Shown here one piece after another: positions 1-64,000 of a stretch of DNA of 64,000 bases. Numbering within the stretch: position 1 is the first letter of the stretch; every line of letters begins with the position of its first letter. Both the position numbers and the translations under genes were made by a program. Below the pieces are notes generated by a model. It searched no databases. It worked only from the letters and a program-made list of their open reading frames with translations, and was not told where the DNA came from. Source of the stretch: an uncultured Acidobacteriota bacterium (GTDB lineage Bacteria; Acidobacteriota; Vicinamibacteria; Fen-336); the NCBI GenBank assembly GCA_963697835.1, contig CAVOPG010000004.1, positions 84,616 to 148,615 of the forward strand, written 5' to 3'.

Positions 1-888
1 CGGGTGGACTTCCGGTACGACGCTTCCGGCAACCTGGCCTCGGCCGAGCAGACCGATCGCGAGAAGGGAATGACGACCGACCGCTACGAGTACTCGGTGT
101 CCGACCCGCGTGACCCGCACCAGCTCGTGGCCGTGACGCCACACGGCGAGGCACGGACGACCTACGCCTACGGGCCGCCCCCGGGACCGGCACCGCCTGC
201 CCGGGGCCCGGTGGGCCCGGTCGAGCCGCGGGAGCTCGTGCGCGCGGCGGACCCCGCGCCGGGCGGACACCCCACGACGTTTACCTACGACCCTTCCGAG
301 GCCGGGCAAGGCGTCTTCCGGACCGAGGTCCGGGCGGCCGGCGGGTCCGTCACCCGCTACGTGCTGAACGGCGACGGCAACCCCCTGGAGATCGACGAGC
401 CAGCGGGCCTGGGCCGTACCGTCACCAAGTTCACGTGGGACCCCGCCCACGTGGTGAAGACGGCCGAGGACAACAACCACGGGCGCCACCTGACGTACGG
501 CCACGACCCGGCGGGCAACCTCACCCTGGAGCTGGACGTGGCGCGGCCCGGCGCCCCGGTCCGCAAGACCGTCTACGCCTACGACCCCCGCTTCAACAAG
601 CTGGTGCACAAGGAAGACGCCGACGGCCGCCGCAGCGCCTGGACCCTCGACCCGGAGACCGGCGACCTCCTGCGCGAGGACGGGCCGGACGGGAAACCGA
701 AGACCTGGGCCTACGACCGCGAGGGCTGTCTGGACGAGCAGAGGAACGCGGGCGGTCGGACTCTCTACCGCCGGCCCGACACCTTCTGCAATGCGACCGA
801 GGTCAAGGCACCCGACGGGAGCATCAATCGCCGGCGCTTCGACGCCCGCGGCCGGCTCATGGACGAGACGAAGACGCCCCCGCGCTGA
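1..888 (+). CDS. RHS/YD-repeat protein, C-terminal part (5' end outside window)
   Basis: ORF 4..888 is open to the window edge. It carries recurring YD-repeat signatures (YDASGNL, RYEYS, TYAYG, FTYDPS, YGHDPAGNL, YAYDPRFNKL, WAYDREG, FDARGRL). It ends inside repeat-like sequence with no recognisable toxin tip. The last 32 nt overlap convergent gene 857..3415. Confidence 0.7.
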   Translation, partial: RVDFRYDASGNLASAEQTDREKGMTTDRYEYSVSDPRDPHQLVAVTPHGEARTTYAYGPPPGPAPPARGPVGPVEPRELVRAADPAPGGHPTTFTYDPSEAGQGVFRTEVRAAGGSVTRYVLNGDGNPLEIDEPAGLGRTVTKFTWDPAHVVKTAEDNNHGRHLTYGHDPAGNLTLELDVARPGAPVRKTVYAYDPRFNKLVHKEDADGRRSAWTLDPETGDLLREDGPDGKPKTWAYDREGCLDEQRNAGGRTLYRRPDTFCNATEVKAPDGSINRRRFDARGRLMDETKTPPR

Positions 889-3415
889 CGGGTGCCCGCC
901 CGCGGGCGAGTGCCATGGCCGTCCCCGGCACGAGGGGGACGAGGCTCAGGAACGCGTCCCGGGCCGCCGGGCCGAGGCCGGACGCGCGCGCCCCGGGGAG
1001 TGCCGCGAGCGCGGCCGCGGCGGCGAAGAGGAGCCCGGTCTGCACGAAGGCCCAGGCGACGAAGGCGAAACGGCTCGCCCGGCGGCCGCGCGCCAGCGGC
1101 ACCAGCAGCGCCGCCGCGGCCGCGAGGAGCAGCACCGCGACGACGAGCTGGGACAGGAGGAGCGGCGCCCACAGCGCATGGTGCAGCGTTCCGTCCGGGA
1201 GAGTGCGCTGCGCCCAGGACGCGGGCCGGCAGAGCCGCCAGGCGCGGACGAACGCCGCCCCGTGGACGACGACCGCGCCGGCGACGAGCGCCCCGAGGAC
1301 GACGGTGGCGACGCGTGGTCTCATGGGCAAGGCGACCCTCGCCTCGTGCGGGACGAGCCGGACGAGGGTCACTCCTCCGAGCCCCGCCAGGGCCAGGGCC
1401 AGGGCCACGGTCATGACCGCCACCCAGTTCGTGCCGCCCAGGCGCCCACCGGCGGGGCGCGTCAGCCGATACCCCAGCCGCCCTCGCATCTGGTCCAGGC
1501 GGGCGAGGTGGGCCTCGACCGAGGCCGCCGGCACGGCGTCGGCAAACGTCTGATACTCGTACTCCAGGCTCAGGGAGTCGCCGGCGGGACGCGCCCGGTA
1601 GGAGAAGCGGACGGCGGGGGTGGCGAGGTCGAGCGAGTCCGGCTCGAGGCCCCAGTCGCCGGGCAGACGCACGCGGCTGACGTGGCGGAGGAACACCGGG
1701 TACGCGACGGCGAGCGGCGCGTGCGAGGCGATCTTGGGCCGGCGCAGCTCGTCGTCTAGCGTCGACGCCCACAGGTCGCTTTGCCGACGCCCGGGCGAGG
1801 GGCCGTCGCTCCAGAAGCCTGGGATCGCGTAGCGCTCCCGCACGAGAAGGACGTTCTTCTCCCGGTCGTCCTGCACCTCGAGGGCGGCGAGGGAGCGGAT
1901 GCCCGGCCAGGTCTGCGCGTAGAAGTCCGTGTAGCCCTTGGCGACGTCGTCGCGGCTCCGGCGCCGGAGGTCGGCCCGGGCGCGGTCGGCGTCGCAACCC
2001 TCGTAGCGCGTCTCCACGCTGTACTCGACCGGCTTCCCGTCGTCCCGCACGCGGTACTCCTCCTCCACCGTCTCCGTCGGCCGGGCGGGGATGTCGGGCG
2101 CGATCTCGGTCAGGTCGAGGACGCCCTCGTCCACGACGAGGGCCCTCTCGTAGTCGGGGAAGCAGGTCCGCCCGAGCATCCCCCCCTGGGCGGTGCGCGT
2201 CGGGTCGAGCCACAGCACGCGGCCGCCGACCTCGGCACGGGTCACGACGTGGTTGAAGGCGTAGGGGGTCGGAAGCCAGTCGTCGAGGCCCCGCCCCCGG
2301 CTCGTGTGGACGAGCGCGGGCCGGGCCCGCAGGCCGAGGGCACCGAGCAGCGTCGAGAGGAGGAGCGACTTGTCCTTGCAGTCCCCGAACCGCCGCGCAA
2401 ACACCACACCGGGCGCGGTCGGCCGGTGCGACCCCGTCCCCATCTCGATCCCGACGTACCGCACCTCGTCCTGCACGAACCGCAGGGCGGCGCGGGCGCG
2501 CTCGCTTTCGTCGGGCAGCCGCTTCCACCCCTCGGCCTTCGCCGTGAGATCGGGGGGCAGCACGGTGGGGACCGTGTAGAGGGGCCGCGCCCACGCGGCC
2601 ACGTCGGCCCACCTTGCGAACTCGCTGAGCTGCACCCAGGCCCAGCGCGCGTACCAGGGGGGCACGGGCCCGGGGTCGGCAACCGGCGCCTCTTCTTCGA
2701 GCTCCCACACGTATTGGCGCGCCGGCCCGGCGTCGTCGATCACGGGGGCGACCGACGTCCCGTGGTTCCGCACGAGCAGGGTCCGCTCTCGCGGCCACAG
2801 GAGCCGGTAGCGGAGGTGGCGCAGGGGCACGCTCCACTCCACGTCGATGCCCTCGGTGAAGCGGCCCCCCAGCACCGGGTTGGCCCCGCGCAGCGTGTAG
2901 GCGTACTCGACCACGTCGCCGACACGAAGGTCCTCGATGAACGCGATCGCCGACAGCGCCCCGTCGTACACCTGCGCCTCGAGCTCGCTCTCGCGCTGGA
3001 CGAGCTCGACCCGCTCCCGCACCAGCCGGTCCAGGACGGCGCCCCCGCGCCGCACCCGCAGGAAGTGGAGCTCCACCGTCTCGTAGCCGGGGTCGTAGGC
3101 GACGGAGAGCTGCGAGGCGGCTTCCAGCCCCGCCTCGTTGACGATCCGCTTCGCGAAGTGCCCGAACCGCTCCTCCCCGCGCGGAGAGACGCGGGTTTGC
3201 TGGTCCACGAGCAGGTAGTGCACCCCGCCGCTGATCTCGCTCGCCGGCGGCGACGCCCGGAGGTCGACGGCGATCGGCTCCGCCCACGAAGGCGGCGGCC
3301 CGAAGGAGAGGCCGCGCCGAGTCGCGTCGGAGGCCCCCGCCGGCGCGGCGGCGGCGAAGGCGAGCGCGGCCACGCCCGCGAGGGCTCGCGCGCCGAGCGG
3401 TCGCCGTGGGCTCAT
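857..3415 (-). CDS. DUF3857-like N-terminal domain + transglutaminase-like cysteine protease core, C-terminal multi-TM region
   Basis: 852-aa intact ORF with a signal peptide (ALAGVAALAFAAAAPAGA). It has the transglutaminase-core Cys motif FGDCKDKSLLLSTLL. The C-terminal ~200 aa form several hydrophobic helices. Confidence 0.75.
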   Translation of the reverse strand: MSPRRPLGARALAGVAALAFAAAAPAGASDATRRGLSFGPPPSWAEPIAVDLRASPPASEISGGVHYLLVDQQTRVSPRGEERFGHFAKRIVNEAGLEAASQLSVAYDPGYETVELHFLRVRRGGAVLDRLVRERVELVQRESELEAQVYDGALSAIAFIEDLRVGDVVEYAYTLRGANPVLGGRFTEGIDVEWSVPLRHLRYRLLWPRERTLLVRNHGTSVAPVIDDAGPARQYVWELEEEAPVADPGPVPPWYARWAWVQLSEFARWADVAAWARPLYTVPTVLPPDLTAKAEGWKRLPDESERARAALRFVQDEVRYVGIEMGTGSHRPTAPGVVFARRFGDCKDKSLLLSTLLGALGLRARPALVHTSRGRGLDDWLPTPYAFNHVVTRAEVGGRVLWLDPTRTAQGGMLGRTCFPDYERALVVDEGVLDLTEIAPDIPARPTETVEEEYRVRDDGKPVEYSVETRYEGCDADRARADLRRRSRDDVAKGYTDFYAQTWPGIRSLAALEVQDDREKNVLLVRERYAIPGFWSDGPSPGRRQSDLWASTLDDELRRPKIASHAPLAVAYPVFLRHVSRVRLPGDWGLEPDSLDLATPAVRFSYRARPAGDSLSLEYEYQTFADAVPAASVEAHLARLDQMRGRLGYRLTRPAGGRLGGTNWVAVMTVALALALAGLGGVTLVRLVPHEARVALPMRPRVATVVLGALVAGAVVVHGAAFVRAWRLCRPASWAQRTLPDGTLHHALWAPLLLSQLVVAVLLLAAAAALLVPLARGRRASRFAFVAWAFVQTGLLFAAAAALAALPGARASGLGPAARDAFLSLVPLVPGTAMALARGRAPVSAGASSSRP

Positions 3416-4062
3416 GCCGGAAGCGTGCTCCCGCCCGTCCTCGCCAAGTCCGTCACCAGGCGCACCAGGAGCGCGGCGGCCAGCCCCAGCAGGACGAGGC
3501 CGGCGAGGACCAGCCCGACGACAGCCGCCGCCATCGCGAGGCCTTGGTCCCCGGCGGCGCGGGACACCTCGGCTGCTTCATCCGGGGAGAGGCGGCTCCG
3601 TCCCGAGAAGAGGAGGCGCGTCCCTGGCTTCGCCAGGTAGGCGAGCACGAGGATCGACATGAAGGTGCCGACCGGCACCAGGGGCAGTCCGATCACTGCG
3701 AGGCCGAGCTGCGTCCGGCGCCCGTACTCTTCGAGCTGCCAGAGCCCCATGCCGGCCATCACCGCGACACCGGCGAGGAGCGCGCAGGCGCCCGCCACCG
3801 CGAGAATGACGGCGTGGTTTCCGTCGCGGTGCAGCCGGCCCGCCGCCGCCGCCGCGGGAGCGAGAGCGATGGCGGCCGAGAGGAAGTCGAGGACGGCGAG
3901 GGCGGTCAGGACCCCGGGTCGCCCGGGGATGGGACCTCCCACCGCGGTGGCCGCGGGCGGGGGGAGGCCGCCCACCGGCGAGGGCCGCGGCACGCGCTGC
4001 CGGCAGCGGCTGCAGAAGGCCGCGCCGGGCATGAGCGGCTTCCCGCACGAGGGACACTCCAT
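3412..4062 (-). CDS. zinc-ribbon membrane protein
   Basis: N-terminus is MECPSCGKPLMPGAAFCSRCRQ (two CxxC pairs), followed by about 4 hydrophobic helices. Its stop abuts the start of the downstream gene 857..3415, suggesting an operon. Confidence 0.6.
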   Translation of the reverse strand: MECPSCGKPLMPGAAFCSRCRQRVPRPSPVGGLPPPAATAVGGPIPGRPGVLTALAVLDFLSAAIALAPAAAAAGRLHRDGNHAVILAVAGACALLAGVAVMAGMGLWQLEEYGRRTQLGLAVIGLPLVPVGTFMSILVLAYLAKPGTRLLFSGRSRLSPDEAAEVSRAAGDQGLAMAAAVVGLVLAGLVLLGLAAALLVRLVTDLARTGGSTLPA

Positions 4063-4158
4063 CCCACCTCCCAGGCGAACGCGAGTCTAGGGGGCGGAGC
4101 CGAGCCCGGTCAAACGATCCGACCGCCGCCCCGACGTTCGGCGCCCCTCTTCAGGGCG

Positions 4159-5062
4159 TCAGGCGTAGCGGCGCGCGAGCGACAGCGCCTCGCGTCCGTA
4201 GTGTCCGCCGAAGATCAGGTGGTGGTTGAGCAGGTGGTAGAGCTGATACAGCGGGTTGCGCTCGCGCCACTCGGCAGGCAGGGGGAAGGCCTCGTGATAG
4301 CCGGCGAAGAAGCGCTCGGAGAAGCCGCCGAAGAGCGTCGTGATGCCGAACTCCATCTCGCGGTCGCACGCGGCCGCGGCTGGATCGACGAGGGCCGGGC
4401 CGCGTGTCGTCACGAGCACGTTGCCCGACCACAGGTCGCCGTGGATCAGCGCCGGCCGGGCCTCGTGCGCGAGGAGGGAGCCCAGGCGCTCGCTCAGGCG
4501 CTCGAGGACCCTGCGCTCCTCGCGCCCGATCCGACCCTCCTCCTCGAGCCGGCGCGAAAGCGGCCGCAGGCGCCGCTCCGCGTAGAACTCGGCCCAGGAG
4601 GGGCTCGGGCGATTGTCCTGCGGCGTCGGGCCGCAGTACGTGGTGACCGGGAACCCGAAGACCTCTTGCGTCCCCGCGTGTATCGCGGCGAGCCCCCGGC
4701 CCAGCGCGACGGGGTCGCCGGCCGCGCCCGTCTTCGGCTCCAGGTACTCCATCACGATGCACGCCGGACGAGCTTCGGCCGGAGCCAGGGCGACCAGCAC
4801 TTCCGGGATGGCGAGGCCGGCCCCGGCCTCGCGCAGGGCGCGTAGTCCTCGCGCTTCGCTCAGGAAGAGGTCGGGCGCGCAGTCGTGATTCCACTTCGCG
4901 AACCAGTCGCCGTGCGTCGTGCGAACCCGGGCGGCGTGGTGGATGCAGCCCCCGGCTACCGATTGCAGCTCGAGGACGCGCAGGCGCCGGATCGCCCTCG
5001 GCCTTTCCGATCTCGTCTTCCAGGAACGCGGCGGGTCCTGGCCGCGGGCCGAAGACGCTCAC
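4159..5062 (-). pseudogene. fructosamine/ketosamine-3-kinase family gene, reading frame broken near 4990-5000
   Basis: ORF 4159..4800 carries the kinase core (HGDLWSGNVL, DPAAAACDREMEF). The same frame is open upstream to 5058 and reads VAGGCIHHAARVRTTHGDWFAKWN (nucleotide-binding region). The N-terminus (VSVFGPRPGPAAFLEDEIGKAEG) is in the frame of ORF 4151..5095. A GTG at 5062 overlaps the upstream stop as GTGA. Confidence 0.7.
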
Positions 5063-5547
5063 CGCGTGAGCTCGGCCAGCAGCCCCCGGCAGCACCTGTC
5101 GAGGAGATCGAAGACCTCCTCGAAGGCCTCTTCACCCGAGTAGTAGGGGTCGGGCACGTCGCCGCCGGGCGGCTCGCCGAACTCGCGCATCAGCCGGATC
5201 CGGTCCCGCAGAGGTACCGGGCAACGTCCCCGAAGCTCCTTGAGGTGCCCCCGGTCCATCGCGAGGATCAGGTCGAAGCGCTGGAAGTCGGAGTCCCTCA
5301 CCGCGCGCGCGAGCGAGGTCACGGCCACGCCCCGCCCCGCGCCCACGCGCCGGGCACGCGTGTCGGCCGGTTCGCCCTCGTGATAGCCGTGCGTCCCGGC
5401 CGATTCGACCTCGAAGTCGGAGCCCCGGCCCGCCCGCTCGGCCTGATGGCGGAAGATCGCCTCGGCCAGCGGCGAGCGGCAGATGTTGCCGGTGCAGACG
5501 AAGAGCAGACGCTTCGCGGGTGAAACTCCGGCGTGCCGCACCTGCAC
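5059..5547 (-). CDS. low-molecular-weight protein-tyrosine phosphatase
   Basis: P-loop LLFVCTGNICRSP (CX5R-S) plus the DPYY motif (VPDPYYSG). Length is about 160 aa. Confidence 0.85.
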   Translation of the reverse strand: MQVRHAGVSPAKRLLFVCTGNICRSPLAEAIFRHQAERAGRGSDFEVESAGTHGYHEGEPADTRARRVGAGRGVAVTSLARAVRDSDFQRFDLILAMDRGHLKELRGRCPVPLRDRIRLMREFGEPPGGDVPDPYYSGEEAFEEVFDLLDRCCRGLLAELTR

Positions 5548-5613
5548 ATGATAGAGCGTTCTGCTCGCCGCTTCCGACCGAAGCGCCCGTCTTCAGTAGA
5601 ATCCCGTGCACCG

Positions 5614-6957
5614 ATGAGCGGCATCCTCCTCTTGCTGCTTTCCGCACCGCCGGCGCCGCTCCGCGAGCAGGCCTTCCGGTTGGAGCGCCCGGCGGAGGCC
5701 GTGGCCGTGGTCCGCGCGTCGTGCGAACGGTGTGAATGGGGTGCCCGAGGCCGCGAGGCCGCGGTCCTCGCGCTCTCGGTCGACGGCGCCCTCCAGCAGC
5801 ACCTCGTCCTGACCCGCGGCAAGGAGGGGGAATACCGCGTGCTGCTCGGGGCGCTGCCCGAGGGTGAGCACCGCGTCGCGCTCGCCCTCGACGCGCGCCG
5901 CTCGGCGGGCGGGATCGGGGCCGTTCGCGTCGAGAGCGTGAGCATAGAGGCCGTGGCCGCGGCCGACCCCGCCCACGAGGCGCTCGCCCACGCGCCCATC
6001 GTCCACACGCGGAAGGGCTCGCTCGACCGCTTCTCGGACGTGCCGCTCGTCGCCTGGGTGGAGACGTTCCCGGCCCCGGAAGGCGGCCGCGAGCTGCGCT
6101 ACTCGATCGTGTTCAGCCACGAGGACGGCGGCACCCCGCTCGACCGCCTGATGGCGACCTGGGGCCGCGCGACCGACATCGAGCTCGTCTACGCGGTCGA
6201 GCTCGACGCGGGGGGACGCGTGCGCCGGGCCGAGTACCAGGGCAAGGACCACGTCACGACGGCGTTCGCCGGGCGACGCGAGGGCCGACACCCCGTGCTC
6301 TACGTCGTGACCAGGAACAACATGGTGAGCGACCACGGATCCGGCACGCCGCGCGTGGCGCTCGCCCCCGTTCCCTTCTCGCTCGACGGCGTCTCGCGCG
6401 AGACGGTGATGGACGCCCATCCGTTCACGCACCAGGTCTCGGCGGCTGAGGTGCGGCGCGAGGGCCTGGTGAGGGACGGTGCGAGGCCGGGCTCGAAGCG
6501 GATTCCGGATCCCCGCCGTTTTGCCTTCCTCGAGGCCTGTGGCCGCGTGGACGACACGCGGCTCGCGTTCGACGTCGCCCTCCGGGGCGTGGACGGCACG
6601 CTCCAGTGGCACGCCTCCGACGCGGGTCGCCCGGCCTTCCGCGTCGCGCGCAGCGGCTGCTTCCGCGCCGCGGTCGCGCTCCCTTCCGGAGCGGTGGTCG
6701 GCGACGTGCAGGCGCTGCGCCTGCGCGCCCACACGCGGCCGCCGCGCCGCGGCGAGGCGCCACTGCCGAAGGGCAGGGGCACCGCGCAGATCGAGCGCAT
6801 CAACCGGCTCTTCGGCCTCCGCCCGGACGACACACCCGGACCGAGCCGCTTCGGCTGGACCGAGGGTGCCTCGCTTCCGCCGGACGGACCGGCGCTCGAG
6901 CTCGCCGTGCCCGGCGACAATGACGGAGCCGCGAGTCCTGCCGCTCGGAGCCGGTGA
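5614..6957 (+). CDS. conserved hypothetical protein with N-terminal hydrophobic signal/anchor
   Basis: ATG at 5614 (MSGILLLLLSAPPAP). The composition looks coding and I recognise no motif. The 3' end overlaps the next gene by 38 nt. Confidence 0.5.
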   Translation: MSGILLLLLSAPPAPLREQAFRLERPAEAVAVVRASCERCEWGARGREAAVLALSVDGALQQHLVLTRGKEGEYRVLLGALPEGEHRVALALDARRSAGGIGAVRVESVSIEAVAAADPAHEALAHAPIVHTRKGSLDRFSDVPLVAWVETFPAPEGGRELRYSIVFSHEDGGTPLDRLMATWGRATDIELVYAVELDAGGRVRRAEYQGKDHVTTAFAGRREGRHPVLYVVTRNNMVSDHGSGTPRVALAPVPFSLDGVSRETVMDAHPFTHQVSAAEVRREGLVRDGARPGSKRIPDPRRFAFLEACGRVDDTRLAFDVALRGVDGTLQWHASDAGRPAFRVARSGCFRAAVALPSGAVVGDVQALRLRAHTRPPRRGEAPLPKGRGTAQIERINRLFGLRPDDTPGPSRFGWTEGASLPPDGPALELAVPGDNDGAASPAARSR

Positions 6958-8932
6958 TGACCGCTCCCCGCCCGGCGAGCGCCTGATCGGCACTCCGGGC
7001 ATCGGGTCGAGGCCGCGTGGTTGCGAGCCCGGGCTCTTCGGTGCTGCAATCAGCTCCTTGGATCGCCCTTGCCTCATCTGGGACGGCGACTGCGGTTTCT
7101 GCCGACGCAGCGTGGAGCACCTGCGTGCGCGGTGTGGCGAGCGCTTGGCCTTCGAGCCGTACCAGACGGCCCACCTGCGTTTCCCCGCCGTCCCGGTGGA
7201 GGCTTTCCGCGAGGCCGTTCACCTCGTAGAGCCCGACGGCCGCGTCAGCCGGGGTGCCGAGGCGGTCTATCGCGCCCTCGCCTACGGGGGCTTCGCGCTG
7301 CCGCTCGCCGGCTACCGCTGGCTGCCCGGGTTCGCCGGGCTGTCCGAGTGGGGCTACCGCCTGGTGGCCGCCCACCGCCCCTTGGCCGCGCGACTCGTCG
7401 ACCTCCTGGTCGGCGACCTCGTGGGCCCGCCGCGCTTCCGGCTGACGCGCTTCGTCTTCCTGCGGCTGCTGGCGCTCACGTACCTCGCGGCGTTCCTGTC
7501 GCTCGGGCCGCAGGTCCACGGCCTGATCGGCGAGCATGGCCTCTTGCCCGCCCGGGAGCTGCTGCTCGCGGCGCGCGAGGCGCGCGGGACGGAGGCGTTC
7601 TGGCTGCTGCCCACGCTGGGCTGGCTGGGCGCGGGCGACACCGCGCTGTCGGTTCTCTGCTACGGTGGGGCGGCGGCGGCGCTGCTGGCCCTTCTGGGCC
7701 TCGCCCAGGGACCGCTCTTCGCCGTCTGCTGGGCCTTCTACCTCTCCCTCGTCCACCTCGGACAGGACTTCCTGTCCTTCCAGTGGGACGTGCTCCTCAC
7801 CGAGACCGGGTTCCTCGGCCTGCTCCTCGCGCCGTGGGCACACGTCCGCCCGCGCCGCCCGGGCGACGAGCCCGCTCCTCCCACCGTCGTCATCTGGCTG
7901 CTCCGCCTGCTCCTGTTCAAGCTGATGTTCGGCTCCGGCCTCACGAAGCTCACGTGGGGCGACCCGACCTGGCACGACCTGAGCGCCCTCAGCTATCACT
8001 ACTGGACGCAGCCGCTGCCCACGCCCCTCGCCTGGTACGCGAGCCATCTCCCACGCGCGCTCCAGGCCTTCTCCTGCGCCGTGATGTTCGTGGTCGAGCT
8101 GGGGCTGCCCTTCCTCGTGTTCGCCCCGCGTCGCCCGCGGAAGATCGCGCTCGTCGGGTTCCTCGCCCTCCAGGCGCTCATCGCGGCCACCGGCAACTAC
8201 GGCTTCTTCAACCTGGTCGCGGTCGTGCTGTGCGTGCCGCTGCTGGACGACCGGGGCTGGCCCGCGGTCCTGCGGGCACGCTTCCTCCTCGACGAGCGAC
8301 CGGGCACGGCGAGAAAGGCGCCGACCCGCACGCACCGGCTGCTCCTGGCGCCGGCGGCGATCCTGGTCCTTCTCTCGATCCCCCCTCTCCTCGACGGCTT
8401 CCACACCGACTACTGGCGCCGGCACCCGGGCCACCCCCTGCTGCGCCTCGCGCGGCTCGCGTCGCCGTTCCTGGTGAGCACCTCCTACGGTCTCTTCCGG
8501 ACCATGACGACGACGCGGCCGGAGATCGAGATCGAGGGCAGCCTGGACGGCGAGACCTGGCGGGCGTTCGTGTTCCGCTACAAACCCGGCGACCCCTCGC
8601 GAGCGCCTCGCTTCCTCGGAACGCACATGCCGCGGCTGGACTGGCAGATGTGGTTCGCCGCGCTGCGGGCGGAGAGCCTGGCCGGCGACCCCGAAGACAC
8701 GAGGCTCTGGCTGGAGCAGGAGGACGTCTGGCTGGGGCGGCTCCTGCTGGCGCTCGTCCGGGGCGACCCGCCGGTCCTGGACCTGCTGGGATCCGCACCG
8801 TTCGATGGTGACCGGCCCCGGTACGTCCGCCTCGTCCTGTGGGAGTACCGCTTCACCGATCGCGGGAGCGAGTGGTGGGTGCGCCGCCGGGTCGGCGTGC
8901 TGGCGGGGCCGCTGGGCGTGCCTCCGGGGTGA
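6920..8932 (+). CDS. DCC1-like thiol-disulfide oxidoreductase (DUF393) fused to a lipase-maturation-factor (LMF) family polytopic membrane domain
   Basis: The N-terminal part has LIWDGDCGFCRR (DCC-family CxxC). The remainder is hydrophobic LMF-like sequence (FLRLLALTYLAAFLSLGPQVHGLIGEHGLLPA ... YHYWTQPLPTPLAWY ... FRYKPGDPSRAPRF). The start at ATG 6920 is my choice. Confidence 0.65.
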   Translation: MTEPRVLPLGAGDDRSPPGERLIGTPGIGSRPRGCEPGLFGAAISSLDRPCLIWDGDCGFCRRSVEHLRARCGERLAFEPYQTAHLRFPAVPVEAFREAVHLVEPDGRVSRGAEAVYRALAYGGFALPLAGYRWLPGFAGLSEWGYRLVAAHRPLAARLVDLLVGDLVGPPRFRLTRFVFLRLLALTYLAAFLSLGPQVHGLIGEHGLLPARELLLAAREARGTEAFWLLPTLGWLGAGDTALSVLCYGGAAAALLALLGLAQGPLFAVCWAFYLSLVHLGQDFLSFQWDVLLTETGFLGLLLAPWAHVRPRRPGDEPAPPTVVIWLLRLLLFKLMFGSGLTKLTWGDPTWHDLSALSYHYWTQPLPTPLAWYASHLPRALQAFSCAVMFVVELGLPFLVFAPRRPRKIALVGFLALQALIAATGNYGFFNLVAVVLCVPLLDDRGWPAVLRARFLLDERPGTARKAPTRTHRLLLAPAAILVLLSIPPLLDGFHTDYWRRHPGHPLLRLARLASPFLVSTSYGLFRTMTTTRPEIEIEGSLDGETWRAFVFRYKPGDPSRAPRFLGTHMPRLDWQMWFAALRAESLAGDPEDTRLWLEQEDVWLGRLLLALVRGDPPVLDLLGSAPFDGDRPRYVRLVLWEYRFTDRGSEWWVRRRVGVLAGPLGVPPG

Positions 8933-8969
8933 GCCGAACGGCTCTCGCTCCGGCCGGCCCACCTGCGGC

Positions 8970-9863
8970 ATGATCCGGCCCATGCCTGGAATCCCCCGAC
9001 GCTTCCTCCTCCCCTCGGCGGCCCTCCTGGCCCTGGCCGGACCGGCCGCCCCCGCGCCCGCCGCCGAGCCCACCACCCGCCTCGTCGTCCGCGGAGACGA
9101 CATGGGCTCGTCGCAGGCCTCGAACGAGGCCGCCGTCCGCTGCTTCAAGGACGGAGTCATGCGGGACGTCGAGCTGATGGCCGTGGGCCCGTGGTTCTCC
9201 GAAGCGGCGCGCCTCCTGCGCGCGAACCCCGGCCTCGACGTGGGCCTCCACCTCGCGCTCACGAGCGAGTGGGAGAACGTCAAGTGGCGGCCGCTCACCC
9301 CCGCCCCCAGCCTCGTCGAGCGCACCGGCTTCTTCTTCCCCATGATCTGGCCGGGACCGAACTACGGGAAGGACCGGGCGCTCAAGGAGCAGCCGTGGAA
9401 GCTCGACGAGATCGAGCGGGAGCTCCGGGCCCAGATCGAGCTCACCAGGCGCGAGGTGCCGCAGCTCAGCCACCTCAGCGACCACATGGGCTTCGAGAGC
9501 CTCGGCCCGGAGGTCGGCGCGCTCGTGAAGCGGCTCGCCGGCGAGTACGGCCTCGACATCGACCCGCAGGCGAACGGAGCGAAGTGGGTGGGCTGGGACG
9601 GGAAGCCGGAGACCTCAGCCCAAAAGGTCGAGAGCTTCGTCCGCGTCCTCGACCGGCTCGGGCCGGGAACGTGGGTGTTCGTCGATCACCCGGCCCTCGA
9701 CACGCCGGAGATGCGCGCCGTCGGCCACGTGGGATACGAGACGGTCGCCGTCGACCGACAGGGCGTGACCGACGCGTGGACGAGCGGCGCGGCGAAGGAC
9801 GCCGTCCGCCGCCGGGGCATCGAGCTCGTCTCCTACAGGGATCTCGTGAAGAAGCGACCATGA
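8970..9863 (+). CDS. YdjC/ChbG-family carbohydrate deacetylase-like protein, secreted
   Basis: ATG at 8970 with a signal peptide (RRFLLPSAALLALAGPAAPAPA). N-terminal VVRGDDMGSSQASNEA and HLSDHMGF resemble YdjC-family metal-binding motifs. Confidence 0.55.
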   Translation: MIRPMPGIPRRFLLPSAALLALAGPAAPAPAAEPTTRLVVRGDDMGSSQASNEAAVRCFKDGVMRDVELMAVGPWFSEAARLLRANPGLDVGLHLALTSEWENVKWRPLTPAPSLVERTGFFFPMIWPGPNYGKDRALKEQPWKLDEIERELRAQIELTRREVPQLSHLSDHMGFESLGPEVGALVKRLAGEYGLDIDPQANGAKWVGWDGKPETSAQKVESFVRVLDRLGPGTWVFVDHPALDTPEMRAVGHVGYETVAVDRQGVTDAWTSGAAKDAVRRRGIELVSYRDLVKKRP

Positions 9864-9967
9864 GCGACGCCCACAGCCGCCGCCAGGGCCGGGGCGTGGT
9901 GCCGGACGAAGAGGCGGGCCGGGCCCCGAGGTGCCGTAGACTCGGCCCCACGGGAAAGTAGGCCCTC

Positions 9968-10715
9968 GTGCAAAGTCGACGGCGTTCCCTGGCGGCGACT
10001 CTCCTGGCCACCCTCGCGCTCTCGGCCGCGGTGGCGGCAAAGCCCCCCGCCGCCGTCCCCGCCTCGCCCCTTCCCCTGGCGACGCCCGAGTCCCAGGGGA
10101 TGTCGTCCGAGAGGCTCGAGCGTCTGCACGCCGAAGTCCAGAGGTTCATCGACGAGGGCAAGCACGCCGGCGCCGTCTCCCTCGTCGCCCGCAACGGGAA
10201 GATCGTGGACTGGCGCACCTACGGAAAGCGGGACCTCGAGGCCGATCGTCACCAGCGTCGCCGCCCTCATCCTGCTCGAAGAGGCGCGCTTCAAGCTGGA
10301 CGACCCCATCGGGACACCTCGGGGCTCACCTACGACTTCGGCGACACCCCCGTCGAGAAGATCAACCACGACGCGAAGCTCGCCGAGGCCCCCTCGCTCG
10401 CCGACTTCGTGACGCGCGTCTCCCGTCTGCCGCTCGCCCACGAGCCCGGCGAGCGCTTCACCTACGGCGTCTCCACCGACGTCCTCGGTGCGCTCGTGGA
10501 GAAGGTCTCGGGCTGGACGTTCGGCCAGTTCCTCGAGGAGCGCCTCGCTCGGCTCGATCGGCCAGTTCGGCTGGGCGGGGGCGGCCACCACCTACGCCAA
10601 CCTGGACCCGCAGGAGAAGACGGTCGCCCTCCTCTTCGTGCAGCACTTCCCCTTCGACGAGCACAAGATCTTCTGGCGCTTCTCCACCCTCGCTTACGCG
10701 GCGATCGTGAACTGA
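9968..10715 (+). pseudogene. serine hydrolase (beta-lactamase/PBP-like family) remnant with three internal deletions
   Basis: The signal peptide and N-terminus (GAVSLVARNGKIVDWRTYGKRDLEA) are in the frame of ORF 9968. PIVTSVAALILLEEARFKLDDPI follows in the next frame. TSGLTYDFG...LPLAHEPGERFTYGVSTDVLGALVEKVSGWTFGQFLEERL is back in the first frame. The C-terminus GSIGQFGWAGAATTYANLDPQEKTVALLFVQH is in ORF 10488..10715. The S-x-x-K catalytic segment is absent. Total length is ~750 nt against the ~1.2 kb or more expected. Confidence 0.7.
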
Positions 10716-10746
10716 GGCGCCCCTTCCCGCACGGCGGGAAGCAGTC

Positions 10747-11811
10747 CTAGATGAAGTAGAACGCCACCGCCAGGATGGCGTAGACGGCGAGGAGCTGCAC
10801 GCCCTCGAACCAGTTGGTGCGCCCGTCCTGCACGAGCTGGCTCACCGCGAGGACGGAGAGCATCACCGCGGCGACCTCGAGGATCGTGAACTCGAGGCCG
10901 AGGGGCCGGCCGATGACGTGGCCGGCGATGACGAGGACCGGGGCCACGAAGAGGGCGATCTGCATCGACGAGCCCATCGCGATGCCGAGGGCCAGGTCCA
11001 TCTTGTTCTTCATCGCCACCATCACCGCGGTCGAGTGCTCGGCGGCGTTACCGACCACCGCCACCACCACGACGCCCATGAACACCTTGCCGAGGCCGAG
11101 GGTGGTGCCGGCCGCGTCGATCGCGTGCACGAGGATCTCGCTCACGAACCCGGTGAGGACGGCGGCGGCGAGAAGGACCAGAGAGCTCCGCGTGATCGAC
11201 CAGGGCCGGCCCGCCCCGACGTCCTCGGCCGTCTCGCCTTCCGGCGAGAAGAAGCGCTGGTGGGTCTTGAACTGGAAGACGAGGCTCGCCACGTAGGTGA
11301 GGATCAGGATGAAGGAGATGTCGAGGCTGATCGACTCGATGTGCTCGGGCTCCCGGTGATGGGTCACGGTCGCGTAGATGGCGGGGATGACGAGCGCCAC
11401 CACCGCCAGGAGCATCATGCTGCCGCCCGTCTCCGCGGCCATGCGGTTGAAGCGGAGCTCCTTGTGCTTCCATCCGCCGAGGAGCATGGCCAGGCCGAGG
11501 ACCATGAGCATGTTGCCGATGATCGAGCCGGTGAGCGATGCCTTGACTATTTCCATCTCACCCGCGCGCAAGGCCATGAAGCCGATGATGAGCTCGGCCG
11601 CGTTGCCGAAGGTCGCGTTCAGGAGCCCCCCGACCCCGGGGCCCGCGTGGTGGGCGAGGTGCTCGGTGGACTCGCCCATGAGACCGGCGAGGGGCAGGAT
11701 CGCGATGCAGCAGAAGACGAAGACGACGCTCGGCGAGGCGTGGGTGAGCCCCAGCCAGAGGCTCACCGGTACGAACACGAGCAGTGCGTAGAGAAGTCGC
11801 TTGCCCTTCAT
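10747..11811 (-). CDS. Ca2+/H+ antiporter (CaCA family)
   Basis: Two alpha-repeat motifs (ATFGNAAELII and VVGNAAEHSTAV) and about 11 hydrophobic helices. ATG at 11811 is preceded by GGGGAGAG. Confidence 0.85.
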   Translation of the reverse strand: MKGKRLLYALLVFVPVSLWLGLTHASPSVVFVFCCIAILPLAGLMGESTEHLAHHAGPGVGGLLNATFGNAAELIIGFMALRAGEMEIVKASLTGSIIGNMLMVLGLAMLLGGWKHKELRFNRMAAETGGSMMLLAVVALVIPAIYATVTHHREPEHIESISLDISFILILTYVASLVFQFKTHQRFFSPEGETAEDVGAGRPWSITRSSLVLLAAAVLTGFVSEILVHAIDAAGTTLGLGKVFMGVVVVAVVGNAAEHSTAVMVAMKNKMDLALGIAMGSSMQIALFVAPVLVIAGHVIGRPLGLEFTILEVAAVMLSVLAVSQLVQDGRTNWFEGVQLLAVYAILAVAFYFI

Positions 11812-11951
11812 GGCTCTCTCCCCGGCGGCGGCCCCGAGCTTACAGCGGGCGAACGCGAGTCGCCTATAATCCCCCGAACGACCCTTTCTGCCATGCGGCC
11901 GCCGGTTCCCGCTCTCAGCCATCCTGCCCTCCTCGCCGCGGGTGCGCCGTG

Positions 11952-12620
11952 ATGGCACGCCTGCGGTTCGGCGACTGGGTGTTCGACGGCGAGAGCCGGG
12001 AGCTGCGGGGGCGGGAGCGTGCGGTCCACCTCTCGCCGAAGGCTTTCGACCTCCTGGGCGCGCTCCTGGAGAGCCGCCCGCGGGCGCTGTCCAAGGCGGA
12101 GCTCTTCGATCGTCTCTGGGCGGGCACGTTCGTGTCCGACTCCAGCCTCGCGAGCCTCGTCAAGGAGATCCGGAGGGCGCTCGGCGATCCTGCGCGCCGG
12201 CCGGGCTTCCTGCGCACCGTGCACGGCTTCGGCTACGCCTTCTGCGGCGAGGCTACCGAGGAGTCCCTTGGCGCGGGACGGAACGGGCGCGGCGCCACCT
12301 TCTCATTGGTATGGGGGTCTCGCGAGATCCCCCTTGCCGACGGCGAGAACGTGCTCGGGCGCGCCCTGGACGCCTCGTCCCGGATCGAGTCGGCCGCCGT
12401 CTCGCGGCGGCATGCGCGGATCGTTCTCGCCGCGGGTTGCGCCACGATCGAGGACCTGGGGAGCAAGAACGGCACGCACCTCAACGGACGGCGGCTGAAG
12501 GGCAAGGCGGCGCTCGCCGACGGAGACGCGATCGTCCTGGGCCCGGTGCGCCTCGTGTTCCGGGTCGTCTCCGCGACGGCCTCGACCCAGACCTCCGCGG
12601 GTCCGGGAAGCGACGCCTGA
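11952..12620 (+). CDS. OmpR/PhoB-type winged-helix DNA-binding domain fused to an FHA domain
   Basis: The N-terminus has LSPKAFDLLGALLESRPRALSKAELFDRLWAG...LVKEIRRAL...TVHGFGYAF (trans_reg_C-like). The C-terminus has LGRALDASSRIESAAVSRRHARI...LGSKNGTHLNGRRL (FHA). No receiver domain is present. Confidence 0.75.
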   Translation: MARLRFGDWVFDGESRELRGRERAVHLSPKAFDLLGALLESRPRALSKAELFDRLWAGTFVSDSSLASLVKEIRRALGDPARRPGFLRTVHGFGYAFCGEATEESLGAGRNGRGATFSLVWGSREIPLADGENVLGRALDASSRIESAAVSRRHARIVLAAGCATIEDLGSKNGTHLNGRRLKGKAALADGDAIVLGPVRLVFRVVSATASTQTSAGPGSDA

Positions 12621-12734
12621 TCCGGCTCCAGGGCGCCCGGAGAATCACGAAAACTCCAGGATTTCTTCAGGACTTCCCTCGCGTTTGTCGCTATACTCCC
12701 GCCAAAACCAGCGAGCCGACACTGGGAGGTGCGC

Positions 12735-14129
12735 ATGACCGTGCGGAAGCTGCTGCTGTGGGCGTCCCTGGCCGCCACCCTGCCCCTGCGGGCAGGGGCG
12801 ACCGACGAGGGACCTGGGCGCCACCATGGACAGATCGAGCCGTACGCAGGGCGGTGGCGGACCTGGGTGATCCCTTCCGGCGAGGACTTCCGGGTCCCGC
12901 CGCCGCCCTCGCAAGCCCGCACGCGGGCCGAGCTGAGGCGCCTCGAAGACCTGACCCGCCACCCAGACGACGCGACCCGACGGAAGATCGCGTTCTGGGA
13001 CGCCGGCGCCCCGTCCTACCGCTGGATCGACCTCATCTCAACGCGCCTTCTCGCCGGCACGCCGACGAGCGCCTACCCGCACCGGGTCTACACGTACGTG
13101 GCCCTCGCGATGTACGACGCCACGATCGCGACGTGGGAATCGAAGTACCACTACCGGAGGCCCCGGCCCAGCGAGGTGGACGACGACATCCGGACGGCGC
13201 TGCCGGTTCCCGACAGCCCTTCGTACCCGTCCGAGCACGCCGCGGCGGCGCAGGCCGCGGCCACCGTCCTCGCGCACTTCCTGCCGGCGGAGGCGGCGTC
13301 CTTCCAGGCCATGGCTGAAGAAGCCGGCTGGTCTCGCGTGCTGGCCGGCCTCCAGTACCCCAGCGACTACCAGGCCGGGCTCGCGCTCGGCCGGAAGGTC
13401 GCGGAGGAGGTCATCGAGAAAGCGGACGCCGATGGCTCCAGCGCGCCCTGGACGGGCTCCGTTCCGACCGGCCCGTGCAACTGGATCGGCACGAACCCCG
13501 GCAACGTCACGGGCCCGACCTGGACGCCCCTCCTGCTGAGCTCTGCGAGCGAGTTCAGGCCCCCGACGCCGCCGGACTGCCACTCGCCCGAGGTGGTGGC
13601 CGAGACGGCGGTCGTCCGCAACTTCCCCCGCGCTCCCGTGAACTTCGGGACCAACTACAAGGCCTTCTACTGGCAGAGCCCGGAAGGTATCAACCACTGG
13701 CCCTACCGGTACCTCAACCAGTGGCTCTTCGAGGACGGACTCGATCGGAATCCGCCCCGCGCCGCGCGGGCCTACGCCCTCGTCGCCGCCTCGCTCTTCG
13801 ACGCGTTCATCGCGAGCCAGGACGGGAAGTTCACGTACTGGTACATCCGGCCGAGCCAGCTCGACCCGGCCATCGTGCCCCTCTTCCCGGTGCCGAACTT
13901 CCCGAGCTACCCCTCGAACCACTCGACCTTCTCCGCCACCCGGTCCGAGATCCTCGCGTACCTCTTCCCGACGCGGGCGGACTTCATCCGCGCGGTCGGC
14001 AAGGAGGGCGGCGACTCGAGGATCTGGGCCGGGATCCACTACCCGATGGACAACGTCGCGGGCGTCGCGCTCGGCAAGTCCGTCGCCCACGCCTTCATCG
14101 ACTGGGCGGAGAGCGACGGCTCGCAGTAG
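12735..14129 (+). CDS. PAP2 / vanadium-haloperoxidase-like phosphoesterase with two tandem PAP2-like halves, secreted
   Basis: GGGAGG lies 5 nt before ATG 12735, and a signal peptide is present. Half 1 reads KYHYRRPRP / PSYPSEH / SRVLAGLQYPSD. Half 2 reads KFTYWYIRP / PSYPSNH / SRIWAGIHYPMD (full Kx6RP-PSGH-SRx5Hx3D pattern). Confidence 0.65.
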   Translation: MTVRKLLLWASLAATLPLRAGATDEGPGRHHGQIEPYAGRWRTWVIPSGEDFRVPPPPSQARTRAELRRLEDLTRHPDDATRRKIAFWDAGAPSYRWIDLISTRLLAGTPTSAYPHRVYTYVALAMYDATIATWESKYHYRRPRPSEVDDDIRTALPVPDSPSYPSEHAAAAQAAATVLAHFLPAEAASFQAMAEEAGWSRVLAGLQYPSDYQAGLALGRKVAEEVIEKADADGSSAPWTGSVPTGPCNWIGTNPGNVTGPTWTPLLLSSASEFRPPTPPDCHSPEVVAETAVVRNFPRAPVNFGTNYKAFYWQSPEGINHWPYRYLNQWLFEDGLDRNPPRAARAYALVAASLFDAFIASQDGKFTYWYIRPSQLDPAIVPLFPVPNFPSYPSNHSTFSATRSEILAYLFPTRADFIRAVGKEGGDSRIWAGIHYPMDNVAGVALGKSVAHAFIDWAESDGSQ

Positions 14130-14147
14130 GGGCGGGCCCCGCCGGCC

Positions 14148-14177
14148 CAGAGCGGGGCGCCTCGGCGCCCCGCTCTG
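14148..14177 (+). terminator. GC-rich perfect hairpin downstream of the PAP2-like gene
   Basis: CAGAGCGGGGCGCC-tc-GGCGCCCCGCTCTG gives a 12-14 bp stem 19 nt after the stop at 14129. There is no U-tract. Confidence 0.45.
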
Positions 14178-14267
14178 CGTCCAGTGGCCGAGGCAATCAG
14201 CCGAATCAGTCGCATCTACCGGAGGGCGCGCTCCGCCGGGCTAGAATCGGGCGGAGGAGTTCTTCGA

Positions 14268-15137
14268 GTGATCGCTCTCGTTCTCGCTGCCGCCCTGTCC
14301 ACGCCCACGCCGGCCGAGGCGCGGGTCGTCGAGTACCTCAAGGCCAACGTGAAGCCCGGCCAGCCCGTGGTGGTGTCCGACCTCTACAACACCGTCTTCA
14401 CCGCGCCCGAGGAGCGGGCGGTGCTCAACCGCCTCTTCAACACCTTCTTCAAGATGCCCCTCTACCTGGCCCAGCACCTCGCCGCCGCCGGGAAGCCGCC
14501 GACGCTCGGCGAGATCTCGGAGCAGTTCCACTTCGAGGTGCCGGGGGAGGCCGACGTCATGCTCCGGATCATGGAGTCGGACCCCCGCATGCCGCGCTTC
14601 GTCACGCGCGACGCGGCGACGGGCGAGATCACGAGCGTGGACGTCGACCGGATCCTCGCGCACCCGCGGTTCGGGAAGGCGCTGGAGCGGACGATCACCG
14701 GCTGGGAGCGCCGGCCCGCCCCCGCGTTCGCGACGACGACCTACGACGGGAAGCCCCTGACCTCGGAGTCCCTGGCCGGCAAGCCGCACCTCGTCTACTT
14801 CTGGTTCACGGGCTGCCCGCCCTGCACGCGGACCGCTCCCCTCCTCGCCGAGCTCGACCGCGATTACGCCGCCCGAGGCTTCCGGATCGTGGCCCTGAAC
14901 GCGGACCGCGCCCTCGAGCTGCCCACGACCGACGAGGACCGCGCGGCCTACGCGGCCCGGAACGGCTGGGGCTTCACCCTCGCCCACATGACGCCCGACG
15001 TGCAGGAGGCCTACGGCGCGGTGAGCGTCTTCCCGACCCTGTTCTTCGTGGACCGCAAAGGCACCATCGTGCGGCACTTCGTCAACTTCCAGCCGAAGAC
15101 GATCCTCGAGGAGGCGACCCGGGTCGCCCTGGAGTAG
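14268..15137 (+). CDS. TlpA/ResA-like thioredoxin-fold protein (CPPC) with an N-terminal extension domain
   Basis: YFWFTGCPPCTRTAPLL redoxin motif. GTG 14268 is preceded by GGAGGAG, and the track ORF starts at 14184. An N-terminal hydrophobic anchor is present. Confidence 0.7.
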   Translation: MIALVLAAALSTPTPAEARVVEYLKANVKPGQPVVVSDLYNTVFTAPEERAVLNRLFNTFFKMPLYLAQHLAAAGKPPTLGEISEQFHFEVPGEADVMLRIMESDPRMPRFVTRDAATGEITSVDVDRILAHPRFGKALERTITGWERRPAPAFATTTYDGKPLTSESLAGKPHLVYFWFTGCPPCTRTAPLLAELDRDYAARGFRIVALNADRALELPTTDEDRAAYAARNGWGFTLAHMTPDVQEAYGAVSVFPTLFFVDRKGTIVRHFVNFQPKTILEEATRVALE

Positions 15138-15203
15138 CGCCTGGCCGACACCGGCAGGGTCGAGAGGCGCGCCAAGCGCACCGAAAGAGCCTGCCGCGGG
15201 AGG

Positions 15204-17624
15204 TCACTCCGCGCGCAGGACGGCCGCGGGGTCCAGGCGCGCGGCGCGCCGGGCGGGCAGGTAGCTGGCCAGCAGCGCCGCCATGGACAGCAGCCCCGCC
15301 ACCACGGCGAAGGTAGCGGGATCGGTGGCGCTCACGCCGAAGAGCAGGCCCTGCATGACCCGGGTGAGGGCGAATGCCGCGAGGAGCCCCAGGGTCACGC
15401 CCGCCGCGGCCAGCCGCGCCGCCTGGCCCAGCACCAGGCGCAGGACGTCGCCGGCGTCGGCACCCACGGCCAGGCGCAGCCCGATCTCCCCCGTGCGCCG
15501 CTCGACCGAACCCGCCACGACCCCGTAGACGCCCACGGTGGCCAGGGCCAACCCGAGCAGGGCGAACCCGCCGAGAAGAGCCATGACGAAACGGCTCGCG
15601 GCCATCGAGTCGGAGAGGAGCGCCAGCAGGGGCCGCACGTTGTAGACGGCCAGTTCGGAGTCGAGGGCGGCCGCCTGGCGCCGGAGCACGCCGGCGAACG
15701 AGACGGGATCGCCTGAGGTGCGCACGACCAGGCTCACCCAGGACCAGCTCTGCTGCGGGTGCGGCACGTAGATCTCGGGAGGGGCGAAGATCCGCCGGTC
15801 GAAACTGCGGACGTCGCCCACCACGCCCACGACCTCGAAGGTGAGGGGATCGCTGTGATCAGTCGTGATGCCGATGCGGAGGCGTTGACCCAGCGGGTCC
15901 TGGCCGGGGAAGACCTGGGCGGCCAGCGTCTCGTTCACGACCGCCACGGCCTTCGCCCCTCGACGGTCGCCGGCATCGAACGTGCGGCCCTTCCGGAGCG
16001 GGATGCGCATCGTCTCGAAATAACCGGCGGTGACGGCGCGGTACTCCGCGCGCGGTCTCTGGCCGGGTGCCGGCGCGGACCGACCTTCCACGGTGAAGCG
16101 CGTCGCGATGTCGCCTCCGAGCGGCAGCGGGGTGATGGCGGCCGCCGAGATCACCCCGGGCATGTGGCGCACGCCTTCGAGCAGCTCGGCGTAGAAGGTG
16201 GCGCGCTGGTCCGGCCGCGGGTACCGGGTGTCGGGCAACGACACGGCGAGAGTCAGGACGTTCCTGGGATCGAAGCCGGGATCGACCGACAGGAGGCGAC
16301 GGAAGCTCTCGAGCAGCAGGCCGGCACCCGCCATCAGCACCAGGGAGAGGGCGATCTCGGCGATGACCAGGGAGCGGGCGCCGGGATGGCGCGCCAGGGC
16401 CGGGCTCCGGCCGCAGTCGTGCAAGGCCGCGTGGACGTCGGTGCGCGACGCGGAGAGGGCAGGGAGGAGGCCGAAGGCCACCCCGGTGAGAAGCGAGAGC
16501 GCGAGGGAGAAGCCCAGCACCCGGCCGTCGAGCGCGATGTCTCGAAGGCGCGGCGTGCTCGCGGGCGCGAGCGACAGCAAGGCGTCGAGGCCCCAATAGG
16601 CCAGCGCGAGTCCGGCCACGCCGCCCACAACACCCAGCAAGATGCTCTCCGTGAGGAGCGCCTGGACCAGTCGCGACCGCCTCGCCCCCAGCGCGGCGCG
16701 GATCGCCACCTCCCTCCGGCGTGCCAGCGCCCGAGGCAAGACGAGGTTGGCCACGTTGGCGCAGGCGATGAGCAGGAGGAACGCCACCGCGCCCAACAGC
16801 ACCAGGAGCGGCCGGCGCAGCTCGCCCACCGTGTCCGCATGCAGCGACTCCACCATCGCTCCCACGCCGGTGTTGTGGTCGGGGTATTCCTTCTCGAGAC
16901 GCAGGGCGATCCTGGCCAGCTCGGTCCGGGCCTGGGCGAGGCTCACGCCCGACCGGAGACGGCCAATCGCCACCAGGGACCGGTTGCCGCGCTGCTCGCT
17001 CTCTTCACCGTCCAGCGCCAGCGGGGCGAAGACTTCGGCACGCTCGACCTCGCGCGGCGGTCGGAAGCCCTGGGGCAGGATGCCGACGACGGCGTGGGGC
17101 TGTCCGCTGAGCGTGATACTCCGGCCCACGAGGGTGGGGTCGGCGCCGAGGCGCCGCCACAGGCCGTCGCCGAGGACGGCGGCGCGCTCGCCACCGGGCC
17201 GGTCCATATCCTCCCGGAGCAACTGGCCTCGCCCCGGCGCCACGCGCAAGGCCTGGAAGAAGCTCGCGGTGACCTGCGCCCCCTCTATGCGCTCCGGACC
17301 GCCGGGCCCAGCCAGGGTGAAGTCAGCCGCGCGCAGCGCCGCGATCGACTCGAAGCTCCGGCTCTCGCGTCGCCAGTCGCGGTAGTCTGGATACGAGATC
17401 ACGCCGGGCCGGCCGGGCTGGGCTCGCGTCGCCCCGCGGATCATGACCAGCCGGTCGGGCTCGGGGTAGGACAGGGGCTTGAGCAGGACGCCGTGCACCG
17501 CGCTGAACATCGCGGTCGTGGCGCCGACGCCGAGGGCGACGGTGAGAACGGCGAGCGCGGTGAAGCCGGGGCTCCGCACCAGCCGCCGTGTCGCGTGACG
17601 CAGGTCGTCGAGCAGCGTCTGCAT
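15204..17624 (-). CDS. ADOP-family duplicated MacB/FtsX-type ABC transporter permease (no adjacent ATPase)
   Basis: 806 aa. The characteristic N-terminus is LLDDLRHATRRLVRSPGFTALAVLTVALGVGATTAMFS. There are two MacB-periplasmic/FtsX-type modules. Confidence 0.85.
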   Translation of the reverse strand: MQTLLDDLRHATRRLVRSPGFTALAVLTVALGVGATTAMFSAVHGVLLKPLSYPEPDRLVMIRGATRAQPGRPGVISYPDYRDWRRESRSFESIAALRAADFTLAGPGGPERIEGAQVTASFFQALRVAPGRGQLLREDMDRPGGERAAVLGDGLWRRLGADPTLVGRSITLSGQPHAVVGILPQGFRPPREVERAEVFAPLALDGEESEQRGNRSLVAIGRLRSGVSLAQARTELARIALRLEKEYPDHNTGVGAMVESLHADTVGELRRPLLVLLGAVAFLLLIACANVANLVLPRALARRREVAIRAALGARRSRLVQALLTESILLGVVGGVAGLALAYWGLDALLSLAPASTPRLRDIALDGRVLGFSLALSLLTGVAFGLLPALSASRTDVHAALHDCGRSPALARHPGARSLVIAEIALSLVLMAGAGLLLESFRRLLSVDPGFDPRNVLTLAVSLPDTRYPRPDQRATFYAELLEGVRHMPGVISAAAITPLPLGGDIATRFTVEGRSAPAPGQRPRAEYRAVTAGYFETMRIPLRKGRTFDAGDRRGAKAVAVVNETLAAQVFPGQDPLGQRLRIGITTDHSDPLTFEVVGVVGDVRSFDRRIFAPPEIYVPHPQQSWSWVSLVVRTSGDPVSFAGVLRRQAAALDSELAVYNVRPLLALLSDSMAASRFVMALLGGFALLGLALATVGVYGVVAGSVERRTGEIGLRLAVGADAGDVLRLVLGQAARLAAAGVTLGLLAAFALTRVMQGLLFGVSATDPATFAVVAGLLSMAALLASYLPARRAARLDPAAVLRAE

Positions 17625-17809
17625 GCGGGCGCTCCTGTCTACGCCAGGGCCAGAGGATCAAAGGACGTGCCAGGGCCGTCCCCGAGGGAAGCCGCGGATC
17701 GGGAACGACTTCAGGCCCGGGTGGGGGCGGCGGGTGCGCCGGGAGCGTCCGTTTGTGGCACGCGGGCGTCCCAGGATCGTATCGATCTCAGGGCGCCGTG
17801 GCGGCGCCT

Positions 17810-21657
<3,848 letters not shown>

Positions 21658-21780
21658 CACCCACCTCCGACACCGCGCATCGTATCCCAGGGCCATCGAG
21701 ATCGAGGGGCTCCGGTTGTGGGCGCACCTTCGAGCGGCTACCCTACCGGCCAGCCGTCTCGAGAACGGGAGGAGGCTCAG

Positions 21781-22959
21781 ATGGCCGGCGCGGGAGAGGG
21801 TGATCTGACGACCCGGATCCACCACGGCCTAGCGTCCGGCCTGTCGTGTGACGCGATCGTCGCCGATCTGGTCAAGGGCGGGCTCTCGGGGCCGTCCGCC
21901 GAACGACTGGTCGACCGCGCACTGGCGGAGCGGGACGCGAGCGCTTCACCCCGAGAGCGCTCGGCCGACTCCGCGAAGGAGTATCCGGGCGGGCGACGCG
22001 CCATGGTCTGGGGTGCGTTCTGGCTCTCGCTGGGCAGCTGTGTCACCGGCGCCACGTACGTTTTCGCGAAGGCCGGCGATCCGTACGTTCAGTTCGTCCT
22101 GGTCTACGGCCCTGTCGTCGCCGGCGTCCTGGCCTTCGCACGTGGCCTCCACCTCTGGTGGGGGACGTTCGCCGGTCCGTTTCCGTGGCGGCCGGTCCTC
22201 GTCGCCGCGGCCCTGCCGGTCCTGGGGACCCTCGTCCTGGTCCATGGGACGGCGTGGGTGAGCGCCCGCCAGCGCGCCGAAAGGGCGGCGGAATGGGAGC
22301 GAAGCGAGCGTGCCGAGCGCGCGAGGCAGGAGGACGAGGCCGCTGCCGCCCAGCGCACTGCCGCCGACCAGGCTCGCAGCGAGGCGCAGGCGGCACGCGT
22401 CCGCGCGAGGCAGGAGGACGAGGCCGCTGCCGCCCAGCGCGCTGCTGCCGTCCAGGCTCGCAGCGAGGCGCAGGCGGCACGCGTCCGCAACGCGCTGGCG
22501 ACGGTGCGCGCCTCGGAGGACCCCACGGTCCTCTGCGACGCCGCGCTCCTCCTGGGTCGGAGCGGCCGGCGGGAGGCCGTCCCCGACCTCGAGGTCCTTG
22601 TCCGCAACCCCGGCTACACTCGGGTCCAGGGCTGCGCCGCGGCCGCTCTCGTCCAGCTCGGGGAGATCGACACCGCCCTCGCCTTCTACGTCGAGAGCGC
22701 CGGGAGCGCCGACCCCGACCTTCGCCGGTCCGCGTTCACGGGCTTCGGCGAGATCGGGCTCCGGGCCGCCCCGGTGGCGCTGCCGTTTCTCGCCGAGGCG
22801 CTGCATTCACCCCACTGGGACACGCGCTACCTGGCGGTCGACACTCTCTCGAAGCTGGGCCCCACCGCCCGGCCGCTTCTCGAGGAGGCCCTCAGGGACG
22901 CCCAGAAGGACATCCGGGAGCGGGCTACCCGCGCGCTCGCTCGGGACGAGCGCCGGTGA
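21781..22959 (+). CDS. membrane protein with a duplicated 28-aa charged repeat and C-terminal HEAT (PBS-lyase-type) repeats
   Basis: ATG 21781 follows GGGAGGAGG. The protein has several TM helices, then ARQEDEAAAAQR..A.QARSEAQAARVR twice, then HEAT-like repeats (DPDLRRSAFTGFGEIG, HWDTRYLAVDTLSKLG). Confidence 0.6.
   Translation: MAGAGEGDLTTRIHHGLASGLSCDAIVADLVKGGLSGPSAERLVDRALAERDASASPRERSADSAKEYPGGRRAMVWGAFWLSLGSCVTGATYVFAKAGDPYVQFVLVYGPVVAGVLAFARGLHLWWGTFAGPFPWRPVLVAAALPVLGTLVLVHGTAWVSARQRAERAAEWERSERAERARQEDEAAAAQRTAADQARSEAQAARVRARQEDEAAAAQRAAAVQARSEAQAARVRNALATVRASEDPTVLCDAALLLGRSGRREAVPDLEVLVRNPGYTRVQGCAAAALVQLGEIDTALAFYVESAGSADPDLRRSAFTGFGEIGLRAAPVALPFLAEALHSPHWDTRYLAVDTLSKLGPTARPLLEEALRDAQKDIRERATRALARDERR
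22321..22488 (+). repeat. 84-bp direct tandem duplication (2 copies) inside CDS 21781..22959
   Basis: GCGAGGCAGGAGGACGAGGCCGCTGCCGCCCAGCGC... occurs at 22321 and again at 22405. The copies differ at a few positions and the repeat is in frame (28 aa). Confidence 0.85.
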
Positions 22960-23004
22960 GCGAACGTGGTCCTCGCTTGAGGCGACCGGCGTACCGCCGA
23001 TCGT

Positions 23005-24353
23005 TCAGCTCGCCGACGGCTTCGCGGGGGGCGCCTCGAGCTTCTTCCTGAGGGACTTGATCGTGGCTTCCGGAGCGCTGGCCCGGGGGCAGCGACTCGG
23101 CGTACGCGAGCGCCTGCTCGAGGGCCTCGCGCGAGGCCGCGGCGTCGCCCTTCGCGGCGAAGATCTCCGACCGGGTCTGGAGCACGCGGACGCGGCGCGG
23201 GCCGGCGACCTTCGGCAGCGCACGGTTCGACGCGGCGAGCGCCTCGTCGGCCTTCTTCATCTCGAGGTAGGCGACCGCGAGTCGCGCCGGCGGGTTGTAG
23301 TCGTCGGGCAGGTCGTTCTCGGATGCCTGCAGCATCGGGACGGCCCGCTCCGGCTGCCGCAGCTCCAGGTAGGCCGAGAGCCGGTGCGAGTCGAAGACGG
23401 CGCGCTGCTCCGGTGTCTTCGCCGCGGCGGCCTGCGCCTCGAGGAAGGCCGCCCATCCCTCGGCGTCCTTCGTGGCGCCGGCCGCGTCGCCCGCGTCCTT
23501 GCGGGCCTGGATCAGGGAGAGGTAGCTCGTCGAGACGTCGTCGGCGGCTGCGCCGAGGCCGGGAGTCGGCCAGCGTCTCGCGCGTCGCCGTCTCCATCTC
23601 GGCGAGCGCTCCCGCGCGGACCGCGTCCTCCTTCCCGAGGTCGAGCGCGCAGGCGAGCCCGCTCCGCGCCACCATGACCGACGCCGGCGAACCCGACAGG
23701 CGGGGCAGGGCCTCGCGGGCGAGAGCCAGACACTTCGCCTCCTCGTGGAGCGACTGGTGGAGGAAGAGAAGGGCGCCGACGGCCCGGCCATAGGGCGGCC
23801 AGACGCTCGGCGCCTGGTCGAGGGCCTCGCGGTAGGCGGCCGCGGCCTCGGCGTCCTTCCCCTCACCGCTCCGGCGGTCGGCCCGCAGGAGGGCGGCCTC
23901 CGCCGGGGAAGAAGGAGCGGCGCCCGCGACGGTGGCGCGCGCCTCGTCGAGGAAAGCCCCCATCTCGGCGACGGTCATGCCGTCCACCCGCTGCATCACC
24001 ACGGACTCGTCGGCGGCGTTCAGCACGTAGAAGGTGGGCAGGGCGTCCAGGGAGAGTCGCTCCAGGTGCGCCGCGTTCTTCTCTTCGTCGACGTTCAGTT
24101 CGAGCCAGACGAACTGTCCGGCGCGGCTCGTGAGGGCGGGGTCGGTGAAGACGAATGCCCTCATCGAGCGGCAGGTGTGTCACCAGGGGGCCCAGGCTTC
24201 GATGAAGAGCGGGAGCTTCTGGGCCCGCGCCTCGGCCAGGGCTTTCGCATAGTCGTCGGCGACGAAGGAGAGGACCTTCTCGGGGCCATCGGCGGCGGCG
24301 GGGGCCGCGAGCAGGCCGAGGGCGAGAGCGGCGACGGGAATCGGGATGCGCAT
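23005..24353 (-). pseudogene. secreted thioredoxin-fold + TPR protein with TGA at the first CxxC position (candidate selenoprotein) and two additional frame breaks (~23560, ~23090)
   Basis: ATG 24353 with a signal peptide. The sequence reads ...PLFIEAWAPW-TGA(24180-24182 complement)-HTCRSMRAFVFTDPAL, in frame with ORF 22827..24164. The TPR-like C-terminal part continues in ORF 22925..23866 and then ORF 23005..23223 (ends ...IKSLRKKLEAPPAKPSAS). Confidence 0.65.
24122..24173 (-). other. extended imperfect hairpin 7 nt downstream of the in-frame TGA (SECIS-like candidate)
   Basis: On the mRNA, UGCC-GCUCG-au-GAGGGC-auuc-GUC-uucacc-GAC-ccc-GCCCUC-a-CGAGC-CGCG gives about 17 pairs in three stacked helices. 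The fold was drawn by hand, and the apical loop features were not validated against a SECIS model. Confidence 0.3.
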
Positions 24354-24387
24354 GCACGGTCTCCTGGGTGCGGCGACCACGGCCACG

Positions 24388-25638
24388 CTACACCCCGGCC
24401 CCGGGAGGGTCAAGGCTCAAGACGCTGGGGTGAGGACAGTGCAGACCGACGCACAGATCGGCCCGCCGATGTTGAAGGTGGCGGCGGCGCGGGCGTCCTG
24501 TCACCTGCAGCTCTTTCGGCGCCCGACCCTGCAGCTGCCAGGCGCACCAGCCGATCATGGCGACACCGGTGGCCCCGATGGGGTGGCCCTTGGCGATGAG
24601 GCCGCCCGAGGTGTTGATGCCGCACTCGCCGGCGGGCGCCGCCTTGCCGTCGACCCAGTAGCGCGCGCCCTTCCCGTAGCCCGCCTTGCCGATGACCTCG
24701 GTGCCGATCGCGCCCATGACCGTGAAGCAGTCGTGGAGCTCGGCCACGTTGACGTCCTTCGGCGAGACGCCGGCCATCGCGTAGGCCCCGTTCATCGCGG
24801 CGTAGGCCCCCTTCGGGCGCAGCACGTCGCGGCCTTCCTTCTTCAGGGGGTCGGTGGCCTGGCCCCAGCCGGCGATCCTCACGCAGTCCTTCTTCGAGAC
24901 GCCGAGCCGGGCGAGGCCTTCCTCGGTGGCGACGATCAGGCCGGCGTAGCCGTCGGTGATCTGCGAGCAGTCGAAGGTCTTCAGCCGCAGTCCGTCCGCG
25001 ATGTAGCGGTTGATGCCCTCGATCTGGCAGGCCTTCTCGACCGTGAGGTCCACGTTCCGCATCTGCGCGTAGGGGTTGTGCTTCGCGTTCCGGTACTCCT
25101 GGACCGCGATCGCGGCGAGGTGCTCCTCGGTGTAGCCGTGGGTCCCCAGGTAGGCGTCCATCACCTCGGCGAAGAGGTGCGGGAAGACGAAGACCTTGCC
25201 CGGCCGCTCGTCCGGGTGGGAGAAGTAGCCCAGCACCTTGCCCACGAGCTTGCCGTCCATCTTCCCGTCGGCGTCGCGCATCTTCTCGTAGCCGACCGCG
25301 ATGCCGGCCTCGCCGAGGCCGCACTGCAGCTTCTGGATCACGGAGAGGACGGCCTGCCCACCCGAGGCGCAGGCGTTCTCGACCGACTCGATGGGCTTCG
25401 CGCCGAGGCCGGGCACCTGGGCCACGAGGCCGGCGAGGAGGCCCTGCTCGTTGAGCGAGATGTTGCAGACCGCGCCGATCGAGGCCACGTCGAGGGCGGA
25501 GGCGTCGATCCCGATCTCCCGGCACGTCCCGGAGACGGCGTTGGCCACGATCTCGGGCACGGTCATGCCCATGAGCTTGCCGAACACCGACTGGTGGTAG
25601 GCGGCGATGTAGACGGGCTTCACGAGACCCTCCCGCAC
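24388..25638 (-). CDS. thiolase (SCP-x/nsLTP-type acetyl-CoA C-acyltransferase), with the last ~30 codons apparently out of frame
   Basis: Catalytic motifs are ENACASGG, HDCF and GHPIGATG. The likely start is GTG 25623 (VKPVYIAAY) after GGGAGGG. The expected C-terminus DARAAATFNIGGPICASVCTVLTPAS (stop at 24417) is found one frame over from about 24480. Confidence 0.8.
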   Translation of the reverse strand: MREGLVKPVYIAAYHQSVFGKLMGMTVPEIVANAVSGTCREIGIDASALDVASIGAVCNISLNEQGLLAGLVAQVPGLGAKPIESVENACASGGQAVLSVIQKLQCGLGEAGIAVGYEKMRDADGKMDGKLVGKVLGYFSHPDERPGKVFVFPHLFAEVMDAYLGTHGYTEEHLAAIAVQEYRNAKHNPYAQMRNVDLTVEKACQIEGINRYIADGLRLKTFDCSQITDGYAGLIVATEEGLARLGVSKKDCVRIAGWGQATDPLKKEGRDVLRPKGAYAAMNGAYAMAGVSPKDVNVAELHDCFTVMGAIGTEVIGKAGYGKGARYWVDGKAAPAGECGINTSGGLIAKGHPIGATGVAMIGWCAWQLQGRAPKELQVTGRPRRRHLQHRRADLCVGLHCPHPSVLSLDPPGAGV

Positions 25639-25671
25639 GGACGCCTCGATTCAAGATTCAAGATCTGACCC

Positions 25672-26451
25672 CTACGTGCCCACGACGACGCCGCCGTCCA
25701 CGGAAAGGCAGTGGCCGGTGACGAAGGAGGCCTGGTCCGACGCGAGCCAGCAGTAGGCGTTCGCGACGTCCTCGGGCTGGCCCATCCGCCCGAGCGGCGT
25801 CCTCCCGACCATCGAGTCGAGGATCTTCGGCGGCATCGAGCTCAGGATCTCGGTGGCGACGAACCCTGGGGCGACGGCGTTCACGCGGATCTTGTGCTTC
25901 CCGAGCTCGCGGGCCCAGGTGCGGGTCATCCCGATCACGCCGGCTTTCGTAGCCACGTAGTTCGTCTGGCCGAAATTCCCGTAGAGGCCCACCACCGACG
26001 ACGCGCTCAGCACGACGCCCCCGCCGCCGCGGATCATGTGGGGCACCGCCGCCCGCGTGCAGAGGAAGACGCCCTTGAGGTTCACGCCGAGGACCGCGTC
26101 CCACGCCTCGTCGGTCATCGTGCCCGTGACCGCCCCGTCCTTCCACTGGACGAGCTGGGCGTCGCGCAGGATGCCCGCGTTGTTGACGAGCACGTCGATG
26201 CGGCCCCATCGGCCGACGATGGCGGCCACCCCCGTCTCGACCGAGATGGCCTCCGCGACGTCGACGCGGGCGAAGAGCCCTTCCCCACCGGCCTGCCCGA
26301 TCTCCTCGACGAGCCCCGGGCCTGCCGCCGCGTTCACGTCGAAGCCGGCCACCCGGCAGCCCTCGCCGGCGAAGCGCACGGCGGTGGCGCGCCCGATGCC
26401 GGCGGCCGCCCCGGTGACGATCACGACCTTTCCCCGCAGGCCGGTGTCCAT
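25672..26451 (-). CDS. short-chain dehydrogenase/reductase, FabG-like 3-oxoacyl reductase
   Basis: Motifs are VVIVTGAAAGIGRA (TGxxxGxG), NNAG and YVATKAG (YxxxK). Length is 259 aa. Confidence 0.85.
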   Translation of the reverse strand: MDTGLRGKVVIVTGAAAGIGRATAVRFAGEGCRVAGFDVNAAAGPGLVEEIGQAGGEGLFARVDVAEAISVETGVAAIVGRWGRIDVLVNNAGILRDAQLVQWKDGAVTGTMTDEAWDAVLGVNLKGVFLCTRAAVPHMIRGGGGVVLSASSVVGLYGNFGQTNYVATKAGVIGMTRTWARELGKHKIRVNAVAPGFVATEILSSMPPKILDSMVGRTPLGRMGQPEDVANAYCWLASDQASFVTGHCLSVDGGVVVGT

Positions 26452-26461
26452 TGGAGCCAGT

Positions 26462-27301
26462 CTACAGCAGCCCCTCGATCGTCTCCCGGCTCGGCACTCC
26501 CGGACACGAGACGGTGGCCGCTCCCCACGAAACCGCCGTCTCGAGGACCTTCCGCGTCGGCCGGCCGAGGGTGAGGCCGTGGACGAGGCCCGCGGCGAAG
26601 ACGTCCCCGGCCGCCGTCGAGTCCACGACGGGTACTTTCGGCGCGGGCACGGAGACCCGTTCGGACTTGCCGAAGGCCTCGGCTCCCCGCGGGCCGCGGG
26701 TGACGACCACCAGCCGCAGCGTCTCCCCGGCGATCGCCCGTCCCGCCGCCCAGGGGTCGGCGAGGAACGACGGAGGGAGGTCCGACTCCGAGCCGACGAG
26801 GACGTGGGCCGGCCGCGATCCCGCCTCGAGCGGCGGGACGTGGGCGACCACGAGGCTGCGGACCGCCGCCTCCGACAGGAGCTCGCGCACGTCGAGATCG
26901 CGGCTGCGCACGTAGACGGCGTCGGAGGCGAGAGAGGCGAGGCGCTGCGGCGGGCCGGGCTCGCGGCACCGGTTGAGATTGACGATCGTCCGCTCGCCGC
27001 CGGGGTCCACGAACACGAGCGAGCGCGTGCTGTCGCCGGGGACGCGGACGACCGCCGAGACGTCGATCCCCGCCTCCTGCAGCTTCGCCAGCAGCCACTC
27101 CGCGACCGCGTCGGCGCCGACCGGGGCGACGAGCGTGACCTCGTGGCCGGCGTGGCGAAGCGGGATCGCGGTGTTCGCCCCTCCCCCTCCGAGGCGGAGC
27201 CTGCGCGCGGCCGCGTCGAGGTGGCGGCCCGGAGCGAGGGGCTGCACCAGCTTGAAGACGTCGTCCTGCGCCACCGATCCCACGACGACGATGCGCGCCA
27301 A
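26462..27301 (-). CDS. PfkB-family carbohydrate kinase (ribokinase-like)
   Basis: GGGGANTA and VDSTAAGDVFAAG (DTxGAGD-type) motifs. Confidence 0.75.
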   Translation of the reverse strand: MARIVVVGSVAQDDVFKLVQPLAPGRHLDAAARRLRLGGGGANTAIPLRHAGHEVTLVAPVGADAVAEWLLAKLQEAGIDVSAVVRVPGDSTRSLVFVDPGGERTIVNLNRCREPGPPQRLASLASDAVYVRSRDLDVRELLSEAAVRSLVVAHVPPLEAGSRPAHVLVGSESDLPPSFLADPWAAGRAIAGETLRLVVVTRGPRGAEAFGKSERVSVPAPKVPVVDSTAAGDVFAAGLVHGLTLGRPTRKVLETAVSWGAATVSCPGVPSRETIEGLL

Positions 27302-27391
27302 GGCTCTTCGCCTCCATTCCGACGTGAACGGCCTCTCGCGGGCGGGAGGGAGCTCTTCCCACGGATTGTAGCCCGCGGGAATGGGGGAGGC

Positions 27392-28498
27392 CTACGGTCG
27401 GGCGCCGGGTCCGGTCGCGGCCTCGGCCGCCTCCCACTCCGCGCGAGACGGAACGCGGCCCTTGTCGTGGGCGTAGGCGGGGGAGTCGATCGTGCGGATC
27501 CGGCGCCCGTACTCCTCGTTCGCGATCGCGTTCCTCCAGTGGCCGGTCGTCCGCGCGAGGAGCGTGCCGCCGACGAAGAGGCCCACGACGAGGGCGGCGT
27601 ATGCCGCCGGCCGCACCGCGCGTCGCCACGGCGCCGGCGTCTCGACCCGCAGCGCACGCGGGACCGGGCAGGCGGCGACGCAGGAGAGGCAGCCGAAGCA
27701 CTCGTCCGAGCTCACGCGCGCGAGCCTCGCCACCGGGAGGCGGGAGGGGCAGGCCTTCGTGCAGAGGTTGCAGTCGATGCAGGAGGGGGGATGTCGCGTG
27801 ACCTTCAGCGGCGAGAGGAGAGAGAGCGCCCCGAGGAGCGCCCCGTAGGGGCAGAGGTACCGGCACCAGAAGTACGGGACGACGACCGAGAGGCCGAGAA
27901 GGCCGAGGAGCGCCTTCAGGGCGAACGGCGAGAGCCTCTCGAAGAAGTACAGCATCTTCACGTCGGCCACGCGGTTGTAGGGCGAGTCGAGGAAGTCGGC
28001 GACCGCCGCCCTTCCCATCTGGAAGAAGACCGCATACACGAAGAAGGCGAGCAGCAGGTACTTGAGCGAGCGGAGAGGCAGGTCGAGGGGGCGCGGCAGG
28101 CTCAGCGTGCGGCGGAAGAGGCGCCGCGAGAGCCCGGCCAGCATCTCGGAGAGCGTCCCCACCGGGCAGACCCACGAGCAGACTGCCTTCTTGGCCAGGA
28201 ACGAGATCCCCAGGACGAGGAGGAGGACGACGAGGCCGGCGGGGTGAACGGGGTGGACCTCTCCGGTGGTGACGAGATGGCGCAGGCTCAGGAGCGCGGC
28301 GATCGGCAGGAAGGCCTCGACCCCGGGCGGGCGCGCGCCCACGGCCCGCCCGGCCTCGAGGCCGTGCACCCAGCGCACGAACTCCCCGCCGATCCAGAGA
28401 ACGGTGAGCAGGAAGGCGGCCTGCACCACGTGGCGCGACCACTCGATGCGGCGGCGGCGGGCGCGCAAGGCCTTTCCCGTCAGGACTCCAAACGTCAC
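27392..28498 (-). CDS. membrane-bound 4Fe-4S polyferredoxin (NapH/MauN/YccM-like)
   Basis: Multiple TM helices carry CSWVCP and CRYLCP motifs. There are two ferredoxin clusters, CIDCNLCTKACP and CFGCLSCVAACP. Confidence 0.75.
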   Translation of the reverse strand: MTFGVLTGKALRARRRRIEWSRHVVQAAFLLTVLWIGGEFVRWVHGLEAGRAVGARPPGVEAFLPIAALLSLRHLVTTGEVHPVHPAGLVVLLLVLGISFLAKKAVCSWVCPVGTLSEMLAGLSRRLFRRTLSLPRPLDLPLRSLKYLLLAFFVYAVFFQMGRAAVADFLDSPYNRVADVKMLYFFERLSPFALKALLGLLGLSVVVPYFWCRYLCPYGALLGALSLLSPLKVTRHPPSCIDCNLCTKACPSRLPVARLARVSSDECFGCLSCVAACPVPRALRVETPAPWRRAVRPAAYAALVVGLFVGGTLLARTTGHWRNAIANEEYGRRIRTIDSPAYAHDKGRVPSRAEWEAAEAATGPGARP

Positions 28499-28641
28499 GG
28501 TTCAGTTCTAGCGGTTCACCCGGCCGGGGGCCATGACGGGCGTCATGCGGGTATCCGGCCGCCCGGAGACGCTGGCCAACGGCAGTAAAGTAGCCACGCC
28601 GGGCCGCCTCGGACAGCGACGGCAGGCGGAGGAGGGTTTCG

Positions 28642-29736
28642 ATGTCAGAGGACATGTCGCGTCGCGGTTTCCTGGCCGGGCTCACGGTCGGAGGAACGGC
28701 GTTGGCCCTCGAAACGGCGGCGGGCGCCGACGCCGTGGTGCAGCCGGTGCACCCTCGAGTGGAGGTCCCGCCCACGGGGGGACCGATCAAGATCCTGCTC
28801 GTGGCGAAGCTCGCTCCCGACGAGATCGAGACGATCCGCCGCGCGGGCCGGAACGTGGAGCTCATCGTCCCGCGCGACGACTCCCAGACCCTGACCGCGG
28901 CGGCGGAGGCCGAGGTGATCCTGGGCGAACCCCCCGCCGAGGCGATCCGGGCCGCGCGGAGGCTCAAGTGGGTGCAGCACTGGGCGGCCGGGGTCGAGAG
29001 GCTCCCCCGGGAGCTGATGCAGCACCCCTGCGTGCTCACGAACATGCAGCGGGTCTTCGCCCCCGTCATCGCCGAGACGGCCTTCGGCCTCCTGCTCGGT
29101 CTGACCCGCGGCCTCGTGCAAGCGTCGGTCCCGAACTTCCGGCTCCACAAGTGGGAGCGCGGCGGCAGCGTCCCCCTCGACGACCTCTACGGGAAGACGC
29201 TGGGCGTCGTCGGCCTCGGCGGGATCGGCACCGAGGTCGCCCGCCGGGCCCACCACGGCTTCGGCATGAGGGTCCTGGCCGTCGACCCCAAGCCCATGCC
29301 AAAGCCCGAGTTCGTCGCCGAGCTGCGGGAGCCGGCCTGGCTCCCCGAGATGGTCCCGCAGGTGGACGTCCTCCTCAGCTCGGCCCCCCACACCCGGGAG
29401 ACGGTGAAGCTCTTCGGCGAGGCCGTGTTCCGCGCTCTCCGGAGGACGGCCTACTTCATCAACGTCTCGCGGGGCGCGCTCGTCGACCAGGAGGCCCTGG
29501 CGCGGGCCCTGAAAGAAGGCTGGATCCGCGGGGCCGGGCTCGACGTGACCACCCCCGAGCCCCTTCCGCCGGAAGATCCGCTGTGGGATTGCCCGAACCT
29601 GGCCATCACCCCGCACAACTCCAGCGCCGCCCCCGTCCGCCAGGTGCGCATCGTGGCCCTCGTGGCCGAGAACGTGCGCCGCTACTCGACCGGGCTGGCG
29701 ATGCTGAACGTGGTGGACAAGGAGCGGGGGTACTGA
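28642..29736 (+). CDS. D-isomer-specific 2-hydroxyacid dehydrogenase family protein with a twin-arginine signal
   Basis: The TAT-like N-terminus is MSRRGFLAGLTVGGTALALETAAGADA. The NAD site is GVVGLGGIGTEVARRA and the catalytic region is AITPHNSS. Confidence 0.75.
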   Translation: MSEDMSRRGFLAGLTVGGTALALETAAGADAVVQPVHPRVEVPPTGGPIKILLVAKLAPDEIETIRRAGRNVELIVPRDDSQTLTAAAEAEVILGEPPAEAIRAARRLKWVQHWAAGVERLPRELMQHPCVLTNMQRVFAPVIAETAFGLLLGLTRGLVQASVPNFRLHKWERGGSVPLDDLYGKTLGVVGLGGIGTEVARRAHHGFGMRVLAVDPKPMPKPEFVAELREPAWLPEMVPQVDVLLSSAPHTRETVKLFGEAVFRALRRTAYFINVSRGALVDQEALARALKEGWIRGAGLDVTTPEPLPPEDPLWDCPNLAITPHNSSAAPVRQVRIVALVAENVRRYSTGLAMLNVVDKERGY

Positions 29737-29743
29737 GAGTGCC

Positions 29744-30541
29744 TCAGTAGAGGCGGAACGCGAGCTCCTGCGGGACGCGGGCGGCGACCGGCGCGTCGCC
29801 GCGCCGCGCGGGCTCGAACCGCCAGAAGGGCAGGACGCCCAGGACCGCGGCCTCGTGCGCGGCGTCGAGGGAGGCCTTGATCACCGGGCGGTGGAGCCTC
29901 CCATCGGTGCCGACGACCGCTTCGAACCCGACCAGCCGCTCGACGCGCATGTGTCCCGATGGGTCGCGATAGGTGGGGTCGACGGACAGCAGCCGCCGCG
30001 GCCAGGCCACGACCCTCCGCGCGAGCTTGTGCTCGGCGTCGTTCGCGTCCGGCAGCTCGCTCGCCACCTCGGACGGCGCCTCGCCCGGGGGGCGGTCGAA
30101 GGCCGTGCCTTTCGCGCGCAGGTAGGCTTCCGGTGTCAGAAGCACCTCGTCGATGCGCGCCGTGACGTCGGGGGTCACCGACCCCGGGGGGAGGCCGGTG
30201 AGGACGAGCTTGGTCCCCGGCTCGAGGCGTTTGCACTTCACTCGGCGCTCGCCGACCCTGGGCAGGCCCAGGTTCTCGAGCGCGAAGCGCGCCGTTCCAT
30301 TGTCGAAGGCGACGCTTCGTATGCGTACGGCGACGTCGCAGTCGCCGGTCAGACCGGCCCCGGCCTTGAGGGTGATCGCCCGCTCGTTTCCCCGGTGCGC
30401 AAGCACGCGCAGCGCACCCTCGTAGGGGCGGAGCAGGGGGGAGAGAGGCGTCGGAGCGGAAGGAGGGCCCTTGGGGCCGGCGGTCTTGCAGGCCGGCGCG
30501 AGGAGGGCGAGGAGCGCGAGGCCGTACCACGAGCGGGTCAT
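29744..30541 (-). CDS. lipoprotein with a TonB C-terminal-like domain
   Basis: Lipobox LLALLAPAC after ATG 30541. The C-terminus LDAAHEAAVLGVLPFWRFEPARRGDAPVAARVPQELAFRL resembles TonB_C. Confidence 0.55.
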   Translation of the reverse strand: MTRSWYGLALLALLAPACKTAGPKGPPSAPTPLSPLLRPYEGALRVLAHRGNERAITLKAGAGLTGDCDVAVRIRSVAFDNGTARFALENLGLPRVGERRVKCKRLEPGTKLVLTGLPPGSVTPDVTARIDEVLLTPEAYLRAKGTAFDRPPGEAPSEVASELPDANDAEHKLARRVVAWPRRLLSVDPTYRDPSGHMRVERLVGFEAVVGTDGRLHRPVIKASLDAAHEAAVLGVLPFWRFEPARRGDAPVAARVPQELAFRLY

Positions 30542-30589
30542 GAGCCATTCTACGACGGGCCTCCCGACCGCCAGCGATGTCATTCGAGG

Positions 30590-31480
30590 TCAGGGGCGCG
30601 GGGGGAGAGTGGCGCCCCGGTCCACCTTCGAGAGCAGTTCCCGGGCCGCGCCGGCCATGAGTCCGATGTCGCTCGAAGCCTGGAAGAACCGGAAGCCCTG
30701 GGCGATCCTCCGGTTGATCTCGACCGGATTCCCGGTGGGGTATCCGACGGGGACGCCGTGCCGGCGCCCGGCCTCGAGGACTTTCGTGAGCGCCTCCTCG
30801 ACGATGGGATCGGTGGTGCGCCCGCCCACGCCCAGGGAGAAGGACAAGTCGTTCACGCCCACGAAGAGGACGCCGATGCCCGGCACGGAAGCGATGGCCT
30901 CGATGTTCTCCACGGCCTCCTTCTGCTCGACGATAACGACGACGAGGACGTTCTCGTTGGCAAACCGCACGTACTCCGGCCCGCCCATGCCGTAGCGGGA
31001 GAGGGCGAAGGCGGGGCCGAAGCCCCGGACCCCGAGCGGCGGGTACCGGCAGGACGCGACCGCCCGCTCGGCCAGCTCCCGCGTGCTCGTGAACGGGAAG
31101 ACGACACCCAGGCTGCCCTCGTCGAGCACGCGCTTGGCGAGCCAGATCTCGTTGGCCGGCACTCGCGTGATGGGGACGGCCCGAGCTCCCCGGGTGGCGA
31201 GGAGGATCGCGCGCAGGCTCTCGAGCGTGATGGGGCCGTGCTCCATCTCGATCCACAGGAAATCGAAGCCGGCGTTCGCGAGGGTCAAAGCGGTGTCCAC
31301 GTTGGGGACGGTGACGGTCGCGCCCACGACCGGCCGCCCCTCGAGGAGGGCCTTCTTGAGGGCGCTCTCGCCGGGGGCCGCGGCCTCGCCCGGAGGGGGG
31401 GCCTGGTACTGGGCGGCGGCCCCCGCCCCGCGAAGGGCAACGGCCAGCGCGAGAACCAGGACGCGGGAGGGACTCGACAT
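30590..31480 (-). CDS. HpcH/HpaI-family aldolase with signal peptide
   Basis: ATG 31480 follows GGAGGTGG. A signal peptide is present. Family-like motifs are FDFLWIEMEHGP and LFVGVNDLS. Confidence 0.7.
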   Translation of the reverse strand: MSSPSRVLVLALAVALRGAGAAAQYQAPPPGEAAAPGESALKKALLEGRPVVGATVTVPNVDTALTLANAGFDFLWIEMEHGPITLESLRAILLATRGARAVPITRVPANEIWLAKRVLDEGSLGVVFPFTSTRELAERAVASCRYPPLGVRGFGPAFALSRYGMGGPEYVRFANENVLVVVIVEQKEAVENIEAIASVPGIGVLFVGVNDLSFSLGVGGRTTDPIVEEALTKVLEAGRRHGVPVGYPTGNPVEINRRIAQGFRFFQASSDIGLMAGAARELLSKVDRGATLPPRP

Positions 31481-31618
31481 GTTCCACCTCCCCTCGGCGC
31501 CATCGGGCACCCAGGAGCCGCGCCAGTATGCCGCCGTGGGGTCTCCGTCGGCAACCGGAGTAGCGCCGTTGCGTGGAGCGGGATATATAGGGTGAATGAC
31601 GCGCCTTCGGGGGCATGG

Positions 31619-32608
31619 ATGAGCGAGACAGCCAAGACGAGCCAGAAGAGAGCGGCCGTGTGCGGCGCCGGTGGCTTCATCGGCAGCCATCTCGTGAAGA
31701 GGCTCCGGAAGGACGGCTACTGGGTCCGCGGCGTCGACCAGAAGCCGGCCGAGTTCTCGCCGACGGCGGCGCACGACTTCCAGATCCTCGATCTCCGTGA
31801 GGAGAGGAGCTGCCAGGCGGCCGTCCGGCATCCAGACGGCGGGACCTTCGACGAGGTCTACCAGCTCGCCGCCGACATGGGCGGCATGGGCTTCATCCAC
31901 TCCGCCGAGTGCGAGATCATGCGGAACAGCAATCTCATCAACGTGCACATGACCCACTCGGCGGCGGCGGCCGGGGTCAAGCGCTACTTCTTCTCGTCGT
32001 CGGCCTGTGTCTACCGCAACATGAACCCCGACGAGCCGGAGCTGAGCGAGCCGGAAGCGTACCCGGCCCTGCCCGACAACGAGTACGGCTGGGAGAAGCT
32101 CTACGCCGAGCGCGTGGCCATGGCGTACGGCCGGCGTCACGACATGGTCGTGCGCCTGGCCCGCTTCCAGAACTGCTACGGGCCGGAAGGGACCTGGCGG
32201 GGAGGCCGCGAGAAGGCTCCCGCCGCCCTCTGCCGCAAGGTCGCCGAGACCGGGGACGGCGGCACCATCGAGGTCTGGGGCGACGGGACGGCGACGCGGG
32301 CCTACACCTATGTCGACGACATGGTGGACGGCATCGTCACCCTGATGCAGTCGGATCTGGAGGGCGGCGTCAACATCGGCCGGCGCGAGTACGTCTCCGT
32401 CGACGAGCTCGTCCGACTGATCGCCGGGATCGCGGGCAAGAAGATCGCCATCCATCACGTCGAGGGCCCGGTCGGGGTCAAGGCGCGCAACTTCCGTGTG
32501 GACCGCATCGGGGCCATCGGCTGGGAGTCGAGGGTGTCCCTGCGCGAGGGCCTCTCGCGTACGTACTCGTGGATCGAGGGCCAGGTCAGAGCTCACCGGC
32601 CGCAATGA
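31619..32608 (+). CDS. gme: NAD-dependent epimerase, GDP-mannose 3,5-epimerase-like
   Basis: Motifs are CGAGGFIGSHL, DMGGMGFI, YGWEKL (YxxxK), FQNCYGPEG and WGDGTATRAYTYVDD. Its stop overlaps the next start as ATGA. Confidence 0.6.
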   Translation: MSETAKTSQKRAAVCGAGGFIGSHLVKRLRKDGYWVRGVDQKPAEFSPTAAHDFQILDLREERSCQAAVRHPDGGTFDEVYQLAADMGGMGFIHSAECEIMRNSNLINVHMTHSAAAAGVKRYFFSSSACVYRNMNPDEPELSEPEAYPALPDNEYGWEKLYAERVAMAYGRRHDMVVRLARFQNCYGPEGTWRGGREKAPAALCRKVAETGDGGTIEVWGDGTATRAYTYVDDMVDGIVTLMQSDLEGGVNIGRREYVSVDELVRLIAGIAGKKIAIHHVEGPVGVKARNFRVDRIGAIGWESRVSLREGLSRTYSWIEGQVRAHRPQ

Positions 32609-35600
32609 CCGCGCCAGGCTGGGACTACCTGATCGTCACCGCCGCGCACGAGGCCCAGGCCGCGGCCTACCGCGAGCAGCTGGGCTGGCGGCGCGATCTG
32701 GGCTTCATCCCCCACGTGCGCCACGTCCTCACGATCGCCGACCCGGACGGGCGGCGCGTGGGCAGCGGCGGGAGCACGATCCACTGCCTGCTCACGATCC
32801 TCGGCCGGGAGCTCGGCAACCGGCGCGAGCGGCTCCCTGCCCCCGAAGCCTGGGGCGAGGCGCTCCGGTCCCTGCGCGTGCTGATCATCCATGCCGGCGG
32901 CGATTCGCGGCGGCTGCCCGCCTACTCCCCCTGCGGCAAGATCTTCGTTCCCGTCCCCGGCGACTCCGACCGCGTGCTGGGGCTGACCCTCTTCGACCGC
33001 CAGCTGCCCACCTACCTCCGGCTCCCTCCCGGCGCGGAAGGCCGGGGACAGGTCGTGATCGCCACCGGCGACGTGCTGCTGACCTTCGATCCGGCCCGGG
33101 TGCGGTTCGATCGGCCCGGGATCACGGGCCTGGGCTGCCTCGCGAGCCCCGACGTCGCCAAGGACCACGGCGTCTTCTGCGCGGGCGCGGCCGGACGCGT
33201 GCTTCGGTTCCTCCAGAAGCCGACGCCGGCCGAGCAGGGCGAGCAGGGAGCCCTCAACCGTCACGGGGAGGCGATTCTCGACATCGGCGTGATGAGCTTC
33301 GACGCCGAGGCGGCGCTCCGGCTCGTGGGGCTCTGCGACGTCCTCGCGACCCCTGGCGGAGAGCTGCGCTGGCGCGGTCCCCTGGCCACCGCCTTCGAAG
33401 GCTGGGGGCTCGACTTCTACCGCGAGGTCTGCTGCGCGCTCGGGGAAGAAGCGACGCGGGAGAGCTACATCCGCGCCGTCCAGCGCGCCGGCTCCGCCTT
33501 CGGGAGGGCTGAGCTCGAGGACCTCTTCCAACGCCTCTCGGGCATCCCGTTCGGGCTGGATCTCCTGCCCCGCTGCGGCTTCCTCCACTTCGGCTCCACC
33601 CGGCAGCTGATCACCAGCGGCAGCGATCTCATGAGCATCGATCGCGGGACGTCACACCACCACTCCTGCCTGCAGATCAACAACGAGCTCGTCGACGGTG
33701 GGATCACGCTCGGGCGCAGCTCCTGGATCGAGGGCTGCCGCATCTCGGCCCCCCTCGATCTGGGGGGCGACAACGCCGTCGTCGGTGTCGACGTCGAGAC
33801 GCCGTTGAAGCTGCCGGCGGGAGCGGTGCTCGACGTCCTGCCCGGCCGCACTCGCGGTGGGGAGCCGACCTGGTTCGTCCGCTGCTACGGCTGCGACGAC
33901 GTTCTCCACAAGCCGATCGACGCCGGCGGCTCGCTCGCCGGCCGGCCGCTCGGCGAGTGGCTCGAGGCGATGGACGCGCGGGCGGAGGACGTCTGGGACG
34001 CCGCCCAGCCGCCGGACGCGCGCTCCGTCTGGAACGGACGCTTCTTCCCCGCCGTGGCCCGGAACCGGGACGGCGCGCGCTGGCTCTGGCTCCTCGATCC
34101 CGCTCGCGCCAGTTCCGAGGAGCGTCGGGCGTGGCGGGCCGCCGATCGCTACAGCTTCGCCGAGATGCTGGGCCTCGCCGACCTCGACTCGTTCCACGAG
34201 CGGCGGCTCGTCCACCGGGCCGAGGAGCTGCGCCGCTCCCTGAAGCACCTCTTCGGGAGGGAGAGCGAGCTCTCGGCTCGCGAGCTGGCGCTCCTGTGGC
34301 GGCGTCTCGACCCGCCCCGCCGCGAGCGGTGGCTCGCCGACGTGATCCTGACCGCCCATGCGGAGCACGCCCGCTCGAGTGCCGAGGACGGCCTTGAACG
34401 GCTGGAGCTGTCGCGCATCCTGCACGGCCTCGGCACGGCCATCCTGCGGCTCGAAGACGCCGCCCCCGGCTGCGGTGCCGATCTCCTCCAGCGCGTCGAC
34501 GCGCATCTCGGCCCCGCCGAGCGGCAATGGCTGCGGTCGCTCGGCCTCGAGCCCGGCCTCCACCCCGGCGCGTGGGCGGAAGCGGCGCGCGAGGCCGCGT
34601 TCACCCACCTCGGCCGGGTGATCGTCCGCAGCACGGAGCGGGCGGCCGGCCATCCCCGGAACGCCCTGCGCAGCGACGAGATCATCTGGGGACGCGCCCC
34701 CGCCCGTCTCGACCTGGGCGGGGGCTGGACCGACACTCCACCGTACGCGCTCGAGCACGGCGGCTGCGTGATCAACGCCGCGGTCGACCTCAACGGTCAG
34801 CCGCCCATCCACGCCTACGCGCGCGTCATCCCCGAGCTCGAGGTGCGGCTCGTCTCGATCGATCACGGCAGCCGCCTGGTCGTGACCACGATCGAGGCCC
34901 TCGCCGACTATCGCGAGCCGACGAGCCAGTTCGGCATCGCCAAGGCGGCATTGGCGCTCACGGGCTTCTCGCCGGCCCACGCCACGTGGCCGGCCGGGGT
35001 CTCCACCCTGCCCGAGATGCTGCGCCTCTTCGGCGGCGGCATCGAGCTGACGACCCTGGCGGCCATCCCGAGCGGCAGCGGCCTCGGCACGTCGAGCATC
35101 GTGGGGGCGGCGCTCCTGGGCGTCCTCGCTCGCCTGGTCGGCCGGACGACGACACCGCGCGAGCTCTTCAACGGCGTGCTGCAGCTCGAGCAGGAGCTGA
35201 CGACCGGCGGGGGCTGGCAGGACCAGATCGGCGGCGTCGTCCCCGGGGTGAAGATGATCACCACCGAGCCCGGGATGATCCCCGACCCGCGGATCCACTT
35301 CGTCCCCGGCGATCTCCTCGATCCCCGAGCCTCGGGCGGGGCGACGCTCCTCTACTACACGGGGCTGCGGCGGCTGGCGAAGAACATCCTCCAGACCGTG
35401 GTCGGCAACTATCTCGACCGCGACCGCGCCGGGATGGAGACGCTCCGGCAGCTGCACGCCTTCCCGCCGCAGATGGCGGCGGCCCTCGCGGCGAAGGACG
35501 CCTCCCGCTTCGGGCGGCTCGTCGACGTGGCCTGGAACCTCAACAAGGAGCTCGACCCCGACTCGACGACACCCGAGATCGACGGGATGCTGGAGAGCGT

Positions 35601-35787
35601 CGCCCGGCACGTGTCCGGCGCGAAGCTCCTGGGAGCCGGGGGCGGCGGGTTCCTCCTCGTGGTGGCGAGGTCGCCCGCCGATGCCGACGCCGTGCGGCGC
35701 CGCCTCACGTCCGAGCCGCCCAACCCGCGAGCCCGCTTCTTCGACTTCGCGGTGGCCGACCACGGCCTCGTCGTGACGGTCTGCTGA
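32605..35787 (+). CDS. fkp: bifunctional L-fucokinase / sugar-1-phosphate guanylyltransferase-like protein (FKP-like), 1060 aa
   Basis: The N-terminal fucokinase-type nucleotidyltransferase region has LIIHAGGDSRRLPAY. The C-terminal GHMP kinase part has RAPARLDLGGGWTD, PSGSGLGTSS and GAKLLGAGGGGFLL. Confidence 0.7.
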   Translation: MTAPGWDYLIVTAAHEAQAAAYREQLGWRRDLGFIPHVRHVLTIADPDGRRVGSGGSTIHCLLTILGRELGNRRERLPAPEAWGEALRSLRVLIIHAGGDSRRLPAYSPCGKIFVPVPGDSDRVLGLTLFDRQLPTYLRLPPGAEGRGQVVIATGDVLLTFDPARVRFDRPGITGLGCLASPDVAKDHGVFCAGAAGRVLRFLQKPTPAEQGEQGALNRHGEAILDIGVMSFDAEAALRLVGLCDVLATPGGELRWRGPLATAFEGWGLDFYREVCCALGEEATRESYIRAVQRAGSAFGRAELEDLFQRLSGIPFGLDLLPRCGFLHFGSTRQLITSGSDLMSIDRGTSHHHSCLQINNELVDGGITLGRSSWIEGCRISAPLDLGGDNAVVGVDVETPLKLPAGAVLDVLPGRTRGGEPTWFVRCYGCDDVLHKPIDAGGSLAGRPLGEWLEAMDARAEDVWDAAQPPDARSVWNGRFFPAVARNRDGARWLWLLDPARASSEERRAWRAADRYSFAEMLGLADLDSFHERRLVHRAEELRRSLKHLFGRESELSARELALLWRRLDPPRRERWLADVILTAHAEHARSSAEDGLERLELSRILHGLGTAILRLEDAAPGCGADLLQRVDAHLGPAERQWLRSLGLEPGLHPGAWAEAAREAAFTHLGRVIVRSTERAAGHPRNALRSDEIIWGRAPARLDLGGGWTDTPPYALEHGGCVINAAVDLNGQPPIHAYARVIPELEVRLVSIDHGSRLVVTTIEALADYREPTSQFGIAKAALALTGFSPAHATWPAGVSTLPEMLRLFGGGIELTTLAAIPSGSGLGTSSIVGAALLGVLARLVGRTTTPRELFNGVLQLEQELTTGGGWQDQIGGVVPGVKMITTEPGMIPDPRIHFVPGDLLDPRASGGATLLYYTGLRRLAKNILQTVVGNYLDRDRAGMETLRQLHAFPPQMAAALAAKDASRFGRLVDVAWNLNKELDPDSTTPEIDGMLESVARHVSGAKLLGAGGGGFLLVVARSPADADAVRRRLTSEPPNPRARFFDFAVADHGLVVTVC

Positions 35788-36073
35788 ACTTCACACGGGG
35801 TTCCACTCACCGCCCTCGGCCGTGGTCGGTGGTCGGCACGCTCTTTCGGCACTCGCCCGACATTGGCTTCGCTTTCTCTTCACTTTCCCCTTGACAAGTT
35901 CCAGAAGCCCATCCGCAAGCCGTCCCTGACCTGCTCCAGAGTACGCGTGTACGGCACGCAGATAGACCACGAGCGTCGCCATCAGCCCGTTCCTCTTCGA
36001 GCGAAAGTCCGCCGCATAGCGCACGCCTATTGCGACCCCAGGAGGTCACGAAACGCCTGCCTATATTGTCGGT

Positions 36074-37207
36074 ATGGAACGCACTCACTCGCTGACGTCG
36101 TTCTCCGACGACCAGCTGCTCCATCGCCTGTCGGATCTGCTCGGTCAATCCCGTCGCGACGAGGCCGATCTCGTCGCTCACATCGGCGAAGTCGACTCGC
36201 GCCGGCTCTACGCCCGGGAAGCCTCTCCCTCGATGTTCGCGTACTGTACCGAGGTCCTCCACCTCTCCGAGGCCGAGGCCTACCTCCGGATCGCCGCCGC
36301 CCGCGCCTCGCGAGAGCATCCCCTCCTCCTGACCATGCTGGCCGACGGGCGGCTGCACCTGACGGCCATCGCAAAGCTGGCGCCGCACCTGACCGTGGAG
36401 AATCGGGAGGCTCTCCTGAAGCAGGCCGCCCACCGCTCGAAGCACCAGATCGAGGAGCTCGTAGCGGAGCTTTCGCCCCGTCCGGATGTTCCGGCGGTGA
36501 TGCGGAAACTGCCCGGCCGCCGGGACGGGACGACGTCGTCGGAGGGAGTTGCTTCAGTCGATCGCCAACTCCGTCCGGACCGAGTTGGCGTGCGCGAGCC
36601 CGAGCTGCGTCTGGACGGAGGTGCGGCGGCCGGGTTCGAACTCCGTCCGCACGGAGCGGCAGCGCTCCCAGGGTCTCGGCCCGCGGTGGTCGAGCCCCTC
36701 GGCGCCGCCCGCTACAAGGTCCAGTTCACCGCCTCCGCCGAGCTTCGCGACAAGCTCGAGCGACTGCGGGCCCTCATGCGCTCCTCGGTGCCCGACGGCG
36801 ACCTCGCCGCGATCGTCGAGCAGGCCGTCACCGAGAAGCTCCAGAGGCTCGAGGCTCGGCGTTTCGCCCAGACCCGGGCGCCGAGGAAGACTCTCTCGGA
36901 GAGCGAAACCTCCCCCAAGACGCGCCGGATCCCGGCCGCGGTGAAGCGGGCCGTGAACTTGCGGGACGGAGGCCGATGCCGCTACGAGGACGAACACGGG
37001 AGACGTTGCACGGCGCGCCGGGGGCTCGAGTTCCACCACCGCTACCCCTTCGGCCAGGGCGGTGACCACTCGGTCGCCAATGTCACCCTCGCGTGTCGAT
37101 GCCACAACGGTTACCTCGCCGAGGTCGACTACGGCAGGGAGGCCATCGCTCGGCATCGCCGCCCGGAGACCCGTCCGTTGAAGCCCACGCCGTCTCCGTC
37201 GCCGTGA
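36074..37207 (+). CDS. HNH endonuclease with a DUF222-like N-terminal domain
   Basis: The C-terminus is RDGGRCRYEDEHGRRCTARRGLEFHHRYPFGQGGDHSVANVTLACRCHN. The gene follows a lower-GC 286-nt spacer. TATATT lies 6 nt before the ATG and there is no SD. Confidence 0.75.
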   Translation: MERTHSLTSFSDDQLLHRLSDLLGQSRRDEADLVAHIGEVDSRRLYAREASPSMFAYCTEVLHLSEAEAYLRIAAARASREHPLLLTMLADGRLHLTAIAKLAPHLTVENREALLKQAAHRSKHQIEELVAELSPRPDVPAVMRKLPGRRDGTTSSEGVASVDRQLRPDRVGVREPELRLDGGAAAGFELRPHGAAALPGSRPAVVEPLGAARYKVQFTASAELRDKLERLRALMRSSVPDGDLAAIVEQAVTEKLQRLEARRFAQTRAPRKTLSESETSPKTRRIPAAVKRAVNLRDGGRCRYEDEHGRRCTARRGLEFHHRYPFGQGGDHSVANVTLACRCHNGYLAEVDYGREAIARHRRPETRPLKPTPSPSP

Positions 37208-37365
37208 CGACCGTCGGTCGAGCGAGTGCCGGGTCGCCACTGGCCCGCCGGTCGCCTGGAGCAAGGACGCTCACACAGGTCGGGCCCGCCCGGCCGGCAT
37301 CAAACCTACAAGCGTGCCCATGCCACCAGTCCGCGGGGCTCCGCCCCGCCAGGCCCCCCGGTTGC

Positions 37366-38520
37366 CTACTTGCTCGCGGCCCGGTCGAAGAGCTTCTTGT
37401 AGTCTCCGTACCCCGCTTCCTCGAGCTTGGCGAGGGGGATGAAGCGCAACGCCGCCGAGTTGATGCAGTAGCGGAGGCCAGTGGGCTTCGGGCCGTCGTC
37501 GAAGACGTGTCCAAGGTGGGAGTCGGCGTGGTGCGAGCGCACCTCCGCGCGCACCATCCCGAGCGAGCGGTCGCTCCGCTCCGCCACGTTCTTCTTCTCG
37601 AGGGGCCGCGTGAAGCTCGGCCACCCGGAGCCCGAGTCGAACTTGTCGAGCGAGGAGAAGAGCGGCTCGCCGGAGACGACGTCCACGTAGATCCCGGGCT
37701 CGTGGTTGTCCCAGTACTCGTTGCGGAAGGCCATCTCCGTCCCGTTCTCCTGCGTCACCTTGTACTGCAGCGGCGTGAGCGTCTTCTTGATCTCGTCCTT
37801 CGTCGGCTTCACGAAGCTCCCCTCCTTCCCGTCCCCCCACCCCTTCCCCGCGTTCGCGGTCCCGCTCGTCCCGGCCGCTGCCGGGCCGTGCTCCGCCTCC
37901 TTGCCCCAGAGCGCCGACAGCCGCCGGTCGCGCCCGCATCCCGCGCGGTACGTCATGTAGCGGAGCGGGCTCTTCTTGTAGAAGTCCTGGTGGTAGTCCT
38001 CCGCGGGGTAGAAGGCCTCGAGCGGGACGATCCCCGTCACGATCGGCTTCGGCAGCCGCCCCGACGCCTCGAGGGCGTGCTTCGACGCCTCGGCGGCGAG
38101 CTTCTGCGTCTCGCCGTCGTAGAAGATCGCCGTGCGGTACTGATTCCCGCGGTCGCAGAACTGCCCGCCGCCGTCGACGGGGTCGACGTTCCGCCAGAAG
38201 ATCTCGACGAGCTGCTCGTAGCTCAGCCGGGCGGGGTCGTAGCTCACCTGCACCGACTCGGCGTGACCGGTCGTGCCCCCGGACACCTGCTCGTAGGACG
38301 GGTTCTTCACCCGGCCGCCCGCATAGCCCGATACGACCGACACGACGCCGGGCACCTTCTCCAGCGAAGACTCCATGCACCAGAAGCAGCCGCCGGCGAA
38401 AGTGGCACGGGCGAGGGTCGACGGGGGCGGCGCCGCGGCCCGGGCCCGGGAGAAGGGGCCGAAGAGCCAGAGCGCCCCCAGCGCCAGGCCAGCGGAGAAG
38501 ACGGCCATGCGGAGCTTCAT
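37366..38520 (-). CDS. msrAB: bifunctional methionine sulfoxide reductase MsrA/MsrB, exported
   Basis: Signal peptide, then GGCFWCME (MsrA), then GSGWPSF and RYCINS (MsrB). Confidence 0.85.
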
Positions 38521-38679
38521 GCGTTTGGACCTCTGCCAGCCATAAACGTCGCCGATCTCCAGGTCATTCCGCAAGGGGGGGGCCGGGGGGATGTGAAATC
38601 TCCTCGTCCGGGATGGCGGCCGAGCGTCGCGATCGGGTACGATTTCCTCGAGAGTTCCCCGCGAGAGGAGACGGGCGCG

Positions 38680-39531
38680 ATGAGCTCGGACCGGCCCGCG
38701 AACTACGGCGAGTCCAGCCACGGGCTGCGTGGCGACTACCGCCGCATGCGGTCGGACTACACGGTCGAGCAGGACTACGACGCCTACACAGACGCCCAGC
38801 AGGAAAGGTGGCGCCGCCTCTATCACCGGCAGATCGAGCTCGTGCCCGGCCGCGCCTGCGGGGAGTACGAGGCGTCCCTCCACGCGCTCGACTACGCCGC
38901 GGGCATCCCCCGCTTCGAGGTCGTCAACCGCCAGCTCGGAGAGGCCACCCGCTGGCGGCTGGTGGCGGTTCCCGGGCTCGTGCCCGATCTCGTGTTCTTC
39001 GAGCACCTCGCGAACCGCCGCTTCCCGGTGACGTGGTGGATCCGCGAGGAGCACGAGTTCGACTACATCGTGGAGCCCGACGTGTTCCACGACTTCTTCG
39101 GCCACGTGCCGATGCTCTTCGACCCGGTGTTCGCCGACTACATGGAGGCCTACGGGAGGGGCGGGCTGAAGGCGGAGGGGCTCGGCTCGCTCCAGTGGCT
39201 GGCCCGGCTCTACTGGTACACGGTCGAGTTCGGTCTCATCCGCACGCCGAGGGGCCTGCGCATCTACGGCGCGGGGATCCTGTCCTCCCCCAGCGAGATC
39301 GACCACGCGGTCCACAGCCCGAGGCCGCGCCGCCTGGCCTTCGACCTCCGGCGGGTCATGCGGAGCCTCTACCGCATCGACGCGTTCCAGGAGACCTACT
39401 TCGTGATCGAGAGCTTCGACCGGCTCTTCGAGGCGACGCGACCGGACTTCGCGCCGCTCTACCGCGAGCTCGCGATGCTCCCCGAGCTGGAGGCGAACGC
39501 CGTCCTCCCGGAGGACCGGCCTGTCGCCTGA
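38680..39531 (+). CDS. phhA: phenylalanine-4-hydroxylase (aromatic amino acid hydroxylase)
   Basis: The iron ligand region is [14 protein letters not shown], followed by [16 protein letters not shown] lies upstream of ATG 38680. Confidence 0.8.
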
Positions 39532-39660
39532 GCCCGCCGTCACCGAGTCGTGGGAGCTCCCGAACCGCCTCCCGCGGTGACCCGGGTGCCGCCCCGCCGT
39601 TTCGTGCTACGTTCAACCGCGCGGCGGCCCGGAGCGGCGGCCGCGGGAGGAGTTCGGGCC

Positions 39661-40083
39661 ATGACCTTCGCGACGCTCGCTCTTGCCGCCCTCTTCGCCG
39701 GCCAGGCGTCGGCCTCCCAGGCGCCCCGCGCGTCGGCACCGGCCGCTCCCGCGAAGGTCGTCCCGATGGCCGTCCAGGTCCAGGCGGCGAGCGATGACGC
39801 CGTGGTGCGGAACTGGGCGAAGGAGCTCCGCGCCGCCCTCGAGGCTCGCAAGGACGAGTTCCGCCCGGCGCGGCCGGGGGAGAAGCCGGAGTTCGTGGTG
39901 CGCATCGACTCGGTGGGGAAGGAGCAGGACGGCACGCCGGTCATGAACGGCGCCTTGATCCTCGGCAAGACGACCAAGCCATTCAACTACACGTTCAAGG
40001 ACGTGCGGGTCGAGGCCGAGAAGCTCGCGCGCAACCTCCGCAAGTACGCCGATCAGATGAAGGCCGCGCCGGCCGGGCGCTGA
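39661..40083 (+). CDS. small secreted hypothetical protein
   Basis: ATG 39661 with signal peptide MTFATLALAALFAGQASA. No recognisable motif. Confidence 0.45.
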   Translation: MTFATLALAALFAGQASASQAPRASAPAAPAKVVPMAVQVQAASDDAVVRNWAKELRAALEARKDEFRPARPGEKPEFVVRIDSVGKEQDGTPVMNGALILGKTTKPFNYTFKDVRVEAEKLARNLRKYADQMKAAPAGR

Positions 40084-40171
40084 CACGCCGGCCCGCCGTC
40101 ACGGGGGGGGACCTTCGGCGTCCGCCCCTCCTCGACGAGGAGGCGGCGAGATCGCGCGTCGAGACGTAGCG

Positions 40172-40240
40172 GCTCGCGGTCAGGGTCTCGGCGGTCGTGC
40201 CTCGCTGGAAGGCCCGCTTCCCCGTCGCCATCTCGTAGAG
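40172..40240 (-). pseudogene. Ser/Thr protein kinase relic (about 23 codons of subdomain IX-X only)
   Basis: The minus strand reads SLYEMATGKRAFQRGTTAETLTA. Compare LYEMATGRQAFSGTTTG in gene 55049..57742 and [19 protein letters not shown] in the decayed paralogue. No kinase sequence flanks it on either side. Confidence 0.35.
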
Positions 40241-40242
40241 GC

Positions 40243-40395
40243 TCAACGACCGAGGAGCCGATCGAGGAGGGACTTCGGCCGCGGGCAGCTGCAGCGCTTC
40301 TCCTCCGGGATGCCGCTCATCACCTGCTCGACGTGGCGGCCGCAGCCCACCCAGGTGGGCTTGCCGCAGCGGCTGCACTGAATCCGGGTGCACAT
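40243..40395 (-). CDS. small cysteine-rich (putative zinc-binding) protein, 50 aa
   Basis: MCTRIQCSRCGKPTWVGCGRHVEQVMSGIPEEKRCSCPRPKSLLDRLLGR contains 7 Cys in CxxC-like spacing. It is the only plausible part of the long track ORF 40243..41904. Confidence 0.45.
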   Translation of the reverse strand: MCTRIQCSRCGKPTWVGCGRHVEQVMSGIPEEKRCSCPRPKSLLDRLLGR

Positions 40396-40491
40396 CTTCG
40401 CCGGCCATTGTCTCACGGAAGATCGCCAACGCCGGTCGTGCCCGGCGGGTGGCGACGGGATGACGAGGAGCCCGTGTGGTGTCCGGTGTGG

Positions 40492-40521
40492 TTGACCTCG
40501 CCTCGGGAACGAGCATAGTGT
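40492..40521 (+). promoter_or_regulatory. sigma70-like promoter giving a leaderless transcript for gene 40528
   Basis: TTGACC (40492-40497), an 18-nt spacer, then TAGTGT (40516-40521). The ATG is 6 nt downstream and there is no SD. Confidence 0.35.
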
Positions 40522-40527
40522 CCTCGC

Positions 40528-41637
40528 ATGGAGAACGAGGGGGAAGGCCGACGGGCGTTCGTCAAGGCGGTCGCCGGTCTGGCCGCAGTCTCGGCCTGGC
40601 CGGCGGGGGCCTTCGCGTCGAGCCGGATCAAGTTCGCCGTGATCGGCCTCAATCACGGCCACATCTACGGCCAGACCGAGGCGGTCATCCGGGGAGGCGG
40701 CGAGCTCGTCTCCTTCTTCGCTCCGGAAGACGACCTCGCCGCCGAATACGCCAAGCGCTTCCCGCAGGCGAAGCGGGCACGCGAGGAGCGCGAGATCCTG
40801 GAGGACCCGTCGCTGAAGCTCGTGCTGAGCGCGGCGATCGCCAGCGAGCGCGCGCCGCTCGGCGTGCGCGTCATGCGCCACGGCAAGGACTTCATGGCGG
40901 ACAAGCCGGGCGTCACGACCCTCGAGCAGCTCGCCGAGGTGCGGAAGGTCCAGGCGGAGACGAAGCGCATCTACTCGATCTGCTTCAGCGAGCGCCTCGA
41001 GAACCGCGCCACGGTGAAGGCGGGCGATCTCGTGAAGGCGGGGGCGATCGGCGACGTGATCCAGACGATCGGCCTCGGACCCCACCGCCTGAACGCCCCG
41101 ACCCGACCGGCCTGGTTCTTCGAGCGGGAGAAGTACGGCGGGATCCTGTGCGACATCGCTTCCCACCAGTTCGACCAGTTCCTGTTCTTCACCAGGTCGA
41201 CGAAGGCGGAGGTGGTGGCGGCGCAGGTGGGGAACGTCCACCACCCGCAGTACCCGGGCCTCGAGGACTTCGGCGACGTGATGTTGCGCGGCGACCGCGG
41301 GGCGGGCTACATCCGCGTGGACTGGTTCACTCCCGACGGCCTCGCCACCTGGGGCGACGGTCGGCTCACGATCCTGGGCACCGACGGGTTCATCGAGATC
41401 CGCAAGAACATCGACCTCGGCGGGCCTCGCGAGGGCGGCAGCCATCTCTTCCTCGTGGACGCGAAGGAAACCCGCTACGTGGACTGCCGCGACCAGGCGC
41501 TGCCGTACGGGGAGCAGCTCGTCTCGGACGTCCTCGACCGGACCGAGACCGCGATGTCGCAGGCGCACTGCTTCCTCGCGACCGAGCTCGCGCTCACCGC
41601 CCAGAAGTTGGCCCGGCGGGTGAGCTTCGCCGCGTGA
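40528..41637 (+). CDS. Gfo/Idh/MocA-family oxidoreductase with an N-terminal export-like signal
   Basis: The Rossmann N-terminus is KFAVIGLNHGHIYGQ, preceded by RRAFVKAVAGLAAVSAWPAGAFA. Confidence 0.7.
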   Translation: MENEGEGRRAFVKAVAGLAAVSAWPAGAFASSRIKFAVIGLNHGHIYGQTEAVIRGGGELVSFFAPEDDLAAEYAKRFPQAKRAREEREILEDPSLKLVLSAAIASERAPLGVRVMRHGKDFMADKPGVTTLEQLAEVRKVQAETKRIYSICFSERLENRATVKAGDLVKAGAIGDVIQTIGLGPHRLNAPTRPAWFFEREKYGGILCDIASHQFDQFLFFTRSTKAEVVAAQVGNVHHPQYPGLEDFGDVMLRGDRGAGYIRVDWFTPDGLATWGDGRLTILGTDGFIEIRKNIDLGGPREGGSHLFLVDAKETRYVDCRDQALPYGEQLVSDVLDRTETAMSQAHCFLATELALTAQKLARRVSFAA

Positions 41638-41689
41638 GCGCCGCCACGACGGACCCTTGTCCGGGGCTTCGATCACGGAGGAGCGGACC

Positions 41690-43081
41690 ATGACGACGAG
41701 GACCGAGATCTCGCGCCGGAAGGCGCTCAAGGTGGCGGCGGGGGGGATGGGCGCGACGTCGATTCTCGCCGCCGGCTTCCCGGCGGTCGTTCCCGCGTCG
41801 GTCTTCGGGGCCACGGCTCCCAGCAACCGCGTCAACGTCGGCGCAATCGGCACCGGGCGAATCTCGCGGACGCACGACATGCCCGGCGTCTGGCAGTACG
41901 ACACGGCCCAGATCGTCGCGGTCTGCGACCTCGACGGCCGCCGAATGGAGGACGCGAAGGTCCTCGTGAACGGCTACTACGCGAAGAAGACGGGGAAGCC
42001 CTTCGACGGCGTCAAGGGCTACCTCGACTACAAGGAGCTGCTCCAGAGCCGGGACGTGGATGCCGTCCTGATCAGCACCCCGGACCACTGGCACGCGCTC
42101 ATCGCGATCACGGCGGTCGAAGCCGGCAAGGACGTCTACCTGCAGAAGCCCACCTCGCTCACCATCGCCGAGGGCCGAGCCCTCTCCGACGCGGTCCACC
42201 GCACGGGACGCATCTTCCAGATCGGCAGCCAGCAGCGATCCTCGCCCCAGTTCCGCTACGCGGCCGAGCTCGTGCGCAACGGGCGCATCGGCCGGCTGAA
42301 GACGGTCTACGTCGGCCTGCCCGGCGATCCCTCGGGCGACGAAGAGCCGGAGATGCCGATCCCGAAGGGCCTGAACTACGAGATGTGGCTGGGCTCGACC
42401 CCGTACGTCTACTACACCGAGACGCGCGTCCACCCGCAGGAAGGCTACGACCGGCCGGGCTGGCTGCGGTGCGAGCAGTTCGGGGCCGGCATGATCACCG
42501 GCTGGGGGGCCCACCACGTGGACTCCGCCCACTGGGGCATGGGGACGGAGTACACGGGGCCGGTCGAGATCTCGGGCTCCGCGGAGTTCCCGAAGAGGGG
42601 CCTCTGGAACGTGCACGGTCCATTCAAGACCGAGGCCCTCTACGCGGACGGCGTGCGCATGGTCATCAGCGGCGACTTCCCGAACGGCATCAAGTTCGAG
42701 GGGACCGAGGGCTGGGTGTTCGTCTCCCGCGGCAACGAGTCGGTGACCGCGAGCGACCCGGTGGCGAAGCTGAAGGACGCCCAGGCCCTGTCCGCCAGCG
42801 ATCCGAAGATCATCGCGTCGGTCATCGGGCCCGACGAGATCCACCTCTACGAGAGCAAGGAGCACCACGGCAACTGGCTGGACTGCGTGCGGTCCCGGGC
42901 CACGCCCATCGCGCCGGTGGAGGTCGCGCACCGCTCGTGCTCCGCCTGCCTCCTCCACCACATGGCGATGAAGACGAGAAGGAAGCTCTACTGGGACCCG
43001 CTCCGGGAGCGCTTCAAGAACGACGACGAGGCCAACGCCATGGTGTCGCGCCCCCAGCGCTGGCCCTACGGCATCGGCTAG
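41690..43081 (+). CDS. Gfo/Idh/MocA-family oxidoreductase with a twin-arginine signal (GH109-like architecture)
   Basis: GGAGGAG precedes ATG 41690. The TAT motif is SRRKALKVAAGGMGA. Other motifs are VNVGAIGTGRISRTHD and STPDHWHA. Confidence 0.75.
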   Translation: MTTRTEISRRKALKVAAGGMGATSILAAGFPAVVPASVFGATAPSNRVNVGAIGTGRISRTHDMPGVWQYDTAQIVAVCDLDGRRMEDAKVLVNGYYAKKTGKPFDGVKGYLDYKELLQSRDVDAVLISTPDHWHALIAITAVEAGKDVYLQKPTSLTIAEGRALSDAVHRTGRIFQIGSQQRSSPQFRYAAELVRNGRIGRLKTVYVGLPGDPSGDEEPEMPIPKGLNYEMWLGSTPYVYYTETRVHPQEGYDRPGWLRCEQFGAGMITGWGAHHVDSAHWGMGTEYTGPVEISGSAEFPKRGLWNVHGPFKTEALYADGVRMVISGDFPNGIKFEGTEGWVFVSRGNESVTASDPVAKLKDAQALSASDPKIIASVIGPDEIHLYESKEHHGNWLDCVRSRATPIAPVEVAHRSCSACLLHHMAMKTRRKLYWDPLRERFKNDDEANAMVSRPQRWPYGIG

Positions 43082-43153
43082 AGCCGCTCGGTGGTGAACA
43101 TCCGCCGCGTCTCCTGGGTCATGAAGCGGCGCTCGAAGAGGCGATAGGTCACG

Positions 43154-45694
43154 TCACGGGACAGTGACGGTGGCCGTGGGGCCCTTGCGGCCCGTCGTGT
43201 CGAAGGCGGCCACGCGCACGACGCGCCCGAGCGGGATCGGTCCCTTGACCTCGGGGCTCTTCACGCTGGGCTCGCTGCCGTCCGTGGTGTAGCGCAGGAC
43301 GAAGCCCGGTATCTCGAGGCGGCAGCGCACCTGGCCGTCGACCGTCTTCAGGCCGGGCTTGGGGATGCGATAGCCGTACCTCTCCCGGTCCAGCCGGGGC
43401 AGCTCCCGCTTCCCGAGGACGTTGACGAACTCGGACCAGGCGTCACGGAAGAGCGTCGCCGACTTGGGCTCGTCGCTCTCCCGGGCCCACGCCGGGTCTT
43501 CGGCCCAGGCCCGTTCGGCCAGGCCGAAGAGCTTCGGCACCAGCTTGTAGTCCAGGCGTCCGTCGGCGCTCAGGGTCTCGGACCACAGGTTGCCCTGGAT
43601 CCCCAGGACGTTCGATCGACCGTAGTCCGTCAGGCGGTCCTTTCCGACGAAGAGGGCACGGTCGAGGGGATTGCCCCGTTGGTCCAGGCGGACGTTGCGG
43701 TAGTAGTTGAAGGGGATGAACTCGAACGGCTTCTTGAGGTCGACGTAGCCGCCCCAATCGAGGCCGGGCTCCTCCGGGTTCTGGTTCCAGGCCAGGTCGA
43801 AGTACAGGTTGCTCACGGGACACAGGACCACCTTGTAGCCGCCGTTCGCGAGCCGGTAGGCCAGGTCTTCGGCGCCACCGCCGGGGACGTTGTTCCAGAC
43901 GTACGCGCGCCAGCCCCGGTCGGCGAAGCCAGGGTTGGGGATGAGCTTCGCCTTGCCGTCGAGCCGCGTCTTCCGCACGCCGATCTCCTCCCAGCCCGAG
44001 AGGGGGATGCCGTGCGCCTTCAGGATCTCCGCCGCCCGCCCGTAGAAGAGGAACCAGAAGTCGTCGACGCTGCCCAGGCCGTGCTCCTTCATGTAGGCCC
44101 GCACGGCGGGCGACCCCTCCCAGACGCCGCCGGGAACCTCGTCTCCTCCCATGTGGAGGTTGCGCAGGGGCACGCCCGCTTCCCGATGGAGCTCCACGAG
44201 GTCCTGCACCACCCGCTCGACGAAGGCGTACGTGGAGGGAAGGGCCGGGTTCATCACGTTGTCGTGGTAGAGCTGCGCCGAGGTGTACGAGGAGCGATCC
44301 TCGGGGTCGCTCAGGAGGAAGCGCTTCGCCCCTTCCGTGTCCCCGGCCTGGCTTAGCGCCCGGAAGCGGGCCTCCATCGCCTTGATCGCGGCCCGGGCGT
44401 GACCCGGCATCTCCAGCTCGGGGATCACCTCGATGTGCCGCGCGGCGGCGTATCTGAGGATCTCGCCGTAGTCGGCCACGGACAGGAACCCGCTCCCGTA
44501 GGGCCGGTCCACGTCCGGGCCGGAGCCATAGGCCGGCGGCAGGAAGCGGCTCGAATCGAGGGTGTGCCCGCGCCGGGAGCCCACCGAGGTCAGCTCGGGG
44601 AGGCTCGGGATCTCCACGCGCCAGCCTTCGTCGTCCGTGAGGTGGAAGTGGAAGACGTTGAGCTTGTAGCGCGCCAGGAGATCCAGCGTCCGGAGCACCG
44701 ACGCCTTGGGCTGGAAGTTGCGCGCGACGTCGAGGAAGAACCCGCGGTATCCGAAGCGCGGCGCGTCCACGATCGTCATCGCGGGGAACGCCAGGCCCCT
44801 TGCCGGGGTGGCAACCACAGGCAGCAGGCACCGCAACGACTGGAGGCCGTAGAAGACGCCGGCGGGCGCCTTGCCCCGGATGCGGATGCCTTCCCGGGGA
44901 TCGACCACGAGCTCGTAGGCCTCGGGCGAGCTCTGGCCCTCGACCGCGCCGGTCTCGAGACGCAGCGTGGGCGCACTTACCTTCGCCGCGGGTTTCGCGA
45001 GGTACGGACGCAGGTATTCGATGGCGAAGGCGGCCTCCGCCTGCAGCTCCGGTGGCGCCGACACGGCCGGCAGGGCCTCGAAGCGCAGCTCTCCCTCCCG
45101 CTTCCGTAGCGACAGCGGGGTCGGGAAGACGGGAGGCAGGGCCGAGAGGGGGATGTCGCGAACCGCCTCGTCGAGCGCGTACTGGGCCTGGGGCGTCACC
45201 ACGCGAGGATCCCGGCCCTGCTGGGGAGGGCGCTCGAACGGGACCGCGACGTAGTCCACGAGCGGGAGTCCCCGGGCCGGTGCTTCGTCGAAGACGACGT
45301 AGGGGCCCGTCGGAGCGAAGCTGATGTTGACGAGAAGGGGCGTCAGGTACTCGAACCGGACGGTCTTCCCCGGCGCCACCCCCGGGAAGCCGGCGCCGGG
45401 AACGATCCGCTGCAAGTCGCCGGTGACGCGCTCGATTACGACCCCGCCCTCCACGGTTCCCGGCAGGGGCTCGTGCATGGCACTGAAGTAGATGGCCCAG
45501 CCGCGGCCGGCCAGGGGGGTGGCGGCCCGATTGGTGAGCGTGAAGGCAGCCCGCGAGGCCCCCTCGTCACTCGCTCCGCGAAAGACGTCCTCCTTCAACT
45601 CCCATTTGAGCTGAAGCGCGGTCTGGGCCGAGCCCGGCGAGGCCGTGAGAGCCAGGAGGATCATGGCGGATAGAGTCTGTCGCATGGTCTGCAT
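43154..45694 (-). CDS. GH20 beta-N-acetylhexosaminidase, secreted
   Basis: Motifs are HFHLTDDEGWR, EMPGHARAA and HMGGDEVP (catalytic D-E). A signal peptide is present. The start could also be 45685 or 45721 (TTG). Confidence 0.85.
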   Translation of the reverse strand: MQTMRQTLSAMILLALTASPGSAQTALQLKWELKEDVFRGASDEGASRAAFTLTNRAATPLAGRGWAIYFSAMHEPLPGTVEGGVVIERVTGDLQRIVPGAGFPGVAPGKTVRFEYLTPLLVNISFAPTGPYVVFDEAPARGLPLVDYVAVPFERPPQQGRDPRVVTPQAQYALDEAVRDIPLSALPPVFPTPLSLRKREGELRFEALPAVSAPPELQAEAAFAIEYLRPYLAKPAAKVSAPTLRLETGAVEGQSSPEAYELVVDPREGIRIRGKAPAGVFYGLQSLRCLLPVVATPARGLAFPAMTIVDAPRFGYRGFFLDVARNFQPKASVLRTLDLLARYKLNVFHFHLTDDEGWRVEIPSLPELTSVGSRRGHTLDSSRFLPPAYGSGPDVDRPYGSGFLSVADYGEILRYAAARHIEVIPELEMPGHARAAIKAMEARFRALSQAGDTEGAKRFLLSDPEDRSSYTSAQLYHDNVMNPALPSTYAFVERVVQDLVELHREAGVPLRNLHMGGDEVPGGVWEGSPAVRAYMKEHGLGSVDDFWFLFYGRAAEILKAHGIPLSGWEEIGVRKTRLDGKAKLIPNPGFADRGWRAYVWNNVPGGGAEDLAYRLANGGYKVVLCPVSNLYFDLAWNQNPEEPGLDWGGYVDLKKPFEFIPFNYYRNVRLDQRGNPLDRALFVGKDRLTDYGRSNVLGIQGNLWSETLSADGRLDYKLVPKLFGLAERAWAEDPAWARESDEPKSATLFRDAWSEFVNVLGKRELPRLDRERYGYRIPKPGLKTVDGQVRCRLEIPGFVLRYTTDGSEPSVKSPEVKGPIPLGRVVRVAAFDTTGRKGPTATVTVP

Positions 45695-45831
45695 TTGACA
45701 CCTGCGGCGCTCCCGTTTCAAAGGCCCTCGACGCGACGAGTCGGCGCCGGGGTGATTGCACTCTGATTCGAATCTGGTCTAGCGTTGCGTGTGACCGAAG
45801 GGCTGGATCGATCGAATCAGGGGAGGTCGGC

Positions 45832-47457
45832 ATGGGCGTCGTCTTCGCTGCATTGTTGGTCGCGCTCTCGCCCGCAGGCGGAGCCTACGGACAAGAGGCG
45901 CCATCGGGGACGGATGCGTGCAAGGGCGTCGCGCGAATCGAGCTGCCGGACGCGAAGATCGTGTCGGCCGGGACGGTTCCCGCCGGAGCTTTCACGCCGC
46001 CGGCGAACATGACTCCGTGGCTGGTGGGCGATCCCTCCTTCTACAAGACGCTGGCCGCGTTCTGCCGCGTCGTCGTGAGAGCGACGCCCAGCGCGGATTC
46101 CAACATCCAGATCGAAGTGTGGATGCCGCTGGAGAGCTGGAATGGGAAGTTCCGGGGCCAGGGCAACGGAGGGTTTGCCGGGGAGATCGGCTTTCGCTCG
46201 ATGGGGGCTGCCGTGGCCCAGGGGTACGCGACGGCGGGAACGAACACGGGTCACTCCGGAGGAGCGACGGATGCGAGCTGGGCGCTCGGTCATCCGGAGA
46301 GCGTGACCGACTTCGGGTACCGCGGGATCCACTCGATGACCCAGATCGCCGGCGCGGCGATCAAGGCGTTCTACGGCAAGGGTCCGGAGCATTCCTATTT
46401 TGCGAGCTGCTCGAACGGGGGGCGGCAGGCGTTGATGGAGGCGCAGCGCTTTCCCGGGGACTACGACGGCATCCTCGCGGGGGCACCAGCCAACTTCTGG
46501 ACGCACCTGCTGACGAAGGCGGTCGCGGACGCGCAGGCGACAACCCTCGATCCGGCGAGCTACATCCCCGCCAGCAAGCTCCCGGCGATCGCGAAGGCGG
46601 TGAATGCCGCGTGCGATGCCCAGGACGGCGTGACCGACGGAGTGGTGAACGACCCGAGGCGATGCCGCTTCGATGCGGCGACACTCCTCTGCCAGGAACG
46701 CGATTCGGACGCGTGCCTGACGGCGCCGCAGGTGACGGCCCTCAAGAAGCTGTACGAGGGGCCCCACGACTCGCGCGGGCACGAGATCTTCCCGGGATAC
46801 GTGCCGGGCGCCGAGGAAGGCGACGGGGGCTGGGGGCCGTGGATCACGGGCCCGGCGCCGGGCAAGAGCCTGCTGTTCGCTTTCGGCACCGGCTATTTCG
46901 CCAACATGGTCTACGAGCGAGCCGACTGGGACTACCGGACCGCGAACATCGAGCAGGCCCTGAAGGCGGCCGAGGAGAAGACGGCGCACAAGCTCGACGC
47001 GACGGACGCGAACCTGGCCGCCTTCAAGTCACGAGGGGGGAAGCTGGTTCTCTACCACGGCTGGAACGACCCGGCGATCTCGGCGCTGAACACGATCGGC
47101 TACTACGACAGCGTGGTGAGCCGGCTGGGACGGCCGGAGACGGATGCCTTCGTGCGGCTCTACATGGTCCCGGGGATGCAGCACTGCGGCGATGGCCCCG
47201 GCCCGAGCTCCTTCGGGCAGTCTGGCGCGGCGCCATCGAACGACCCTCGGCGCGACGTCTTGCTGGCGCTCGAGGAGTGGGTCGAGAAGGGCAGCGCCCC
47301 GTCCGTGATCGTCGCGACGAAGTACGTGAACGACGATCCAGCAAGGGGCGTGCAGACGACGAGGCCGCTCTGTCCCTATCCGCAGGTCGCAAGGTACAAG
47401 GGCCAAGGCGATCCCAACGACGCCGCCTCTTTCGTCTGCGCGCCAGCAAGTCAGTGA
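45832..47457 (+). CDS. tannase/feruloyl esterase family alpha/beta hydrolase, secreted
   Basis: Motifs are WNGKFRGQGNGGFAG, the nucleophile region YFASCSNGGRQ, and the C-terminal PLCPYPQVARYKGQGDPNDAASFVC. Confidence 0.8.
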   Translation: MGVVFAALLVALSPAGGAYGQEAPSGTDACKGVARIELPDAKIVSAGTVPAGAFTPPANMTPWLVGDPSFYKTLAAFCRVVVRATPSADSNIQIEVWMPLESWNGKFRGQGNGGFAGEIGFRSMGAAVAQGYATAGTNTGHSGGATDASWALGHPESVTDFGYRGIHSMTQIAGAAIKAFYGKGPEHSYFASCSNGGRQALMEAQRFPGDYDGILAGAPANFWTHLLTKAVADAQATTLDPASYIPASKLPAIAKAVNAACDAQDGVTDGVVNDPRRCRFDAATLLCQERDSDACLTAPQVTALKKLYEGPHDSRGHEIFPGYVPGAEEGDGGWGPWITGPAPGKSLLFAFGTGYFANMVYERADWDYRTANIEQALKAAEEKTAHKLDATDANLAAFKSRGGKLVLYHGWNDPAISALNTIGYYDSVVSRLGRPETDAFVRLYMVPGMQHCGDGPGPSSFGQSGAAPSNDPRRDVLLALEEWVEKGSAPSVIVATKYVNDDPARGVQTTRPLCPYPQVARYKGQGDPNDAASFVCAPASQ

Positions 47458-47466
47458 GGGCGGGGG

Positions 47467-49686
47467 TCAATCGACGAGGCTGAAGCCTCCCTTGAGGCGG
47501 ATGTCGCGCGAGGAGGCCCCGACGAGCACTTCGAAGGCGCCGGCCTCCGCGACCCAGTCCCCCTTGCCGGGGTCGAAGAACGACATGGCGGACGGGTCCA
47601 GAGTGAAGGTCAGGGTCCGGGTCTCGCCGGGCTGCAGCATCACGCGACGGAGTCCCTTCAGCTCCTTCTCCGGGCGAGCCAGGCTCGACTCCACGTCGTG
47701 AAGGTAGAGCTGGACCACTTCGGCCCCGGCACGGGTGCCGCTGTTCCGGACCTGCATGCTGATCTCCACCGTGCCCGCCCGCCTTCACCGTCGGCGTGCT
47801 GATCGTGAGGCCGCTGTATTCGAACGTCGTGTAGGAGAGCCCGTACCCGAACGGGAACAGCGGCTCCTCCTTGCGCGAACCCGCGGTAGCCGACGAAGAT
47901 GCCTTCCCCGTATGCGACGTGCAGGTCCTCGCCGGGATAGTGGCCGTAGGCCGTTCCGTCCTCGATCCGCCGGGGGAAGGTGACCGGGCAGCTTCCCGGA
48001 GGGGACGGCGATGCCGAAGAGCAGGTCGCCCACCGCGTGGCCCGCCTCCTGCCCGCCGTACCAGGCGTAGAGGACGGCCGGAACGTGCTCGATCCAGCGG
48101 GTCATGGCGATCGGTGCGCCGGCGGCGACCACCACCACGATGTTCCTGTTCACGGCCGCCACCGCTCCGACGAGATCGTCCTGGCCGGCCGGCAGGTCCA
48201 TCGAGGCCCGGTCGAAGCCCTCGGATTCCAGCCGGGACGAGTAGCCCAGCACCATCACCACCGCATCCGATCGGGCGGCCAGTGCCACGGCTTCATCGCG
48301 CGCGACTCGCGCCTCGGCGCCCGCGTCCTCGCCTTCCATCGCGACGCCCAGGGCGTAGCTCACTTCGATGCGGGCGCCCGCGGCCTCCTTGATGCCCGCG
48401 AGGGGCGTCACGGCGTCCTTCGGACGCACCAGGGAGCTGCCGCCACCACCCGTGCGCGCCACCGCGGCGCCAGGTCCGATGACCGCCAGGGAGCGGATCT
48501 TCGCCGAGTCGAGCGGGAGCAGGCGTCCCTCGTTCTTCAGCAGGACCATGCTCTCGGTGGCCGCCCGGCGCGCCACCGCGCGGTGCTCCGGCGTTTCCGC
48601 TTCCCCCCCGCCGGCGTGCGGGTGGTCGAAGAGTCCGGCCGTGAACATGACGCGCAGGATGCGGCGAACGCTTTCGTCCACCGCGCTCTGCTTCACCTCC
48701 CCCGAGGCGACGGCGGCCAGCACCTTCTCTTCGGTCAGCCATCCCCCGTCGTTGCCCGCCTTCCGCGTCGCCGGCCGGGCGAGCCAGCCGCGCATCCTCT
48801 CGCCGCCGGGCATCTCCAGGTCCATGCCGGCGTCGATGGTCCCGGCGGTGCTGTACGTGCTGCCCCAGTCGGAGATGACGAAGCCCTTGAAGCCCCAGCG
48901 CTTCCTGAGCGTCTCGGTGAGCAGGAACGGATTCTCGGCGCACCACTGGCCGTTCACCTTGTTGTAGGCCGACATCACGGCCCAGGCACCAGCCTCTTCC
49001 ACCGCCGCCCGGAAGGCCGGAAAGTAGATCTCGTTGAGCGTGCGGACGTCGATCTTCTCGTCGATGCGGTGGCGCTCGAACTCCTGGTTGTTGGCGGCGA
49101 AGTGCTTGACCGAGGGGATGACACCCTCGCCCTGAACGCCCCGGACGTAGGCGACGCCCATCCGTGCGGCCAGGTAGGGGTCCTCTCCGTAGCCCTCGAA
49201 GTTCCGGCCCCAGAGCGGCGTGCGGCTGATGTTCACCGTGGGCGCCAGGATCATGTCCCGCCCCAGCGCCTTCACCTGCTGCGCGATGACGCGGCCCTCG
49301 GCCTGGACCAGGTCGACGTCCCAGCTCGACGCCATTCCGATGCCCGCGGGAAAGGCCGTGGCGTAGACCGGGGCCGTAGCGGCCGCGCTCGTGACGGCGG
49401 ACGAGCCGGCCCAGTTGCGCACACCCATGGGGCCGTCCGCCATCTTGATGGCGGGAATGCCGAGGCGCTCGTTGGCGCAGCTCTCCATCCAGCCCGAGCC
49501 GGCCAGCATGCGCGCTTTCTCCCCGGGGGTCATGCGCCCCAGCAGATCCTCCGTGCGCTGTTCCGCGGTGAGCTGCGGGTTCTTGTAGGCCGGGGGCGAC
49601 GTGTCGCCGGGCGCCTGACCCGAGAGCGCGATCCCCGACAGGGTGAAGACGGCGACGAGGCCAAGGAGCTGAAACAAGCGAGTCAT
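47467..49686 (-). pseudogene. GH3 beta-glucosidase with three closely spaced frame breaks (~47780-47995)
   Basis: ATG 49686 follows GGAGGT and a signal peptide is present. The catalytic region is KGFVISDWGS. ORFs 47785..49956 and 47467..47769 are in the same frame. The conserved KLP/VTFPRRIEDGTAYGHYPGEDLHVAYGEGIFVGYRGFAQ/EEPLFPFGYGLSYTTFEYSGLTISTPTVKAGG/TVEISMQVRN runs through the two other frames between them. Confidence 0.8.
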
Positions 49687-49709
49687 CGTGACCTCCGTGG
49701 CGAGCCGTG

Positions 49710-52329
49710 TTACTTCAGGCCCTCGATGAGGTACAGCTCGGAGAGGTTCCGGATGAACGAGTAGGCGTACGACTTCCCGTCGGCGCTGACGGCGAGATAA
49801 GGGAGGCGTCCGACGCCGGCCGGGTCCGGGGGCACGAGCTCGTGCAGCAGCTCCCGGCGACCCGTGCCGAGATCCAGACGATGGACCTGTAAGACCAACC
49901 CCCGCATTCGGGCGAGATGGAGCGAGCGTCCGTCCGTGCTCCAGCCGATGGGCCACTCTCCCGGCTCGATGCCTGGGAGCGGCCGGGACTCGCCGCCGTC
50001 GATGGGTTGAACCAAGGCCTTCCCGCTCCGGAGGACCGCAACCAGGGAACGGCCATTCGGAGAGACGATCGCTGCGACCATCCCCTCGGGACCGATGGCG
50101 CGAGGATCACCGCCGTCGACGTCCTGCGCGTAGACCTTGGAGGCGCCTTGCGACTCGGCGGCAAAGAGGAGGCGGAGGCTGTCGGGAAACCAGCGCGCCC
50201 CCCAGATAGGTCAGGCCAGGCCGAGTCAGGTCCTTGGCCTGCCCGGCCCCGGTGGGGAGGAGGATCAGTCGGGACGGTGACGTGAGGATGGACAGGGCCC
50301 ACTTGCCGTCCGGAGAGAGGGCCTGGGCCACGACCGTCGCCGAGGCGAACCGCGGGCGACCCGTCGGTCGGGCGCAGGTACGTCGAGCCACCCTCGCCCG
50401 CGCCCTCCGGGAGCTCCGTGAAGAGGACCCGGGAGCCGTCCCTCGAAAGGTCCGCCACCTGCGACATCCCCAGCCAGGTGAGCTCGCGCTCCTTCGATTC
50501 GCCGGGGGCCCGCGCGACCATGTCGTAACGAAAGTTGGGGTGGCCCACGAGCACGCTCCCGTTGCGCGAGACGTCCTCGAGGTCGAGCTGTCCCATCACC
50601 CTCAAGACGAGCCGCTCTTCTCCCCCGAGGGTCACCGCGCGGAGAGCCTTGAACTCGCCGCCCCTCGCGGCGGTGAACCAGACTTCCCGTCCGTCGGGCC
50701 GCCAGGCGAGGCCGTACAGGTCGGCCCAACCGGTCGAGAGCGTCTTCGTAGCGCCCGTCCGGTCGACAGCGACGACGGAGCCCGCGGAGAAGGCCAGGAT
50801 TGGATCCGCGTGGTCGACGAAGGCGACCCAGTCTCCCCGGGGTGACACCCGGGCGTGAGTGATTCGCCCCTTGCTCTCGTAGAGCATCTTCCCGATCGGG
50901 AACTCCAGGCGATCGACGCCGTCGACGAGGTGCACCACGGCGAGGCTCCGCGCCGTCGGGAGACCAGTCCGCCCACGCGACGTTCTCGAGGACCTCGCGC
51001 GGCGCGCCCCCGGCGAGCGGCACGCGGCCGAGGGTCGCGAAGAGGCCCTGGGCGAGACCCACCGCCAGCTCGCTGGTGGAGGAGACCGCGTGCACCACCG
51101 CGGCAGCGCAACCCGAGGGAACGTGACTCGCGGCTGTCGATGCGGGCGGTGAACACCTCGGAGGGTTCGCCCCTCCAGGCCGCGTCGTAGACGATCGTGT
51201 TGCCGTCCGGTGCGAAGCGCGCGTGGCCTAGGGTGCCGCGGTCGAAGGTGAGGCGGCGGTAGGTCGGTGGCTCGGCCGGCGCCTTCGTGCCGAGCGTGCG
51301 GTCGGCCAGGACACCCAGCGCGACACCGGCCACGAGGAGCGCGCCGATCGAAGACGGCACGCCGGCCCCGCAGCGCCGCAGCAGGGATGGCCGGCACCGC
51401 CGTGCTCGTCCCGGTGGCCGTGGCCAGCGCCTTGAGGTCGAAGGCCAGGTCGTGGGCGGATTGGAAGCGCTGCTCGGGCCGCTTCTCGAGGCAGTGGCTC
51501 ACGATGCGTTCGAGCGCCGGCGGCAGGGCCCGGGTCGTCTCCTGGAGGTCGGGCGGCTCCTCCTTGAGGATCGCGTGCATCGTCTCGGCGGCCGACTCCC
51601 CCTGGAAGGCCCGGCGTCCCGAGACCATCTCGTAGAGGACCGCTCCGAACGAGAAGATGTCCGATCGCGCGTCCGCGGGGAGGCCGCGGACCTGCTCCGG
51701 CGACATGTAGCCGACCGTTCCCATCACCGTCCCCGGCTCGGTGCCGGGAGAGAGAGTCGGCGAGTGGGTGTCGTCGGAGCTCGGGGCGATCGTCTGGCGG
51801 GCCAGGCCGAAGTCCAGGATCTTGACCCGGCCCTCCCGGGTCACGAACAGGTTCTCGGGCTTGAGGTCCCGATGGACGATCCCGTGGTCGTGGGCCGCGC
51901 TGAGGCCCTCGGCGATCTGGGCCCCGTAGTCGACGGCCTTGCGGACCGGCAACGGGCCGCCGGTGATCGCGCGCCCGCAGTGTCTCGCCCTCCAGCAGCT
52001 CGGTCACCGCGTAAGCGACGCCGTCCGCCAGCCCCGAAGTCGAAGATGGCGAGGATGTTCGGATGGGACGTCGCGGCGACGGCCTTGGCCTCCCGCTCGA
52101 AGCGCGCGAGGGCGACCGGATCCTCCGAAAGGTGCGCGGGAAGGACCTTGACCGCCACGTCCCGCTCGAGCTTTGCGTCCCGGGCGCGGTAGACCTCGCC
52201 CATGCCGCCGGCGCCGAGGGGCGCGACGATCTCGTACGAACCGAGCTTCGTGCCGGAGGCCAGGGCCAATCCGTCTCCGTTGATTGTGGAGTACGGCGTC
52301 CATTCTCGACCGCGGAGCGCGGTTGTCAA
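49710..52329 (-). pseudogene. Ser/Thr protein kinase with C-terminal TolB/WD40-like propeller, decayed paralogue with at least 7 frame breaks
   Basis: Kinase motifs are spread over ORFs 51841..52329 (GAGGMGEVYRARD), 51228..52007 ([11 protein letters not shown]) and 49715..51952 ([29 protein letters not shown]). The TM segment and propeller run through ORFs 50632..51360, 50265..51098, 49715..51952, 50107..50391 and 49710..50081. Confidence 0.8.
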
Positions 52330-52395
52330 CCGACCGGCGGGGATCCCGCTCCCTGCCGATCTCAGCCCCCTGCCGAGGCCGCCCTGCCGGGTCCC

Positions 52396-52425
52396 TTGAC
52401 ACCGGCGCCGGAGGCTCGATATGAT
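52396..52425 (+). promoter_or_regulatory. sigma70-like promoter of the ArsR-family operon
   Basis: TTGACA (52396-52401), an 18-nt spacer, then TATGAT (52420-52425), with the ATG 11 nt downstream. The inverted repeat TCAACC-caat-GGTTGA spans the start codon and is a possible operator. Confidence 0.45.
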
Positions 52426-52436
52426 TCATCAACCCA

Positions 52437-52802
52437 ATGGTTGAATATTCGGCGGTCCGGCTCAGCCGGACGTTCAGCGCTCTCGCCGATCCGACGCGTC
52501 GGGCCATCCTGGCCCGGCTCCGGACCGGCTCCCTCCGCGTCACCGAGATCGCGGCGCCGTTCGACATGTCCCTGAACGCGGTGTCGAAGCACCTCAAGTC
52601 TCTGGAGAGGGCGCGCCTCGTCCAGCGTGAGGTACGCGGCCGCGAGCACTACTGCTCGCTCGAGGCCGGGCCCCTGGGCGACGCCGCGGAATGGATGTCC
52701 GCGTACCGCGAGTTCTGGGAGAAGCGTCTCGACGCGCTGGAGCATCTGCTGGCGGCGAAGCGGACGGCTCGGTCGCGCCGGATGAAGAAGAGAGAGCGAT
52801 GA
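52437..52802 (+). CDS. ArsR/SmtB-family transcriptional regulator
   Basis: FSALADPTRRAILARL ... SLNAVSKHLKSLERARLV (wHTH). Confidence 0.85.
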   Translation: MVEYSAVRLSRTFSALADPTRRAILARLRTGSLRVTEIAAPFDMSLNAVSKHLKSLERARLVQREVRGREHYCSLEAGPLGDAAEWMSAYREFWEKRLDALEHLLAAKRTARSRRMKKRER

Positions 52803-53233
52803 CCTCGACGCCTCTCCGGATCGTCGTCGCGCGCGTGTTGTCGGCGTCTCCCGAGGAGGTGTTCGACGCCTGGACCGACCCGGAGAGCCTGGCCGTCTGG
52901 ATGTGCCCGGGCTCGGTGAAGGGGTCCGTCGTCGAAGTGGACGCGCGGGTGGGTGGTCGCTTCCGGATCGTCATGGAGGGTCCCGACTGTGACCACGAGC
53001 ACACGGGCGAGTACCTCGTGCTCGACCGTCCGCGCCGGCTGGTCTTCACCTGGATCTCCGCCGAGACCCACGGCCGCGTCACGACGGTCTCGGTCGAGAT
53101 CCGTCCGCACGGGGCGGGACGGACCGAGCTGACGCTCACTCACGAGGGCCTTCCCGACGAGACCGCTGCTCTCAGACATCGCAACGGCTGGGGGGACATT
53201 CTGGAGAAGCTGGAGAGGCACTTGAGTCGGTGA
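52799..53233 (+). CDS. SRPBCC/AHSA1-domain protein
   Basis: ATGA overlap with the arsR-like stop. Family-like sequence is SPEEVFDAWTDPESLAVWM ... GRFRIVMEG ... GWGDILEKLERHL. Confidence 0.7.
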   Translation: MTSTPLRIVVARVLSASPEEVFDAWTDPESLAVWMCPGSVKGSVVEVDARVGGRFRIVMEGPDCDHEHTGEYLVLDRPRRLVFTWISAETHGRVTTVSVEIRPHGAGRTELTLTHEGLPDETAALRHRNGWGDILEKLERHLSR

Positions 53234-53286
53234 CGGGGGCAATCTCGAGAGAAGGCCAGCGGACCGGCCTCCAGTGAGGTAGGCAG

Positions 53287-54019
53287 ATGAAAGACGACGG
53301 CAGCACGGGTATGAGTGACCACAAGGTGGTTTCGCACGAAGAGTGGCTGTCCGCGCGAACGGCGTTCCTGGCAAAGGAGAAGGAGTTCACGCGCCTGCGT
53401 GACGACTTGAGCCGGCGACGCCGCGAGCTCCCGTGGGAGAGGGTCGACAAGCCGTACGTGTTCGACGGGCCCGGCGGCAAGGAGACCCTCGTCCAGCTGT
53501 TCGGCAAGCGGAGCCAGCTCGCCGTCTACCACTTCATGTTCGGCCCCGACTGGAAGGAAGGGTGTCCAGCACTGCTCGTTCTGGGCCGACAACTTCAGCG
53601 GCATCGGCGTTCATCTCGATCAGCGCGACCTGGCCTTCGTCGTGGTCTCCCGGGCGCCGCTCGCCAGGATCGAGCCGTTCAAGAAGAGGATGGGATGGAC
53701 CTTCAAGTGGGTCTCGTCTGCCGCGACTGATTTCAACTACGACTATCAGGCGTCCTTCACCCCCGAGCAGACCCGCAGTGGAGCGGTCTTCTACAACTAC
53801 GCGAAGACGGACATGGGCTTGACGGACCGCGAGGGTGTGAGCGTCTTCTACAAAGACGGCCAGGGCGCGGTCTTTCACACGTACTCGTGCTACGCGCGGG
53901 GGATCGACCTCCTGAACACCGCCTACAACTTCCTCGACCTCGCTCCCAAGGGGCGAGACGAGGACGCCCTGGCATCGTCGCAGGCGTGGGTGCGGCACCA
54001 CGACAGGTACGAGGACTGA
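53287..54019 (+). pseudogene. DUF899 thioredoxin-like protein, one frame break near 53560-53570 inside its CxxC motif
   Basis: ORF 53287..53730 reads ...YHFMFGPDWKEGCPA and then goes out of frame. The conserved continuation CSFWADNFSGIGVHLDQRDLAFVVVSRAPL...WVRHHDRYED is in ORF 53642..54019. Confidence 0.7.
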
Positions 54020-54099
54020 AGCGCGACCGCGCGTTTCTCGGGACGAGCGCGCTCCTCTTCGTCGCGAGCGCGGGGGAGACGGTCTACTGGTGTGGATCC

Positions 54100-54792
54100 A
54101 TGTCGGGCGGCATGCGGATGCCGGGCGGCTGGACGATGTCCATGGCGTGGATGCGGATGCCCGACGAGACGTGGCTCGGCGCGGCCGCCTCTTTCCTGGG
54201 AATGTGGTTCGTGATGATGGTGGCCATGATGCTTCCGTCCCTCGTGGCCATGCTGCTCCGCTACCGTCGTGGAGTCCGGGTCGGACCGGATGCGAGCCGT
54301 CTGGACGGGCTCACGGCGCTCGTGGGCGCGGGCTACTTCTTCGTGTGGGCTTTGCTCGGCGCGGTCGTGTACCCGCTGGGCGTCGCCCTCGCGGCGGCCG
54401 AGATGCGTTGGCCGCCCCTCGCCCGCGCCGTGCCCGCCGCCACGGGCGTCGCGCTGCTCATCGCCGGTTGCGTCCAGCTGAGCGCGTGGAAGGCCCGCCG
54501 GCTCGGCTGTTGTCGCGACGCCACCGCCTGCGCGAGCTCCCCGAGGGAGGGAGCCCCGAGCGCGTGGCGCTGCGGCCTCCGTCTCGGGTTGGATTGCAGC
54601 TTGTGCTGCTCGGGCCTCATGGCGACTCTCCTCGTCGGCGGCGTCATGGATGTTGGCGTCATGGCTCTGGTGGCGGCCGCGATCACCGCAGAGCGGCTGG
54701 GGCCGAACCCGGTGCGCACGGCTCGCGCCGTGGGCGTGATGATCGTCGCGACAGGAGCGGTCGCGACGGCGCGAGCTTTCGGAGGGATGTGA
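54100..54792 (+). CDS. DUF2182-like metal-binding integral membrane protein
   Basis: GMWFVMMVAMMLPS motif plus Cys-rich helices. The start is uncertain, because the frame is open back to 53887 and overlaps DUF899. Confidence 0.55.
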   Translation: MSGGMRMPGGWTMSMAWMRMPDETWLGAAASFLGMWFVMMVAMMLPSLVAMLLRYRRGVRVGPDASRLDGLTALVGAGYFFVWALLGAVVYPLGVALAAAEMRWPPLARAVPAATGVALLIAGCVQLSAWKARRLGCCRDATACASSPREGAPSAWRCGLRLGLDCSLCCSGLMATLLVGGVMDVGVMALVAAAITAERLGPNPVRTARAVGVMIVATGAVATARAFGGM

Positions 54793-54826
54793 GCTCGCGT
54801 CGCAAGATGAAGAAAGAACCTGGCGA

Positions 54827-55045
54827 TCACTCGAAGATCAGGCGGAAGGCGACCACGCCTCCTATGAAGAGCGCGACGAGCGCGACGACGATCAGGACGG
54901 CAGCGACGATCTGGCCGATGGCTCCCAGCAGGCTGCCGGCGCGCGCCGGGCTCTCCGCGTCGTCGTCCGCGTCGTCGTCCGCGTCGAGAAACTGGAACGG
55001 GTCCTCGGCGGCGTCGGGCGGCCGCTCGTCGTCCTCCTCGATCAC
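54827..55045 (-). CDS. small protein with an acidic N-terminus and a single C-terminal TM helix
   Basis: GTG 55045 lies 1 nt after the kinase stop codon (55049-55051). Sequence is MIEEDDERPPDAAEDPFQFLDADDDADDDAE...IVAAVLIVVALVALFIGGVVAF. Confidence 0.4.
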   Translation of the reverse strand: MIEEDDERPPDAAEDPFQFLDADDDADDDAESPARAGSLLGAIGQIVAAVLIVVALVALFIGGVVAFRLIFE

Positions 55046-55048
55046 GTC

Positions 55049-57742
55049 CTACGGCGCCTCCAGCTCGAGGGCGAAGATCTGGTCGATGCTCGTGTCGCGC
55101 AAGGCCAGGATCGAATCGTCGGGGGCGTGGTTCACCCACGGGCCGAGCTGGCGAGCGAGCTGCCGCAGACCCTGGAACGAGTGAATCACCTCCCTCTTGC
55201 CGTCGGCGATCCGGAACCGGACGCGCGCGCTGCCCTCGGTGACAAAGAGATGCTGGCCGTCCCGCGCCCAGGCCGGGTACGACACCAACGTTCCCGCGGG
55301 GACGAGCGGTCGCCACCGCTGCGACGCGAAGTCGTAGAGAAGCAGGCGGAGCGAGTCGTGGGACATTGCCGCCAGGTATCGGCCATCCGGTGACCAGCGG
55401 GGGCTGAAGAGGCCCTTCGAGCCCGGCAAGGCCACCGTCTGGCCGGTCTCGAGATCCGCGACCTGGATCGTGATGTCGCGATCCTGCGGGCCAGCCGTCA
55501 GATTGCGTCCGAAGGCCATTCGATGGCCGTCCGGCGCCCAGCTTCCGTCTATCTGGGTCCCCTTGTCCTCGGGCACGGCGTCCTGTGGCGTGCCTCCGCT
55601 CGCGGGGACGAGCAGGAGTCTCGAGGCCGGTCCCGGACCCAGCCGGGCGAAGATGATCTGCTTCCCGTCGGGTGACCACTGCGGCAAGGCGGCCGGGAGC
55701 GGGGGAAAGGTGAGCTGCAGCTTCTCCGTACCGTCGGCGCGGCTGCGCCAGAGACCCCCGTCCGGCATGACCCAGGCGACCCACTGCCCGTCGTGGGAGA
55801 AGCTCACGCCCTCGGCGTCGATGCCGCCGAGGTAGGGTGCGCACTCGCCCGAGCCCAGCGCGCAACGGACCAGCTCGCCGGATTGTCTCGAGCCCTCGGC
55901 GAATACCCGCCGCCCGTCACGGCTCCACACCGGCGCGCGGTAGCTCAAGGGACCCTGGGTCAGGCGGACCGGTTCGGCGTTCCCGGGCGATAGCCATCCC
56001 GTGCGCTCCGTCAGGACCCAGAGGTCCCTTCCCGCCGGCGCCAGCGTCGCCGCCGGCAAAGCTCCTAGATCTCGGGCGCCGGCTTCGAACACGTAGTGCC
56101 GGCCGTCCGGCGCCCATCGTCCGCAGCACGCCGAGGCCGCGAAGCCGGGCAGGACGGGGTGCGGGGTGCCTCCGTCTGCTCGAACCTCCCAGAGGGACCG
56201 GCGCTGATCCTTCGGGTCGATGACCGACAGCCGCAGCCGCAGCCCGTCGGGCGCCCACGCGGGATGGATGACGGCGCCTCCTGCGGTCCAGATCTTGCGC
56301 GGGTTGGACCCGTCGGTGCCGGCGAGGAAGAGATCAGCTCCGACCGTGTAGGCGATCGTCCGACCGTCGGGAGACCAGGCGGCATCGCTCGCGCGGAGAT
56401 CTCCGACCGGCCGCGGCGTTCCTCCGAGAAACGGAACGATCCAGACCGGGCTCGGAGCCGAGAGGGTTCCCAGGATCTGCCGGTCCGCCAGGACCAGCAG
56501 CTCGGTTCCGTCCGGGGAGACGTCGACGAGGAAGGGCGCCGGGAACGGAACCGGGATCGATCCGGTGCCTCCGCCGGTGACGGCGACCTGCGTGAGCACG
56601 CGCGCGCCCGCTCCTTCGGTGAAGTACAGGCGCGTCCCGTCGGTGAACGGGCGACCCTTCGTCGCCTGATCGGACGTGACCTGCACGACCTCCTTGACCT
56701 TGAGAGGAGGGGGTGCCGAGGTGAGGCGGAGAGCCAGCGCGCCGAGTCCGACGACGGCCGCGAGCGCCACTCCCCCGAGGATGAGCCGGCGACTACCGGC
56801 GGCGCGGACGGGTACGGCCATTGCGGCTGCGCCGCTCGACGGCGACACGGCGACGGAGCTCGTCGTCACCGCCTTCCGACCCGACGTGGTGTCACGGCGG
56901 AGCCGCTTGAGATCGGCCTCGAGGTCCCGCGCCGTCTGGTAGCGGATGTCCTTGTCCTTCTCGAGCGCCTTGGCGACGATCCGGTCCAGCTCGGCGGGCA
57001 CGGCGGGATTCGCCTCGGAGGCGGGAGGCGGATCGCGGTTTAGGATCGCGTCGAACACCACGCCGGTGGTCGTCCCGGAGAACGCCTGGCGCCCCGTCGC
57101 CATCTCGTAGAGCACGATCCCCAGGCTGAAGAGGTCGGTCCGCGCGTCGAGTGCCTCTCCCCGCACCTGCTCGGGGGACATGTACGCGACCGTTCCCATT
57201 ACCGAGCCCGCGGTGGTCAGCTCGGGCGGCGCCTCCGTCGGTTTCTCTGAGGAGTCCGACACGGCTCCCTGGTGGCTCAGCTTGGCGAGGCCGAAGTCCA
57301 GGAGCTTCGCCTGCCCGCGGGGTGTCACCCACACGTTCGCCGGCTTCAGGTCGCGGTGCACGACGCCCTTGCCGTGCGCGGCGTCGAGGGCGTCCGCCAT
57401 CTGGATGCCGAGATCGAGCAGGGTCGAGAGCTCGATCGGCCGCCCGCCGATCCTCTCCCGCAGCGTCTGCCCCTCGAGAAGCTCCATGGCGATGAACCAC
57501 TGCCCCTCGTGCGCGTCGATGTCGTGGACCGTGCAGATGCCGGGATGGCTGAGGGCGGAAGCGGCGCGCGCCTCGCGCTGGAAGCGCTCGAGGGCCTGGG
57601 GCTGTGCGGCCAGGCCTTCCGGCAGGAACTTGAGAGCCACGAAACGGCCGAGCCGGGTGTCCTCGGCCCGGTAGACGACCCCCATCCCGCCGCCGCCCAG
57701 CTTCTCGACGACGCGATAGTGCGAGACCATCTCGCCGATCAT
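55049..57742 (-). CDS. Ser/Thr protein kinase with TM segment and C-terminal TolB/WD40-like beta-propeller repeats
   Basis: Intact 897-aa ORF. Kinase motifs are GGGGMGVVYRAED, VVHRDLKPANV, DFGLAK and GTVAYMSPEQ. Repeated SPDG/APDG propeller motifs follow. Confidence 0.9.
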   Translation of the reverse strand: MIGEMVSHYRVVEKLGGGGMGVVYRAEDTRLGRFVALKFLPEGLAAQPQALERFQREARAASALSHPGICTVHDIDAHEGQWFIAMELLEGQTLRERIGGRPIELSTLLDLGIQMADALDAAHGKGVVHRDLKPANVWVTPRGQAKLLDFGLAKLSHQGAVSDSSEKPTEAPPELTTAGSVMGTVAYMSPEQVRGEALDARTDLFSLGIVLYEMATGRQAFSGTTTGVVFDAILNRDPPPASEANPAVPAELDRIVAKALEKDKDIRYQTARDLEADLKRLRRDTTSGRKAVTTSSVAVSPSSGAAAMAVPVRAAGSRRLILGGVALAAVVGLGALALRLTSAPPPLKVKEVVQVTSDQATKGRPFTDGTRLYFTEGAGARVLTQVAVTGGGTGSIPVPFPAPFLVDVSPDGTELLVLADRQILGTLSAPSPVWIVPFLGGTPRPVGDLRASDAAWSPDGRTIAYTVGADLFLAGTDGSNPRKIWTAGGAVIHPAWAPDGLRLRLSVIDPKDQRRSLWEVRADGGTPHPVLPGFAASACCGRWAPDGRHYVFEAGARDLGALPAATLAPAGRDLWVLTERTGWLSPGNAEPVRLTQGPLSYRAPVWSRDGRRVFAEGSRQSGELVRCALGSGECAPYLGGIDAEGVSFSHDGQWVAWVMPDGGLWRSRADGTEKLQLTFPPLPAALPQWSPDGKQIIFARLGPGPASRLLLVPASGGTPQDAVPEDKGTQIDGSWAPDGHRMAFGRNLTAGPQDRDITIQVADLETGQTVALPGSKGLFSPRWSPDGRYLAAMSHDSLRLLLYDFASQRWRPLVPAGTLVSYPAWARDGQHLFVTEGSARVRFRIADGKREVIHSFQGLRQLARQLGPWVNHAPDDSILALRDTSIDQIFALELEAP

Positions 57743-57846
57743 GGCGTGCGTGCTCCTACTGTCGCGCGGCCCCGCCGGGCTCGGCGGCGAAATCCGGAGA
57801 GTCGCTGGCTGATCGTGGTCGGATGAAGGAGGAGGCTACCACAAGC

Positions 57847-57889
57847 GGACCGCTCCTGGCCGGGGTAGCCTGGATACTGGCCCGGTGCA
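57847..57889 (+). promoter_or_regulatory. conserved 43-nt promoter/operator-like motif, copy 1
   Basis: GGACCGCTCCTGGCCGGGGTAGCCTGGATACTGGCCCGGTGCA. GATACT (57873-57878) is followed 6 nt later by GTG start 57885. Copy 2 at 60857 matches at 38 of the 43 positions. Confidence 0.45.
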
Positions 57890-59621
57890 CCGATCGGGAG
57901 ACGCCCCTTGGAGACCACTGGCCGGGCTTCCGGTGCTGCTCCTCGACGCGCAGGCCACCGCGTCCGATCCGGCACGCGGGGAGCTCGTCGAGATCGGCTG
58001 GGCGCGCGGGCCGGCGGGCGGGACCGGCGAGCTGCCCGCCGCCGAGGTGACCGCCCACATCGTAGCGCCGCCGCCCGGGGCCGTCGTGCCGCCCGCCGTG
58101 GCCCGGCTCACCGGGGTGCGCACCGCGGAGTGGGCGTGCGGGATTGCGCCTTTCCAGGCCTGGACTCTCCTCCGGCACGCGGCGGAGCGGGTCGCGCCGC
58201 CGCCCGTGCCTGTCGTCATCCACTTCGCCCGCTTCGAGGAGCCGTTCCTGCGTGCGCTGCACGAGCGCCACGGGGCGGGGGCGTTTCCCCTAAACCTCGT
58301 CTGCACGCACGCCATCGCCTGCCGGCTGCTCCCGGAGCTGCCCCGCCGCACGCTGCGCGCCCTGGCCGGCTACTTCGGGGCCGCGGTGCCGCCGCTGCGA
58401 CGCAGCGCCGACCACGTGGTCGCCACGGCGTTCGTGTGGCACCACCTGGTCGCGCTGCTGGCCGAGCGCGAGGGCGTCGTCGGCCTCACCGACCTGCGCG
58501 ATTGGCTGGCGCGGTCGGCCCGCCGCCGCTCCCCTCGCTCCTTCCCGCTGCCGCGCGAGCGACGCCTCCGTCTGCCCGACCGCCCGGGCGTCTACCGGCT
58601 GCTGCGCGCGGGCGGCGCCGTGCTCTACGTCGGCAAGGCAGCGTCCGTGCGCCACCGCGTGAGCGGCCACTTCCACGCGCGCGCGGGTCAGGGCGAGCGC
58701 GCGCTGGAGATGCTCACGCAGGCCCGCGACGTGTCCTGCACCGAGACGGAGACCGCGCTCGAGGCGGCCCTGCTCGAGGCGGACGAGATCAAGCGGCTGG
58801 CCCCGCCTTTCAACGTCGCCCTGGCGGCGTGCGGTCGGGCAGTCTGGTTCGCGACGGCGGACCTGCGTGGTCTACAGGACGGACCGGACCCGGAGCACGC
58901 CATGGGCCCGCTCGTCTCGCCGGCACCCCTCGAGGCGCTTTCGGCGGTGCGCGCCGCGCTCGCTGGCGGCAGACCCTTCTCGGCCCCGCTCTCCGTGCGC
59001 TCCCGTGCCGTCGGGGTCGAGCCCGCCTACGGGCCCGATCCGGGGTGCTTCGCCGCCGGGCTCGCGCGGTTCGTGCACGACCACGGATTGGTAGCGAGCC
59101 CGCGCGACCTCCTCCGGCTCGGCGGGCGGCTGTGGGCGCGTCGACGTCCCGCGATCGCGAGCGTGTCCGAGCCCGGGCCGGACGACGCGGTCGTGGAGGA
59201 GCCGCGGACGCCACGCCGGCCCGCCTGGGATGACGAACGTGTGACGCGAGCGCTGGAGGAGACGGTCGTTCGCGCCGCCCACGCCGTGCGGCGCGCGCGC
59301 TGGCTCGTCCGCCTCAGCGAGTGCTCGCTCGCCTGGGCCGAGCCGGGGGCGGAGAGGCTCCGCTTGCTGGTGATCCAGGGCGGCGCGGTGGCCGCCAGCG
59401 TGGACCTCGAGCCCGGCACGCCCGTGCCGGCTCCTCCCGGACACGCGCGCACGCCCGCCGAGCGACGCACGGCCTTCGACGTGGCCACCTTCGACCGACT
59501 CCGCGTGCTCACCACGGAGCTGCGAGTCCTCGTGGACGGGGCCACCTACGTCGAGCTGCGACTGGGGCTCCACGCGCGGTTGTCCCGGGAGCGGCTGCGG
59601 GCGGTGCTGCGGTGGGTGTGA
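57885..59621 (+). CDS. DnaQ-like 3'-5' exonuclease domain + GIY-YIG nuclease domain + ~300-aa uncharacterised C-terminal region
   Basis: The N-terminus VLLLDAQATASDP...ELVEIGW is DEDD-exonuclease-like, with D-A-Q in place of D-x-E. The middle part PGVYRLLRAGGAVLYVGKAASVRHRVSGHF ... EAALLEADEIKRLAPPFN is GIY-YIG. Confidence 0.7.
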   Translation: MHRSGDAPWRPLAGLPVLLLDAQATASDPARGELVEIGWARGPAGGTGELPAAEVTAHIVAPPPGAVVPPAVARLTGVRTAEWACGIAPFQAWTLLRHAAERVAPPPVPVVIHFARFEEPFLRALHERHGAGAFPLNLVCTHAIACRLLPELPRRTLRALAGYFGAAVPPLRRSADHVVATAFVWHHLVALLAEREGVVGLTDLRDWLARSARRRSPRSFPLPRERRLRLPDRPGVYRLLRAGGAVLYVGKAASVRHRVSGHFHARAGQGERALEMLTQARDVSCTETETALEAALLEADEIKRLAPPFNVALAACGRAVWFATADLRGLQDGPDPEHAMGPLVSPAPLEALSAVRAALAGGRPFSAPLSVRSRAVGVEPAYGPDPGCFAAGLARFVHDHGLVASPRDLLRLGGRLWARRRPAIASVSEPGPDDAVVEEPRTPRRPAWDDERVTRALEETVVRAAHAVRRARWLVRLSECSLAWAEPGAERLRLLVIQGGAVAASVDLEPGTPVPAPPGHARTPAERRTAFDVATFDRLRVLTTELRVLVDGATYVELRLGLHARLSRERLRAVLRWV

Positions 59622-59669
59622 GGGCCGACTTGTGTGAGCCGGCGCGATCGTCCAAGCTACGGAGCGGCG

Positions 59670-60824
59670 ATGGCCCTGTCGACGATCCGTCGGCTAGCTG
59701 AAGTGGCTCGGCGGGTCGGCGAGGCGGCCCGGCGGACACCCCGCCTGACGGTGGCCCTCATGATGCTGGCCACCACGCTGCTGGTCTGGGCGCCCTTCCT
59801 CGGCCGGCGCGAGGTGCTCTACGGCTACTGGGACGGCCCCCACTACGTCTATCTGGCACGGACCCTGTACGACGTGCCCGCCGAGCATCCCTTCGCGGCC
59901 TACGGCCTCACGCCGCCCTATTACGCGACGCACCTCCCCGCCTATCCGCTGCTCATCCGGGCCCTGGCGGTGGTGACCCTCGGCCACTACCTCCCGGCGA
60001 TGCTGCTTGCGACCCTCGTGAGCTCCATGGCGGCCGCCGTCCTCTTCCACGAGGTCCTGGTGCGGTTCGAAATGGTGCGCTCGCCCCTGTGGACGGCCAT
60101 CCTGTTCGCAGTGCTGCCGCCCCGGTGGGTCGTCTACCACTCGGTCGGCGCGAGCGAGCCTCTCTTCTTGTGTTTCGTGTTCCTGGCCCTGCTGGGCTAC
60201 CGGGCCCGTCGCCCCTGGGCGTTGGTGTCGTTCATCGCCCTGGCGTCGCTCACGCGGATCATGGGCGTGCTGCTCGTCCCCGCCTTCGTCGCGTCCGCTC
60301 TTCTCGAGCGGCGCTTCCGGGAGGCGCTGCTCACCCCCCTCGCCCTCCTCGCGACCCTGGGCCTCTTCCTCTGGCACCTCTACCTCTACGGCGACTTCTT
60401 CGCGTACTTCACGCGGAACCTGGTGCACGCCGGATACATGTCGCGCCGTCCGCTGCTCAACTTCTTCGCCTACGCCGACGCGGGAGTCGCCCACAGCGCC
60501 GAGCTCCATCTCGCTCTGTTCATCGTGTACGGGCTGGGCACCCTGGTCCTCGTCAAGCACCGGCCCGTCTTCACCCTTGCCCTCACCTTCTTCGTCTTCA
60601 ACCTCTTCGTGCTCCACTCCGACCTCTCACGTGTGTTCCTGCCCCTGGCTCCCTTCGCCTTGCTCGTCGGCTTCGACGGCGTGCTGTCCCAACGGGCCTG
60701 CCGATGGGCCCTGCCCTTCCTCGTCTACCTTGGTTGCGTCTACGCGTGGCACGTGATCCCGCACAACCTCGTGGTTGCCCCGGTCTACCAGGCGCTCCTG
60801 CGCGCCCTCGCCCCGTCCCCCTGA
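59670..60824 (+). CDS. polytopic membrane protein (GT-C/PMT-like glycosyltransferase fold suspected)
   Basis: About 10 hydrophobic helices. ATG 59670 follows GGAG, and the track ORF starts at GTG 59634. Confidence 0.5.
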   Translation: MALSTIRRLAEVARRVGEAARRTPRLTVALMMLATTLLVWAPFLGRREVLYGYWDGPHYVYLARTLYDVPAEHPFAAYGLTPPYYATHLPAYPLLIRALAVVTLGHYLPAMLLATLVSSMAAAVLFHEVLVRFEMVRSPLWTAILFAVLPPRWVVYHSVGASEPLFLCFVFLALLGYRARRPWALVSFIALASLTRIMGVLLVPAFVASALLERRFREALLTPLALLATLGLFLWHLYLYGDFFAYFTRNLVHAGYMSRRPLLNFFAYADAGVAHSAELHLALFIVYGLGTLVLVKHRPVFTLALTFFVFNLFVLHSDLSRVFLPLAPFALLVGFDGVLSQRACRWALPFLVYLGCVYAWHVIPHNLVVAPVYQALLRALAPSP

Positions 60825-60856
60825 GGACGAAGCTCGTGCCGGACGCCGGAGCGAGT

Positions 60857-60899
60857 GGACCGCTCCTGGCCGGGGTGCGCCGGATACTGGCCTGGTGCG
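60857..60899 (+). promoter_or_regulatory. conserved 43-nt promoter/operator-like motif, copy 2
   Basis: GGACCGCTCCTGGCCGGGGTGCGCCGGATACTGGCCTGGTGCG. GATACT (60883-60888) is followed 6 nt later by GTG start 60895. Confidence 0.45.
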
Positions 60900-61902
60900 A
60901 GTGCTGTTCGTCTCCGACACCCACCTCGGCTTCGACCTGCCCGCACGGCCACGGGTCGAGCGGCGCCGCCGTGGCCCCGACTTCTTCGCCTGCTTCGCCC
61001 GCGCTCTCGAGCCCGCGCTGCGCGGTGAGGCCGACGTCGTCGTCCACGGCGGGGATCTGCTGTACCGCAGCCGGGTCCCGGCCTCGCTCGTCTACCGCGC
61101 GCTGCAGCCTTTGCTGCGAGTCGCCGACCTCGGGGTGCCCGTCCTGCTCGTCCCTGGAAACCACGAGCGCGCCGCGATCCCCTACCCGCTCCTGGCGGCG
61201 CATGAGCACCTTCACGTGTTCCATGGCCCGTCCACGGTCGTGGTCGAGCGGCGGGGGCTGCGCGTGGCATTCGCCGGTTTCCCCTGCGCGCGCGCCGTGC
61301 GCCGCGCGTTCCCGGCGCTGCTCGCCGCCACGGGCTACCGCGAGGGAGAGGCGGACGCGCGGGTCGTCTGCATCCACCAGTGCGTCGAAGGAGCCACGTG
61401 CGGGCCGCCGCCCGGGTACACGTTCCGGGACGGGGACGACGTGGTGCGGGCGGGCGACCTTCCGGATGACGCGGCCGTGGTGCTCTCCGGGCACGTGCAC
61501 CGGCACCAGGTCCTCCGTCGCGACCTCCGCGGGCGACCCCTCCCCGTGCCGGTCGTCTACGCGGGCTCGGTGGAGCGAACGTCCTTCGCGGAGCGGGACG
61601 AGGTCAAGGGCTTCGTGATGGCCACGATCGGCAGCGGGAGGCCGGGTGGGCGTCTCGTCGCCTGCGAGTTCCGGCCGCTACCCGCCCGCCCGATGCGCGT
61701 GCACGAGGTGACCGACGCCTCTGCCGCCTGCCTGGAGCGCGAGATCCGCGGCGCGATCGCGGCTTTCCCGCCGGACGTCGTGCTTCAAGTGCGCGTGAGC
61801 GAGGCCCTGGCCGGCGCCGAGCCGCTCCGCGCGGCTCGTCTCCGCGCGATCGCCCCACCCACCGCGAACGTCACCGTCTCCGTTCGCCCGGGTTACCGTT
61901 GA
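60895..61902 (+). CDS. Mre11/SbcD-like calcineurin-family metallophosphoesterase (DNA-repair exonuclease type)
   Basis: Phosphoesterase motifs are VLFVSDTHLG, HGGDLL, PGNHE and SGHVHRH. Confidence 0.75.
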   Translation: MRVLFVSDTHLGFDLPARPRVERRRRGPDFFACFARALEPALRGEADVVVHGGDLLYRSRVPASLVYRALQPLLRVADLGVPVLLVPGNHERAAIPYPLLAAHEHLHVFHGPSTVVVERRGLRVAFAGFPCARAVRRAFPALLAATGYREGEADARVVCIHQCVEGATCGPPPGYTFRDGDDVVRAGDLPDDAAVVLSGHVHRHQVLRRDLRGRPLPVPVVYAGSVERTSFAERDEVKGFVMATIGSGRPGGRLVACEFRPLPARPMRVHEVTDASAACLEREIRGAIAAFPPDVVLQVRVSEALAGAEPLRAARLRAIAPPTANVTVSVRPGYR

Positions 61903-62906
61903 TTCCAGAGCAGCTCGATCGTCACGCCGCCGATCGCGCTCGTGTCGGCGTAGGCGAAGCGCCCTGAGCCCGGTTTGCCCTTCTCGCCCCAGGCCCCCGA
62001 CTGGACGATCGGAACGCCGACCGCCTCCCACGCCCTGGCCGCCGCGTCGATGTCGGGCACGTCGAAGGCGAGGTGGTGGAGTCCTTCTCCGTGAGCCTTC
62101 AGGAAGTCCGAGTACACCGTCGGCCCCTGCAGCGGCTCGATCCACTCCCAGGTCACGGTCCCGTGCCGGTGCCAGCCCAGCTTCTGGTCGAAGCGGCCGG
62201 GCTCGCCGTGGTAGCGCAGATCGCTGAGCGGCGGGTGCGTGACGTCCATCGCCGGGAAGCCGAAGCGCTCCCAGTAGTCGGACACGGGCCGGAGGTTCTC
62301 GACGACGAGCGCGTATTGCGAGAGCTTGACCGGGAACGGCGGCCCTGCGGCGGTCGTCGCCGCTTCCGCCGGGACTGCCGCCGGCGGCTCCCCGTGAACC
62401 AGCCCGAGCACGTACTTGCCCTGCGGCTCCGTGTCCATGTGGACGATCGTCAGCGCGCCGGCCCCGGAGGGCACCTGCGCCCTCTGGAGGACGCCTACTC
62501 CCAGCGCCGAGAGCCGCGACACCTCGACCTCGAGCGCGGCGAGGCTCGGAGCCTCGTAGTTGAGGCTGAAGACGCCCTCGCCGTGCCGCGCCAGGAACTC
62601 GGCGAGCGCGTTCTCGCCCTCGACCGGCTGCAGCCAGACGACGTCGAGGCCGGCGAGGCGCGTCGTCGCGACCCGGAGCCGCGCGGTCCCCGACCGCCCC
62701 CGGAACGAGCCGGCCACCGTGATCTCGCCGAGATCCCGGACGGCGCGGAAGCCGAGCCGGGACCAGGCGGCCTTCGTCGCGTCGAGGTCGCGCACGACCC
62801 AGTGGACGCTCGCCACCTTCCGATAGATCTCGGGGGTCTCGGCCGCGGCCAGCGAGACGCTCGCGGCGAGCCCGAGTGCGACCCATCCGAAGCCGTATGC
62901 CCTCAT
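61893..62906 (-). CDS. tandem VOC (glyoxalase/bleomycin-resistance/dioxygenase) domain protein, secreted
   Basis: ATG 62906 with a signal peptide. There are repeated VOC-like modules (HWVVRDLDATKAAWSRLGF, GEGVFSLNYE, YALVVENLRPVSDYWERFGF, GEGLHHLAFDV). The 3' end overlaps convergent gene 60895..61902 by 10 nt. Confidence 0.65.
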   Translation of the reverse strand: MRAYGFGWVALGLAASVSLAAAETPEIYRKVASVHWVVRDLDATKAAWSRLGFRAVRDLGEITVAGSFRGRSGTARLRVATTRLAGLDVVWLQPVEGENALAEFLARHGEGVFSLNYEAPSLAALEVEVSRLSALGVGVLQRAQVPSGAGALTIVHMDTEPQGKYVLGLVHGEPPAAVPAEAATTAAGPPFPVKLSQYALVVENLRPVSDYWERFGFPAMDVTHPPLSDLRYHGEPGRFDQKLGWHRHGTVTWEWIEPLQGPTVYSDFLKAHGEGLHHLAFDVPDIDAAARAWEAVGVPIVQSGAWGEKGKPGSGRFAYADTSAIGGVTIELLWNQR

Positions 62907-63008
62907 GGTCGCCGAGGATACCACCGCCCGGCCACGCACCCCTCGAGTGCGCGTCTGCGCCGCGCACTTGCGGCGCGGACGGCGTTGCTCGATGATCCGA
63001 TGGAGATC

Positions 63009-64000
63009 ATGAGAGTCAGAAGGTCCGTGGCGTGGATTCTGGCGTTCTGGGCGGTAACGGCGGTCGAAGTCGCGGCCGGAGCTCCGGTGCACGTCCAGAT
63101 CGTGGACGACGCCACGGGTCAGACGGTTGCCGCCCGGGCCTACCTGTGGCGAGAGGGAGCGCCTGTCCTGCCCGTGGGGTTCTCATCCTACGACCGGGGC
63201 GACGAAAGGCATTTCCTGGTTGCGGGGGATTTCGAGCTCGACCTCGACCCCGGGAAGTACAGGCTCAGGATCGAGCGTGGGCTGGAATACGAACCCATCG
63301 AGCTCGACCTGGCCGGCCCTCGGAGCACGACCGTTCCGGTCCGATTGCGCCGCTGGATCGACATGAAGGGCGACGGCTGGTACTCGGCGGACATGCATGT
63401 CCACCGCGACCCCGCGGAGATTCCCCTGATTCTGCGCGCCGAGGACCTCAACTTCGTGCCCACGATCACGACCCACGTCTGGAGCACCGAGGTTAGCCAG
63501 CCCTGGAAGTGGCCGTCGGAGTTCCCCGTGAGGGTCGAGCCCGACCGGCTCTTCACCGCCAACTCCCAGGAAGTGGAGCGCATCCAGGGAGGTCCGGGGG
63601 CCGTCATTCTCCTGGCCAAGGGGCTGCCTCTCCCGTTCGAGGGATACGAGCTTCATCCTCCGGCGGTCGCCTACACGCGAAAGGCCCACGAGATGGGAGG
63701 CTTCGTCGAAGGTGACAAGCCGTTCTGGGTCGATACCTTCGTCAATGCCGCCCTCGGCGAGATCGACTTCATCGAGCTGAACTGCAACCACTTCCTGCCG
63801 AGGTTGGTCGACACGGACCTGGCTCCCTGGTCGCACTGGCCGATCGAGTTCGGCTACCGGGGCAACCGGGGCTTCGCGCTCTGGATGATGGACCTCTACT
63901 ACCGCATCCTGAACTCGGGAATCGAGCTTCCTTTGTCGGCGGGGTCGGCCAACGGGGTCAAGGCGACCCCGGTCGGCTACGACCGCGTCTACGTCCGGCT
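63009..64000 (+). CDS. secreted PHP/CehA-McbA-like metallohydrolase (3' end outside window)
   Basis: This ORF is not in the supplied track. My translation from ATG 63009 is open to the window end. It has a signal peptide (MRVRRSVAWILAFWAVTAVEVAAGA) and the motif GDGWYSADMHVHRD. Confidence 0.5.
   Translation, partial: MRVRRSVAWILAFWAVTAVEVAAGAPVHVQIVDDATGQTVAARAYLWREGAPVLPVGFSSYDRGDERHFLVAGDFELDLDPGKYRLRIERGLEYEPIELDLAGPRSTTVPVRLRRWIDMKGDGWYSADMHVHRDPAEIPLILRAEDLNFVPTITTHVWSTEVSQPWKWPSEFPVRVEPDRLFTANSQEVERIQGGPGAVILLAKGLPLPFEGYELHPPAVAYTRKAHEMGGFVEGDKPFWVDTFVNAALGEIDFIELNCNHFLPRLVDTDLAPWSHWPIEFGYRGNRGFALWMMDLYYRILNSGIELPLSAGSANGVKATPVGYDRVYVR

Follow-up and report, generated by a model that had tools for sequence, protein, structure and literature searches.

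Clustered +1 frame breaks in eight genes of a high-GC acidobacterial contig: probable insertion-biased consensus errors in a long-read assembly

RESULTS

Seventeen frame breaks in eight genes

The window analyzed here, a 64,000-nucleotide (nt) stretch of DNA, lies on a contig of 71% GC whose host is a Vicinamibacteria-like acidobacterium, and the nearest relatives of the window include Microflora Danica long-read MAGs. Comparison with intact reference orthologs (82 to 92% nucleotide identity) places 17 frame breaks in eight genes of the window, every one of which shifts the frame by +1 (modulo 3). In nucleotide alignments to these orthologs, the lesion is a single extra base at 16 of the 17 sites; the exception, in the GH3 gene at ~47876, is a net change of -5 nt. 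An earlier, sequence-only reading of this DNA had listed 17 breaks of one polarity, all of which were recovered where it had put them, and had taken each for one extra nucleotide, a description that fits every site but the middle GH3 break. Extra bases are given below in square brackets on the sense strand of the gene, and coordinates are those of the window.

On the minus strand, the FN3K (fructosamine-3-kinase) gene runs from a GTG start at 5062 to a stop at 4159 to 4161 and holds an extra C at 4984 (GCG[C]CTG), which appears as a single 1-nt gap against L164 (92% nucleotide identity). On the same strand, the prolyl oligopeptidase (POP) gene (19907 to 17810) carries an extra C at 19015 (CTCG[C]AGC; a 1-nt gap in 12 of 12 aligned homologs), and the OYE/NADH:flavin oxidoreductase gene (21070 to 19996) carries an extra T at 20920 (GCC[T]GCT; a 1-nt gap against L086 and L101). 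The thioredoxin-TPR gene (24353 to 23005, minus strand) is broken twice, each time with a 1-nt gap against L086. An extra C lies near the 3' end, at 23063 (CCA[C]GAT), and the GC3 signal of the last ~20 codons, beyond this break, is in another frame; the other extra base lies in a variable linker and can be placed only to a 13-nt span (23557 to 23569), where the flanking protein lengths equal those of L086 and the GC3 frame switches at 23558. The SCP-x-type thiolase gene (25638 to 24417, minus strand) has an extra C in its tail, at 24500 (GTGA[C]AGG; a 1-nt gap in 11 of 11 aligned homologs).

The GH3 beta-glucosidase gene (49686 to 47467, minus strand) has an extra G at 47776 (GGC[G]GGC) and an extra C or G at 47986 (span, 47985 to 47988; CTGCC[C]GGTC), each a 1-nt gap in 14 of 14 homologs, and correction at the latter site joins GKLP to VTFP in the protein, so that the conserved GKLPVTFP motif is regained. 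The middle GH3 break (47874 to 47878) leaves the window five columns short of all 14 homologs in the alignment, with GGGTTC running directly into GCGCAAG where the homologs have GGGTTCGACAAGCGCAAG. Either 5 nt have been deleted here, or an in-frame loss of 6 nt is combined with the insertion of one G. The adjacent Ser/Thr kinase-TolB-propeller gene (TTG start at 52269 to stop at 49710, minus strand) contains seven extra bases, all of them 1-nt gaps against L081 and L082: C at 50195 (GCG[C]GCT), G at 50331 (GTC[G]TGG), G at 50946 (GGA[G]CCT), G at 51104 (GCT[G]CCG), G at 51349 (TTC[G]ATC), C at 51971 (GCG[C]GCG), and T at 52030 (GGC[T]GGC). On the plus strand, the DUF899 gene (53287 to 54019) has an extra A at 53568 (TCC[A]GCA), which alignment to the syntenic locus L163 (91% nucleotide identity) shows as a 1-nt gap. 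Some of the junction bases proposed earlier were off by 1 to 4 nt, such as those of POP, which reads CTCG[C]AG, and DUF899, which reads CC[A]GCAC.

Polarity, clumping, and sequence context

The agreement in direction of 17 of 17 breaks has a two-sided binomial P value of 1.5e-5. The breaks are also clumped, as had been claimed: the median gap is 618 nt, 11 breaks fall inside 6 kb, and 0 of 20,000 random placements were as extreme (P < 5e-5). They occupy two patches (19.0 to 24.5 kb and 47.8 to 53.6 kb) and a lone site at 5.0 kb, and the clumps cross gene boundaries, in that the three GH3 breaks, which lie within 210 nt at its 3' end, are followed by 2.2 kb of clean sequence and then by seven breaks within 1.8 kb of the adjacent kinase gene. 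A GC3-based frame-tracking scan, combined with Pfam searches on every gene, found zero breaks between 28.6 and 47.4 kb, in line with the earlier claim, and no further small breaks or -1 breaks anywhere in the window. Three positions flagged by GC3 were rejected, with 36544 and 36678 both lying inside an intact open reading frame (ORF) with an internal direct repeat and 60901 being the true GTG start (MRVLFVSDTHLG) of a Metallophos gene. Two sets of adjacent same-strand genes that lie in different frames and were considered as -1 breaks (ArsR/AHSA1/DUF899/PpoB2 and epimerase/fucose pyrophosphorylase) proved to be separate genes, and scanning the window for Rfam families and tRNAs gave no matches.

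The inserted base copies a neighbor at only ~4 of the 17 sites and does not at the other ~13, and runs of at least four identical bases occur at none of the 17; the earlier estimate that about half of the insertions extend a homopolymer is thus not borne out. Since the inserted bases are mostly unlike their neighbors, replication slippage does not account for them. A common motif, slippery sequence, in-frame stop, or A/T run is absent across the insertion sites, which agrees with the prior reading that the shifts lack slippery sites and stops, and methylation-type motifs (e.g., GCWGC and CCWGG) are not common to them either. The sole context feature that the insertion sites share is a bias to CG/GC steps.

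Apart from the eight genes, the window contains the remnant of a beta-lactamase-family gene (9968 to 10715), in which large internal deletions change the frame three times, once in the opposite direction; no full-length homologs of it were found among the loci compared. The claim that no break goes the other way is thus accurate for the 17 breaks and the GC3 scan, and it misses this remnant, which had not been listed.

Restored proteins and selection on the broken genes

Removal of one base per site gives a kinase of 850 amino acids (aa), equal in length to its ortholog P0001 (850 aa; 91% identity). The corrected FN3K likewise matches P0241 (both 300 aa; 90% identity), and the corrected DUF899 protein matches P0121 (both 243 aa; 93% identity), with its CPHC motif regained. 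Pfam matches on the corrected genes are single end-to-end stretches: Peptidase_S9_N forms one stretch in POP (19 to 397), Oxidored_FMN covers positions 2 to 337 of 342 in the OYE gene product, DUF899 covers 1 to 224 of 224, and the Thiolase_C_1 match grows from 13 to 120 to 13 to 142 of 144. The orthologs are single frame at every break site, and no breaks occur at 80 GH3 homolog loci or at 80 POP homolog loci. Ortholog-to-ortholog indels in the kinase are all multiples of 3, and the window kinase, with its seven insertions, has zero in-frame stops and zero out-of-frame deletions.

The broken genes show no sign of relaxed selection. On the window branch, the kinase has accumulated 28 synonymous and 19 nonsynonymous changes, compared with 44 and 21 on the branch of the intact L081 gene, and private replacements at otherwise invariant residues (two in POP, four in GH3, and four in the thiolase) are not above those in intact orthologs. 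An evolutionary signature of loss of function is absent from the window lineage.

The same signature in other contigs

Nucleotide alignment revealed the same kind of lesion in L166, an ENA contig that is independent of the window and bears a Flye-style name (88% nucleotide identity), where 11 single-base insertions, mostly G/C and mostly outside homopolymers, fall within 640 nt of an ortholog. The C[G]/G[C] context bias is common to the window and L166 (combined P = 3.5e-4). The GC3 frame-tracking scan, with short-read contigs as the control, yielded 43 frame-break candidates in 90.6 kb (31 of +1 and 12 of -1) at five "contig_N" loci, taken as long-read assemblies on the basis of their naming and of PMC12313526, and 8 candidates in 331 kb at 26 loci of the short-read type. 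The density of candidates is thus ~20-fold higher in the contigs with Flye-style names. A homology-based scan of ORFs at all loci was dropped for counting polarity elsewhere, given the noise from paralogous kinases and antisense shadow ORFs.

DISCUSSION

Consensus errors as the favored explanation

The sequence-only reading had offered two explanations, insertion-biased consensus errors in weak assembly and real pseudogenization with an unusual mutational spectrum, and had not chosen between them. In total, the observations outlined above uphold the first and lend no support to the second. Based on the directly observed positions and nature of the lesions, the restoration of ortholog-length proteins, the absence of relaxed selection in the broken genes, the mostly nonslippage character of the insertions, and the recurrence of the signature in L166 together with its rarity in short-read contigs, we conclude that the breaks very probably arose as insertion-biased errors of the consensus in weakly supported patches of a long-read metagenome assembly and that the genes would be intact in the organism.

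We posit the following sequence of events. Long, error-prone metagenome reads were most likely the source of the contig, and the consensus would have been poorly supported in the two patches and at the 5.0-kb site. There, the consensus step would have retained spurious bases, mostly a G or C between two unlike bases and often making a CG or GC step. Each spurious base would move the frame by +1, such that a gene caller reports eight fragmented genes where the cell would have eight intact ones. The Microflora Danica long-read MAGs were built from Nanopore reads only, assembled with Flye and passed once through Medaka (PMC12313526), and we infer that the window, too, belongs to a long-read, probably Nanopore-only, assembly, in which the break patches may be low-coverage or strain-variable stretches.

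The lesions resemble known indel errors of long-read assemblies (Kastor, PMC12007338; ARAMIS, PMC8574707; a Nanopore R10.4 evaluation, PMC9262707) in that single-base indels split intact genes, are visible against orthologs, can occur several to a gene, and are concentrated in weakly supported sequence. They differ in kind from the errors that dominate published profiles. Residual errors in polished Nanopore assemblies are mainly homopolymer deletions (PMC12007338), and G/C is lost from homopolymers in high-GC PacBio assemblies (PMC8574707), whereas nearly all of the lesions here are insertions, mostly outside homopolymers, G/C rich, and biased to CG/GC steps; a spectrum of insertions alone, outside homopolymers, thus departs from the textbook profile. 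Two other observations count against consensus error, namely, that one lesion is a net -5 and not a simple insertion and that the gene at 9968 to 10715, with its large internal deletions, could represent genuine decay.

Could the extra bases be real?

Under a second explanation, very recent and genuine pseudogenization, a process that adds single nontemplated bases would have inactivated eight genes in this lineage, the candidate sources being error-prone Ku/LigD end joining after double-strand breaks or a mutator polymerase. The lesions are, after all, truly present in the sequence, the degraded beta-lactamase-family gene in the same window suggests that this genome may undergo some decay, and bacterial nonhomologous end joining can add single nontemplated nucleotides. 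We nonetheless regard this explanation as very unlikely. Genuine bacterial pseudogenes in decaying genomes, such as that of Mycobacterium leprae, reflect deletion-biased decay. The eight genes resemble such pseudogenes in being interrupted by frameshifts, and the beta-lactamase remnant fits the class; in contrast, the eight lack stop codons and relaxed selection, and their nonsynonymous/synonymous ratio is not elevated. Where a mixture of deletions, nonsense changes, and frameshifts in either direction, typically at repeats or homopolymers, would be expected, the +1 shift is the sole type (17 of 17) and ~13 of the 17 lie outside any repeat. One 2.6-kb gene bears seven hits and yet no stop codon or out-of-frame deletion, and the clusters disregard gene boundaries. 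Further, the loss of 8 of ~55 genes, if scaled genome-wide, is one that a free-living soil bacterium could hardly sustain. Finally, the signature is found in a different species' contig with a Flye-style name and is nearly absent from short-read contigs, which points to method and not biology. If the extra bases were real and recent, they would amount to a burst of nontemplated single-nucleotide insertions, packed into a few kilobases, in a wild Vicinamibacteria population and so rapid that no other trace of decay remains, a prospect that we consider extremely improbable. Desiccation-induced breaks joined by error-prone Ku/LigD repair are one possible source of such a burst, and its mutational spectrum would be the opposite of the usual bacterial deletion bias.

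Could the extra bases instead stem from coassembled strains, either as minority alleles or as products of sites at which reads of diverged strains were merged, i.e., as an artifact of population heterogeneity? The clusters do coincide with differences in gene order from close relatives: L081 lacks GH3 between the kinase and a tannase, and L086 and L087 differ from the window by a rearrangement of the 15- to 26-kb region. Merging of real alleles, however, should yield substitutions and in-frame indels and not +1 insertions alone, and it leaves the even denser run of insertions in L166 unexplained; we see only a slim chance that strain mixing accounts for the breaks.

Bypass at the level of expression, in which programmed +1 ribosomal frameshifting, transcriptional slippage, or editing renders the genes functional as written, has a negligible probability: the shifts are all in one direction, and the frame moves +1 as in the prfB type of frameshifting, but one gene would need seven shifts, the orthologs encode the same proteins in one unshifted frame (such that these are not conserved recoding sites), and the sites show no common motif and, unlike those of the prfB type, no conserved shift site with a slippery, hungry, or rare codon, no in-frame stop, and no upstream Shine-Dalgarno-like stimulator, nor is there the long A or T run of transcriptional slippage.

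Consequences for annotation

Having weighed these alternatives, we return to the consensus-error explanation. At face value, the contig suggests 15% pseudogenes generated by an exotic, insertion-only spectrum, and the main value of the analysis is as a warning. The error profile documented here, in which high-GC contigs carry single-base G/C insertions that cluster and lie outside homopolymers, is unlike the commonly cited homopolymer deletions and is relevant to pseudogene counts, coding density, and the training of gene models on such MAGs.

With the frames corrected, eight protein sequences also become usable, and a probable selenoprotein comes to light that would be cut short by automatic annotation. 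The thioredoxin-TPR gene, whose start had been put at 24164, in fact starts at 24353 and reads through an in-frame TGA (24182 to 24180) that had been missed. This codon, the one apparent nonsense lesion in the eight genes, lies at the CxxC site, has a putative hairpin downstream, and is conserved in L086, and the gene product is probably a selenoprotein.

Seventeen frame breaks of one polarity

The window has a G+C content of 71%, and its genes are densely packed. Third-codon-position GC (GC3) in the true frame is about 0.92 to 0.98, so the coding frame is evident from the sequence itself. The sequence-only reading had reported 17 small frame breaks of a single polarity, and all 17 are indeed +1 modulo 3 (p=1.5e-5), with clumping well past what chance would produce. 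No further small break, and no -1 break, was seen in the window with Pfam, in all other gene-sized frames, or with a Viterbi GC3 frame tracker. The window scan flagged three more sites, which proved on inspection to be false positives.

In single-frame Pfam matches, the domains of the prolyl oligopeptidase (POP), OYE reductase, DUF899, GH3, and Ser/Thr kinase genes run on from frame to frame, and the breaks were then checked by nucleotide-level alignment to intact orthologs. For the kinase, a stitched 850-aa protein served as the ortholog query and matched orthologs of 850 aa (91% identity) and 852 aa (86% identity). The kinase-bearing contigs L081 and L082 (92% and 88% DNA identity to the window, respectively) align with the window gene with exactly seven 1-nt gaps (positions 52030, 51971, 51349, 51104, 50946, 50331, and 50195), and the remaining kinase indels among the three sequences are all multiples of three. 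Gaps of 1 nt were likewise found in GH3 (47986 and 47776; 14 homologs), POP (12 homologs), OYE reductase (2 homologs), thiolase (11 homologs), thioredoxin-TPR (two sites; 1 homolog), DUF899 (53568; contig L163), and FN3K (4984; contig L164). One extra nucleotide, as had been claimed for every break, thus accounts for 16 of the 17; the exception is GH3 near 47876, where the 14 homologs reveal a 5-column gap on the window side (net -5) instead of a 1-nt gap. Once corrected, each protein gives a single unbroken match over the full length of its Pfam families, and DUF899 (243 aa) and FN3K (300 aa) equal their orthologs in length. The GTG start of FN3K (5062, minus strand, 5059-5065) overlaps the stop of an upstream low-molecular-weight phosphotyrosine phosphatase gene as GTGA, an arrangement suggestive of translational coupling; the upstream gene in L164 likewise overlaps FN3K, by 4 nt.

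The claim that no break goes the other way holds for the small breaks. A badly damaged beta-lactamase-family (serine hydrolase) gene that had escaped the earlier list (9968-10715, plus strand) retains four conserved blocks in alternating frames; its three frame changes, one of opposite sign, are large deletions rather than small breaks. Relative to PDB 7uda, about 14, 37, and 140 residues are missing, the catalytic Ser-x-x-Lys among them. This remnant is either a true pseudogene riddled with deletions or the product of a larger defect in the assembly.

Mutation or error?

Are these breaks real mutations? Read on the sense strand of each gene, roughly 7 of the insertions are C, 6 are G, 2 are T, and 1 is A; a further one, at the ambiguous thioredoxin-TPR site, was provisionally taken as a C. 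About half had been thought to extend a homopolymer, but approximately 13 of the 17 are flanked by two unlike bases, the others double one base or lengthen a 2-base run, and none of the 17 sites lies in a run of at least 4. Half of the insertions give rise to a C[G] or G[C] step, versus the 25% expected by composition. Bacterial indels in nature arise chiefly by slippage at runs and short repeats; the insertions in the window are mostly nontemplated, which argues for error.

Selection points the same way. With L082 as the outgroup, the window branch of the kinase carries 28 synonymous and 19 nonsynonymous changes, and the branch of the intact L081 gene carries 44 and 21. A gene drifting neutrally accumulates an excess of nonsynonymous changes, at a ratio well above 1, and a kinase that had been drifting for the time needed to gather seven indels should have come close to it. 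Private replacements at otherwise invariant residues of POP, GH3, and thiolase are no more numerous in the window than in intact orthologs, and the corrected frames of the eight genes contain no in-frame stop except a conserved TGA in thioredoxin-TPR. Layout, too, argues for error in that lesions track sequence patches rather than genes: three fall within 210 nt at the GH3 3' end, none in the next 2.2 kb (the remaining GH3 and the kinase end), and then seven in 1.8 kb.

Two truncated kinase matches led to L165 and L166, ENA contigs with Flye-style names. In L166, from a different species (88% nucleotide identity), 640 nt of the kinase ortholog hold 11 single-base insertions, mostly G/C and nonhomopolymer, with the same CG/GC-step bias, and this recurrence of the signature again argues for error. 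The L165 kinase has two single-base deletions. Frame breaks are many in both contigs (L166, 9150-9800; L165, 235-2720 and 3500-6000), and the L165 CN_hydrolase gene is called as three fragments. When the GC3 frame tracker was run on every fetched high-GC locus, 26 short-read-type contigs (331 kb scanned) yielded 8 candidates (+1 to -1, 6:2), and five loci with Flye-style "contig_N" names (90.6 kb) yielded 43 (31:12). Neither GH3 nor POP was broken in any of the homolog loci examined, 80 for each gene. Compared with a species-level genome collection, GH3 has its nearest relatives in Vicinamibacteria/Acidobacteriota MAGs at no more than 81% amino acid identity, several of them from the Microflora Danica long-read project. 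That project assembled Nanopore reads alone, using Flye and a single Medaka round; its authors checked low-coverage MAGs for Nanopore-associated errors (PMC12313526).

Proposed explanation

Taken together, selection, mechanism, layout, and recurrence back the view, which we hold with high confidence, that insertion-biased consensus errors in locally weak parts of a long-read metagenome assembly produced the breaks and that the organism itself carries all eight genes intact. The original observation is accurate and statistically solid, yet it describes an artifact. We posit that such errors would arise where the assembly is locally weak, at patches where read support may be reduced or mixed, which would fit the differences in gene order there. 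The break patches coincide with gene-order differences from close relatives: L086 and L087 have a rearranged 15-26 kb region, and in L081 (2742-2950) a tannase directly follows the kinase and the 2.2-kb GH3 gene, which separates the two in the window (47457-49712), is absent. The GH3 insertion point thus varies by strain or species and sits exactly at the break cluster. In published profiles, homopolymer deletions dominate residual Nanopore errors (PMC12007338) and G/C homopolymer deletions dominate high-GC PacBio assemblies (PMC8574707); in contrast, the window and L166 show an insertion-only, nonhomopolymer spectrum and thus a less familiar error mode. Possibly, but not necessarily, the insertions have a cause in common with the GH3 net -5 event and with the large deletions in the beta-lactamase remnant.

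Genuine recent pseudogenization by a nontemplated insertion process is improbable, given that the selection data, the density of lesions inside single genes, and the recurrence of the signature in another Flye-style-named contig all contradict it. A consensus drawn from a mixture of strains, itself a variant of the artifact explanation, strikes us as slightly less probable still. Programmed frameshifting or slippage is effectively excluded because the orthologs are unshifted and the sites have no common feature, neither a slippery motif nor a stop (as had been noted) nor an A/T run. What the finding offers is a set of corrected gene models and a warning about errors of this kind.

A probable selenocysteine codon and other genes

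Thioredoxin-TPR had been started at 24164; its actual start codon is ATG 24353, which opens a signal peptide, and the gene runs to 23005 on the minus strand. An in-frame TGA (24182-24180) occupies the first Cys position of CxxC (WAPW-TGA-HTC), and when Cys is put in for it, Thioredoxin_7 aligns over the site. L086 matches the window nearly base for base at and around the TGA (whole gene, 82% identical). In the window, a stable hairpin (-31.1 kcal/mol, z=-3.8; region 24120-24185, minus strand) starts some 10 nt beyond the TGA. UxxC thioredoxin-fold proteins are a known kind of bacterial selenoprotein, and the TGA is most simply read as the selenocysteine codon of such a protein, probably with a SECIS element. 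Annotation from ATG 24164 would therefore truncate the protein.

The broken kinase has an intact paralog 3 kb away (55049-57742, minus strand; Pkinase plus PD40/TolB propeller, 897 aa). The stop codon of this paralog is followed in the same frame by 73 open codons (54830-55048) that show strong GC3 and have no Pfam match. Finally, an HNH-like gene (36074-37207, plus strand) has a GC3 of 0.84, below that of its neighbors, and contains a direct repeat (CAACTCCGTCCGGACCGAG / GAACTCCGTCCGCACGGAG, about 36567-36655); the gene may be foreign.

What the first reader, a model, noticed from the sequence alone, without database searches (positions are those of the whole stretch)
24122..24200. In-frame TGA at the first Cys of a thioredoxin CxxC motif: candidate UxxC selenoprotein with a downstream hairpin
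Minus-strand ORFs 24180..24413 and 22827..24164 share one frame. They are separated only by a TGA (complement of 24180-24182) and five sense codons. Joined, the exported protein reads ...KLPLFIEAWAPW-[TGA]-HTCRSMRAFVFTDPAL.... The stop therefore occupies exactly the first Cys position of a W-C-x-x-C redox motif, leaving U-H-T-C. Sec replacing the N-terminal Cys of CxxC in thioredoxin-fold proteins is the classic bacterial selenoprotein signature. A random nonsense mutation hitting that one codon out of about 450 would be a coincidence. From 7 nt after the TGA (24173 down to 24122) I can hand-fold a three-tier hairpin of about 17 bp: UGCC/GCUCG/GAGGGC...GUC-uucacc-GAC...GCCCUC/CGAGC/CGCG. Several caveats apply. 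The same gene also has two +1 frame breaks (~23560, ~23090). No selA, selB, selC or selD lies in this window. GC-rich RNA folds easily. The apical loop does not obviously match the fdhF-type SECIS loop I remember.
Basis: partly seen in the sequence, partly recalled or inferred. Interest (0 to 1): 0.8.

Follow-up and report, generated by a model that had tools for sequence, protein, structure and literature searches.

The report
Uncatalogued secreted thioredoxin-TPR selenoprotein gene
The "stop codon" is almost certainly a conserved selenocysteine codon at the active site of an exported thioredoxin-TPR protein that is widespread in soil Acidobacteria, is annotated everywhere as a truncated "TPR protein", and carries an unusual two-hairpin signal after the codon.

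Summary
On the minus strand one frame reads ...FIEAWAPW-TGA-HTCRSM..., and the hand-folded 17-bp hairpin is the computed minimum-energy fold.

The selenoprotein reading is strongly supported.
- The same TGA sits at the same codon in all 4 close relatives, in 77 of the 79 metagenome loci typed, and in 5 distant relatives (32-40% identity). It is never TAA or TAG.
- An in-frame, signal-peptide-bearing N-terminus under coding constraint lies upstream.
- 41 genome orthologues have TGC or TGT there, a classic Sec/Cys pair.
- The TGA aligns with the nucleophilic first Cys of DsbD's C-terminal domain.

Only the TGA forms carry a two-part RNA structure.
Its structure is kept through compensatory changes.
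It is invariant even at synonymous sites.

The two frame breaks are 1-nt insertions. At least four other genes in the window are also frameshifted, so this looks like an indel-prone assembly and not a decaying gene.

Sec machinery could not be checked. The family is absent from a 2026 catalogue of 119 prokaryotic selenoprotein families and from NCBIfam. H2 lies about 64 nt from the UGA, outside the consensus 16-37 nt.

The parts
23005..24353 (-). Whole gene for the Sec-containing exported thioredoxin(Trx_7)-TPR protein, about 448 codons. It reads ATG 24353 ... UGA(Sec) 24182-24180 ... stop TGA 23007-23005. In this assembly it is interrupted by two 1-nt insertions.
   Evidence: The repaired translation is 70-89% identical over residues 64-448 to more than 100 database proteins of 384-385 aa.
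24291..24353 (-). Start codon, with AGGAG about 6 nt upstream, and a Sec-type signal peptide MRIPIPVAALALGLLAAPAAA|DG.
   Evidence: Read directly from the sequence. Every TGA-form locus has an in-frame start and a hydrophobic signal peptide upstream.
24183..24290 (-). N-terminal part of the thioredoxin domain upstream of the UGA (beta1 and the preceding helix; ...LSFVADDYAKALAEARAQKLPLFIEAWAPW).
   Evidence: It is conserved at the protein level in frame with the downstream part. Codon-position entropies are 0.70/0.45/1.02 bits upstream and 0.75/0.57/0.98 bits downstream.
24180..24182 (-). In-frame UGA, the inferred selenocysteine codon, in the motif W-U-H-T-C. It is followed by C, giving UGA-C.
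   Evidence: TGA is present in 82 loci, TGC or TGT in 40, and TAA or TAG in none. It aligns with the first Cys of WCVAC in DsbD's C-terminal domain, PDB 1UC7.
24123..24172 (-). H1, a long hairpin at nt 11-60 after the T of UGA with 17 bp here. Its structure is conserved but its sequence is variable.
   Evidence: Compensatory changes occur, some through amino-acid changes (RSM/TSR to RFM/MKH). Native MFE is -26.1 kcal/mol against -16.3 for synonymous-resampled sequences in Sec forms, with no excess in Cys forms.
24104..24122 (-). H2, a 19-nt hairpin GCCGGAC-AGUUC-GUCUGGC (7 bp, 5-nt loop with G-U at loop positions 2-3). It abuts H1 and is sequence-invariant in all Sec forms. It is the candidate SelB-binding minihelix.
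   Evidence: It is 100% paired in 72 distinct sequences. Synonymous sites are frozen (GCC 73/73, GUC 72/72, Gly only GGA or GGG). The rare changes keep the pairs (L097, L131, L132).
23964..24257 (-). Thioredoxin_7 / DsbD-gamma-like domain (residues about 33-130), spanning the UGA.
   Evidence: Pfam PF13899 E = 5e-10. PDB DsbD C-terminal domain E = 2e-7. The AF2 model of a Cys-form homologue has pLDDT 92.4, with the Cys at the N-terminus of helix alpha1. Foldseek matches 3F9U with target-normalised TM-score 0.66.
23008..23906 (-). C-terminal all-alpha TPR superhelix (residues about 150-448).
   Evidence: Pfam TPR hits below the cut-offs. The AF2 model is all-helical. Foldseek matches LGN/Pins and consensus-TPR structures at E about 1e-6.
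23563..23565 (-). 1-nt insertion (frameshift 1) relative to four orthologues. Probably an assembly indel.
   Evidence: and the frame switch seen.
23062..23064 (-). 1-nt insertion (frameshift 2) relative to four orthologues. Probably an assembly indel.

Best explanation
The locus encodes one exported protein of about 448 residues: signal peptide, a DsbD-gamma-like thioredoxin (Thioredoxin_7) domain, and a TPR superhelix. The N-terminal, nucleophilic residue of the W-C-H-T-C redox motif is selenocysteine, encoded by UGA (W-U-H-T-C). UGA is recoded co-translationally by a two-part mRNA structure inside the coding sequence. H1 is a 44-52-nt hairpin starting 5-13 nt after the UGA, and only its structure is conserved. 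H2 is an immediately adjacent 19-nt hairpin, GCCGGRC-RGUUY-GUCUGGC, whose sequence is conserved. H2 most likely binds SelB-Sec-tRNA(Sec). H1, when folded, brings H2 to within about 5-13 unpaired nucleotides of the UGA and may slow the ribosome at the UGA. The protein most likely acts in the cell envelope as a selenol-based thiol:disulfide oxidoreductase whose TPR domain holds client proteins. Shown here: the conserved in-frame UGA, the Sec/Cys pairing, coding constraint on both sides, the Sec-form-specific RNA structure, and the fold. Inferred: Sec insertion itself, SelB binding to H2, the spacer or stimulator role of H1, and the biochemical function. The two frame breaks are sequencing or assembly indels and not gene decay.
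For: (1) Conservation of the UGA. More than 100 homologues at 70-89% identity are all called from the Met five codons after the TGA, at 384-385 aa and 86% query coverage. DNA of 4 close loci, 77 of the 79 metagenome loci typed, and 5 distant loci (32-40% identity) all show TGA at that codon, never TAA or TAG. The metagenome loci were found with a pattern that is blind to this codon.
(2) Sec/Cys pair. 41 GTDB genome orthologues read EAWAPW-C-H[TS]C with TGC or TGT. Among unbiased 50%-identity cluster representatives, 53 are truncated (Sec-like) and 64 are full-length Cys forms.
(3) The upstream segment is translated in the same frame. Codon-position entropies are 0.70/0.45/1.02 bits, and every locus has an in-frame start and signal peptide.
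(4) The RNA structure is specific to TGA forms.
- MFE of nt 4-84 is -40.4+/-2.9 kcal/mol in Sec forms and -28.8+/-5.1 in Cys forms, at equal GC.
- 83.1% of cells are paired, reached by 0 of 500 shuffles, against 61.1% reached by 378 of 500 shuffles in Cys forms.
- Synonymous-codon resampling gives z = -2.6 for Sec forms and -0.25 for Cys forms.
- H2 synonymous sites have zero entropy, while other conserved 4-fold sites have mostly about 0.9-1.7 bits.
- The peptide AG[RQ]F[VA]W that H2 encodes is present in 49 of 53 Sec-like representatives and 4 of 64 Cys representatives.
- Rare changes in H2 preserve the pairs.
(5) Active-site position. The UGA aligns with the first Cys of DsbD-gamma WCVAC. 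In a pLDDT 92 model it lies at the N-terminus of helix alpha1.
(6) It is the only such TGA in the window, and TGA is also this gene's normal stop.
(7) Frameshifts also occur in the thiolase, OYE, S9 peptidase and beta-lactamase-like genes of the window.
(8) Acidobacteria include Sec-decoding species (PMC1794560 Table 2; PMC12013277).
Against: - No selA, selB, selD or tRNA-Sec was found in the window or in 823 kb of related loci. The Sec-decoding trait of this organism is therefore unverified.
- Neither hairpin alone fits the published bSECIS consensus (PMC13188914). H2 has the right size, a loop G and sufficient energy, but lies about 64 nt from the UGA against the 16-37 nt of the model. H1 has the right spacing but no G at the start of its loop.
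- No Rfam family matches.
- No proteomic or Se-labelling evidence exists.
- The covariation statistics in H1 are moderate under a single fixed register: 7 pairs have double changes, reached by 18 of 500 shuffles.
- The sequences are phylogenetically related, so the shuffle counts are not probabilities.
Confidence: 0.88

Rival explanations
1. The gene is a pseudogene. The TGA is a chance nonsense mutation in a gene that is also frameshifted twice.
For: Two frame breaks lie in the same gene. No Sec machinery lies in the window.
Against: The same TGA is present in 86 loci in all, down to 32% protein identity, with intact reading frames of 370-390 codons downstream and coding-type constraint upstream. 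The frameshifts are 1-nt insertions, and the same kind of break is seen in at least four other genes of this window. No orthologue shares them.
Confidence: 0.02
2. Programmed stop-codon read-through without selenocysteine. H1 acts as a read-through stimulator, and a near-cognate tRNA (Trp or Cys) or a suppressor tRNA decodes the UGA.
For: H1 starts 5-13 nt after the UGA, similar to the spacing of known downstream recoding stimulators (my own recollection, not checked here). The UGA-C context is leaky in E. coli (also my own recollection). Sec machinery is unverified. The hairpins do not fit the standard bSECIS model (PMC13188914).
Against: The codon alternates only with Cys codons, at the catalytic nucleophile of a CxxC motif. 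That is the hallmark of Sec and not of generic read-through. H2 is a sequence-invariant minihelix of 7 bp with a 5-nt loop carrying G-U, the size and loop signature of SelB-binding SECIS minihelices (PMC8659212, PMC13188914). Sec-decoding is known in Acidobacteria (PMC1794560).
Confidence: 0.06
3. The gene is genuinely split. A 57-residue exported peptide and a separate 384-residue cytoplasmic TPR protein are made, as current annotations imply.
For: Gene callers produce exactly this, with 54-68-aa and 384-aa ORFs. A Met lies five codons after the TGA.
Against: The split would cut a thioredoxin fold between beta1 and the active-site helix, and would leave the catalytic motif without its first residue. 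That Met is equally conserved in full-length Cys forms (CRSM), so it is a structural residue. No Shine-Dalgarno sequence precedes it in the window. The frame relation and the 15-nt gap are invariant. The stop is never TAA or TAG.
Confidence: 0.03

Closest known systems
Bacterial UxxC thioredoxin-fold selenoproteins: Trx PF00085, thiol:disulfide interchange protein PF13098, DsbA-like, DsbG-like and Prx-like families listed in PMC13188914 Table 1
   Same: Sec replaces the N-terminal Cys of CxxC in a thioredoxin fold. Cys-containing orthologues exist. A stem-loop inside the ORF follows the UGA. The Sec and Cys forms are interleaved in the family tree.
   Different: The domain family is different (Thioredoxin_7 / DsbD-gamma-like, PF13899), and it is fused to a TPR superhelix of about 300 residues with a signal peptide. 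This family is not among the 119 families in that table, and no NCBIfam model reaches its cut-off. The recoding signal is two adjacent hairpins, with the conserved one about 64 nt from the UGA.
Trx7/PDZ domain-containing (seleno)protein, NCBIfam NF041199
   Same: It also carries a Thioredoxin_7-type domain in a multidomain selenoprotein whose second module binds proteins.
   Different: The match scores only 15.9 bits against a cut-off of 300. Its motif is CxxU, whereas this family has UxxC. Its partner domain is PDZ, not TPR.
C-terminal periplasmic domain of DsbD (cDsbD; PDB 1UC7, 2FWE)
   Same: It is the best sequence match among solved structures (E = 2e-7, residues 32-131). WCHTC aligns with WCVAC, and both are periplasmic.
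   Different: cDsbD is one domain of a membrane electron transporter and uses Cys. Here the domain is soluble, fused to TPRs, and uses Sec. No DsbD transmembrane domain is present.
E. coli fdhF-type SECIS / bSECIS consensus (PMC8659212, PMC13188914)
   Same: H2 is a minihelix of similar size (19 nt against 17 nt) with G-U in a small apical loop. It lies inside the ORF downstream of the UGA. Its MFE is well below -7.5 kcal/mol.
   Different: H2 begins 57 nt after the UGA, with its loop about 64 nt away. The E. coli minihelix begins 11 nt after the UGA, and the consensus spacing is 16-37 nt. A covarying 44-52-nt hairpin fills the gap. There is no bulged U; a G.U wobble occurs in the stem. No Rfam match was found.
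CnoX/YbbN chaperedoxin (thioredoxin plus TPR), recalled from my own knowledge
   Same: The two-domain logic is the same: an N-terminal thioredoxin fold followed by a C-terminal TPR domain that binds client proteins.
   Different: CnoX is cytoplasmic and contains no Sec. No sequence hit appears in the PDB search at E <= 0.01, and it is not among the top 50 Foldseek matches. The resemblance is in architecture only.

Membership tests
Bacterial selenoprotein gene (UGA-Sec recoding) | In-frame UGA with protein-level conservation on both sides across orthologues | tested here: met
   86 loci carry TGA. The codon-position entropy pattern is that of coding sequence both upstream and downstream.
Bacterial selenoprotein gene (UGA-Sec recoding) | Homologues with Cys aligned to the UGA | tested here: met
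   41 genome loci and 2 metagenome loci carry TGC or TGT in EAWAPW-C-HxC. 64 full-length Cys cluster representatives were found.
Bacterial selenoprotein gene (UGA-Sec recoding) | Downstream SECIS fitting the bSECIS consensus: 3-9-nt loop, 4-16-bp stem, G in the first two loop positions, 16-37 nt from UGA to loop, MFE <= -7.5 kcal/mol | tested here: inconclusive
   H2 meets every criterion except spacing, at about 64 nt. H1 meets the spacing criterion, at about 30 nt, but its loop UUCACC has no G at the first two positions (criteria from PMC13188914). A conserved structure specific to Sec forms does exist.
Bacterial selenoprotein gene (UGA-Sec recoding) | selA, selB, selC (tRNA-Sec) and selD in the same genome | not testable with these tools
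   They are absent from the 64 kb window and from 823 kb of related loci. The window contig is not in the searchable collection.
Bacterial selenoprotein gene (UGA-Sec recoding) | Selenium demonstrated in the protein | not testable with these tools
   This needs proteomics or 75Se labelling.
Thioredoxin fold, Thioredoxin_7 (PF13899) / DsbD-gamma-like | Profile match above the curated threshold | tested here: met
   PF13899 scores 39.8 bits against a cut-off of 27, and PF00085 scores 29.2 against 23.5.
Thioredoxin fold, Thioredoxin_7 (PF13899) / DsbD-gamma-like | CxxC at the N-terminus of helix alpha1, plus the conserved proline loop | tested here: met
   In the AF2 model of a Cys form, C64-H-T-C67 lies at the start of helix 65-74. 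W63, C64, C67 and P112 are invariant in 51 Cys forms.
NF041199 Trx7/PDZ (seleno)protein | Score at or above the curated cut-off, CxxU motif, PDZ domain | tested here: not met
   The score is 15.9 bits against a cut-off of 300. The motif here is UxxC, and the C-terminus is TPR.
Rfam RNA families (any described SECIS or cis-regulatory family) | Covariance-model match | tested here: not met
   There is no hit at gathering threshold in the window. The best E-value in the 201-nt region is 2.9, to unrelated families.

The most novel reading that the evidence does not exclude
The recoding signal is a previously undescribed bipartite bacterial SECIS. A sequence-invariant SelB-binding minihelix (H2) sits 57 nt downstream of the UGA, far outside the canonical window. 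It is brought into register with the ribosome by a structure-only spacer hairpin (H1) of 44-52 nt that loops out the intervening coding sequence. H1 may also act like a eukaryotic Sec redefinition element by pausing the ribosome at the UGA. The signal marks a large, entirely mis-annotated selenoprotein family of soil Acidobacteria. Consensus-based SECIS finders would miss the family.
Probability: 0.45. Interest if true: 0.7.

Novelty: new member of a known kind. Interest (0 to 1): 0.62.

Why it matters
Three things follow if this holds.

1. Annotation. An abundant family in soil metagenomes is annotated everywhere as a truncated "tetratricopeptide repeat protein" plus an orphan mini-ORF. The unbiased search gave 296 hits at E <= 1e-30 among 50%-identity cluster representatives, and about half of those whose N-terminus could be classified are Sec-like. 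Recognising the Sec codon restores a signal peptide and the catalytic residue. It also adds a family that is absent from the 2026 catalogue of 119 prokaryotic selenoprotein families and from NCBIfam.

2. Ecology. Selenium use by Vicinamibacteria and related Acidobacteria would extend into envelope redox chemistry in soils.

3. Mechanism. The conserved hairpin lies outside the spacing window assumed by bacterial SECIS predictors. If H2 is the SelB site, the spacing rule is topological and not linear. That idea can be tested with reporters, and it would explain why such genes are missed.

The family also offers a clean natural series of Sec-to-Cys conversions, some of which still carry fossil hairpins.

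Tried and rejected
- Rfam at gathering threshold over the whole window, and at E <= 10 on 24050-24250, gave nothing relevant.
- A tRNA scan of the window and of all loci found no tRNA-Sec.
- tblastn with E. coli SelA, SelB and SelD against the window plus 126 loci (823 kb) gave no hit.
- Searching for the H2 sequence elsewhere found only a chance 3-mismatch match in the window, and exactly one copy per locus, always in this gene. No second selenoprotein gene was available to show which hairpin SelB uses.
- A scan of all loci for other in-frame TGAs with coding signal on both sides produced 8 candidates. None had a redox motif, and they look like neighbouring genes in the same frame.
- The look-up of the window's own contig failed because it is not on record.
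- RNAalifold on Sec forms recovers H2 and the H1 tip, but not the lower H1 stem. The lower stem uses two registers in different subclades. H1 was therefore assessed by per-sequence MFE and synonymous resampling.
- Two divergent clusters (P0153, P0196) could not be fetched as DNA.
- UGA reassignment was rejected. TGA terminates this gene, and only one in-frame TGA in 64 kb looks coding on both sides.
Full report
OBSERVATION

On the minus strand a single reading frame runs from ATG 24353, which has AGGAG about 6 nt upstream. It passes through a signal peptide and the sequence ...DDYAKALAEARAQKLPLFIEAWAPW. It then meets TGA (24182..24180) and continues as HTCRSMRAFVFTDPALTSRAGQFVWL.... I replaced the TGA by Cys and repaired two frame breaks by hand. 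The resulting 448-residue protein matches Pfam Thioredoxin_7 across the TGA (residues 33-112, 39.8 bits against a cut-off of 27). It also shows TPR-type repeats at the C-terminus.

It has 2+5+7+3 = 17 bp and occupies nt 11-60, counted from the T of TGA (window 24172..24123). The 84 nt from the TGA fold at -39.6 kcal/mol. This gives z = -5.08 against dinucleotide shuffles, and 0 of 200 shuffles fold as well.

This is the only in-frame TGA in the 64 kb window with a strong coding signature on both sides.

IS THE TGA A LESION OR A CODON?

A protein search returned more than 1,800 relatives. The best 120 are 69-89% identical. Nearly all are 384-385 aa and cover 86% of the query. That is, they are all called from the Met five codons after the TGA.

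The DNA shows the following.
- Two long ENA contigs, one short ENA contig and a Vicinamibacteria MAG carry the same TGA, the same 15-nt distance to that Met, and a conserved in-frame N-terminus.
- A metagenome scan used a peptide pattern downstream of the codon, so it was blind to the codon. It gave 80 loci of 46-85% identity. Of the 79 that could be typed, 77 have TGA, 2 have TGC, and none has TAA or TAG.
- Five much more distant members (32-40% identity), taken from an unbiased HMMER search of 50%-identity cluster representatives, also have TGA.
- 41 orthologues in GTDB genomes read EAWAPW-C-H[TS]C with TGC or TGT. These come from Thermoanaerobaculia, other Acidobacteriota, Candidatus Eisenbacteria and Myxococcota. 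That scan used a pattern containing Cys, so its Sec:Cys ratio is biased.
- Among the unbiased representatives whose N-terminus could be classified, 53 are truncated Sec-like calls and 64 are full-length Cys forms.

The 33 codons upstream of the TGA vary like coding sequence. Their entropies at codon positions 1, 2 and 3 are 0.70, 0.45 and 1.02 bits, against 0.75, 0.57 and 0.98 bits downstream. Every TGA-form locus has an in-frame start and a signal peptide. Together these are the standard comparative criteria for a selenoprotein gene: a conserved in-frame UGA, conserved flanks, and Cys homologues.

THE FRAMESHIFTS

Aligned with four orthologues, the window carries single-base insertions at about 23564 and about 23063. 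Proteins of syntenic contigs L001 and L002, compared with the window, switch frame within the thiolase, the old-yellow-enzyme, the S9 peptidase and the beta-lactamase-like genes as well. The breaks are therefore a property of this assembly, or of the whole genome. They are not evidence that this gene in particular is decaying.

THE RNA

All 76 distinct TGA-form sequences fold into the same layout.

H1 spans 44-52 nt and starts 5-13 nt after the UGA. Its sequence differs between subclades, but its pairing is maintained. For example, GCUCG.UGAGGGC/GCCCUCA.CGAGC in the window becomes GCUUCAUG.CGCGC/GCGCG.CAUGAAGC in L131. That change goes through the amino-acid substitutions RSM to RFM and TSR to MKH.

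H2 is GCCGGRC-RGUUY-GUCUGGC in every Sec form.

Quantitative comparisons of Sec forms with Cys forms:
- Mean MFE of nt 4-84 is -40.4+/-2.9 kcal/mol in Sec forms and -28.8+/-5.1 in Cys forms, at identical GC content.
- RNAalifold finds no consensus structure in Cys forms.
- With one fixed H1+H2 structure, 83.1% of cells pair in Sec forms (H2 100%), and 0 of 500 column shuffles reach this. Slid controls give 30-50%.
- The same structure on Cys forms gives 61.1%, reached by 378 of 500 shuffles.
- I resampled synonymous codons while keeping the protein sequence and the family's codon usage. Native Sec-form sequences are then far more stable than expected (mean z = -2.6; 76% have z < -2), while Cys forms are not (z = -0.25). 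For the window itself, 6 of 1,000 resamplings are as stable.

At conserved four-fold-degenerate codons, third-position entropy in Sec forms is mostly about 0.9-1.7 bits. The three H2 codons are the exception: Ala is GCC in 73 of 73, Val is GUC in 72 of 72, and Gly is only GGA or GGG (58 and 15), never GGC. In Cys forms the Ala and Val codons vary freely, at 0.97 and 1.23 bits.

The peptide that H2 encodes, AG[RQ]F[VA]W, occurs in 49 of 53 Sec-like representatives but in only 4 of 64 Cys representatives, in a set not ascertained by that motif.

The rare H2 changes keep the pairs. Val to Ala (GUC to GCC) is accompanied by GGA to GGG in L097 and L131. Gly to Arg (GGA to AGA) turns a G.U pair into A-U in L132. 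A one-codon deletion in H1 shifts H2 with it in L133.

In the most divergent members the H1 apical loop is not conserved, whereas H2 is. I conclude that H1 is selected for structure and H2 for sequence plus structure.

RELATION TO KNOWN SECIS ELEMENTS

The published bacterial consensus requires a 3-9-nt loop, a 4-16-bp stem, a G in the first two loop positions, 16-37 nt between the UGA and the loop, and MFE <= -7.5 kcal/mol (PMC13188914).
- H2 has a 7-bp stem, a 5-nt loop (A/G)GUU(C/U) and about -13 kcal/mol, but lies about 64 nt from the UGA.
- H1 has the right spacing, about 30 nt, but a loop without the G.

In E. coli the 17-nt minihelix sits 11 nt from the UGA, with G23/U24 and the bulged U17 essential (PMC8659212).

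With H1 folded, only 5-13 unpaired nucleotides (mean 7.6) separate the UGA from the base of H2. My preferred model, which is an inference, is that H2 binds SelB and H1 loops out the intervening 44-52 nt. H1 may also pause the ribosome.

Rfam has no matching family.

THE PROTEIN

The best solved relatives are the C-terminal periplasmic domain of DsbD (1UC7, 2FWE; E = 2e-7). WCHTC aligns with WCVAC, so the UGA takes the place of the first, nucleophilic Cys.

An AlphaFold2 model of a full-length Cys form has pLDDT 92.4 and pTM 0.88. It shows a thioredoxin fold with that Cys at the N-terminus of helix alpha1, followed by an all-helical domain. Foldseek matches the helical domain to TPR superhelices (LGN/Pins and consensus TPR). 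It matches the N-terminal domain to a Bacteroides exported DsbD-like domain, 3F9U.

With its signal peptide, the protein is most likely an envelope thiol:disulfide oxidoreductase whose TPR domain binds clients. This is inferred.

An exported MsrA/MsrB fusion lies nearby in the Vicinamibacteria contigs, but synteny is not kept in distant members.

IS IT KNOWN?

No NCBIfam model reaches its cut-off. The nearest curated selenoprotein model, Trx7/PDZ (NF041199, motif CxxU), scores 15.9 bits against a cut-off of 300.

A 2026 review tabulating 119 prokaryotic selenoprotein families lists no Thioredoxin_7/TPR UxxC family. The deep-Sep and BSepDB papers mention neither TPR nor this family.

Sources name the truncated products "tetratricopeptide repeat protein", "hypothetical protein" or "thiol reductase thioredoxin".

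Acidobacteria are known to include Sec-decoding species (PMC1794560 Table 2; PMC12013277).

A neighbour-joining tree interleaves Sec and Cys forms, with Sec forms on the deepest branches. Some Cys forms (L005/L094, L010) still carry an intact H2. This suggests repeated Sec-to-Cys conversion. The tree has no support values.

WHAT REMAINS OPEN

The Sec machinery of this organism could not be examined. Sec insertion, SelB binding to H2, the role of H1 and the biochemical function are all inferred.

VERDICT

The pseudogene alternative is rejected. The family is a new member of a well-known kind, the UxxC thioredoxin-fold selenoproteins. Its recoding signal may be a new variant.

Noticed in passing
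window 10070-25650 (for example about 24495, 20918, 19025 and 10555): Compared with orthologues on L001 and L002, at least four further genes switch reading frame mid-gene: the thiolase, the OYE-type oxidoreductase, the S9 peptidase and a beta-lactamase-like gene. The assembly seems rich in 1-nt indels.
   Followed up: partly
window about 28500-37400: About 9 kb lies between the Fer4_5-type gene and the MsrA/MsrB gene that is absent from the syntenic contigs L001 and L002. By eye it encodes an HpcH-like aldolase, an NAD-dependent epimerase, a long fucokinase/GHMP-kinase-like ORF and an HNH-endonuclease-like ORF (36074-37207). It may be an inserted island.
   Followed up: no
window about 37387-38520 (-): The MsrA/MsrB fusion protein begins with a signal-peptide-like sequence ([20 protein letters not shown]...), so it is probably exported. 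An exported methionine sulfoxide reductase needs an envelope thiol reductant. The Sec-Trx-TPR protein 13 kb away (4.4 kb away in L001 and L002) is a conceivable partner.
   Followed up: no
window 21259-22959 (+): A 566-aa ORF with an internal tandem duplication (ARQEDEAAAAQR.AA.QARSEAQAARVR, twice) and a HEAT-like C-terminus. The matching gene in L002 (11225-12913) has no Pfam hit.
   Followed up: no
L005 3100-3183 (= L094), L010 1157-1240, L045 3085-3168: These Cys-form orthologues (TGC or TGT) still carry an intact or nearly intact H2 hairpin sequence. L005 also keeps H1. They look like recent Sec-to-Cys conversions with a fossil recoding signal.
   Followed up: partly
L129 18121-19548: A reverse-transcriptase (RVT_1) gene lies 7 kb downstream of the distant Sec-form gene on a 1.25 Mb contig. 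It is probably a group II intron or a retron, and is unrelated to the finding.
   Followed up: no

Follow-up and report, generated by a model that had tools for sequence, protein, structure and literature searches.

A duplicated activator-type candidate promoter at two nuclease-type genes of an acidobacterium, and a putative repair-gene regulon that shares its boxes

The DNA analyzed here (the window, 64,000 nucleotides of an uncultured member of the Acidobacteriota) contains three genes in the same orientation, here called A, M, and B, together with two copies of a candidate promoter (Table 1). Gene A matches the DEDD-exonuclease family PRK07883 (E 2e-39) and the GIY-YIG region of UvrC/Cho (E ~1e-15), and its orthologs are 59–83% identical to it; gene B is a calcineurin-like phosphoesterase with Mre11/SbcD-type matches. 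The nuclease-type identities that had been proposed for both genes from the sequence alone are thus found again, but all the matches fall under the curated cut-offs (those of NCBIfam for gene B). Gene M has a GC content of 0.67–0.69, compared to 0.75–0.78 for A and B. No homolog of it was found in 16 genomes of the same genus, and its best match (52%) is in another family.

Table 1. Genes and candidate promoter elements at the A-M-B locus (positions counted from the first nucleotide of the window)
Feature	Position	Strand	Remark
Distal box CGGACC, promoter copy 1	57846..57851	+	~-39 to -34; box also marks the putative regulon genome-wide
Proximal box CTGGCC (nnGRCC), copy 1	57856..57861	+	~-29 to -24; CTGACC or CTGGCC in closest relatives
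-10 hexamer GATACT, copy 1	57873..57878	+	GATACT, GACACT, GAGACT or TAGGGT in relatives
Gene A, DEDD-exonuclease-like + GIY-YIG nuclease (PRK07883/Rv2191-like)	57885..59621	+	NCBIfam matches
Gene M, polytopic membrane protein	59634..60824	+	Weak AZOBR_p60025-type glycopolymer match
Distal box TGGACC, promoter copy 2	60856..60861	+	Within duplicated 45 nt; TGGACC also at recA in five relatives
Proximal box CTGGCC, copy 2	60866..60871	+	Same sequence as copy 1
-10 hexamer GATACT, copy 2	60883..60888	+	Same as copy 1; GTG 60895 lies 6 nt on
Gene B, Mre11/SbcD-like metallophosphoesterase	60895..61902	+	Pfam Metallophos match from residue 1

A 43-nt motif is present twice on the + strand of the window, at 57847–57889 and 60857–60899. 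The two copies are identical at 37 of 43 positions (the sequence-only reading had counted 38) and share, as that reading had also noted, a perfect 20-mer, GGACCGCTCCTGGCCGGGGT, which is exact in both; a repeat search of the window lengthens the repeat to 45 nt (57844–57888 and 60854–60898). When up to three mismatches are allowed the 20-mer has two matches in the window, where 0.06 are expected, and a chance origin of the repeat is excluded. When up to two are allowed, the same two matches are the only ones in the whole 6.96-Mb genome, and since the 20-mer has just these two copies, a genome-wide repeat or REP-like element is ruled out. The remaining geometry is as first described: the GATACT hexamer lies exactly 6 nt before a GTG in both copies (Table 1), no GGAGG-type Shine-Dalgarno sequence is present at GTG 57885 or at GTG 60895, and neither copy has a TTGACA-like hexamer 17–18 nt upstream of the -10.

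Gene A is directly followed by gene B, and one copy of the motif lies 5′ of A, in more than 25 related loci; these comprise five same-genus genomes, further loci from the family and class, and nine metagenome contigs (in which A is 64–83% identical). In these relatives B starts 11–55 nt past the stop codon of A, at the same codon as here or two codons later; a possible Shine-Dalgarno sequence precedes B in the genomes of two relatives, as a clear GGAGG in one of them, G008. Among all the loci examined, gene M and a second motif copy lie between A and B in this genome only, and the A-M-B order is known from one metagenome-derived assembly, which carries many frameshifts. Because the relatives have A and B adjacent and a single copy of the motif, the second copy arose through rearrangement. 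The ancestral state would have been a single promoter driving a two-gene operon, A then B. In the present lineage the foreign membrane-protein gene M would have been inserted between the two, and a 45-nt copy of the promoter would have been joined precisely at the start codon of B through GTGC microhomology; the duplicated stretch does stop at the GTGC of that start codon. As a result of this junction B, which has no ribosome-binding site here, could again be expressed, in this case from a leaderless transcript. It is quite probable that the 43-nt motif is a complete promoter belonging to a larger regulon, and that it was copied so that each of the two nuclease genes separated by the insert has one.

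An alternative already raised from the sequence alone is that the two copies are direct repeats that bracket a 3-kb inserted or duplicated module. In part this is correct, as the copies do bracket a lineage-specific rearrangement (M and the second promoter between A and B), but a promoter role is favored over a bare scar. If the copies were the mere scar of a local rearrangement of the 3-kb A-plus-M block, the second would have no regulatory role; the origin of that copy in a rearrangement agrees with this, and so does the identity of the 20-mer, which is far above what members of the regulon need and is due to the recency of the duplication, not to the width of a binding site. On the other hand, the distal box and the start codon are exactly the limits of the duplicated stretch, which is fused in register to the start of B itself, B has lost any ribosome-binding site, and the differences between the copies gather in the unconstrained spacer part of the 43 nt, leaving the start codon, the -10, and the two boxes unaffected. 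In addition, the bracketed block lacks the marks of a mobile element: no transposase or integrase domain was found in A, M, or B, and no target-site duplication or terminal inverted repeats; the sole long direct repeat is the promoter itself. A scar without function is therefore improbable.

With a promoter in this position, the start codon would coincide with the predicted transcription start and the mRNA should be leaderless. The leaderless geometry proposed earlier holds within limits, as the GTG 6 nt past the -10 is kept in the same genus and in close metagenome loci. In about a dozen relatives the GTG that follows the -10 is kept either as an in-frame start or as the first codon of an 8-codon upstream open reading frame that ends in GTGA. 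It is in frame with gene A in this genome and one other; in most such relatives (seven were seen) it opens the 8-codon frame, whose TGA overlaps the GTG of gene A. Gene A appears to be leaderless in genus g1, and elsewhere it has a leader of 17–30 nt; several of these leaders carry a Shine-Dalgarno sequence of the GGAG type.

Comparison of the orthologous loci defines the conserved core of the motif as (C/T)GGACC-N4-nnGRCC-N11-(T/G)AnnnT, with no -35 box and with a start codon often 6 nt past the -10. Exactly 21 nt separate the (C/T)GGACC box from the -10 at 12 orthologous loci of four genera, despite a diverged spacer, and at six metagenome loci as well; in the same 12 loci the -10 is kept at this fixed distance while the start codon shifts between genera. 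The 133 sites collected from eight genomes of the family show enrichment of G, G/R, C, and C at the positions 12–15 nt past the start of CGGACC. The motif is thus built of direct repeats with a 10-bp period, GACC at motif positions 2–5 and the weaker GRCC at 12–15, with 11 nt between the latter and the -10. No TTGACA-like hexamer lies 16–19 nt from the -10 in either copy in the window or in the profile of the 133 sites. GGACC was also considered as the general -35 element of this organism and was rejected: 238 candidate leaderless sites of the same genome show TTGAC at 17–18 nt, the arrangement of its ordinary leaderless promoters, and only two have GGACC at the motif position. With G as its first base, the -10 of A and B is weaker than TAnnnT. 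The missing -35, the fixed distance to the -10, and the phased direct repeats together suggest a putative activator-type promoter, at which a dedicated activator bound to two tandem boxes might allow housekeeping RNA polymerase to use a promoter that has no -35. The conserved 20-mer had been taken for an activator or sigma factor site that replaces the -35; the upstream box at a fixed distance and the absence of a -35 bear this out, but the extent of the 20-mer reflects duplication. A MerR-type operator in the spacer was rejected, since the GC palindromes of the spacer vary between species.

The boxes could also be read by a sigma factor instead of an activator. A bipartite motif with fixed spacing ahead of a specific functional set of genes is what CGGACC would look like if it were the -35 read by an alternative sigma factor that serves repair genes specifically, and TGGACC and CTGACC do resemble -35 hexamers. 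However, the -10 sequences (TAGAAT, TAGACT, TACAAT) are of the housekeeping type, the boxes are 21 and 11 nt from the -10, beyond the 16–19-nt reach of the sigma-70 family, and two phased direct repeats suggest a protein that binds in tandem; such a sigma factor is thus unlikely. None of the sigma-54, sigma-28, and ECF consensus sequences, when compared by eye, fits the spacing or the conserved positions.

The activator-type promoter does not appear to be restricted to the A operon. A whole-genome scan with the motif, which had been proposed together with the first description of the repeat, found a regulon of repair genes. The pattern GGACC-N21-GATACT is too strict for this purpose and matches the A operon alone in each genome; relaxing the -10 to TAnnnT uncovered the regulon. 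In this genome CGGACC-Nk-TAnnnT occurs 21 times at k=21 and 10, 11, and 3 times at k=19, 20, and 22, respectively, against a background of 2–10 (mean 5.1) at k=14–18 and 23–29, and the Poisson probability of the count at k=21 is ~1e-7. The TGGACC variant shows no genome-wide enrichment here. Genes behind N21 sites include topB, priA, two dinB-type genes, dprA, pcrA/uvrD, an integron integrase gene, clpS, comM, and an imuB-like gene, with a lexA gene just upstream of the promoter of the latter. Variants with N20 precede polX, ku, and the gene for a RapA-like helicase, and at recA the spacing is likewise a variant one, N20 or N22. The same gene families stand behind the motif in another genus and in another family. 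Some of the matches are due to chance, for example that at ruvB, which was rejected as a member because its site lies inside the coding end of ruvA and is not conserved. At recA, (C/T)GGACC-N21-TAG(G/C)AT is present in 15 genomes from two families, and GGACC-N21-CA(G/C)ACT in most of the genomes examined from a third; outside the order the recA promoter reads TTGACT-N17-TAGAAT. This predicted promoter class is present across the order Vicinamibacterales, ahead of recA and about a dozen other repair genes. No LexA-type palindrome (of the GAAC-N4-GTTC type) was found at the A, B, or recA promoters. The distribution points to an undescribed, putative damage-type regulon without a LexA box in this order of soil Acidobacteria, and its gene content suggests that the trigger may be DNA damage.

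The genome has two LexA genes, and one could imagine a repressor, perhaps a second LexA-like protein, that uses the boxes as its operator and keeps the -35 region covered as long as the DNA is undamaged. The position of the imuB-like promoter beside a lexA gene would be in keeping with this, and some LexA clades, such as alphaproteobacterial LexA, are known to bind direct repeats. The lexA that adjoins imuB, however, encodes the class-wide LexA, which is not confined to the motif-bearing order and is ruled out as the reader of the boxes for that reason; at the promoter of the other lexA itself there is a classical CGAAC-N4-GTTCG box, the only strict box found in promoter position. Operators are also not usually at a fixed distance from the -10, and derepressed promoters with no -35 would be weak. 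A repressor is accordingly very unlikely, and the fixed spacing to the -10 argues for activation rather than the repression exerted by LexA. It is highly improbable that the motif acts in RNA, whether as a structured 5′ leader or as an element like a riboswitch, common to both genes: the sequence is conserved up to the start codon, but its fold energy is no better than that of shuffled sequences (z = 0.27 and -0.85), neither copy has an Rfam match, species differ in the spacer without compensatory changes, and only short boxes at promoter distances are conserved.

An activator at these promoters recalls several known systems. One is that of the PafBC-dependent (RecA-NDp) promoters, found in mycobacteria and other Actinobacteria; these have the form tGTCgg-N10-tAnnnT and are used by “sigma adaptation” (PMC8635444), and the mycobacterial PafBC regulon includes sbcD and adnAB (PMC11348249). 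A likeness to PafBC had been proposed from the sequence alone, and in architecture it stands. As in the PafBC system there is a canonical -10, no -35, and a box at a set distance, ahead of recA and many repair genes, with a separate LexA system, and an SbcD/Mre11-like gene is in the putative regulon here as sbcD is there. The sequence of the box is different. That of PafBC, at -28 to -23, lies 10 nt before tAnnnT, and only G-27 and C-25 coincide with it here; in place of the single tGTCgg there are two direct repeats, CGGACC and nnGRCC, which lie 10 bp from each other and extend to -39. The phylum is also different (Acidobacteriota), and a single WYL gene is present in place of a PafB/PafC pair.

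SOS-independent damage regulons are activated by the homodimeric WYL proteins DriD in Caulobacter and DdaA in Moraxellaceae (PMC12340889, PMC12392091). The putative damage-type regulon here would likewise be activated independently of LexA, and the genome encodes a DriD-like protein, P0004. The DriD and DdaA boxes, however, are the palindromes CGAC-N7-GTCG and CGWCA-N5-TGWCG, the latter ~50 bp upstream of the start, whereas the direct repeats here abut the -10 region; no conserved inverted half-site was seen upstream of the boxes in the loci and sites compared. In arrangement the motif is also like two other groups of promoters, with two direct repeats in place of the -35 and the proximal one ~10 bp from the -10. 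These are the activator-dependent Pho-box (PhoB) and SARP promoters, in which tandem direct repeats with a 10–11-bp period replace the -35. The box sequence and the gene set differ from theirs. The content of recA, dinB, imuB, uvrD, and integron integrase genes is like that of the LexA/SOS regulon, from which the promoters differ in having no LexA palindrome.

The first description of the repeat had proposed a search for WYL-domain or PafBC-like regulators, and this yielded the WYL gene P0004 but no PafB/PafC pair. P0004 encodes a single HTH-WYL-WCX regulator that is core in the order; its closest solved structure is that of DriD (E 1e-12), and the two arginines of the recognition helix are kept. 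One intact gene of this type was found in each of four same-genus genomes and in the f2 genome searched. This genome has one more WYL gene, which is frameshifted, and G013 has one further WYL hit. Families with a canonical recA promoter also have P0004 homologs, in which the recognition helix is the same, and no conserved CGGACC site lies beside P0004, which is found with a zinc-ribbon gene and a nucleoside operon in this genus and with a different upstream coding gene in others. Neither the neighborhood nor the recognition-helix comparison links P0004 to the motif, and with nothing decisive in these or in its phyletic pattern, it was rejected as a proven regulator. P0004 is therefore a doubtful, though conceivable, candidate for the putative activator.

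A wider reading can be offered tentatively, as one possibility that goes well beyond the promoter itself. Vicinamibacterales might run a second response to DNA damage (or to single-stranded DNA), with promoters free of a LexA box, in which a factor of a kind undescribed for this role would bind GRCC boxes arranged in tandem, at -37 and -27, and replace the -35 contact of sigma in a single program of “genome repair and plasticity”; the window would then show a portable 45-nt cassette that rescued a gene cut from its operon. If this is true, recA, translesion polymerases, end-joining (ku, polX), competence-type DNA processing (dprA, comM), and the integron integrase would belong to one program. 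No comparable regulon in Acidobacteria was found in the literature searched; LexA-free, activator-driven damage regulons have been described for PafBC of Actinobacteria, DriD of Caulobacter, and DdaA of Moraxellaceae, and Acidobacteria are among the most abundant soil phyla. With a promoter grammar that can be tested and a list of genes with recA among them, the regulator should be findable. Independently of that regulator, the locus would be a clean natural example of promoter duplication, with a compact leaderless promoter copied precisely onto the start codon of a gene left apart from its operon by an insertion. The integron integrase and competence-type genes share their box with recA and the other repair genes.

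The 43-nt motif precedes both gene A (a DEDD-exonuclease-like/GIY-YIG nuclease) and gene B (an Mre11/SbcD-like phosphoesterase), at 57847-57889 and 60857-60899 of the window, and an exact 20-mer is common to the two copies. The sequence-only reading had counted 38 of 43 identical positions; the repeat and its perfect 20-mer stand, but the measured count is 37 of 43, and the full repeat is 45 nt long (57844-57888 and 60854-60898). As that reading also stated, GATACT, 6 nt and GTG follow one another in both copies, neither start has a Shine-Dalgarno sequence, and neither copy has a TTGACA-like hexamer 17-18 nt upstream of the -10. A search of the 6.96-Mb assembly at two or fewer mismatches finds the 20-mer in these two copies and nowhere else (in the window, at up to three mismatches, 0.06 matches were expected by chance). 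Four of the six inter-copy differences fall within a 5-nt spacer stretch that is variable among close relatives too, and none falls in the two upstream boxes, the -10 or the start codon. No unusual RNA fold was found in the motif sequence, and Rfam gave no match.

Twelve loci from four genera of the family have CGGACC, exactly 21 nt, and then GATACT, GACACT, GAGACT or TAGGGT; the intervening 21 nt have diverged and the position of the start codon shifts. The distance from hexamer to start codon is 6 nt in this genus and 17-30 nt in other genera, where a GGAG-type Shine-Dalgarno sequence precedes the codon in several cases. An 8-codon frame (for example VHRSGDAT*; window 57885-57911; loci L021-L025 and L178-L180) begins at a GTG or ATG 6 nt downstream of the hexamer in four same-genus genomes and three metagenome loci, and its TGA overlaps the GTG of gene A as GTGA; in G000, the genome holding the window, and in its relative G004 the GTG at that 6-nt distance is in frame with gene A, so the small frame is fused to it. 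This pattern is what would be expected as the trace of a real leaderless start, coupled to gene A by termination-reinitiation, and the mRNAs of genes A and B are probably leaderless. The ordinary candidate leaderless promoters of G000 (238 sites) have TTGAC 17-18 nt before the -10, without GGACC.

Profiling 133 sites in eight genomes of the family brings out a weaker second element, G, G/R, C, C, at positions 12-15 counted from the start of CGGACC; it is a direct repeat of GACC 10 bp downstream and stops 11 nt short of the -10. With the -10 hexamer at -12 to -7, the distal box would span about -39 to -34, and the G-R-C of the proximal box -27 to -25. The promoter combines a housekeeping-type -10 with a two-part upstream element, conserved and at a fixed distance from it, and has no -35. 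Since the window promoter (CGGACC gctc CTGGCC ggggtagcctg GATACT) follows this grammar, a factor is likely to read only some 10 of the 20 identical bases; the remaining identity reflects how recently the duplication took place.

The genome-wide scan that the sequence-only reading had proposed uncovered a repair-gene regulon kept across the order Vicinamibacterales. The strict form, GGACC-N21-GATACT, is found only at the gene A operon in each genome. When the -10 is relaxed to TAnnnT, G000 has 21 CGGACC-N21-TAnnnT sites, and there are 2-10 sites at each spacing of 14-18 and 23-29 nt (mean 5.1; P about 1e-7, Poisson); just beside the peak, spacings of 19, 20 and 22 nt have 10, 11 and 3 sites, respectively. 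Membership past the genes checked in relatives is provisional, and ruvB was rejected, its site lying inside the ruvA coding end and not being conserved.

Window genes and genes behind motif sites in G000 (spacings of 21 nt, N21, or 20 nt, N20; genes starting within 50 nt of a site, named by NCBIfam)
Feature	Window position	Description
Gene A	57885-59621	PRK07883 'DEDD exonuclease domain-containing protein' models, E 2e-39, residues 21-315
Gene M	59634-60824	Polytopic membrane protein between A and B; weak match to a cell-surface glycopolymer family only
Gene B	60895-61902	Calcineurin-like phosphoesterase; Mre11/SbcD-type matches from residue 1, below curated NCBIfam cut-offs
N21 sites		DNA topoisomerase III, PriA, DNA polymerase IV, DprA, PcrA/UvrD, integron integrase, ClpS, ComM/YifB
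N21 site		Second Y-family (imuB-like) gene adjoining lexA
N20 sites		PolX, Ku, RapA-like helicase

The recA gene of G000 has the box at N22. Fifteen relatives from two families have (C/T)GGACC-N21-TAG(G/C)AT before recA, most genomes examined of a third family of the order have GGACC-N21-CA(G/C)ACT, and in genomes from outside the order the recA promoter is of the canonical type, TTGACT-N17-TAGAAT. Motif genes in another genus (G163) are dinB, topB, uvrD/pcrA, priA, an imuB-like gene and an HD-domain (dGTPase-like) protein, and in another family (G025) recA, comM, dprA and a DinB_2 protein. Integron integrases are under LexA control in other bacteria; that of G000 (C8:38120; TIGR02249, E 2e-67) lies behind CGGACC-N21-TACGGT.

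An activator bound to both boxes would allow the housekeeping holoenzyme to use these promoters, with DNA damage as the presumed signal. Tandem direct repeats in place of a -35 are also the arrangement of PhoB at Pho boxes. The closest described system is PafBC, whose promoters (tGTCgg-N10-tAnnnT) have no -35 and place GTC at -27 to -25 (PMC8635444), the same position as the proximal G-R-C here. Literature searches found no description of the motif, nor of a LexA-independent damage regulon in Acidobacteria.

The HTH-WYL-WCX regulator P0004 (G000:C2:933142-934125) is the one intact gene of its kind in G000, which also has a frameshifted second copy; three further genomes of the genus have it as their sole WYL gene, all 16 high-quality genomes in the sample of relatives contain it, and DriD and PafBC are nearest to it among solved structures. 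Nothing ties P0004 specifically to the box: in this genus a spacer without a conserved CGGACC separates it from the zinc-ribbon gene and the nucleoside operon that it faces, and its recognition helix is shared by homologues from families with the canonical recA promoter. P0004 is a candidate reader of the box, at rather low probability. Neither LexA of G000 accounts for an order-specific motif: the one adjoining the imuB-like gene is class-wide, and the other, an additional paralogue, carries a classical CGAAC-N4-GTTCG box at its promoter.

At G000:C2:168150-169240 the order is class-wide lexA, a small gene (DUF3467-like by eye), a CGGACC-N21-TACACT leaderless promoter and the imuB-like Y-family polymerase gene. 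Immediately before the CGGACC box of recA there is a conserved CGCTTTTYCTTCGC (loci L067-L079; G000:C2:1104250-1104450), the spacer of the class-wide lexA promoter is filled with TTTCGCC repeats, and recA promoters outside the order read TTGACTTTCGC; this CGCTTTTYCTTCGC/TTTCGCC/TTGACTTTCGC element could be the operator of the class-wide LexA.

Among same-genus genomes, 5 of 16 have an orthologue of gene A, as do 42 of 401 genomes in the class-level sample; further orthologues (identity up to 83%) are on metagenome contigs. Wherever gene B is present in relatives it directly follows gene A, with a gap of 11-55 nt, and each relative has a single motif copy, upstream of gene A; gene M is absent from all relatives' loci with gene B and has no homologue in the genus. 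It follows that gene M and the second promoter copy were inserted between A and B in this lineage; the A-M-B order is known from one assembly, G000, with many frameshifted genes. The second copy ends at GTGC, which is common to the start of A and the native start of B (GTGCG in relatives), and the promoter is therefore fused in register to the start codon of B. Gene B has no ribosome-binding site in G000; in one relative a clear GGAGG precedes it. Gene M has a GC content of 0.67-0.69, compared with 0.75-0.78 for its neighbors, and the ATG at 59670, preceded by GGAG, is a more probable start for it than GTG 59634. Across G000, frameshifts break many conserved genes (recA, priA, uvrD, topB, ku, imuB-like); they fit assembly indel errors and explain the low completeness estimate (65%).

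Gene A also matches the GIY-YIG region of UvrC/Cho, every match being under curated cut-offs, and its architecture is that of mycobacterial Rv2191 (PMC11348249). Its first exonuclease motif (residues 17-25; window 57930-57960) is LLLDAQAT and has D-x-Q where D-x-E is usual; D-x-Q is common to the orthologues, and the DEDD domain may therefore be catalytically inactive.

A near-consensus site (CGGACC tgcc CTGACC ... TAGGCT; G000:C2:572710) precedes a 55-aa membrane peptide with a strong Shine-Dalgarno sequence, reminiscent of SidA and DidA, the small damage-induced division inhibitors. Two protein families without a Pfam match follow motif sites in separate genomes, one of ~270 aa beginning ...RLDP(F/W)AA(D/E)Y and one of ~40-50 aa beginning VLTD(D/A)(E/D)A(E/D)EIR; their sites, taken jointly, are G000:C8:887336 and L153, and G000:C3:55730, L163 and L166. 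A longer repeat, CGGACCTTCGCTGTCCGTTCGCC, has four copies in G000 upstream of small or unknown genes (C1:612231, C2:521045, C3:194261 and C7:264135), and CGGACC-N21 sites at C2:510642 and C1:613101, each 1-10 kb from a CGGACCTTCGCTGTCCGTTCGCC copy on the same contig, precede genes that look by eye like RelE/ParE-like toxins (no Pfam match). At six loci of other acidobacterial families (L046, L047, L049, L051, L052 and L058), a near-perfect 14-bp palindrome, CTCGCTTAAGCGAG, and a TAATCAGAT -10 lie upstream of gene A in place of the CGGACC box.
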